NCBI RefSeq assembly: GCF_000143415.4
Contig: NW_003314469.1
Coordinates: 43,619-67,497 of the forward strand
Direction of reading: 5' to 3'
Length of the DNA: 23,879 nucleotides
From: Selaginella moellendorffii
Lineage: Eukaryota > Plantae > Lycopodiophyta
A program made the translations under genes and the position numbers. Every line of letters begins with the position of its first letter. The first letter of the stretch is position 1. This document shows positions 1 to 23,879 of this stretch, piece after piece. The notes under the pieces are model-generated. The model searched no databases, was not told the origin of the DNA, and saw only the letters and a list, made by a program, of their open reading frames with translations.

Positions 1-640
1 TACTTGTTGCTTAGTGCTTCAACAGGAATACCAGAGGAGAAGAGACATCTTGCGACAGGCCAACTATAGGCTCCATGGTTCATGTGGAGGACACAGCCTG
101 ATTATGTAGAGGAGCTGTTGATATAAATGTAGAGAAGCAAGGTGACTTTGAGCTTGAACTGAGCAATGGGCTTGTACTTGGCCTTCTCGATACATATGTT
201 ACTGCTATGTGTGTTGGTCAGAGTGCTCACTTAGAGCAAAGAAGGAAAGACATTTGCTATTTTTTGTAGCCAGTCAAGGGTAGGAGACACCTTATATATA
301 ATGTAGTATTACAACACAAATACAATTGAATCTGGCACCACTTCACTTAATTTGTCCTCAGACATGTGATGCTAATAGTAATTGGATTTGACAGCACCAT
401 GTCCCTGTAGAGAAACGCATGGTCATCATTACCACTTCTAGAGCTGCTGCTCTGGATCACTGCCACCACGTTGAAGCTCACCTTGCCATTCAGAGATGGC
501 TCCAAAGTGATAGAGCAAACCAGGACCTCATCAATCTCTGCTGCTCGTGGGTGATGACAGACCCTGTAAGATCTTCATCCCTGTCCCTTGTGAGATCTTC
601 GTCCCTGTCCCTCGCACTGCCCTTCTCACCTGGCTGCTAC

Positions 641-772
641 GTACATGTGACTGATCCCAAACTGGTGGAGGATTCTCATGGCCTTGAGATCTTCTCACTG
701 GTGATGGTACATGTGACTGATCCCAAACTGGTGGAGGATTCTCATGGGCTTGAGATCTTCTCACTGGTGATG
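641..772. repeat. 66-bp tandem duplication (2 copies), next to a degenerate 24-bp duplication at about 562-610
   Basis: gtacatgtgactgatcccaaactgg...cactggtgatg starts at 641 and 707, with one mismatch. Confidence 0.95.
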
Positions 773-833
773 CTGCTGCTGCTACTGCTGTCATTCCGAC
801 TCCAAATCTCCTCTCTCTCTCCAGCCACTGCTG

Positions 834-1135
834 TCATAGATCAGATAGCGATATGTAGTGGTGCTTAAATTTTGTATCCTGGATCCACATGAGAATGACG
901 TGATAGCAAAGAGCAAGACTTACCTGTAGCATTAAGTCGACTCTACCATTGGGACTTCTAGATAGCCTTTCTGTCACCATACTGCCGTAAAAAGCTGTGA
1001 CAAAACCATACCCCAACCGAAGAACTTCCTCTAGCTTTAATAGCAAAACTCACAAAGCACTATGTTTACCTGTATCCCAAGATATTCACTGACTTTCTCC
1101 AAAAAGAATAGATATCAGAGGTTCCACTCTGTAAT
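834..1135 (-). pseudogene. SGR2: DDHD-domain phospholipase A1 (SGR2-like) fragment
   Basis: Minus-strand peptides YRVEPLI, YGSMVTERLSRSPNGRVDLMLQ, then a 45-nt GT-AG intron (923-879), then DTKFKHHYIS. These resemble the DDHD motifs AYRVEPL and GRIDHMLQ-DKTFEH. Truncated and with stops. Confidence 0.7.
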
Positions 1136-1399
1136 CAAGACGAAAGGATAAATGTAAACACTGCTAAGAGAGTATTCCATCATGTCCTCGCCAGTTTTTT
1201 TGCACTTGACTGCCAACACTTCCTCAAGAGAACTTGTCATAAACTGAAGAGCACCATGTATGGCTGTCGCGTATGACTATCCATGTAGAGACTACAGGGT
1301 TTATAGCGCTGCAAAATAGAAATCCCTCTCAATGCTTTAAAAACGCAAAACTGAAGAACAAGGAAGCGAACCGTGGATGAAATTTTCTATTTTTTCTCT

Positions 1400-1592
1400 T
1401 GGTTCCAGCCTTGAGCACCTGGAACAAACAGGAACTTTAAGCCTCGAAAGAGAATAGCGAAGAGCAAGAGAGTGAAAAACCTTGATTCTAGTCGTGGTTC
1501 CAGCCTCGAGAACCTGGAACAAACAGGGACTTGAGAGACCGGAAAGAAGAATAGCGACAAGCAAGAGAGTGAAGAACCTTGATTCTAGTCGT
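1400..1592. repeat. About 96-bp diverged tandem duplication covering the PKL-like stop and 3' UTR
   Basis: tggttccagcc...ccttgattctagtcgt occurs from 1400 and from 1495. Confidence 0.9.
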
Positions 1593-2339
1593 CGATGACA
1601 ACGTGAATCCCCTCGTTGTCCGAGACGTCGTCCTTCTTGTAGCTCCATCCACCATAGCCTCTTCACCTTTCACTCCCAATCCTCGTCGCATTTCCGAGCA
1701 GAGCATGTCGATCTGCTGAATGCACCTGCGCAGGTGGATGCTGGTGGATTTGTTCCCCGCATAAGTCTGGAAGGTGTCGAGCCTGTTCTCGCTGATCATC
1801 GAGCACAACTATGGCGACACAGAGAAAGCCGTGAGCCTCTCAAACCTTTGCAAATGGAGAAACAAACACAACCTCATTGTAATAGGCTGGAGCTTTCAGC
1901 CGCTTAGGATCGTTATCCAGTGCCGTTCCCAGGACTTCTTCCGGAGCTGTCCAAAAATGAACGCGTTAGAGTTTTTTCTAGTGTCTAAATCTAAGGAACT
2001 CACTCAAAGGTGTTGGATAAGGAACAAATGTGGGTTGCGGCTTTTGGTAGGAGGTTTTGGTCCCTCGCCAGGCTCGATGCCACCGTTGCTGCAATTGGCT
2101 GGAATATCTTGGTCATCCTGGAACATCTCAAGTTAGAATCGCAGGGATGACGATAGGGGGGTCAAGACTCTTTTACCAGATGATATTCTGCGTTGAGTAC
2201 TTTTTTCCATAAGTGTGACTCGTTTCTTCACGAACTGGATAATTCTCCTGTTGAAGAACGCTTCAGCGTCAGTTAAATGATTGTCATTTTCCGGTGCATG
2301 AGCTTTTGAACCTGAGAATGAACCAACTGGTGGCATCAT
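1585..2339 (-). pseudogene. PKL: PICKLE/CHD3 chromatin remodeler C-terminal fragment, copy 1 (longest)
   Basis: RRIIQFVKKRVTLMEK resembles PKL RRLVEFVKKRVLLLEK. ALDNDPKRL...YYNE, an intron, then CSMISENRLDTFQTY resemble the PKL C-terminal DNDPDRL..LYNEMC region. Frameshifted; stop at 1587-1585. Confidence 0.75.
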
Positions 2340-2375
2340 GTACAGCTGACTGTAGCCTTCTAAATCATTCCATCA

Positions 2376-2416
2376 AACACACACATCAAACACACACACA
2401 CACACACTCACAGAGG

Positions 2417-2481
<65 letters not shown>
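2376..2481. repeat. Compound microsatellite: CA-rich tract plus (AG)30
   Basis: Read directly; the AG run spans 2422-2481. Confidence 0.97.
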
Positions 2482-2484
<3 letters not shown>

Positions 2485-5400
2485 CTTCCTGCTAGCGATG
2501 ATCGACGCTCTCTCCTCGTGCTAACGCGCCCTAAAAGACAATTGAAAGTTTTTATGATCCCAAAAGTCACGGCTCTCCATTGTTTAATCTCAGCCGTTAG
2601 ATTTTGGCATATGCCCAGAATAAGTGTCGTCAGTATATGCCATTATTATACGAGCTCTTTCGTTTAAATATATGAGTATGACTAGCAGAGACCCCAGCTC
2701 CGTTGGGAGATATAGCATACCCAAGATAAATAGATCTTCTTTTCTAATTTTATTGTATACAAGGTTAAATTTATCAGATGCATTATAATTTATTATCAGA
2801 TAAATGATAAATCAGAAATCATAGATGAATTCTCAATAAAAAATTTAGTTATAATTCCATTGTTGTGAATATTCAAGTGACAATAGAAATGATGACTAAC
2901 ATATATTATTCCCCCTTTCAATTATATTCTGAGACTCTCACTCGAGAAGCTCTCATATTCAAAGCTTGATTTTAGATCTTGATATAGTTTATCTCTGGGA
3001 GGTATAGCATACCCAAGATAGATAAATCTTATTTTTCTAGTCTTACAGTTTTAGAAATTTTTCTTGTATATAAAGTTAGATTTATCTAAAATTTTTTACT
3101 ATTCATCTCAAGGGAAATGCACAATAATTCAAAAAGATAATAATGCAAGTGTTGGGGAAGATAAGATCATTTTTTATCATCATTAAATTTAAATTTGATG
3201 TTTTTATTACCTTTATAACATGGTGCACAACCCTAAACAAATCTACAGAATTGCTGCCATGCTTGAAAAACAATTGAGTTTTCACAAAAACAAAGAATCA
3301 TAGACTACCAAAAAATTAATAGGTTAGTATGAGAAATTATAATTTTAACTGCATACTGAGTTAAATTCTTTTTATCTGAACTATAATAATGCCTCTAACA
3401 TTCATAGTTTACTAAAGAATAATAGAATTTCTATTATGTGTCTGGTTTTACATTTTAAAACATACATAAATATCTATCTAGTTTGCTACCACATTTATAT
3501 TAAACCTCATAAGCTGAATGGTTTAGATTCTAGATTCCAGAGCAAACTAATATTCTCTTTTATATTCATCCAAAGATAATAATTACATTAGAGATATAAT
3601 TTTGTATTAAGACAAATCTGTATTACTGCTTGATGATAAAATTATAAATTCATTTCTGATATAAGATGTGGTATCTAATATGGTATAAGATATCTCATAC
3701 ACATACAAATATCAAATCAATTTCTTAATAATATCTGAAAATTTAGCAAAGACTTTTATATTTTTATTTAATCTTCTTGCTCATAACCTACTTAAATCTA
3801 TCGTCAGCTTTATATGAGTTTTATCTTTTGTCTAAATATTGAAACAATGATTTATTTTCTATAGTTAAAACGTATGCTTTATATAAGTCTAGCAAATATA
3901 ACTCCACTGGCAGACATAAAAATAATATTTTTAAAATACTTATATGAGATTTTTTATAAAATAAAATTATTAATACATCTATAATGCAGAACATAATTTA
4001 ACATAGATCAAGAGTGTGTAAGAAATTTTGTAACTTATAATATAAAAGATAACTACTATGAAATTAAAATGATGAAGAGACAAAATACTTGAGAAGGAAA
4101 AACATAGAAGAAATTTTTACAAATAAGAATTAAAAATGTTAGAAAGAGATTTCTAAATGAACTTCTCATGAAAAAGAGTTTCAGGTTAAACATTAGTAGA
4201 ACAACTTCCAATTAAATATCTAGATTGTTAGGAATAAATTTGAAAATATTAAACTAAGATTTCTCAAGATTATATTTAGATGATATCATCCTAGAAGTTA
4301 TGATTATAAAAGCTTATAGATGTTATGACTTTGAAAGCTTTAATAAACTCTGCAACCTGCAACAATTTTATTCAAGATTGTGTCTAGCCAACGGATTTTA
4401 AATTATATAAACATAAAAATTTTAAAAATTTCAGTTTAAATATAAAATTGAAATTAATATAATAAAACTGAAATTATCTAAATTATAACATGATTATAAA
4501 CAATTAAAGATTATATTAAAGATTAATTTTGTAAGAAAAGCTAGATCTAGCACTTAAATAATAGTATTATTATATTTTGTACATGTTACTATATTCAATA
4601 TAGTGAAATTTTATTATCAATGCTGGGAGAAATAAAAATTAAGGATTAAAGTCCCAGCTACATTGAGAGTATTGTGTTTATTTCTAATGTCTTAGTAATT
4701 TAAAAGAGTTGTAATTTTAATTTTAATTTCAAAAATATTCAAAATGATAACATATATAGTTAAACATAATATAATATTTATATTAAAATTCAATTCTATA
4801 ATTGACCCTATCACCAGCACATATCATAACATAATAAATATAGCTCATAGCATTATATTACATATAAAATTTTAACTGCTGAATGAAGTTTTGGATATTT
4901 TATAAATGGAATAGCTTACAATGGAATCCCATGGGCAGATGAGTCATTTAGAGATTGAGGTTAGGTAATTAATTGTTCCTTTTATTTTTAAACTATATAA
5001 TTGATAACAAAAAGTATTATTACTTGATGATTTATTCAACACTATAATTTTTACTCTTACTAAAGTAAGTGTTAATTAATTACAATAAAATATATTTTAT
5101 AAATTTAAAATTATAGACATTGTTATGGAGTTTAGTTTTACATCACTTCAAACTGAAAATTTTTAATTGCATTAAATGTTTTACTTTTATGTGTTTTACT
5201 TTATTTGAACTTTTCATTTTTTACATATTTGACTTCAGTATTTGCTTTTTTGTCTAATTTTTATATTTATGCATTTTGAGTGTAATATGTAAATTTAGAC
5301 CTATTATATTATATATTAGAAGGAATCATTTTGTATATGTGTTATATAGAGAGGCTTTATAAAGCTTTAATAATTTAAGGCTTTATAAAATTGTTTTAAT

Positions 5401-6092
5401 AATTTTTTTATTGCTTTAATAAATTGCTTAATAATAACTTGCTTAATAATTGCTTTAATAATTTAAGGCTTTATAAAATTGTTATAATGGCTGAAATTTA
5501 TATAATGATAAATGTATGGTAAGGTTTGACTCTATACTGGGCTGCAGATTCGATTATTTACAACCCTTTTCTTTATGCTAGAACAATAATATATCAGAAA
5601 ATTCATGAATAGTATATCGATACATTTCATATATGTAAGTTTCAATTGATGATGAATGAAATAAATCTTAGAATATATCTTAGGCATGACAACTCAATGT
5701 ATTTAATTTCCGTTATATATTAATAAGTACCATTAGATTACTGATAGAAACTAAATTATTATACAGAAGAAGCAGCTAAAAATATTAAGTTATCTATTTT
5801 AAGTTAGAATATATCATATTGTTATATACACTATTTTCTTCATATTATACTTTAAAATATTTTTATGATTTCGAATTCTATGTTTTCCAAAAATTACACA
5901 TAATAAATTCTCTATAAGTACATAGTATGTTATTTTATTTTTATAGTATTTTTATATTTGTATTTGACATCCTCCCCATTCATAGTATTTATATTCATAC
6001 TTTTAAGAGTAACTAATGAAAAGTTAAAATATTATATTATATATCATTATCATTATTTCTGTATATAGTTTTATATTAAGATAATGCTAATA

Positions 6093-6436
6093 NNNNNNNN
6101 NNNNNNNNNNNNNNNNNNNNNNNNNNNNNNNNNNNNNNNNNNNNNNNNNNNNNNNNNNNNNNNNNNNNNNNNNNNNNNNNNNNNNNNNNNNNNNNNNNNN
6201 NNNNNNNNNNNNNNNNNNNNNNNNNNNNNNNNNNNNNNNNNNNNNNNNNNNNNNNNNNNNNNNNNNNNNNNNNNNNNNNNNNNNNNNNNNNNNNNNNNNN
6301 NNNNNNNNNNNNNNNNNNNNNNNNNNNNNNNNNNNNNNNNNNNNNNNNNNNNNNNNNNNNNNNNNNNNNNNNNNNNNNNNNNNNNNNNNNNNNNNNNNNN
6401 NNNNNNNNNNNNNNNNNNNNNNNNNNNNNNNNNNNN
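6093..6436. other. Assembly gap (344 N)
   Basis: Run of N. Confidence 1.
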
Positions 6437-7169
6437 GAGAAATAGATCTTCTTTTCAATTTTACAATGTCAGAAATTATGCTTGTAAACAATGTTAAATT
6501 TATCTTAATTTTGCTACTATTCATCTCCAGAGAAATGGACAATAATGCAATTAAATAATAATGCAAATTTTGGGGAATATAAGATCATTTTTTAATCATC
6601 ATTAAATTTGAATTTGAAATTTTTATTACCTTTTTATTAAAAATTTTATTTGAATTTGATTTTTTATTGCAAGTAGAATAGCTTTGGTAGGTGTTAGTTC
6701 TGTTTAGATCATCATGCAACGATGCTGTTTCTTATTGATAAGTATTTTTGGTTTTTTTTTCTGTTTTGTATTCAAGCAAACATAGCAATAGCACAATAGA
6801 ATAGAGATTCTTGTATGTGCAAGTCACTCTTTTTTTCTGTTTTACTGTTTTCTGCCTGCACGTTTCCTTTTGAATGTTTTAAGCGTTTTTAGGATTGTGA
6901 TCTAGAGCGACATATAGACTTTTTTGTTTTTTAGCTAATACCTTTACGAGAGAGAGCAAAACACTAAATAAAATCAAACACGGAAATCATTTCTATGCCC
7001 TGAGTTAATGTACAAATATCATGTACTGAATCAAACCAAGCTCATGGCTTCAAAGGTGTGTCTATAAACACGTACATACACAACAGTTGTCTTATTCCTT
7101 CAGAAATGGCTTTTTTAAAAACAGTTCATGGCTTTGTCTGTAAGAAAGTAGAGTAGGCTGCCATGTAGA

Positions 7170-7395
7170 GCTCCAATCCTTGTTCTCCACCACCTCAGCT
7201 GCCATGTACTTCGCTGTTGTGATATCTCCTAAAGGTGCTGATCACCACTTTCTCGCACATGTTTAGCTTGGAAAGAATGTTGTCGAGCTTGAGATCCTGG
7301 TGACCCACGCCTCTCAAATAAATCTATTTGAAAGTCTTTACCAGCTGCTTGATGATTCTGGCTGCTTTCTCCTCACCAATCTTCTTGCAAATATG
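7170..7395 (-). pseudogene. Ser/Thr protein kinase fragment (CAMK/CDPK-like, subdomains VI-VIII)
   Basis: EEKAARIIKQLVKTFK*IYLRGVGHQDLKLDNIL (degenerate HRDLK..NIL); after a frameshift, TAKYMAAEVV (YMAPEV). Contains an internal stop. Confidence 0.75.
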
Positions 7396-7432
7396 CTATA
7401 TTTAAAAGACCACATAATTATGGAATAACGCC

Positions 7433-7950
7433 TTAAGAAATGAAGGCAATATTTCCACCAATGAACGTAACCAATCGAGGAAAAATGCCCGTGCCCCGTC
7501 CAAAATGAGACTCAGACAACACTACAAAGTCGGCAAACTTTCCTTGCGTCAGCGACCCAACCAAATCTTCTAATGCAGCTGAATACACAGCCGAGGATGT
7601 GTACCTGTGAATCCAAAAACACGAACTGCATTTCAGTTTTGTCATCTGTTTTCTCTTACCCTGCCACTGCGTCCCATGCAGAAATCCTTTCCTCGGGAAT
7701 CCAGGGATGACTCCAGCCCGAAGGTGTTCTCTCCATGGCAGTGCAGATCCCTCCAACTGGATTCACGGCTACCACCTTGAGACAAACCATTCACGTAACG
7801 CCAAAGAAAAAGTAATTGACAGGCTTACAGGCCAGTCGGATCCTAACCACGCTACCGTTTTCGAGGGACCAGAGGTTATAAGATCCGCATGAGTGCCTTC
7901 TAACCAAATTTCTTCACGGCGTAGTAAGCATCATCTAGAAGTTGCTCTGG
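7433..7950 (-). pseudogene. LAF3: Amidohydrolase_3 family (LAF3-like) C-terminal three-exon fragment
   Basis: Exons PEQLLDDAYYAVKKFG*...LGSDWP | VNPVGGICTAMERTPSGWSHPWIPEERIS | YTSSAVYSAALEDLVGSLTQGKFADFVVLS, with GSDWP and GSL.PGK.ADFV.LS-type motifs. Confidence 0.8.
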
Positions 7951-8026
7951 CTGTACAAAAATATAGGGTTTTGCAATGGAGGCAAAATGCAGGTCTACTG
8001 GTCGATGCGCACAATGCATGGTTTCT

Positions 8027-9551
8027 TCAGATTCCTCTCTGCTCGGTTTGGCCTTTACTACGGCCTTTTGGACGTCCTGTGGTTTCCTTCTGTGATGTTT
8101 TCCTTCCTGGCGTTAGAGAGTAACTGAGGATCAAACGAAACAAACCTCGCCATGTAAGATAGCACTGCCTGAGCAAAGCCAGGCTTGTACGAGAAGAGCA
8201 GCCCATGGAAGAGCTTCCCATCGATGGAGGCTTCTAGTTGAATACGTCGCTTACTCTAGCCTTGAACATCTTCTCGCCTAGTGGCTGAACGTGAGCTTGA
8301 AACTCTGTAGCATGAGTTTGACAGGGAAATATTGGAGAGGTCCAAGGTTTTCCACAGATACCTCCGTGAGATGAAACCAAGCTCTTGTCCGCATCCCGTT
8401 GCTTGTCTAGCATGAATGGCGTGGCACGATACTCTTGCTGCCTTCTCTTAAGTTCCTTACGCATGGATAGCTTTGGTTCTGATGGATCTTTCTCCCTCAG
8501 CATCTCTTCACAGAAAAACGGCAACCATATTGTCAAGAATGGCAGCAATGTCAATAAAAGAAGAAGCCAACCTGTGTCGAGGAAATACATGTCATCCAGA
8601 GCTTCAAGCTCTTCGTTACATCCCCCATAGAAGAATAATATGCCTCGCTCTGCGTTCACAGAATCTCCTGCAAGGGAGAAACGTGGAGAAGGCCCGGGAC
8701 CAGAGGGATTCGAAGTCGCCCAAACACCAGTCGCTACAAAATACATAAAAGCCCCATGAGAGACCAACAGGAAACAAATCTACCTACAAGCGCACGTACT
8801 TAAGTCAAGAGTATGGACGTCATTGAATAGCTTGCGATCATCGGAGAATCCTCCAAACACGACAAGATACTTTCCATGGCTGATTGTTGTGTGCCCGGCT
8901 CTTGGCATCAGCTCGGCACCAGTCGTCTTTACCTCCGCCATGCCATTGTTTCTGGAAACGCAAATGAATTCGCAAGTTTAAAACCAGCACAATGTATGTA
9001 CCTGTGTCCAGAATATGAACATCGTTTAGATAGGCATTACCACCGTCCTCGCCACCCATGACAACGAAACAGTTCTTAAGGTATGGCTATCCCGAGAAAT
9101 AGGCGAGACTCCAGTGGTAGAAATCTTCTTCCAGACAAAAGTATCTACAGGGAAAAAAAAAGTTTAGAAGAAAACAAGGAAAGTTAACAGAATATTACTC
9201 GTGTTCAAAACATGGAGGTCGTTGTAGTACTCCTCCTCTGAGGGATCGCTGGATTTCCCACTTCTTCCAAACATGAACAGGTTGTCACCGATGAGAGACG
9301 TGCTATGTCCTTCTCTCAAAGCAGGAACATCACCGAAGTGTTGGTAGCTGCATCGGATGATAAGAACAAGAAAAAAAAATCGATAGAACTCGGAGCTTAC
9401 CAGTATCCAAAACAAAGAGTATGATTGAGCGGGCTGGTTCCATCGGTACCACCAAACACATGGAGCTTAGACCCGACGGCCATTGAGCTGTGGCTGTCTC
9501 GAGGAGAAGGGTGCGTTCCTTTCATCACAGGCTTGCTCCAGGTGTACATCC
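8027..9551 (-). pseudogene. Multi-exon kelch-repeat (galactose oxidase/kelch superfamily) gene, 5'-truncated, copy 1
   Basis: Kelch motifs PSPRDSHS, VFGG, GGEDGGNAYLNDVHILDT and PRAGHT with short GT-AG introns. Starts at an intron acceptor. Deletions near 8237, 9078 and 9337 relative to copy 2. Confidence 0.85.
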
Positions 9552-9588
9552 CTGCGCGATCCCACCAGAAGAGTGAAGAACCTTGATT

Positions 9589-10259
9589 CTAGTCGTCGAT
9601 GACAACGTGAATCCCCTCGTTGTCCGAGACGTTGTCCCTGTCATGAGCTCCATCCACCATAGCCTGTTCGCCTTTCACTCCCAATCCTCGTCACATTTCC
9701 GAGCAGAGCACGTCGATCTGTCAAATGCACCTGCGCAGGCGGATGCCAGCGATTTTTTTCCCAGCGTAAGTCTGGAAGGCATCAAGCCTGTTCTCGCTGA
9801 CCATCGAGCACAACTATGGCAACACAGAGAAAGCCGTGAGCCTCTCAAACCTTTGCAAATGGAGAAACAAACACAACCTCGTTGTAATAGGCTGGGACTT
9901 TCAGCCGCTTAGGATCGTTATCCAGTGCCGTTCCCAGGACTTCTTCCGGAGCTGTCTAAAAATGAATGCGTTACAGTTTTTTCTAGTGTCTAAATCGAAG
10001 GAACTCACTCAAAGGTGTTGGATAAGGAACAAATGTAGGTTGCGGCTTTTGGTAGGAGTTTTTTTGGTCCCTCACCAGGCTCGACACCGCCGTTGCTGCA
10101 ATTGGCCGGAATATCTTGGTCATCCTGGAACATCTCAAGTTAGAATCGCAGGGACGACGATAGGGGGGTCGAGACTCTTTTACCAGATGATATTCTCAGT
10201 TGAGTACTTTTGCCATAAGTGTGACTCTTTTCTTCACGAACTCGGTAATTCTACGAACT
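9589..10259 (-). pseudogene. PKL: PICKLE/CHD3 C-terminal fragment, copy 2
   Basis: Close match to 1585-2243; RRITEFVKKRVTLM; in-frame stops. Confidence 0.75.
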
Positions 10260-11527
10260 CTACAAACAGAGACAAATCCCTTCCTAGGGTTAGAAATAGG
10301 ATAAATGAAACGTACCATCTACATATCAATCTGCAAAGCATACTTAAGCAAAGCATTCCCTCCCAGTCGATGGAGCGGTTGCAAATCTAGAATTGAAACA
10401 GTACCTCCCATATTGCCATCTTGGCCGTCTATATCAATCGTCACAGATTTGGACAGTCAGATTAATAGTATCTACCATAAGTAAAAATGGATATTCTTAA
10501 AATAGAATATGTGACGCCGATGCCAAAATAGCAACTTTAAATAAAGAGTTTGACTAGCTGGGATCCCAGCTCCGCTGAGAGAAGTACAAAATATTTTGGG
10601 CACATTGAATTTTTAAGCATTTTAGCGTCAAGAGTAAGCATTTTAATATTAATTTTAAAATAATCAGTTGAAAGTTATAGTTGTAAGCTCTAGAAAGAAA
10701 GGCTTTGTAATTAATCAAAACTGGCTTCTTTTATTTTACAAGTTTTGTGCTTGAAATGAAAGCAAATGCCTTTCTAAATTCATCATCCTAGAGATGGAAC
10801 ATATGATATCCATAATTAAAAGTTACAACATCTACTTGAAATCTTGATATCAAGGGAGGGTGTTCTAGCATAACCCACTTGGTTTTAAATCAAAGGAAGA
10901 TAAAAACAGAAGTGTTCAAAGGCTTGCTTTTTATTCTAGATTTCCTGTCCAAGTTTTAACCAGTGAAGTTCTACAGAATCTTAGATTTTTTCAGTGACTT
11001 ACTGTAAAGTGGCAAGAAGAAATTGAAGAGAGGTGGTGGAAGTTTAATGAGGACCCAAGCAGCTTTATTCTACTCAACATGGATATTGAGTTCAGAGTCA
11101 TTGCCTTTGGAACACATCAAAGTCAGCCTGGGGGTTCTACTTGCAGAGGAACTTCTTGCATGCTCTCTTTTGATCACAAAGCATTTGATGTTAAGAAACT
11201 GCTAAAAGAGAAAAAGAAATGCAAAATCTAAGACATAATAGTGTTAGGCCATAAAATATAACTTTTTGACCAAAGCAATGCTGATAAGTGAGATCTGTGA
11301 ATTTTAGTTTCCTGTTGTGCATACTTGAAAATTTGAGAGTTAAGAAATCCAGATTATTATAATGCAAGAAAGAGCCAGACCATATAAAGTGAAAAAGAGT
11401 TGGACTTTTGTAAATCTTTGACGAAGGCAACACAGATACATGAGACCTGGTGACTCTTTAATTTTCAAACCCGCAGGGAGAACAGAGGTAAGATTCCTTC
11501 CAAACCATGAAGAAAAATCACAAATGC

Positions 11528-12140
11528 ATGGCTTGCACTCTCCTGCTCTTGCTTTTGGTTGTGCCTGCCATTGTTTTTCTAGCCCGCCATCACCAACACC
11601 GTTCAGCCAAACAAAACCCAACAAGCAAAGAAGCTCTGGAAGTGTGGGACGAAGTCTCCAAGCTCTCACAGCATGATCTTAAGTGTCTGGCACTCTTCAT
11701 CTCCCCACTCACCACAATCTCCACCAAAACCTATGGATGCCTGCCTCCATCCCCAGCTGGAAGCCATCCCCAAACTTCCAACACTTGAGCCCTCCTCAGA
11801 CTCCAAAGCTTGGGGTCCAGTGTACAAGGAAGACACCACCTCCGCTAACAAACACCTTATGGTTGTGTTCCGGGGCACCTCCACCCAGGCAAACACATGT
11901 GTCAATTGGATCCTGTTTGGAGAGCTACCAAGGACGTCACTTACAAGTCTGAGCTCTTGCCTCTCCACCTATTCCAACCAGACCTCGACTACATCTCCCA
12001 CAATGTGAGCTACACACACCAAGTTGTGGAGGTGTGTCCAAACGCATCGCTTCTACTCATTGGTGCCAGACTCACAGTTCTCATCTAGGCATCGCTCGAT
12101 GGACTTGCTGCTGTTGTTGCTGTCAGCAGCCTGGGAGCTG
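11528..12140 (+). pseudogene. Probable class-3 lipase (ATG15-like) fragment, opposite in orientation to the element
   Basis: Hydrophobic N-terminus MACTLLLLLLVVPAIVFLA, then LMVVFRGT, then VCPNASLLLIG...ASLDGLAAVVA (degenerate GxSLGG). Spread over several frames. Confidence 0.45.
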
Positions 12141-12423
12141 GAGGCTCGCTGCAGTTGTGGTCCTTTCAGCTCTCTTACAAGATGAATCGTAATATGGCTG
12201 TGATTGGAAACGGGTGGGATTCCGTGTTCACGGTGTCATGGGTTTCCCCATGTCATTAAATTCCCCGTATTCCTTTTACAAAAAAATAACTGAAACAATA
12301 GGGCTTACCATCGTGTTAATTCCTAGAACACACGTTTTTCAATTTTTTTTACACCAATTCATACACTTCCTGTCACCCTCAGAATAGATCTTGGATCCTT
12401 ACAAGTTGTTTAGTGGTGATCCG

Positions 12424-12864
12424 TCATGAGAAGGGAAGAAGGAAATAAATAAGATGACCCCTAAGTGATCCAGAGAATTTACTAAACGATGTGTTCTGTA
12501 AGATCTTGAGATTCGAGAGAGTTACGCAAGAATCCAACGCCGAGATGAGTGTCAGCTTGTCCGATTTCACTCCCTGGAGTTGCATATGAATGAATACTCT
12601 GGCAGCCGAGCGATCGTCGTCACAGCAAGAGAAAGAGGACAGCAGCCCATTCCAAAGAAGAGCACTGTAGCCACCGGAAGAGAAAGAGACTTGATCAAAA
12701 GCTTGTCTCACTTCGTCCAGGCTTCCACAGGCCCTGTATGCGTTCATAAGAGCTCTCCCCAAGACCTTGTCGATCTCCACGCCACTATCTCTCACAGCTT
12801 CGTGGATCACTCTCGTCTGATCCAGTCTCCAGCAAGCATCTAGCATTGTCACAAAGGTCGCCAT
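12424..12864 (-). pseudogene. PLS-class pentatricopeptide repeat (PPR) fragment
   Basis: ATFVTMLDAC, ALMNAYRACGSLDEVRQAFD, WNGLLSSF and MQLQGVKSDKLTLISALDSC; only 2-3 motifs, no E/DYW domain. Confidence 0.88.
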
Positions 12865-13541
12865 AAAGATGAATTCAAGCTTGCTGAACTTCTTTTTATT
12901 ATACAGCCTTCATGTAAAATTAGATCACATGTTTTCCTCTTTCTTTTGCCACCCATTGATCTATAGGAGATTTTACAATCTCTTTTAGAAATAGAAGCTT
13001 AGACAGCGTGTGCAGGCTCTAGATGGTGATAATAAGTAAATAGACAAATAGCCAGACCACAAGAAAATAGAAGCACACTGAATGTTGCCCTTAGGACTTT
13101 CTAATTATCTCTCAGAGAACACAGAAACAAAATTACCTCTTGACAAATGCATAAGGCAACCTAATTGTGTAGTTCTTTTTTCTATGATTCGAAACAGTTT
13201 TTCTTAACCTACGTGTCTATTAGTTACACTCTCAAAAAGCCTTTGACAGTAAAGAGGTTTACCACAGCTTTTTAAGGTAATATTGTGACATTGTAATAAT
13301 CTTTTCTAATATTGTGATAAGTGATTAGAGGAAATAACATCCCCTTCAACCACGACATCAGAAATGTGAACTTTGCAATTTGTTTGATTCTAACATACAG
13401 TTGCCATCATAGTCCCATAAACTAAATGTGCCCAGAGGCAATGTGATCCCAGAGCCAGCCAACGCAGATCCTAGGCTCTGCCCTTGATGCTCATGGCAAT
13501 CCGCTGCAATTGGAGGGAAAAGAGAAAAAACTCAGTTAAAA

Positions 13542-13927
13542 CTGGATCTTACAAGTACAAAACAAAACAAAGAAAAATGCTACCTGTACACTGGTTTGGA
13601 GAGCTTGATCAACGTATTTTAGTGGTTGTTTCTCCATTTGAAGAGTTCCCCTGCAGGATAAAAGTTTATTGCTAAGCAAACATGAGTCGCAATCTGCAAG
13701 GAAAAGGTCAATTTAGAAAGCAAGATCAATCCCCTGGATCTTACAAGTACAAAACAAAAAAAAGAGAAAATGCTACCTGTACACTGGTTTGGAGAGCTTG
13801 ATCAACGAATTTTAGTGGTTGTTTCTCCATTTGAAGAGTTCCCCTGCAGGATAAAAGTTTATTGCTAAGCAAACATGAGTCACAATCTGCAAGGAAAAAG
13901 TCAATTTAGAAAGCAAGATCAATCCCC
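13542..13927. repeat. About 192-bp tandem duplication containing a small minus-strand exon-like segment
   Basis: ctggatcttacaagtac...caagatcaatcccc starts at 13542 and 13734; the copies are near-identical. Confidence 0.95.
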
Positions 13928-14079
13928 GAATCTCTCTTTCAGCACATGCGCAATTAACCTGTTCAAAAGATCAGTGCAAGTTTTAAGTCAGAAATATCAC
14001 ATTGTTTCTGCTGATTATGACGCTCTTATCCGTGCTCTTCATGGCAAAATACTGGCAGGAACCTTTCAACTCTACTAAA

Positions 14080-15356
14080 TGTACACTTGCATCACAAAAA
14101 GGCTTTTTCATCCCATATATAAGAAACGACTATGAAAAAACTCACCTTCCTGTGTTACCACAACCAAGAGATTTGACAGGCCGAAAATGGTGGAGTCAGT
14201 TTCTCGCCACTAGTTTGAATCTGCATTTAAAACAAGCAAGAAAACTGGAGAAGTCATCAGACTAAACATGCGCTCATGAATCTTTCTAATAGCATCCCAA
14301 GAGTTTAGATAAACGACTTTAGAGTGTTTAGCCCGAAGGTTGTTGGTTGTCTGGACACGAGCAAAAGAAAAAAAATTCTTGAACTCCCAAACAGCCCTCT
14401 GTTACTCGCTCCTGCACAACAAGAATCAAGTTAGCCACAGAGATCAAGAGAAATGAGAGATCATGCTAAAACCTAGATCCATATGCATGCTGGGAATCTT
14501 GTTGCAAGCCCTTGGCGTGACAGGATGAGAGATCCAGGAGCACCAGGCAGTCTCTTTGTTGCTTGATCATATATGAGCTGCCCAAGCACGTACTCCTTGT
14601 TGTACATAATAAGAGGCAGTAAAATATGCACATGTAAAGAAGCACTGAGAATATGCATACATCTGAAGCAGGTCTGCAGCTGCATCATGTCTTGACAACA
14701 CTGTCACCTCCAAACCTCGCCGCATATCTCTGGCCTAAAGAAATCGTCAACAAGAACAACACAAGAAAGAGAAAACGTACCATAAAATTCACAGTCTCTT
14801 GATCTTCCAAAGTCATATCAAACAATGACATGACCACTGAGTGGGTATAAATATTTTTCCTTTGACAAGACTGTATGACACACACAACATGGCGAACAGG
14901 AGGGATTGTACACTTGCATCACAAAGAGGCTTTTTAATCCCATAAATAAGAAACGACTATGAAAAAACTCACCTTCCTGTGTCACCAAAATCAAGAGATT
15001 TGACAGGCTGAAAATGGTGGAGTCAGTTTCTCGCCACTAATTTGAATCTGCATTTAAAACAAACAAGAAAACTGGAGAAGTCATTAGACTAAACATAGGC
15101 TTATGAACCTTTCTAATAGCATCCTGAGAGTTTAGATAAACGACTTTAGAGTGTTTAGCCCAAAGGTCATTGGTTGTCTGGACACAAGCAAAAGAAAAAA
15201 AATCTTGAACTCCCAACAGCCCTCTGTTACTTGCTCCTGCGCAACAAAAACCAAGTTAGCATTAGAGATCAAGAGAAATGAGAGATCAGCCATACGCATG
15301 CTGGGAATCTTGTCGCAAGCCCTTGGTGTGACAGGGTGAGAAATCCGGGAGCATCA
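14080..15356. repeat. About 450-bp direct duplication (about 14080-14545 and 14908-15356) around unidentified exon-like sequence
   Basis: Both copies run from tgtacacttgcatcacaa to ...gcaagcccttgg.gtgacagg.tgaga.atcc.ggagca. Confidence 0.92.
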
Positions 15357-15503
15357 GCCAGTGGGGAAGTCATCACGGAGCTGGAGATTGTGTTCTTCAG
15401 ACTGTCCGCCATTGACCTGTGCATCTGTTGCGAATGGCAATGAACAATCAACAATCCAGCCTTTTGCAAAGGGTACGCACACTCCTGCTGCTGTGTTCAC
15501 CAC

Positions 15504-15505
<2 letters not shown>

Positions 15506-15585
<80 letters not shown>
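15506..15585. repeat. (GA)40 microsatellite
   Basis: Read directly. Confidence 0.98.
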
Positions 15586-15589
<4 letters not shown>

Positions 15590-15835
15590 AGCTTACAATC
15601 TGCCTGAGTCCTAAAAGATTCACTTGATTTGGAGGGTCATTCAATTCAAAGTTGAAGCGTTGCCACCCCTTTGGCACTTGATCTATGCCATCTATTTGAA
15701 GTTTTTGAATTTGAGCTGTTAGATTATAAGTATATTCAGAAATAATATTCTAAAAATGGAATAAAAGATGCCGGATGCCATATGCCAATAGCATGTTTAA
15801 ATAAGGGGGTACTATCAGAGACCCCAGCTCCGCTG

Positions 15836-16743
15836 GGAAATATAGCATACCTAAAATAAATACATCTTCTATTTTAATTTTACAATGTTAGAAATTTTGA
15901 TTGTATACAAGGTTAAATTTATCTTAATTTTGCTACTCTTCACCTCTAAAGAAATGCAGAACAATGCAAATAGATAAAAAATGCAAGTTTTGGAAAACAT
16001 AATATCATTTTTTCATCATCACTAAATTTAAATTTGAATTTTTTTATTGCCTTTATAAAAAGATACAAAAACCTAAACATGTCTACAAGATTGATGCCAT
16101 GATTTAAAATCAATTGATTTTTCACAAAACCAAAGAATTATATACTGCCAAAAAAAAAGGTTTGGGGAAATTATTTTTTGATTACATACTAAGCTTTTTT
16201 TTTTATTTATCTGAACTATAATGCTGCCTTTAACTTTCATAGTCTAATAAAGAACAAAAGAATTTCTATTATGTGTCTTGATTTATATTTACAAATAAAC
16301 ATAAGTAAATCTATCTAGATATTCACACTACATTAGAGGTGTTTGAAAAGAGGTACATCCAAAGATAATAATTATATTAGAGATATAATTGTATTAAGAC
16401 AAATCTCTACTAATGCTTTATAACAAAACTATACATTCCAATTTATAAAAACATTACTATTGAATGATTACACACTACTTACTCTTCAGCAATTATATAA
16501 AGAAGAATATGATTGCAGATTAATATATTATATAAAAATATTAATGTTTTAAATATAAACATGGAGATAACATTAATATGTACATATTAAAATTAATTTT
16601 TTAATCTATTTGCATTATTGTGCATTTCTTTAGAGGTGAAGAGTAGCAAAATTAAGATAAATTTAACCTTGTATACAATTAAAATTTCTAACATTGTAAA
16701 ATTAGAAAAGAAGATGTATTTATCTTAGGTATGCTATATCTCC
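15836..16743. repeat. About 147-bp inverted repeat (15836-15982 and 16596-16743)
   Basis: The reverse complement of 16596-16743 matches the 3'-subterminal sequence of D with few mismatches. Confidence 0.93.
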
Positions 16744-16872
16744 TACTTTTAATTTTACCTGGATATTTAATTTTGCTATTTCTTTTTCCTTTAACTCTTC
16801 ATCCTTGATGTGCTAAAAGTTTTTCTGAAAACCTTATTATTGTAAATAACTCTTCCAGAGAGTAATTGCAAG

Positions 16873-16875
<3 letters not shown>

Positions 16876-16921
<46 letters not shown>

Positions 16922-16988
16922 GTTCTCATTTTGTTTTATTATTATCATGGGATAATAAAAGTTTTATTATTATCATGGGATAATAAAA
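16876..16988. repeat. (TA)n microsatellite followed by a 28-bp tandem duplication
   Basis: TA run 16876-16919; gttttattattatcatgggataataaaa at 16933 and 16961. Confidence 0.95.
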
Positions 16989-18906
16989 TAGTGCTTATTA
17001 TTGACATTATTACTATTTTCTGAACACTATAATGGTGAATGATATAATGGATTTTCTTTGCTTACCAGAATTAAATCTGTATTGTCATAGAAGTGTTAGA
17101 ATGTCATTATGTGTGACAAATTTCCATTTTTTATTACTGCTCTAATCCCAATTTCCAATGCATGCCATTAATATTACTGCATTAGTAATAGAACTATTCA
17201 GTATCTACATTATCAATAATTAAAAAGCTGTATTATTTGAATTTATCTGGATTATTGTGATATTTTTTAATATCATCATTTAAATTAATCAGGGGAGGAC
17301 CCTAGCATAAATTCTAACTTTTTTTTTTCTTAAACCTATCTGCTATTTGTAAGATATGTTGTTTCTCCTTTTTCTCAATCTATTTTTAATTTTTATCGTG
17401 CTCATTGAATAGCCCACCACTTGATAAGACTTAACACCCAAGGAACTTCATGTGCTTGGATGTACCAGCAAGGACTCCTTAGCTTATGGAACTGCAGAAG
17501 GTAGCTCAATTTTTTCTTTCATATCCAAGAAGAAGCTAGCAAAGCTTTTTCTTGTAGTTTCTTAAGTCTTCAAGAGTAGTGTTTTCTACAAAAATAATGA
17601 TATTTTTGAGATATCCATAAGAATTGCATGTTTGGAATATATACATCACCAAAGATTTCTCTAAATAACAGAAAACAAATTACTTTCCAATATAAATACT
17701 ACTATGTTTTTCATAAGATTAGCAACCTTCCTTATTCTTTCTTGCTTCAAATGCCAAATCCATTATATGTTTTTTCTCTAAAATCCTTCTTTAGGCCAAC
17801 TATCAACTTCTTATTTTTCTACTTACTACAAGGTCTCATCTTTTCACATTTGCAATAATGTGTTAGCTTGGACTATTGAAATAGGAGATTGTGATCTTAG
17901 GATACCATTATTTGCACGAATTTATGATGTTAGTTTTTGCAGCAGTGGATTGTAACACATTTGTTAAGGACCCTTTCATAATAAGATTGAAATGGTGACC
18001 TTTGTGGCCCAAACTCATGTTTCTATGCTCCCTGCCACCACAAGCCATTCTAAGGAGGCTCCTGAATCTAGTGTCAAGCAATGCAACTGATGTTAGATCT
18101 CTTCCTCTTGCAAGGATATGTGTCTGTCTGGGTATTCGCAAAGGTGATGAATCCAATTCTATTCTTCTTCCACATTTTGTCTTGGGTGATTCATTATTTG
18201 CTTTCATTGTTTGAGAGTGAAGTGGCAAGAGACTGACTTTTTTTTATGAAATCTCTGCTTGTGTAATTCTGTCTTTGTAAGCATTGTTTTGTAGTCAAGC
18301 AAAGCCACAAAGGCTACAACAGGCAGTACAATGTACTCCTATTTAACTATTTATTAGAACAAGAAAATATCATACTACACCTTACTATTTCTCATTCCCT
18401 AGACATTCCTCAGATGCTGCTCATAGAATTCCAGAAGCTGTAACTTGACTCCATAAAACATGAAAGAAGCAGTGAAAAAGTACCTTTCATAGTTTAAAGG
18501 TTTTTTCTCATTATTGAAAGATATCCAGAGGAGGTTAACACTTCAGAGCCTCACAAGCGCCTCATAAATTGCCCTTAAAGAGATGGTGTTCAGTTCTATG
18601 GTTCTTTAAGAATACCTACCAGTTTGACTCTGTCTTGAACATGTCGTCATTAGGTCCATTGGAGAAAAGGGTAACCATAAATGCAGAGTTTTTATAAATA
18701 GTGTTTCCTTCGAAATACAGAAGCGACAGAGATGAATTAGAACAGTGGAGGACATAGCATATCATCTAGTATGAGGTACAATTCAGTAGAATACTTTTTT
18801 CTTTTTTAATTACAGAAGTTTTGAAACTCTTACAGAATAGTCTGGATGTGGCCTAAAGAAGAAATTTTGTATGAAGGAAAGTTTGTATGAAATTGGAAAT
18901 GTTTAT

Positions 18907-19332
18907 CTTCACTTTCTCAAGCACATCATGGATTTTTCTTTAGGAAATCAGCCACATGATGACATGAGCTGTTGAGTTGTGACCAGCGTTCATGTACATG
19001 TTGAGCATGTCTATGATATGAGCGTCTTCCAGCACCTCTTTTTTGTCATCCAGCTGATCCATGAGCAACGAAAGAATGCTTGCTTCCTGCGGGTTTCCAG
19101 AAGCGCTGGTTGATCACGTCCTGGATAAGCTTGATGAGCTTTTGCCTCGGCCTGAAAATGAGAAAACGTCACAAAGCTATGTACAACGCATATGGCTTTG
19201 TTGTAGGCAGTGCCGAGGAAGTTGATGGGGAGAGCCTGAATGCCTTGGTTGACAATGTAGTAGAAGGAGAAAGTCTCTTCCATGTCAAGACTGGAGTCTT
19301 TCCCATATAAAATGTAGAGGACAGTTAGAAAC
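18907..19332 (-). pseudogene. CYP88: Cytochrome P450 internal fragment, CYP88/ent-kaurenoic acid oxidase-like
   Basis: VNQGIQALPINFLGTAYNKA, an intron, then RQKLIKLIQDVINQR...LEDAHIIDMLNMYMNAGHNSTAHVIMW, which resembles the CYP88 I-helix IIDVLLMYLNAGHESSGH..MW. Frameshifted; no heme-binding motif. Confidence 0.78.
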
Positions 19333-19334
19333 GT

Positions 19335-20816
19335 TTCCTCCTGTGATGTTTTCCTTCCTGGCGTTAGAGAGTAACTGAGGATCAAACAAAACAAATCTCG
19401 CCATGTAAGATTGCACTGCCTGAGCAAAGCCAGGCTTGTATGAGAAGAGCAGCCCATGGAAAAGCTTCCCATTGATGGACGCTTCTAACGTGTATCCGTA
19501 GTTGAATATGTCGCTTACTTTAGCCTCGAACATCTTCTCGCCTAGCGGCTGAACATGAGCTTGAAACTATGTAGCATGAGTTTGACAGGGAAAATTGGAG
19601 AGATCCAAGTTTTTCTGCAGATACCTCCGTGAGATGAAACCAAGCTCTTGTCTGCATCCCGTTGCTTGTCTAGCACGAATGGCGTGGCATGATACTCTTG
19701 CCGCCTTCTCTTAAGTTCCTTACGCATGGATAGCTTTGGTTCTGATGGATCTTTCTCCCTCAGCATCTCTTCACAGAAAAACGGCAACCATATTGTCAAG
19801 AATGGCAGCAATGTCAATAAAAGAAGAAGCCAACCTGTGCCGAGAAAATACATATCATCCAGAGCTTCAAGCTCTTCGTTACATCCCCCATAGAAGAATC
19901 ATATGCCTCGCTCTGCGTCCACGGAATCTCCTGCAAGGGAGAAACGTGGAGAAGGCCCGGGACCAGAGGGATTCGAAGCTGCCCAAACACCAGTCGCTAC
20001 AAAATACGTAAAAGCCCCATGAGAGACTCACGTACTTAAGTCGAGAGTATGGACGTCATTGAATAGCTTGTGATCATAGGAGAATCCTCCAAACACGACG
20101 AGATACTTTCCATGGCTGATTGTTGTGTGCCCGGCTCTTAGCATTAGCTCCGCACCAGTCGTCTTTACCTCCCGCCATGCCATTGTTTCTGGAAACGCAA
20201 ATGAATTCGCAAGTTTAAAACCAGCACCATGTATGTACCTGTGTCCAGAATATAAACATCGTTTAGATAGGCATTACCACCGTCCTCGCCACCCATGACA
20301 ACGAAACAGTTCTTATAGAAAGAGCAGGTATGGCTATCCTGAGGAATAGGCAAGACTCCAGTGGTAGAAATCTTCTTCCAGACAAAAGTATCTACAGGAA
20401 AAAAAAAAAGTTTAGAAGAAAACCAGGAAAGATAACAGGATATTACTCGTGTTCAAAACATGGAGGTCGTTGTAGTACTCCTCCTCTGAGGGATCGCTGG
20501 ATTTCCCACATCCCCCAAACACAAACAGGTTGTCACCAATGAGAGACGCGCTATGTCCTTCTCTCGAAGCAGGAACATCACCAAAAACGTCGGGTTTCCC
20601 CTAGGTGGTGGTAGCTGCATCAGATGGTAAGAACAAGAAAAAAAATTGATAGAACTCGAAGCTTACCAGTATCCAAAACAAAGAGATCGTTGAGCAGGCT
20701 GGTTCCATTGGTACCACCAAACACATAGAGCTTAGACCCGACGGCCGTTGAGCTGTGGCTGTCTCGAGGAGAAGGGTGCGTTCCTTTCATCACAGGCTTG
20801 CTCCAGGTGTACGTCC
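19335..20816 (-). pseudogene. Kelch-repeat gene, copy 2
   Basis: Paralogous to 8085-9551. Keeps the segments deleted in copy 1 but has a TAG at about 20602-20604 where W is expected, a shortened intron near 20027 and a truncated 3' end. Confidence 0.85.
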
Positions 20817-20853
20817 CTGCGCGATCCCACCAGAAGAGTGAAGAACCTTGATT

Positions 20854-21525
20854 CTAGTCGTCGATGACAACGTGAATCCCCTTGTTGTCCGAGACGTTGT
20901 CCCTGTCGTGAGCTCCATCCACCATAGCCTCTTCGCCTTTCACTCCCAATCCTTGTCGCATTTCTGAGCAGAGCACGTCGATCTGTCGAATGCACCTGCG
21001 CACGCGGATGCCGGCGCTTTTTTTTTCCAGCGTAAATCTGGAAGGTGTCGAGCCTGTTCTCGCTGATCATCGAGCACAACTATGATGACACAGAGAAAGC
21101 CGTGAGCCTCTCAAACCTTTGCAAACGGAGAAACAAACACAACCTCGTTGTAATAGGCTGGGACTTTCAGCCGCTTAGGATCGTTATCCAGTGCCGTTCC
21201 CAGGACTTCTTCCGGAGCTGTTCAAAAACGAACGCATTAGAGTTTTTTCTAGTGTCTAAATCGAAGGAACTCACTCAAAGGTGTTGCATAAGGAACAAAT
21301 GTAGGTTGCGGCTTTTGGTAGGAGGTTTTTTGGTCCCTCGCCAGGCTCGACACCACCGTTGCTGCAATTGGCCGGAATATCTTGGTCATCCTGGAACATC
21401 TCAAGTTAGAATCGCAGGGACGACAAAAGGGGGGTGGAGACTCTTTTACCAGATGATATTCTCTGTTGAATACTTTTTCCATAAGTGTGACTCTTTTCTT
21501 CACGAACTCGGTAATTCTACGAACT
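20854..21525 (-). pseudogene. PKL: PICKLE/CHD3 C-terminal fragment, copy 3
   Basis: RRITEFVKKRVTLMEKVFNREY; near-identical to copy 2. Confidence 0.75.
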
Positions 21526-21821
21526 CTACAAACAGAGACAAATCCCTTCCTAGGGTTAGAAATAGGATAAATGAAACGTACCATCTACATATCAATCTGC
21601 AAAGCATACTTAAGCAAAGCATTCCCTCCCAGTCGATGGAGCGGTTGCAAATCTAGAATTGAAACAGTACCTCCCATATTGCCATCTTGGCCGTCTATAT
21701 CAATTGTCACAGATTTGGACAGTCAGATTAATAGTATCTACCATAAGTAAAATTGAATATTCTTAAAATGGAATATGGACGCCGATGCCAAAATAGCAAC
21801 TTTAAATAAAGAGTTTGATGA

Positions 21822-23879
21822 CTAGCAAAAGTCCCAGCTACGCTGGGAGCATTGTCTTTATTTTGGATATTTTAATAATTTCAAAGAGTTGTAAGTGTAA
21901 TTGTAATTTTAACATAATCATAATTATAAGATATATAGTTAAACATAACATAATCTTTATATTAAAAATCTCTTCTACAATTGATTCTATCACCAACACA
22001 CATCATAACATAAAAAATATAACTCAGTACATTGTATCATATTTAAAATTCTGATTGTTGAGTGAAGTCTTGGATATTCGATAAATGGAATTTCTCGATG
22101 AGTCATTTGTTTAATAACTAATTTTTTCTTTTATTTGAAATCTCTATATAATTGATAAAATATTATTATTTGATGATTTATTAAACTCTATAATTTTTCC
22201 TCCTAATAAAGTATGTGTTACTTAACTACACTCAAATATAATTATGTTAAAAATATGTTTATTATATATTTAAAAACTCAGCTAAAGTGTATACATATTT
22301 TAAATTAAAAAAATATAAACATTATTATGGAGTTTCTCTTTTCATCATTTCAGACTGAAAGTTTTGGAATTGCATGATAATAAGTGAAAGATGTTAGCTT
22401 TATGTGTTATATTTTCTTTTATAAAATTATAATATTTTACATATTTATCATTGATATTCCATTTTTACCTAATATTTATATTCATGCATTTTGAGAGTAA
22501 TATTTAAAATAGAGAGTATTCTATTATATATCATAAACATTATTTCTGTAGTTATTTTTATAAATCTGAAATAAGATTATTATCTCCCTATATTCTTGTA
22601 TTTATATTTAAAATTAAGGCTTTATAACACTGTTATGAATGCTGAAATTTTATGATGATAAATGAATGGTAATGTTTTACTCTATACTGGGGTAGAGGAG
22701 GGTTTGATGATATATAAACTTTTCTTTATGCTAGAACTATAATATATCAAAAAATTCATGAATGGTAGGTTTGATATAATATAATTAAATTTATTTATAT
22801 GGTCCATGTACTAATGTTGTCTCAATCATATTTATACCTTATTAAGTTTTTCATGTATAAATGCAATGTAGGATAAAGTGGTAGAAAATTTATGATATTA
22901 TATAAATCTTTGGCTACATCTTAGCCAATTGACATCTCAATATGTTTAATTTCATTTATATTTATATTAATAAATAACATAAGATTACTAATAAGAAAAT
23001 ATTTTAATAATAAGAGATAAATAATAAGAGGTAGGTAGTGCTAGGAATTGCAAGAGTGAGAGGAGGGTTGTCATGGTCAGGAGCAAATCAACACCAAGAA
23101 AGCTAGGGTGAAGATCAGGTGTGGCTTTCCTTTGCAGTTAATAGAGTACGAATTGATCCATGAAGAATTGGATGAAGAATTGCTGTAGATTAGACTTTAT
23201 AGAATAAAAGTAATATTAGTCTATGGAAAAATTGTTATTAGTATTTGAAAAGACCAGTTTGACATAAAAGGATCAAAATCATCATGTTCCAACTGTCATG
23301 CATGCAAAGTGTTCCATCAAAGAAGCAACAGGCTGCTGAGGACTACCTTGTCCAACTCTTTGCAGCCATCAATTTATGTGCCCTTCATAGCAAAAGAGTC
23401 ACAATAAGTCAGTATTCAAATAACACACACAAAAAGATTATAGAATTTATCAGCCAGCTTGAAAATTATACATTTAGGCTGTCGGCTTAGAGGAACCTTG
23501 GAGCATTTCATTTGGTACTACATTTCTTTTTCTTGCAAGTTCACTTAGAGTTTACCATGCAGCTTATACTTATTGATTAGAATCCTCAATTTTTCTTAGA
23601 AAATTGCTGCTACTTTCAGGCATAAATCGCTGTTAATTTCAGGCATCCTCAACCACATATTTTTTGGGAAATTAAATTTAGTATCAGCACAAAATCTGAC
23701 CTGGAAAGAGATGTAATTAAAAGTAAAAGTAAAATAAACATACTTTTACTAATAAGAAAATATTTTACACAACAGATATTTAGATCTATTAACTCCTCTA
23801 TTTTAAGTTATAAAATATCATATTTTTATAGAAAATATTTTATTTATATTGTAATTTAGATATTTTATTTTTTATTTAT
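21822..23879 (-). mobile_element. 3' part of Helitron-like element E (continues beyond the window)
   Basis: CTAG at 21825-21822 and hairpin tcccagc-tac-gctggga (21832-21848). The AT-rich body is homologous to about 4648-5830. Confidence 0.75.
23073..23500 (+). pseudogene. CENH3: Histone H3-family fragment, most like centromeric CENH3
   Basis: MVRSKSTPRK at 23073; AG/GT-bounded exon 23332-23407 encoding AAEDYLVQLFAAINLCALHSKRVTI; then CRLRG near 23480. AAEDYLV and these intron positions fit plant CENH3 better than canonical H3 (AAEAYLV). The central histone fold is missing. Confidence 0.68.

Follow-up and report, generated by a model that had tools for sequence, protein, structure and literature searches.

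How do different Helitrons come to lie tail to head without a single nucleotide between them? This question is raised by a stretch of 23,879 nt of Selaginella moellendorffii DNA (the window in the following), in which a minus-strand 3' end, i.e., a 15-nt hairpin, 7 nt and CTAG, abuts a Helitron 5' end at 2682/2681, 10554/10553 and 21822/21821. As an earlier note on this DNA had reported, these coordinates are exact and there is no spacer; the 5' starts directly after CTAG are TCATACTCATATATTTAAAC at 2681, TCAAACTCTTTATTTAAAG at 10553 and TCATCAAACTCTTTATTTAAAG at 21821. A fourth, degenerate junction that the note missed (ATAG/TACCCCCTTATTTAAAC, i.e., with a TA start) is located at 15812/15811. 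The window holds at least five units in 24 kb and is composed as follows:

21822 to 23879, minus strand: T3b-tail, the 3' part of a Helitron (hairpin 21833-21847, CTAG 21822-21825), continuing past the right window edge.
15812 to 21821, minus strand: unit B, with a K-type 5' end (TCA+TCAAACTC..TATTTAAA, 21821 to about 21710), a kelch gene fragment and a T3a 3' end (hairpin 15823-15837, mutated terminus ATAG 15812-15815).
16589 to 16743, plus strand: inverted copy of the T3a sub-terminal region, 155 nt, a pseudo-end cut within the hairpin.
10554 to 15811, minus strand: unit U3, with a G'-type 5' end (TACCCCCTTATTTAAAC), (GA)n at 15506-15585, internal duplications and a PPR fragment at 12424-12864 (hairpin 10565-10579, CTAG 10554-10557).
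6644 to 10553, minus strand: unit C body, with a K-type 5' end (10553 to about 10444), intron-containing kelch exons at 8234-9549 and an amidohydrolase-like fragment at 7433-7756.
6437 to 6643, minus strand: T3a-like sub-terminal piece, the last ~46 nt of which (hairpin, CTAG), if present, lie inside the gap.
6093 to 6436, no strand: assembly gap with flanks from different element parts.
4648 to 6092, minus strand: T3b-like tail with a degenerate hairpin at about 4650-4670, without CTAG.
2682 to 4647, minus strand: T3a-type piece with an intact 3' end (hairpin 2693-2707, CTAG 2682-2685) and, at 2995-3481, a second T3a copy missing its final 21 nt; the piece is colinear with L004 8112-9568 and with L010 (L numbers denote other loci of the species).
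1 to 2681, minus strand: unit D, with the U1-type 5' end TCATACTCATATATTTAAAC, (GA)n at 2422-2481 and then a kelch-family 5' region (2246 to 1566), continuing past the left window edge.

The hairpins at the junctions are CCCAGCGGAGCTGGG-like with a stem of 6-7 bp and a 3-nt loop, and their pattern (CCCAGC-NNN-GCTGGG, 7 nt before CTAG) is conserved across subfamilies and scaffolds. Within the window, the 3'-end pattern occurs at 4 sites compared to 0 in 100 shuffles, and the fold energies are modest (-2.2 to -7.1 kcal/mol, where two hairpins reach a z of about -2.2 to -2.3 and the z of the other two is weak). The junction structure is thus confirmed as real and non-random. A scan of the window against Rfam gave no match, such that the hairpin/TATA arrangement does not correspond to any known small-RNA gene. 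The single orientation claimed in the earlier note applies to every intact end of the window (all on the minus strand) but not to the 155-nt fragment 16589-16743, for which an inverted-repeat scan shows 92% complementarity to 15836-15990. We rejected a MITE/TIR reading of T3a with these two segments as 155-nt arms as the main explanation, since the inverted copy is merely cut inside the hairpin, as other pseudo-ends are.

To characterize the ends more broadly, we surveyed the window together with eight other S. moellendorffii loci (150,635 nt), a small and biased sample whose loci are all Helitron-rich because they were fetched via kelch/PPR cargo. The CTRR terminus of Helitrons is found as CTAG at 2682, 10554 and 21822 and is replaced by ATAG at 15812; across the 150-kb sample, 15 of 18 3' termini are CTAG, with ATAG, TTAG or CTAT at the remaining ones. 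About 11 of 16 5' ends start with TC (2681, 10553, 21821, L004 2019, L010 4863, L010 16689, two copies in L005, L003 12314 and Z-type ends) and 5 of ~16 with TA (15811, L001, L003 6249, L004 9570, L006 5106). The shared 3' signal is the hairpin, 7 nt and CTAG noted above; the shared 5' signal is T[C/A]..ACTC..TATTTAAA, with GCTATTGGCAT coming next in the K, G and G' types. Between CTAG and the ACTC core, the spacing varies (T, TCAA, TCAT, TCATCAA). Asymmetric terminal inverted repeats of the Helentron/Helitron2 kind linking a 5' end to its own unit's 3' region were not found in the inverted-repeat scan, and free ends are flanked as A/TC and CTAG/T.

Among the 18 hairpin 3' ends of the sample that keep their terminus, 12 abut a 5' end, with a gap of either 0 nt or the trinucleotide TCA, and 6 are free. 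Four of the 6 free 3' ends have T as their next nucleotide (mostly CTAG/T); e.g., the 3' 1.7 kb of unit U3, fused in the window, is free in L002 (CTAG/TTTTC). The junction motif also occurs as a free element start: a core-motif scan detected free 5' ends, none of which had appeared in less sensitive 5'-end scans, and all three independent cases are preceded by A (L003 12314, L005 2754, L004 12890/L006 2074). Since ends of both kinds also occur free, both are real Helitron termini, as the earlier note had proposed, that were joined repeatedly and independently. This joining without spacer is far above chance. That is, CTAG is followed by TATTTAAA within about 7-24 nt at 11 of 768 CTAG sites, all 11 behind a 3' end (ten behind a full hairpin and one, in L005, behind the remains of an end that an N gap truncates), while an estimate from motif density predicts well under one such case among roughly 17 hairpin ends.

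The 12 fused junctions comprise 9 distinct end-type pairings, among which T3b/G occurs three times and T3a/U1 twice. The T3b 3' end is followed by K, G or W 5' ends or by host DNA, the T3a 3' end by U1, G' or K 5' ends or by host DNA, and the K-type 5' end stands behind four different 3' types (window 10554, window 21822, L004 2018, L010 16717). The type of the 5' core tracks the downstream sequence and never the upstream one. These observations bear on whether TC..TATTTAAA is a 5' end at all, or rather an internal module, i.e., sequence that extends the upstream element at its 3' side or the promoter of a captured gene. In favor of the latter, TATTTAAA resembles a TATA box, scans of lower sensitivity saw the motif only behind 3' ends, and there are two 5'-region homologues without the 16-nt core and without an upstream 3' end (L002 2645, L003 11975). 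Nevertheless, the internal-module reading is largely refuted by the core-type tracking across four upstream partners and by the free A-preceded copies; furthermore, free 3' ends stop exactly at CTAG and the 5' region is common to elements with different cargo. We thus consider it highly improbable. Likewise, TATTTAAA plus downstream motif was not retained as a promoter or snRNA-type signal, since the motif is common to elements with different cargo and always lies at a similarity boundary.

Concerning their content, the units carry intron-containing kelch, PPR and amidohydrolase-like fragments, of which kelch and PPR are supported by a Pfam scan of ten window ORFs and the amidohydrolase match is weak. 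A RepHel ORF was not noticed among the ORFs of the window, ten of which were compared with Pfam. The cargo is multi-copy and its protein matches are all from S. moellendorffii. An exact look-up of ten window ORFs in a sequence collection found none, and the hairpin+CTAG pattern, when searched for in metagenomes, gave three high-GC chance matches only (60-64% GC, no plant-like sequence). Several units belong to the same kelch-carrying family: 10553 to 8082 and 21818 to 19333 show 93.5-93.8% identity over 2.5 kb (98% over the first 300 nt), and the region 2246 to 1566 is 92.5% identical to both. The claim that neighbors differ in termini and cargo is only partly true: at three of the four window junctions, the two sides have distinct 5' types, 3' types and cargo, but units B (21821 to 15812) and C (from 10553) form one family with about 94% identity and have the same 3'-end type. 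Only the T3b/K junction at 21822 could be same-family, given that T3b tails homologous to 21822-23879 follow kelch bodies in four other loci (L002, L003, L004, L006). Since different end types are paired at different loci, the stacks are not simple concatemers of identical units.

The joints coincide with the phosphodiester bonds that the Rep nuclease cuts. It is conceivable that unlike elements were joined before integration, with Rep linking the 3'-OH of one displaced strand to the tyrosine-linked 5' end of another, such that the pair would integrate together and residents would not be targeted. Rep produces precise RTS-to-LTS joints in vitro and in cells and also cleaves them (PMC5876387, 2018), the T3b/K junction may be same-family, and composite blocks recur (see below). 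We nevertheless regard such hetero-concatemers as improbable: unlike elements would have to be mobilized simultaneously on many separate occasions given 9 pairings, and the same 3' and 5' ends are also found free. The published joints are the same covalent joint, made and re-cut by Rep, and show how ends could be joined or targeted biochemically; in contrast to the chromosomal joints between different elements in Selaginella, they are episomal and connect one element's own two ends.

Joined units also recur as blocks. Recurrence of the whole array elsewhere, an outcome that the earlier note had counted against its own reading, holds in part, as window 12242 to 4667 is colinear with L002 6273 to 13841; a further multi-unit block (window 3890 to 2422) is colinear with L004 8112 to 9826. 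The span from 10553 to 2682, taken for one unit before, turned out to be a composite of at least three pieces. L010, which could be suspected to be an allele of the window, was rejected as such, since the 99% identity extends over only 291 nt; it is another mosaic paralogue. Internal ends are inactivated at 15812 (ATAG), about 4650, 2995, 16743 and L004 6698, and intact at 2682, 10554 and 21822. One more end is probably concealed by the assembly gap 6093-6436, to judge from its flanks, which are not continuations of each other: the right flank (6437-6643) duplicates sequence located about 47-243 nt inward of a 3' end (match at 15858-16054), and the left flank, up to 6092, derives from another 3' body, like 21828-23866. 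Because the flanks come from different element parts, the gap would hide a 3' end or a junction. At the equivalent place, the paralog L004 shows a hairpin-truncated end without CTAG, followed by its own gap. The DNA around the gap is AT-rich and non-coding, such that the reading frame across it is irrelevant.

Some junctions may descend from a few founder events that were copied as composites. In its strict form, i.e., when a few junctions spread by read-through (3' transduction) and segmental duplication and the junction count merely reflects copying, this explanation agrees with the colinear blocks in L002 and L004, with the short 5' modules behind T3b (24-40 nt before divergence in L001, L003 and L006) and with the many mutated or truncated internal 3' ends. 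Still, at least 9 pairings remain when copies are collapsed and CTAG is intact at three of the four window junctions, which makes copying alone rather unlikely. We favor a combination, which we consider probable though far from certain: the window is a tract of related non-autonomous gene-fragment Helitrons that were joined end to end many times, in a Rep-mediated and end-directed way, and whose blocks were later re-copied. Here, a nick site of the resident, i.e., its 5'-terminal A^TC or its 3'-terminal CTAG^T, would be where another Helitron integrates. Joined neighbors would then be re-copied as composites via read-through of internal 3' ends or segmental duplication, which would place the same multi-unit blocks and pseudo-ends on other scaffolds.

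This leads to the side at which a newcomer enters. The earlier note had placed each newcomer at the A^TC boundary of the resident, such that arrays extend upstream and their youngest unit is the one farthest upstream. Such insertion preserves the canonical A^T target, the T being provided by the resident, uses exactly the site that Rep recognizes and nicks in a donor (PMC5876387), was one option discussed for a maize pair (PMC2267711), and agrees with one K-type 5' end behind four different 3' ends. On the other hand, the junction sequence alone cannot separate it from its mirror image, in which the newcomer enters directly after the resident's 3' CTAG (G^T beside the hairpin) and arrays extend downstream; strand joining before integration fits equally well.

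The only order-informative case in our sample is L005. It holds two W-type copies that are 99.96% identical, and thus young, and that differ only upstream of the 5' end: one is preceded by a host A, the other by a diverged and hence older-looking 3' end. L005 thus leans towards a newcomer placed after the resident's CTAG. The same holds, by analogy, for the maize pair (BMC Genomics 9:51, 2008; PMC2267711), in which two unlike Helitrons with different gene fragments are joined with CTAG running directly into TC (G/T junction). Both insertion orders were discussed there, including an AT formed by a host A and the resident's first T, and some maize lines carry the upstream element alone. Entry after CTAG is the simplest reading of that polymorphism, while entry at A^TC would need an extra clean excision. 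Moreover, short 3'-end-only fragments could seed arrays in the mirror case, and 3' ends plus pseudo-ends outnumber recognizable 5' ends in our sample. However, the mirror case requires a non-canonical G^T target, and L005 is a single case beside an N gap in a near-perfect palindrome, possibly a misassembly of two haplotypes. Taken by itself as the full account, we rate entry after CTAG as somewhat unlikely and entry at A^TC as unlikely. The interpretation of the earlier note is overall partly supported.

Since a precise junction of unlike Helitrons has been known from maize since 2008, the Selaginella stack adds a new and unusually dense case to a phenomenon already known. The maize case is a single pair with polymorphism data, compared to at least five units in a single 24-kb window of a lycophyte, with 12 of 18 3' ends fused in the 150-kb sample, read from sequence alone. 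Tandem arrays with perfect head-to-tail junctions were described for Myotis lucifugus (Pritham & Feschotte 2007, as reported in PMC2267711 and PMC5876387). In these accounts, they likewise show precise CTAG/TC junctions with no host A between units and are taken as one element repeated, which fits rolling-circle concatemers, whereas Selaginella neighbors mostly belong to different subfamilies. Maize Helitrons with multiple termini (Dong et al. 2011; PMC3288121) similarly have internal pseudo-3' ends without intact CTAG (e.g., CTAT) and composites moving from an upstream 5' to a downstream 3' end; they were explained by nested insertions, in contrast to end-to-end junctions with CTAG intact at three of four sites in our window. 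Finally, maize Helitrons insert preferentially near other Helitrons (Yang & Bennetzen 2009, as cited in PMC12477314), i.e., they cluster as well; this preference is, as cited, regional, while the association in Selaginella is exact to the nucleotide.

Helitron target choice and the assembly of chimeric cargo are still poorly understood. If only a few composites were copied locally, the stack is an ordinary Helitron-graveyard structure. As a tentative possibility, for which we see an appreciable but lesser chance, the Helitron nuclease of this lycophyte may preferentially integrate elements where resident ends are nicked (CTAG^T, A^TC or both), which would result in end-homing of a eukaryotic HUH transposon, polar arrays and read-through that mints chimeric gene-fragment elements. 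The public S. moellendorffii assembly is reported to contain both haplotypes, which would make the species convenient for reading the order of arrival from presence/absence alleles. If resident ends are indeed integration hot spots, the arrays would be a natural substrate for 'chimeric transposition' (beginning at one element's 5' end and terminating at another's 3' end), and target choice would be tied directly to exon shuffling.

The window contains three tail-to-head junctions on the minus strand, exactly where the earlier note had placed them (2682/2681, 10554/10553 and 21822/21821). Helitrons are known for TC...CTAG ends, a 3' hairpin and gene-fragment cargo. At each junction, a 15-nt hairpin (CCCAGC-NNN-GCTGGG) is followed by 7 nt, CTAG and, with no spacer, a 5' end that starts with TC and carries TATTTAAA 8-13 nt further in. 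The stability of the 3' hairpins is modest. A search with the 3'-end pattern returned 4 sites in the window versus 0 in 100 shuffles, the fourth being an extra degenerate junction at 15812/15811 (ATAG/TA...TATTTAAA). Every intact end has the same direction, i.e., the single orientation read previously holds, the sole exception being a hairpin-truncated, 155-nt inverted fragment (16589-16743).

The 5' ends show further regularities. Three 5' types share a motif about 85-90 nt inside (AATCTAACGGCTGAGATT / AATCTAACAGCTCAAATT / AATCTGACTGTCCAAATC; window ~2590-2600, 15720-15735 and 10455-10470, minus strand), so that the conserved 5' terminal region extends over about 110 nt, beyond the first 20. 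At the extreme 5' tip, the trinucleotide TCA is either present or absent (TCA+TACTC vs. TACTC, TCA+TCAAACTC vs. TCAAACTC, TCA+TCCTTC vs. TCCTTC), in fused and free ends alike (window 2681, 10553 and 21821 as well as 9570, 2757 and 7496 in the fetched S. moellendorffii loci L004, L005 and L005, respectively), which suggests that the 5' terminus slips by 3 nt or is cleaved at alternative positions. Furthermore, a number of different 5' ends have a (GA)n microsatellite some 200-230 nt inward (window 2422-2481 and 15506-15585; L004 9767-9901; L003 11769-11789). Homology to other copies changes there, e.g., a 5' end of type U1 plus (GA)n continues into a kelch body in L004 versus another continuation in the window, and (GA)n thus looks like a recurrent mosaic breakpoint.

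Base composition alternates along the window between blocks of about 45% and about 20% GC. The GC-richer blocks hold short minus-strand exons with introns between them and encode the following pieces.

Cargo pieces encoded in the window
8234-9549, minus strand: kelch repeats, exons with introns
12424-12864, minus strand: PPR fragment, in a GC-richer block
7433-7756, minus strand: weak amidohydrolase-like piece, in a GC-richer block

The kelch exons were searched individually, piece by piece. A 177-aa kelch ORF has 12 protein matches, all from Selaginella moellendorffii and spread over many scaffolds (33-90% identity), and the PPR ORF has one, from the same species (97%). Given these matches and the 75-99% DNA identity of window pieces to the fetched loci, the window belongs to S. 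moellendorffii or to a species very close to it, and its 'genes' are captured fragments present in several copies. Among the ORFs of the window, none for Rep/helicase was noticed, and an Rfam scan of it gave no match. The cargo of two units contains direct duplications of 87-96% identity (14080-14551 vs. 14907-15362, 13542-13741 vs. 13734-13933, 1397-1495 vs. 1492-1592).

According to the earlier note, neighbouring units differ. This is true of the unit from 15811 to 10554, which is unrelated to its flanking units and has a G'-type 5' end, the PPR fragment and its own 3' end. It fails for the unit from 21821 to 15812 and the one starting at 10553, which share a K-type 5' end and a 2.5-kb kelch body (93.5-93.8% identity; 98% in the first 300 nt). 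Part of the leftmost unit (2246-1566) is also 92.5% identical to both kelch bodies. Since the 3' tail abutting the K end at 21822 (type T3b) has, in four other loci, a kelch body of matching orientation upstream of it, the 21822 junction could be a same-family, concatemer-like joint.

The span from 10553 to 2682, previously taken as a single unit, has to be split into at least three pieces, because the two flanks of the assembly gap at 6093-6436 are not continuous with each other. The sequence right of the gap (6437-6643) duplicates positions ~47-243 inside a 3' end of type T3a, while the left flank is a T3b-like tail whose end, at about 4650, has a degenerate hairpin and lacks CTAG.

Pieces of the span from 10553 to 2682
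10553 to 6671, minus strand: kelch element body
tail 6092 to 4648, minus strand: T3a-like piece into the gap, then T3b-like tail
4647 to 2682, minus strand: T3a-type piece, including a second T3a copy without its last 21 nt

At the equivalent place in the paralogue L004 there is an end with a truncated hairpin and no CTAG, and after it comes another gap. Since several gaps lie at or near expected Helitron ends or junctions (window 6093-6436; L004 7286-7551 and 16100-16338; L005 7376-7475), junction counts from the current assembly are likely underestimates.

We compared the window with eight loci from GCA_000143415.2 that were found via kelch and PPR paralogues (150,635 nt in total, window included). 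While the earlier note envisaged a genome-wide count of fused ends, ours thus covers 150 kb of a sample that is biased, since each locus was picked through Helitron cargo. Within this biased sample, 18 hairpin ends retain a CTRR-like terminus, of which 12 abut a 5' end with either 0 nt or TCA between; the other six are free, with T as the next nucleotide in 4/6. Only 11 of 768 CTAG sites are followed by TATTTAAA at junction distance, and all 11 lie behind a 3' end, the hairpin of one (L005) being itself cut away by an N gap.

The ends are paired in diverse ways. Four different 3' types precede the K-type 5' end (window 10554 and 21822, L004 2018, L010 16717), T3b is followed by K, G or W 5' ends or by host DNA (L002 9634), and T3a by U1, G' or K 5' ends or by host DNA. 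In every case the 16-nt 5' core agrees with the sequence downstream of it and not with the upstream partner, i.e., it belongs to the downstream element. Both kinds of ends also occur free: the 3' element fused at window 10554 ends in L002 as CTAG/TTTTC after 1.7 kb at 94% identity, and a host A precedes the 5' ends at L003 12314, L005 2754 and, for the Z-type end, L004 12890/L006 2074. Free ends and diverse pairings together show that both kinds are genuine termini with canonical A/TC and CTAG/T flanks and that such joining happened on many separate occasions. Neither the window nor the eight loci yielded an allelic empty site.

Other arrangements were seen as well. Copies of the 5'-proximal region without the first ~15 nt (ACTC..TATTTAA core) occur at L002 2645 and L003 11975 (G type and U1 type), both preceded by TCATGGA and with no upstream 3' end. 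Clusters of ends in opposite orientation (L001 13497-13823, L002 313-401, L003 6200-6275) include convergent 3' ends separated by 24-39 nt and a stretch of 330 nt that holds four ends; insertions thus seem to be drawn to Helitron ends in other arrangements than precise head-to-tail joints. Window 1-116 is 98% identical over 116 nt to L002 9638-9753; the L002 copy starts directly after a free T3b end (CTAG/TTT), and the window copy extends upstream into the unit body, another breakpoint exactly at a Helitron end.

Some of the counted junctions result from copying and not from fresh joining, as indicated by three observations. Multi-unit blocks were copied whole: window 12242 to 4667 is colinear with L002 6273 to 13841, except that the K 5' region has been replaced, and window 3890 to 2422, across the 2682 junction, with L004 8112 to 9826. 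The T3b/G junctions of L001, L003 and L006 have only 24-40 nt in common past the joint. Finally, many internal 3' ends are mutated or hairpin-cut (15812, ~4650, 2995, 16743, L004 6698, L002 13850). Copied blocks and damaged internal ends match known Helitrons with multiple termini and read-through, as in the composites of maize (PMC3288121). That most junctions descend from a few founders and were copied later is quite unlikely in our view, and it would overlap with the models below without excluding them.

The joints coincide precisely with the bond that Rep cuts and were formed repeatedly between unlike partners, which argues for a Rep-mediated, end-directed reaction that would join the 3' end of one Helitron to the 5' end of another. 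Rep makes precise RTS-LTS joints and then re-cuts them (PMC5876387). The newcomer may have inserted at the A^TC of the resident, as the earlier note proposed, or after the CTAG of the resident, or two displaced strands may have been joined before integration; all three give the same junction sequence, i.e., junctions alone do not discriminate between them. The same ambiguity was met by Du et al. for a maize pair of which some lines carry the upstream element alone (PMC2267711). Insertion after CTAG is the simplest fit to these lines, while insertion at A^TC requires an additional clean excision.

The only order-informative case here is L005, where a young W-type element behind an older-looking 3' end appears to favour insertion after CTAG. 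Its two W-type copies form an inverted duplication (1-2757 vs. 10252-7496, 99.96% identity over 2757 nt) whose similarity ends exactly at the Helitron 5' end; immediately upstream, one copy has a host A, and a diverged 3' end beside a 100-N gap precedes the second. Two insertions of very recent date would explain the pair, or else the assembler joined two haplotypes wrongly. Because the N gap is at a distance of only 20 nt and such a misjoin may have produced the near-perfect palindrome, we regard insertion after CTAG as a tentative, somewhat doubtful possibility, insertion at A^TC as unlikely and joining before integration as decidedly improbable.

Much of this has been published for other hosts. 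PMC2267711 and PMC5876387 describe precise head-to-tail joints between identical units in bat, PMC2267711 a precise joint between two unlike units in maize, and a preference of maize Helitrons for insertion near one another is cited in PMC12477314. In the literature searched, we found no paper on Selaginella Helitron arrays. What sets the Selaginella window apart from these joints, unlike pairings, clusters and composites is density, i.e., at least five units in 24 kb and, in the biased sample, two-thirds of the 3' ends fused. A true end-homing integration mode is a live but hypothetical possibility.

Follow-up and report, generated by a model that had tools for sequence, protein, structure and literature searches.

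A split 5' terminus in a polarised array of Helitron-like elements from Selaginella moellendorffii, probably formed by insertion three bases inside a resident element

The window, the whole stretch of 23,879 nucleotides of Selaginella moellendorffii DNA that was analysed (1..23879), is a chain of non-autonomous Helitron-like units on the minus strand, at least five in number and named A to E. All four of its visible junctions are base-exact, lying either at the start of the resident element (+0) or three bases inside it (+3), and they join unlike elements in a single orientation. The features are given below; in all sequences, a caret marks a joint or a cut.

1..2681, minus strand: element A, with an intact start, TCATACTC, directly after the CTAG of B
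2682..10553, minus strand: unit B, with a D-family 5' part, an assembly gap, an E-like segment (4648-5863) and a D-type 3' end at 2682
10554..15811, minus strand: element C without its first three bases (start TACCCCC), with a hairpin-like structure and a CTAG end at 10557-10554
12427-12909: PPR gene fragment inside C
15812..21818, minus strand: element D, 6007 bp, non-autonomous and Helitron-like, start TCAAACTC, end with hairpin and ATAG
15812..15837, minus strand: D 3' terminus, with a 6-bp GC stem and 3-nt loop (15837-15823), a 7-nt spacer and ATAG instead of CTAG
20031..20853, minus strand: kelch-repeat gene fragments captured in D, also found in B at 8237-9466
21778..21818, minus strand: D 5' terminus, about 41 nt identical to the B start at 10553
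21819..21821, minus strand: orphan TCA, putatively the first three bases of C, stranded upstream of D
21822..23879, minus strand: 3' part of element E, with a hairpin at 21847-21833 and CTAG at 21825-21822, its 5' end lying beyond the window

Non-autonomous, gene-capturing plant Helitrons of the HLE1 type are defined by a 5' TC, a 3' hairpin 11 nt before CTAG, integration between A and T that duplicates nothing, and captured gene fragments (PMC13286980; this and the other papers given by PMC number were available in part, and statements about them apply to those parts), and the elements described herein resemble them in these traits. D and B begin with TCAAAC, and A and the C family with TCATAC. 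The 3' ends of B, C, E and the D family fit CTRR, and short 3' hairpins were observed in D (15837-15823, 11 nt from the end, with a fold of -6.0 kcal/mol) and likewise in E, while those of B and C have weaker, mismatched stems that a strict scan missed. Unlike HLE1 elements, however, D itself ends in ATAG, which is not CTRR, the elements form a base-exact chain, and no RepHel was seen. A Pfam scan of 68 of the 73 frames of the window (the five left out bear microsatellites) detected no transposase, RepHel, Helitron or PIF1 family; three frames of D matched PF24681 (E 5.9e-16 to 1.1e-10). B is 92.7% identical to D over 2.5 kb, and A shares 1566-2246 with both (92%); no 3' end of A was found within the window. 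Because the assembly gap in B (344 N, 6093-6436) begins 46 nt short of the position expected for a D-type 3' end, B may be two elements whose junction lies within the gap.

An earlier note on this DNA had proposed that D splits the 5' terminus of another element, since D's 5' side has three bases more than the same end at 10553, its 3' side reads ATAG and then a start without its first three bases, and its removal restores a start collinear with that at 2682. Each of these observations was confirmed. On the minus strand, positions 21825-21811 read CTAG-TCA-TCAAACTC, as against CTAG-TCAAACTC at 10557-10546; positions 15815-15805 read ATAG-TACCCCC, and positions 2685-2674 read CTAG-TCATACTC. Every one of these four strings occurs a single time in the window. 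D lies between an A (21819) and a T (15811), and excision of 15812-21818 yields CTAG^TCA-TAC with zero bases gained or lost. The terminal match of C to A is 16/20 with TCA restored and 4/20 as it stands, with TTTAAA at position 14 in both A and restored C. When offsets of 0-6 were tried for C against A, offset 3 alone aligned (13/17), the others giving 3-8. Of the 371 AT dinucleotides in the restored C, D's insertion site is the first.

A plain concatemer was ruled out, in agreement with the earlier note: the units differ, and CTAG^TC joining leaves no foreign three bases, while here three bases of another element stand beyond D. Instead of the near-identical units, joined end to start, of a rolling-circle concatemer, the window holds units that differ in ends and cargo, with C sharing just the ends. 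So far, CTAG^TC joints have been read as evidence of such concatemers or, alternatively, of consecutive insertion; a joint at +0 fits either. A +3 joint discriminates between them, the split terminus being a record of true insertion. Work by Xiong et al. from 2016 reportedly describes tandem Helitron arrays arising by rolling-circle amplification, with truncated repeats, many 5' ends and one 3' end. The present array is, like those, polarised and made of Helitron units, but its units differ and keep both ends, and one of them splits another.

The window was also compared with contigs from four runs, X1 to X3 representing one sample and X4 a second; contigs are not equivalent to loci, and runs X5 to X7 were left out, as they had hardly any words in common with the window. 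In X1 and X2, 2,746-3,799 contigs aligned to the window. The family is dispersed and multi-copy, its members having the same ends and different flanks. The start A^TCATAC is seen for C-family copies in at least three contigs of X1 and at least five of X2, which supports the proposed insertion at A^T, 3 nt inside the start of C. Rather than lacking TCA, the C-family starts of the examined contigs continue with TGAT on the plus strand, as does the pooled loose-end consensus, whose agreement of 0.61-0.70 allows for a minority without TCA. Loose ends with mixed flanks sit exactly at 15811, on both sides. Removal of D from the window restores the family start found in the contigs, as expected if D had entered between A and T and duplicated no target bases.

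The boundaries of D were corroborated by a contig of X1 and X3 in which D-family ends are joined head to tail, ATAG^TCAAACTC (joint 21818->15836), fixing both ends of the family. D-family starts elsewhere carried no additional TCA, TCAAACTC following a 3' end in this contig and at 10553. The same contig rules out ATAG as a private sequencing error; the usual 3' end of the family is CTAG, with T>G at 15815 in 18, 11, 7, and 6 contigs and nearly all of the depth.

The +3 joint recurred with other partners. Both samples had an E-type 3' end joined to a C-type start (at least two contigs of X1, one of X2 and one of X4); at least three contigs of X1 and two of X2 had a D-type 3' end joined to an A-type start; and in at least one contig of X1 a D-type 3' end was joined to a third variant of start. 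Including D on C in the window, four partner combinations were found at +3, several contigs of which may be one locus or composite, and the three additional ones lend further support to the idea of targeting. The rough random expectation is 0.0005-0.2 such joints per genome, given the genome size and assumed copy numbers, with depth serving solely to set rough upper values. The recurrence may be inflated by composites copied as units. Two X4 items were left out of the counts: a group before 15811 (2 contigs, agreement 0.89) and record 19 (33 nt, depth 2).

These contigs also bear on whether the split is real. TCA is D's own first triplet too, and from the sequence alone a 3-nt duplication may have produced it; together with the N gap and the many repeats of the window, this would suit an artefact of assembly, or else a plain concatemer with a 3-nt duplication and, independently, a 3-nt deletion. 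We consider this extremely improbable, as two errors 6 kb apart must cancel exactly, the units differ in sequence, and both the +3 joints and the ATAG end are present in independent contigs. It is also very unlikely that insertion applies to the window alone and that the CTAG^TAC joints of the other samples reflect nicking of the donor at +3, giving circularised elements starting with TAC. The far ends of the contig joints are not visible, and aberrant Helraiser circle junctions are common, about half before DpnI selection (PMC5876387), but no dispersed group of loose ends with host A^TAC is among those listed, the pooled consensus is TGAT, and the enzyme must still nick TCA^TAC.

The order of events could be different from the one proposed. 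The predicted empty site, which would skip 6007, is absent among the 15 of 45 joints listed, and a listed joint skips 6010, corresponding to E^TAC without TCA; such E-type joints exist in both samples. It is therefore conceivable, although rather unlikely in our judgement, that the locus was first E-CTAG^TAC-C and that D came later, at the G^T joint, with a TCA leader from an earlier +3 insertion or 3-nt slippage, so that TCA was not this C's own. In vitro, Helraiser cuts precisely at G^T end junctions (PMC5876387), and Fusarium Helitrons mobilise with doubled 5' termini (PMC5148889). However, this order requires a non-AT target, as in 46 of 1,751 Helraiser insertions, mostly at TT, AC, and AA (PMC4778049), and a leader matching the missing bases of C, and such a leader would still imply +3 targeting elsewhere. 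Moreover, the E^TAC contigs look like paralogues of the window's C, judging by their 5-7 differing letters in about 60, some with gaps, compared with 3 for a deep family contig. Among the 22 of 216 pieces listed, none crosses the C/D junction of the window itself at high identity; because contigs drop variants, junctions missing among the listed contigs were not taken as proof of a polymorphic insertion.

Recurrence at +3 could also have come about without any recognition of termini, through a preference for AT-rich A^T sites where chromatin is dense in Helitrons, one or two old joints having multiplied as composite elements and been reshuffled by recombination. Helraiser favours AT-rich 3' flanks (PMC4778049), the 20 nt after +3 are 13/20 and 16/20 A/T, maize Helitrons are cited second-hand as inserting near others (PMC12477314, PMC3288121), and composites do form, as B holds an internal E-like end. 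We regard this as unlikely, since four combinations of 3' and 5' partners meet at one base, the approximately six terminal bases shared by D- and E-type ends at the joint are probably too few for recombination to swap partners, and all four visible joints are at +0 or +3 despite 2,240 AT sites in the window.

The reading we favour is that D inserted into C at the A^T that lies three bases in from the 5' terminus, and that the joint recurs because resident 5' termini are the predicted binding sites and targets of a transposase that comes from elsewhere; we hold this to be probable. A RepHel protein would bind the terminus that it normally nicks (TCA[A/T]AC..TTTAAA), cut one strand at A^T there, and attach the arriving element, oriented like the resident one. 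A cut at host A^TC (+0) would give a CTAG^TC head-to-tail joint of unlike elements and regenerate A^TC in front, so that arrays would grow at their 5' side, and TCATAC-type starts would offer a second A^T, at +3, to be used as well. The simplest order with A^T sites alone would be D into C at +3 and E in front at +0; either order of arrival fits if an E that came first took away the +0 A^T. It is likely that resident 5' termini are what the transposase recognises, and that it integrates either at the normal nick site (+0) or at the A^T that follows (+3), so that mixed, polarised arrays are built up. The broader proposal stands at about even odds: a lycophyte Helitron superfamily that targets itself, preferring resident 5' termini at +0 and +3, with many arrays built by serial 5' addition of unlike elements and supplying composites for multi-gene chimeric Helitrons. 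In Helraiser, cleavage occurs at the element's own 5' terminus, its determinants lying within the terminal 40 bp, and insertion is at AT with a preference for an AT-rich 3' flank; its 701 re-insertions show no clustering near donor sites, which counts against targeting (PMC4778049).

Insertion next to another Helitron's 5' end, or a short way within it, is already known from maize and Fusarium, and the recurrence of the +3 junction with other partners is new here. No recurrent base-exact +3 site was found in the literature searched; supplementary tables of nested or adjacent Helitrons may contain +3 cases. At maize r1, a head-to-tail pair of unlike Helitrons with a CTAG^TC joint was read as consecutive insertions, one option being an AT to which the host gave the A and the resident element, at its 5' end, the T (Du et al. 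2008, PMC2267711). In contrast to the window, the available part of that paper reports one pair, at +0 alone, and claims neither recurrence nor targeting. In Fusarium, FoHeli insertions near the 5' end of another copy, one of them 2 bp away, were explained as self-insertion, and duplicated starts measure 31-85 nt (PMC5148889, PMC13342296); these fungal elements have non-canonical Helitron2-type ends and variable offsets, whereas the window has canonical ends and a +3 fixed across families. For Paramecium Helitrons in telomeric repeats, sequence-directed and orientation-fixed insertion was proposed (PMC13085455), but the target there is a host repeat, and here the elements' own terminus.

Were the +3 site recurrent, it would explain at the sequence level why plant Helitrons tend, as reported, to insert close to one another. 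It would also open a route to multiple termini and to gene capture in steps, and it could be tested by counting in public assemblies. Genome engineers, too, would be interested in a Helitron that has a defined 20-bp landing site and makes no target duplication.

As a plant repeat would predict, exact 23- and 26-nt terminus patterns had no match in metagenome contigs or prokaryote genomes. The X4 group before 15811 resembles a D-type +0 joint mixed with another flank. Within D, the plus strand at 16589..16743 is an inverted copy of the element's subterminal 155 bp, which ends at the first arm of the terminal hairpin.

The minus strand of the window carries a chain of Helitron-like units in the order E, D, C, B, A, as follows:

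23879–21822, minus strand: E, 3′ part only
21821–21819, minus strand: orphan TCA
21818–15812, minus strand: D, 6007 bp
15811–10554, minus strand: C, without its first three bases
10553–2682, minus strand: B, possibly two elements
2681–1, minus strand: A

At every visible joint, a GC-rich hairpin-like motif is followed by CTAG and then by a TCA[A/T]AC..TTTAAA start, with the exception of D, which has ATAG in place of CTAG. The hairpin, the CTAG, and the TC start are canonical Helitron hallmarks (PMC13286980). B and D are 92.7% identical across 2.5 kb of the 5′ part and 84.5% across 200 bp near the 3′ end, and C has only its ends in common with the other units; by sequence comparison, the units are not copies of one another. 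Their cargo consists of kelch and PPR fragments and weaker amidohydrolase and SET-domain fragments. With the PPR fragment in C 92% identical to a protein assigned to Selaginella moellendorffii (2 matches among 518 candidates), the window is from a plant. A Pfam scan covering 68 of the window's 73 stop-to-stop frames of at least 70 aa turned up no Helitron or PIF1 family. The chain elements are ordinary non-autonomous Helitron-like units. Because a 344-N gap in B (6093–6436) begins 46 nt short of an expected 3′ end like that of D (D-type), a fifth exact joint may be hidden there. At 4648–5863 lies an internal copy of E's 3′ region (70–82%), with a decayed hairpin and no CTAG, and a D-type end follows it; the whole is a composite whose internal terminus is dead. 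Also observed were a histone-fold fragment within E (23263–23487, plus strand; Pfam PF00125, E 1.5e-6), duplications within C (13542–13927 and 14080–15362; a 193-bp tandem pair at 97% and a 472-bp pair at 89%) surrounding a weak SET-domain-protein fragment, and a long (TC)n tract ~200–230 bp inside the 5′ end of A (2420–2481) and C (15510–15586), both TCATAC-type.

The earlier note held that D splits the start of C, and each of the four junction strings it quoted was found once, in its stated place. As it had stated, excising 15812–21818 rejoins TCA and TAC with zero bases gained or missing. With TCA restored, the starts of C and A agree at 16 of 20 terminal positions (4 of 20 unrestored), and each has TTTAAA at position 14; in a register test over offsets 0–6, C aligned with A at offset 3 only (13/17). 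The insertion site is the first among the 371 AT dinucleotides of restored C, and D shows exact A^T placement and no duplication, all visible joints sharing one orientation. Judged by the window alone, one doubt remains: the first triplet of D itself is also TCA. It is probable that D was inserted at +3 of C, that is, at the A^T three bases inside its start (TCA^TAC), +0 being the normal nick site before the 5′ TC. The observation is real, was correctly read, and is of wider reach than the single D/C junction.

Contigs from four other sequencing runs (X1–X3 from one sample, X4 from another) were compared with the window, 0.23–0.28 of the words of 12400–22300 being present; for 15600–22400, 15 of 45 joints were listed. 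The many fixed differences along D suggest that these contigs represent relatives of D, not this exact copy. A contig in X1 and X3 links 21818 to the 3′ region of D, and its minus strand reads ATAG|TCAAACTC at the joint. Both D-family ends are thus fixed independently, and the ATAG end is not private to the window. CTAG is the usual D-family 3′ form, with 15815 T>G in 18, 11, 7, and 6 contigs at nearly all depth. In the window ATAG stands before TAC, in the contig of X1 and X3 before TCAAACTC; its presence in two contexts may mean that this variant end is still functional as a terminus.

The comparison on 15752–15864 covered 95, 114, and 6 contigs (15 of 33 loose-end rows and 22 of 216 pieces listed). 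Among the rows listed, C-type contigs departing from the stretch at 15811 (three in X1, five in X2) read on as TGAT, i.e., host A|TCATAC, so the C family starts with TCA; the consensus beyond 15811 is pooled, with agreement of 0.70 (X1) and 0.61 (X2). This consensus opens TGATGAG in both runs, so that one or more C-type copies may have a further TCA in front of them, a hint, from pooled flanks that give no count, of a TCA^T target preference.

Among the rows listed, an E-type 3′ end lies on a C-type start at TAC in two contigs of X1, one of X2, and one of X4 (against the window, the records show 6, 7, and 5 letter differences with 4, 7, and 0 gaps, in that order). A D-type 3′ end is followed by an A-type start minus TCA in three contigs of X1 (agreement 0.99) and two of X2, and by TACGGGA plus C-like sequence in one X1 contig. 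With the window's D|C counted in, four partner combinations share the same +3 base. Among the rows listed, +3 accounts for 2/5 (X1) and 1/6 (X2) of the C-side and 4/8 (X1) of the D-side junction contigs, fractions that further rows could shift; D-type starts had none. Both +0 and +3 joints are present among unlike partners. A rough null, built on the window's AT frequency, 100–2,000 assumed termini and insertions, and a genome size taken as 106 Mb, gives 0.0005–0.2 +3 joints per genome. As judged only from partner differences, the +3 joints appear to be mutually independent.

The predicted empty site, a joint skipping 6,007 bases, was absent among the 15 joints listed for 15600–22400. One listed joint skips 6,010 bases and reads E-CTAG|TAC without TCA, equal to the E-on-C joint of the contigs. 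Such a joint would fit a history in which it is itself the empty site and D entered at G^T carrying a TCA leader, a course of events that we regard as unlikely. The simplest reading of E-CTAG|TAC is that a different element occupies +3 at a different locus.

Targeting of termini by the transposase is a reasonably likely explanation. RepHel protein in trans would bind resident 5′ termini as it binds donors, nick at their A^T, and join in the incoming element. Use of +0 would yield CTAG|TC between unlike elements, and since a further A^TC would then stand ahead of the newcomer, arrays would be extended from their 5′ side. A second A^T, at +3, is present in TCATAC starts and absent from TCAAAC starts. 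The Helraiser enzyme is established to cleave right before the 5′ TC, with determinants within the terminal 40 bp, and to favor AT targets whose 3′ flanks are AT-rich (PMC4778049); it also makes circle junctions in which the two ends meet, and cuts them (PMC5876387). Against targeting, Helraiser re-insertions at 701 sites showed no clustering near donor sites (PMC4778049).

Nesting near Helitron 5′ ends is already known anecdotally. In maize, a single case of two unlike Helitrons arranged head to tail was described, with consecutive insertion favored and an AT formed from host A and the resident's T named as one option (Du et al. 2008; PMC2267711); Fusarium FoHelis include one insertion 2 bp from the 5′ end of another copy, and doubled starts of 31–85 nt attributed to self-insertion (PMC5148889, PMC13342296); multiple termini in maize were attributed to nesting (PMC3288121); a preference for landing close to other Helitrons is mentioned at second hand (PMC3288121, PMC12477314); and telomeric repeats were proposed as the target of Paramecium Helitrons (PMC13085455). 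In a literature search with most subscription papers and supplements outside its reach, no paper came up that describes a recurrent, base-exact site within the 5′ termini of Helitrons, and no study of Selaginella Helitron arrays. What is new is a +3 site that is fixed and recurs from family to family, and it makes the question of concatemer versus insertion countable.

The D-type subterminal region has two further copies in the window (16589–16743, inverted, 92%; 2996–3045, direct, 86%), each of which breaks off in the first arm of the terminal hairpin, and a contig copy with the ATAG end has 9 nt of the hairpin missing. The hairpin may thus be a place where breakage or template switching recurs.

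What the first reader, a model, noticed from the sequence alone, without database searches (positions are those of the whole stretch)
22985..23767. CENH3-like insert flanked by an exact 22-bp direct repeat, with an empty-site homolog in the same window
Seen: ttactaataagaaaatatttta occurs at 22985-23006 and 23746-23767, bracketing 739 bp that holds the H3/CENH3-like pieces. The homologous body at about 5720-5830 runs through this position without the insert. The insert keeps intron-like sequence and is antisense to the element. Inference: capture as filler DNA during repair of a staggered break, rather than by read-through or retroposition. This is a rare direct footprint of how cargo is acquired.
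Basis: partly seen in the sequence, partly recalled or inferred. Interest (0 to 1): 0.8.

Follow-up and report, generated by a model that had tools for sequence, protein, structure and literature searches.

The report
CENH3 fragment inserted into a Helitron
A broken piece of an H3-type (likely centromeric) histone gene sits inside a plant rolling-circle transposon between two identical 22-base copies of the transposon's own sequence, likely patched in as DNA at a staggered break and likely copied along with the element afterwards: a clean example of a known but seldom-documented way such elements gain cargo.

Summary
Observation confirmed. The 22-mer is exact at 22985-23006 and 23746-23767, beyond chance. 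The host is an AT-rich, non-coding Helitron stretch on the minus strand, likely from Selaginella. The homolog near 5644-5871 and three empty-site forms in public contigs carry the 22-mer once. So the repeat is duplicated Helitron sequence, and read-through is excluded for this event. The 739-bp insert is antisense and holds a decayed H3 exon with CENH3-type borders, a retained 46-nt GT-AG intron and an exon-1-like start; the gene's middle is missing. It has no TIRs and no RT. Added here: sister versions about 97% alike span both junctions. The intron-bearing histone gene in the contigs is only 83% alike in the exon, with unlike introns, so the donor is probably a decayed relative. The middle block also occurs with other flanks. 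Repair filler is the best reading (0.55), but no junction signature exceeds chance, and an A-rich right end keeps retro-insertion of an unspliced pseudogene RNA open (0.25). Filler capture and TSD-flanked inserts in Helitrons are both in print. One good case of a known kind.

The parts
21822..23879 (-). Host non-coding Helitron body (3' part; its 5' end lies beyond the window). CTAG at 21822-21825, GC-rich hairpin 21832-21848
   Evidence: many family contigs in four runs
22985..23006 (+). Left copy of the 22-bp duplicated target
   Evidence: single in empty forms
23007..23745 (+). 739-bp insert, 34.5% GC against about 20% in the body; no TIR; only two frames of 70 aa or more overlap it
23073..23118 (+). 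Exon-1-like start (ATG, 15 codons plus 1 nt, then GT). Stop at 23109-23111 in the window only; contigs of X1, X2 and X5 have C at 23109. Identification as CENH3 exon 1 is by resemblance only
23160..23183 (+). 12-nt tandem duplication at an internal junction; contigs with a different upstream sequence (712 nt or more in X5) join at 23175
   Evidence: tables 7, 8
23175..23677 (+). Middle block that also occurs with other flanks (other upstream in X1, X2, X5; other downstream after 23677 in X5, 139 nt)
   Evidence: records 22, 23, 25; the two branches lie on separate contigs and are not shown to be one molecule
23332..23407 (+). 76-nt decayed H3-fold exon between AG and GT, borders as in plant CENH3-type genes
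23408..23453 (+). Retained 46-nt GT-AG intron, A-rich
23454..23501 (+). Last-exon-like remnant with a frameshifted PW codon pair; weak (E 0.5 against P0006)
23716..23745 (+). A-rich right end of the insert (18 A of 30), not a pure poly(A)
23746..23767 (+). Right copy of the 22-bp duplicated target
   Evidence: spanned by sister contigs, records 7, 8, 16
4648..5871 (-). Diverged homologous Helitron body without the insert; one degenerate copy of the 22-mer at about 5738-5760

Best explanation
A 739-bp piece of a decayed, likely CENH3-derived gene lies antisense inside a Helitron body between two copies of 22 bp that empty family members hold once; it was likely inserted as DNA while a staggered break with a 22-nt overhang was repaired, and likely copied with the element afterwards. 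Steps. (1) Shown: the 22-mer is Helitron sequence, single in empty forms and doubled around the insert. (2) Inferred: two nicks 22 nt apart on opposite strands opened the body, and fill-in of both overhangs made the duplication. (3) Inferred: genomic DNA was copied or ligated into the gap; the donor was an already diverged CENH3-like copy, not the intron-bearing gene seen in the contigs. (4) Inferred: a template switch during capture, or a later internal deletion, removed the gene's middle and left the 12-nt duplication at 23160-23183. (5) Partly shown: versions about 97% alike keep both Helitron junctions, so the loaded element exists in several versions; whether these are separate loci or partly alleles is not settled. 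The fragment is predicted to be non-coding cargo.
For: Exact 22-mer, beyond chance. Empty homolog collinear on both sides. Three empty forms in contigs: joint 23006 to 23787 that continues with the right-flank letters (X2, X4), joint 22928 to 23745 (X2, X4, X5), and a loose end at 23752 carrying left-flank-like letters (X2). Retained GT-AG intron and a second donor GT on the + strand. Same exon borders in database frames that read through or skip at these points: P0002, P0006, P0007, P0034, P0036, P0039, P0040. No TIR (longest end match 4 nt); no RT or transposase match in the two long frames. Sister contigs across the left junction (X5 record 20, 8 differences in 259; X3 record 19, 6 in 116; X1 record 1) and the right junction (X1 records 7, 8; X2 record 16). 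Passages read: short tandem duplications from adjacent nicks are the commonest insertions in rice (PMC7971508); break-derived duplications from overhang fill-in (PMC8355091); filler model for Helitrons (PMC6544945).
Against: No positive repair signature: the best word shared between each 30-nt insert end and the flanks is 8 nt, reached by 42% and 66% of 2000 shuffles. The right end is A-rich: 16 A of 23, reached by 3 of 5795 overlapping windows of the AT-rich bodies on the same strand, but 48 of 5795 when the T-rich windows of the other strand are counted; the window was chosen after seeing it. The insert runs from 66 nt before the ATG to past the last exon, as a transcript would. The donor's outer ends were not seen, so homology of the donor to the 22-mer is not excluded. 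The filler model as summarised in PMC6544945 predicts short homologies with the donor's flanks, not a target duplication. Copy counts rest on contig depth, which the tool says is no copy number.
Confidence: 0.55

Rival explanations
1. LINE machinery reverse-transcribed an unspliced transcript of a CENH3-like pseudogene into the Helitron (target-primed); the 22 bp is a LINE-type target duplication and the A-rich end a decayed poly(A) tail.
For: The insert spans 5' leader to 3' trailer on one strand; A-rich right end next to the duplication; the retained introns are A-rich and unlike the U-rich acceptor of the intron-bearing gene, so they may not have been spliced; retrocopies with target duplications inside Helitrons, with empty sites and later amplification, are described in bats (PMC4224331, passages).
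Against: GT-AG intron retained at the CENH3-type position; the tail is interrupted and followed by 7 non-tail letters before the repeat; tracts as biased occur on the other strand of the body (45 of 5795 windows); the bat cases lack introns and end in adenines; 22 bp is at the long end for LINE duplications (recalled, no call).
Confidence: 0.25
2. Homology-guided integration: a donor element, circle or template that already held a copy of the 22-mer next to the CENH3-like piece recombined with the Helitron, so the second copy came with the donor.
For: The 22-mer sits in a high-copy family; weak similarity extends about 14 nt upstream of both copies (36 columns, 89%); the middle block occurs in another context; the window is a nest of Helitron pieces.
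Against: Beyond the 22 bp the insert has no similarity to the family body; the upstream extension is AT-rich and varies among sister contigs at 23735-23739; the other context branches off at 23175 and 23677, far from the 22-mers.
Confidence: 0.12
3. The insert is an undescribed small mobile element with long target duplications, or the filled form is ancestral and the empty forms arose by deletion between the repeats.
For: Several versions exist; deletion between 22-bp repeats would leave one copy.
Against: All contigs listed at the two junctions have Helitron flanks; no TIR, no TC/CTAG ends, no Rfam match; empty forms are far more abundant and more diverged, down to about 70-80% identity, which points to the empty state as older.
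Confidence: 0.08

Closest known systems
Filler-DNA model of Helitron gene capture (insect Hel1 family, PMC6544945; passages read)
   Same: Host sequence internal to the element, acquired stepwise, with shorter empty core forms; end bypass excluded by position.
   Different: There the evidence is 2-13 bp junction matches to source loci; here it is an exact 22-bp duplication of the acceptor, and the donor ends are not known.
Retrogenes inserted into bat Helitrons and amplified (PMC4224331; passages read)
   Same: Target duplication, empty sites, later propagation by the Helitron.
   Different: Those lack introns and end in adenines; this insert keeps a GT-AG intron and has only an interrupted A-rich end.
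Tandem duplications from adjacent nicks and gene movement by break patching in plants (PMC7971508, PMC3445842; passages read; the primary papers of Vaughn and Bennetzen, Schiml et al. and Wicker et al. were not held)
   Same: Duplication of a short target, foreign DNA used as a patch.
   Different: Here both features meet in one event, inside a Helitron that appears to have spread it.
Plant CENH3 genes (P0005-P0007; S. moellendorffii CenH3 listed as JGI 171192, 126 aa, in the supplement of PMC4357034)
   Same: H3 fold C-terminal exon with the same two borders; possible PW ending.
   Different: Only fragments; middle of the gene absent; frameshifts; 83% identity over 89 nt to the intron-bearing gene in the contigs, whose identity with JGI 171192 I could not check.
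SELMODRAFT_410943 (P0001, EFJ29016.1)
   Same: Its last 58 residues are a spurious reading of a sister version of this insert.
   Different: Differs from the window version at several codons; its first 158 residues have no match in the window.

Membership tests
Helitron (host element) | 3' CTRR terminus | tested here: met
   CTAG at 21822-21825, minus strand
Helitron (host element) | Short GC-rich hairpin just before the 3' end | tested here: met
   7-bp arms, 3-nt loop, 21832-21848, 6 nt from CTAG
Helitron (host element) | 5' TC terminus | not testable with these tools
   5' end lies beyond 23879; no genome held. Neighbouring units begin with TC at 3 of 4 junctions
Helitron (host element) | Insertion between A and T without target duplication | tested here: inconclusive
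   T follows CTAG, but it is the first base of the next unit; the other flank is outside the window
Helitron (host element) | RepHel gene (autonomous members only) | tested here: not met
   No Helitron domain in 15 frames scanned, chosen from 79 listed; consistent with a non-autonomous copy
Helitron (host element) | Many dispersed copies | tested here: met
   1732, 806, 63 and 369 contigs laid in four runs, with many variant joints
CENH3 (insert) | H3-type histone fold | tested here: met
   PF00125 28.9 bits; PDB hits are H3 and Cnp1 at nearly equal score, so protein similarity alone does not separate H3 from CENH3
CENH3 (insert) | CENH3-type intron positions around the AAEDY exon | tested here: met
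   76-nt exon between AG and GT; named CENH3/HTR12 isoform P0007 skips into the same 5' border; unnamed P0002, P0034, P0036, P0039, P0040 read through at the same 3' border. That canonical plant H3.3 lacks these introns is recalled, not tested
CENH3 (insert) | Extended loop 1 and CENH3-specific residues of the targeting domain | not testable with these tools
   That part is absent from the insert; a profile from 7 hits found only the one exon
CENH3 (insert) | Intact coding sequence | tested here: not met
   Stop at 23109, missing middle, frameshifted last exon
LINE or processed retrocopy (insert) | Target-site duplication | tested here: met
   22 bp, single in empty forms
LINE or processed retrocopy (insert) | Poly(A) tail at the 3' junction | tested here: inconclusive
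   18 A of the last 30, interrupted
LINE or processed retrocopy (insert) | Introns removed | tested here: not met
   46-nt GT-AG intron retained
LINE or processed retrocopy (insert) | RT or endonuclease coding sequence (LINE itself) | tested here: not met
   Two frames of 70 aa or more overlap the insert; one is histone, one has no family
TIR DNA transposon (insert) | Terminal inverted repeats | tested here: not met
   Longest inverted match between the 40-nt ends is 4 nt
TIR DNA transposon (insert) | Short fixed target duplication (2-11 bp, recalled; 6 bp for GingerRoot, PMC6839031) | tested here: not met
   22 bp
Break-repair filler insertion | Empty acceptor site with one copy of the duplicated sequence | tested here: met
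Break-repair filler insertion | Microhomology between donor flanks and acceptor ends | not testable with these tools
   Outer donor ends not retrieved
Break-repair filler insertion | Junction bases templated from nearby flank | tested here: inconclusive
   8-nt words, at chance level; not required in every event

The most novel reading that the evidence does not exclude
Helitrons in this lycophyte gain internal cargo by a recurring route of their own: paired nicks inside the element body, possibly by the Rep nuclease, give a staggered break whose fill-in leaves a long target duplication around captured genomic DNA. A genome-wide search for duplication-flanked, intron-bearing inserts with empty sisters would then find many cases and make the capture mechanism directly testable.
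Probability: 0.15. Interest if true: 0.7.

Novelty: new member of a known kind. Interest (0 to 1): 0.38.

Why it matters
How Helitrons pick up gene fragments is still argued between end bypass and filler repair. A case with filled and empty forms, an exact target duplication, retained intron and antisense orientation cannot be end bypass and gives a simple search signature to count such events. One case does not give a rate, and the RNA route is not excluded. The CENH3 identity is probably incidental: the piece is dead and only 83% alike to the intron-bearing gene, so silencing of that gene by small RNAs seems unlikely (inference). It also explains part of a false gene model (SELMODRAFT_410943) and warns against counting these pieces as CENH3 paralogs.

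Tried and rejected
No whole genome is held, so the donor and loci could not be mapped. No RNA holder listed. A 25-nt insert motif gave 0 matches in metagenome contigs. Three protein searches and the representative search did not return a named S. moellendorffii CENH3. Apparent templated junction pieces (direct 24-mer at 23006-23029, inverted 29-mer at 23714-23742, fold-back at 23706-23766) looked like polymerase-theta signatures, but the word test was at chance level: rejected as evidence. A possible H3 alpha-1 remnant near 23626-23700 was not supported. A possible decayed spliced exon just upstream of 23332 could not be established without the parent gene. A 34-nt match at 23682-23715 with other flanks in X2 is too short to count. 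X5 has no cover at 23680-23737; not used as evidence. Rfam: 0 matches to E 0.1. Atlas hits for P0001 residues 1-158 were at 0.80 or below, not informative. Earlier findings: none. Primary papers of Wicker 2010, Vaughn and Bennetzen 2014 and Schiml 2016 were not held. No structure or complex prediction was run; not relevant to a dead fragment.

Full report
Observation. The 22-mer is present exactly at 22985-23006 and 23746-23767 and nowhere else within three mismatches. In 500 local dinucleotide shuffles of 21822-23879 the longest exact repeat was 19 nt, once; none reached 22. The bracketed stretch is 739 bp at 34.5% GC, against about 20% in the surrounding body. The homolog in the same window is collinear on both sides: 22887-23006 with 5644-5758 (93 of 113 columns) and 23746-23873 with 5738-5871 (97 of 128), each above the best of 200 shuffles, while the insert scores at the shuffle mean. 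The two alignments overlap on one degenerate copy of the 22-mer. A contig of run X3 matches 22964-23369 without a difference (record 18); that run may be the source of the assembly.

Organism and host element. The only close protein hit is a Selaginella moellendorffii gene model, P0001, so the window is likely from that species or a close relative. The AT-rich body ends on the minus strand in a 7-bp-arm hairpin and CTAG at 21822-21825, the 3' structure of Helitrons as described in PMC6544945. Its 5' end is outside the window and no genome is held. No Helitron helicase domain was found in the 15 frames scanned, chosen from 79. The histone piece is on the plus strand and so antisense to the element.

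Empty sites elsewhere. Contigs from four runs (at most two samples) were laid on 21700-23879 and from four runs (at most three samples) on 22955-23800. Three empty forms appear: a joint from 23006 to 23787 that continues directly with right-flank letters (X2, X4); a joint from 22928 to 23745 (X2, X4, X5; 102 letters on the shorter side in X5); and a loose end at 23752 with left-flank-like letters (X2). Each holds the 22-mer once. Summed contig depth in X1 is 893-10712 over body bins 21846-22940 and 55-247 over insert bins; the tool warns that depth is no copy number, so I use this only as a hint that the empty form is the common one. The 22-mer is therefore Helitron sequence that was doubled, and the filled form is most likely derived. 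End bypass cannot place foreign DNA in the middle of a continuous body with a duplicated target.

What the insert holds. A frame at 23263-23487 matches PF00125 above the curated cut-off. PDB hits are canonical H3 and fission-yeast Cnp1 at nearly equal scores, so similarity alone does not decide H3 against CENH3. Gene structure does better: 23332-23407 is a 76-nt exon between AG and GT. A named CENH3/HTR12 isoform (P0007) and P0006 skip into exactly this 5' border, and unnamed frames P0002, P0034, P0036, P0039 and P0040 read through into an intron at exactly this 3' border, whereas P0033, P0037 and P0042 break one codon later. A 46-nt GT-AG intron follows, then a weak last-exon remnant with a frameshifted PW pair as in P0006 and P0007 (E 0.5). 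An exon-1-like start lies at 23073-23118; that label is by resemblance only. The middle of the gene is missing: a profile from 7 hits found only the one exon. There are no TIRs, no RT or transposase match and no Rfam match.

The donor is probably not the working gene. Contigs of 802 nt (X1) and 1023 nt (X2) match only 23328-23416, with 15 differences in 89, and diverge on both sides into a U-rich acceptor and an unrelated downstream intron (records 4 and 12). This is likely the functional CENH3; I could not check it against JGI 171192, which the supplement of PMC4357034 lists as the species' CenH3. In X1, X2 and X5 a different upstream sequence joins at 23175, next to a 12-nt tandem duplication; in X5 a different downstream sequence leaves at 23677. 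These branches are on separate contigs. They fit a third context that shares the middle block, which may be the donor, a longer sister or a derivative; the direction is not known. A more diverged relative of the exon-1 region also exists (7 differences in 52, X5 record 21).

Spread after capture. Contigs about 97% alike cross the left junction (X5 record 20, X3 record 19, X1 record 1) and the right junction (X1 records 7 and 8, X2 record 16). At 13 of the 40 sites shown (17 more not shown) every covering contig of X1, X2 and X5 differs from the window, and those runs hold further variants among themselves. P0001 is a spurious reading of one such version. At 1-3% divergence per copy, two 22-mers stay identical with probability 0.26-0.64, so the perfect repeat does not conflict with this age. 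Loci and alleles cannot be told apart here.

Mechanism. Best reading (0.55): two nicks 22 nt apart opened the Helitron body, the overhangs were filled in, and genomic DNA of a decayed CENH3-like copy was patched into the gap. Short duplications from adjacent nicks are reported as the commonest insertions in rice (PMC7971508) and overhang fill-in makes them in mammalian cells (PMC8355091). Against it, I found no positive repair signature: 8-nt junction words are reached by 42% and 66% of 2000 shuffles and by 110 of 280 natural AT-rich windows. The main rival (0.25) is LINE-driven insertion of an unspliced pseudogene RNA: the insert begins 66 nt before the ATG, ends in an A-rich tract (16 of 23; 3 of 5795 body windows on that strand, 48 counting both strands; chosen after the fact), and its introns are A-rich and may never have been spliced. 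Homology-guided integration (0.12) and an unknown element or reversed polarity (0.08) are weaker.

What is known. The filler model and internal stepwise capture are described for insect Helitrons (PMC6544945, passages). Target-duplicated retrogenes inside bat Helitrons, with empty sites and amplification, are described (PMC4224331, passages). Gene movement by break patching in plants is summarised in PMC3445842 (passages). A 2026 review of gene capture in plants does not contain the words 'filler' or 'double-strand' (PMC13317346, passages and counts). Also seen as passages only: PMC4357034 (plus supplement rows), PMC4683698, PMC6839031, PMC549713, PMC2267711. Searches listed no title or abstract start that describes this locus; I saw listings only (20 of 23, 15 of 50), and the library lacks most subscription papers, so this is weak evidence of novelty. 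Supplements of the Helitron papers were not read and may hold similar cases.

Verdict. Real, well-supported structure; mechanism plausible but not proven; a new member of a known kind. Interest 0.38.

Noticed in passing
window 2682-2685, 10554-10557, 15812-15815, 21822-21825 (minus strand): Four Helitron 3' ends each followed directly by a shared 5'-like sequence; CTAG then TC at 3 of 4, a degenerate form at 15812. The whole window looks like a head-to-tail array of five unlike cargo-carrying Helitrons. Such G/T junctions are described in maize (PMC2267711, passages).
   Followed up: partly
window 8082-10581 and 19333-21849; also 1566-2246: A 2.5-kb block (92% alike) with an intron-bearing kelch-repeat gene fragment on the minus strand follows two of the junctions; a 0.68-kb part occurs a third time. 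Sense to the elements, unlike the CENH3 piece.
   Followed up: partly
window 4619-4668: The homologous body has a hairpin remnant without CTAG and runs on into another body that ends at 2682; contigs with a similar continuation at 21828 exist. Looks like a bypassed 3' end in the same family.
   Followed up: no
window 7100-8080 and 12424-12909: Further decayed cargo on the minus strand: amidohydrolase-like (below cut-off) and PPR-like pieces.
   Followed up: no
window 13542-13927 and 14080-15362: A 193-bp tandem duplication (97%) and a 470-bp direct duplication (89%) inside the cargo.
   Followed up: no
window 15836-15981 and 16598-16743: A 146-bp inverted duplication (94.5%) of the sub-terminal body sequence.
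   Followed up: no
window 2422-2481 and 15506-15585: (AG)n tracts at a similar distance, about 200-230 bp, from two of the junctions.
   Followed up: no
P0001 (EFJ29016.1): The gene model appears to join 158 unrelated residues to a reading of this dead fragment; probably a false annotation.
   Followed up: partly
window 6094-6436: An assembly gap of N cuts the homologous body on its 5' side.
   Followed up: no
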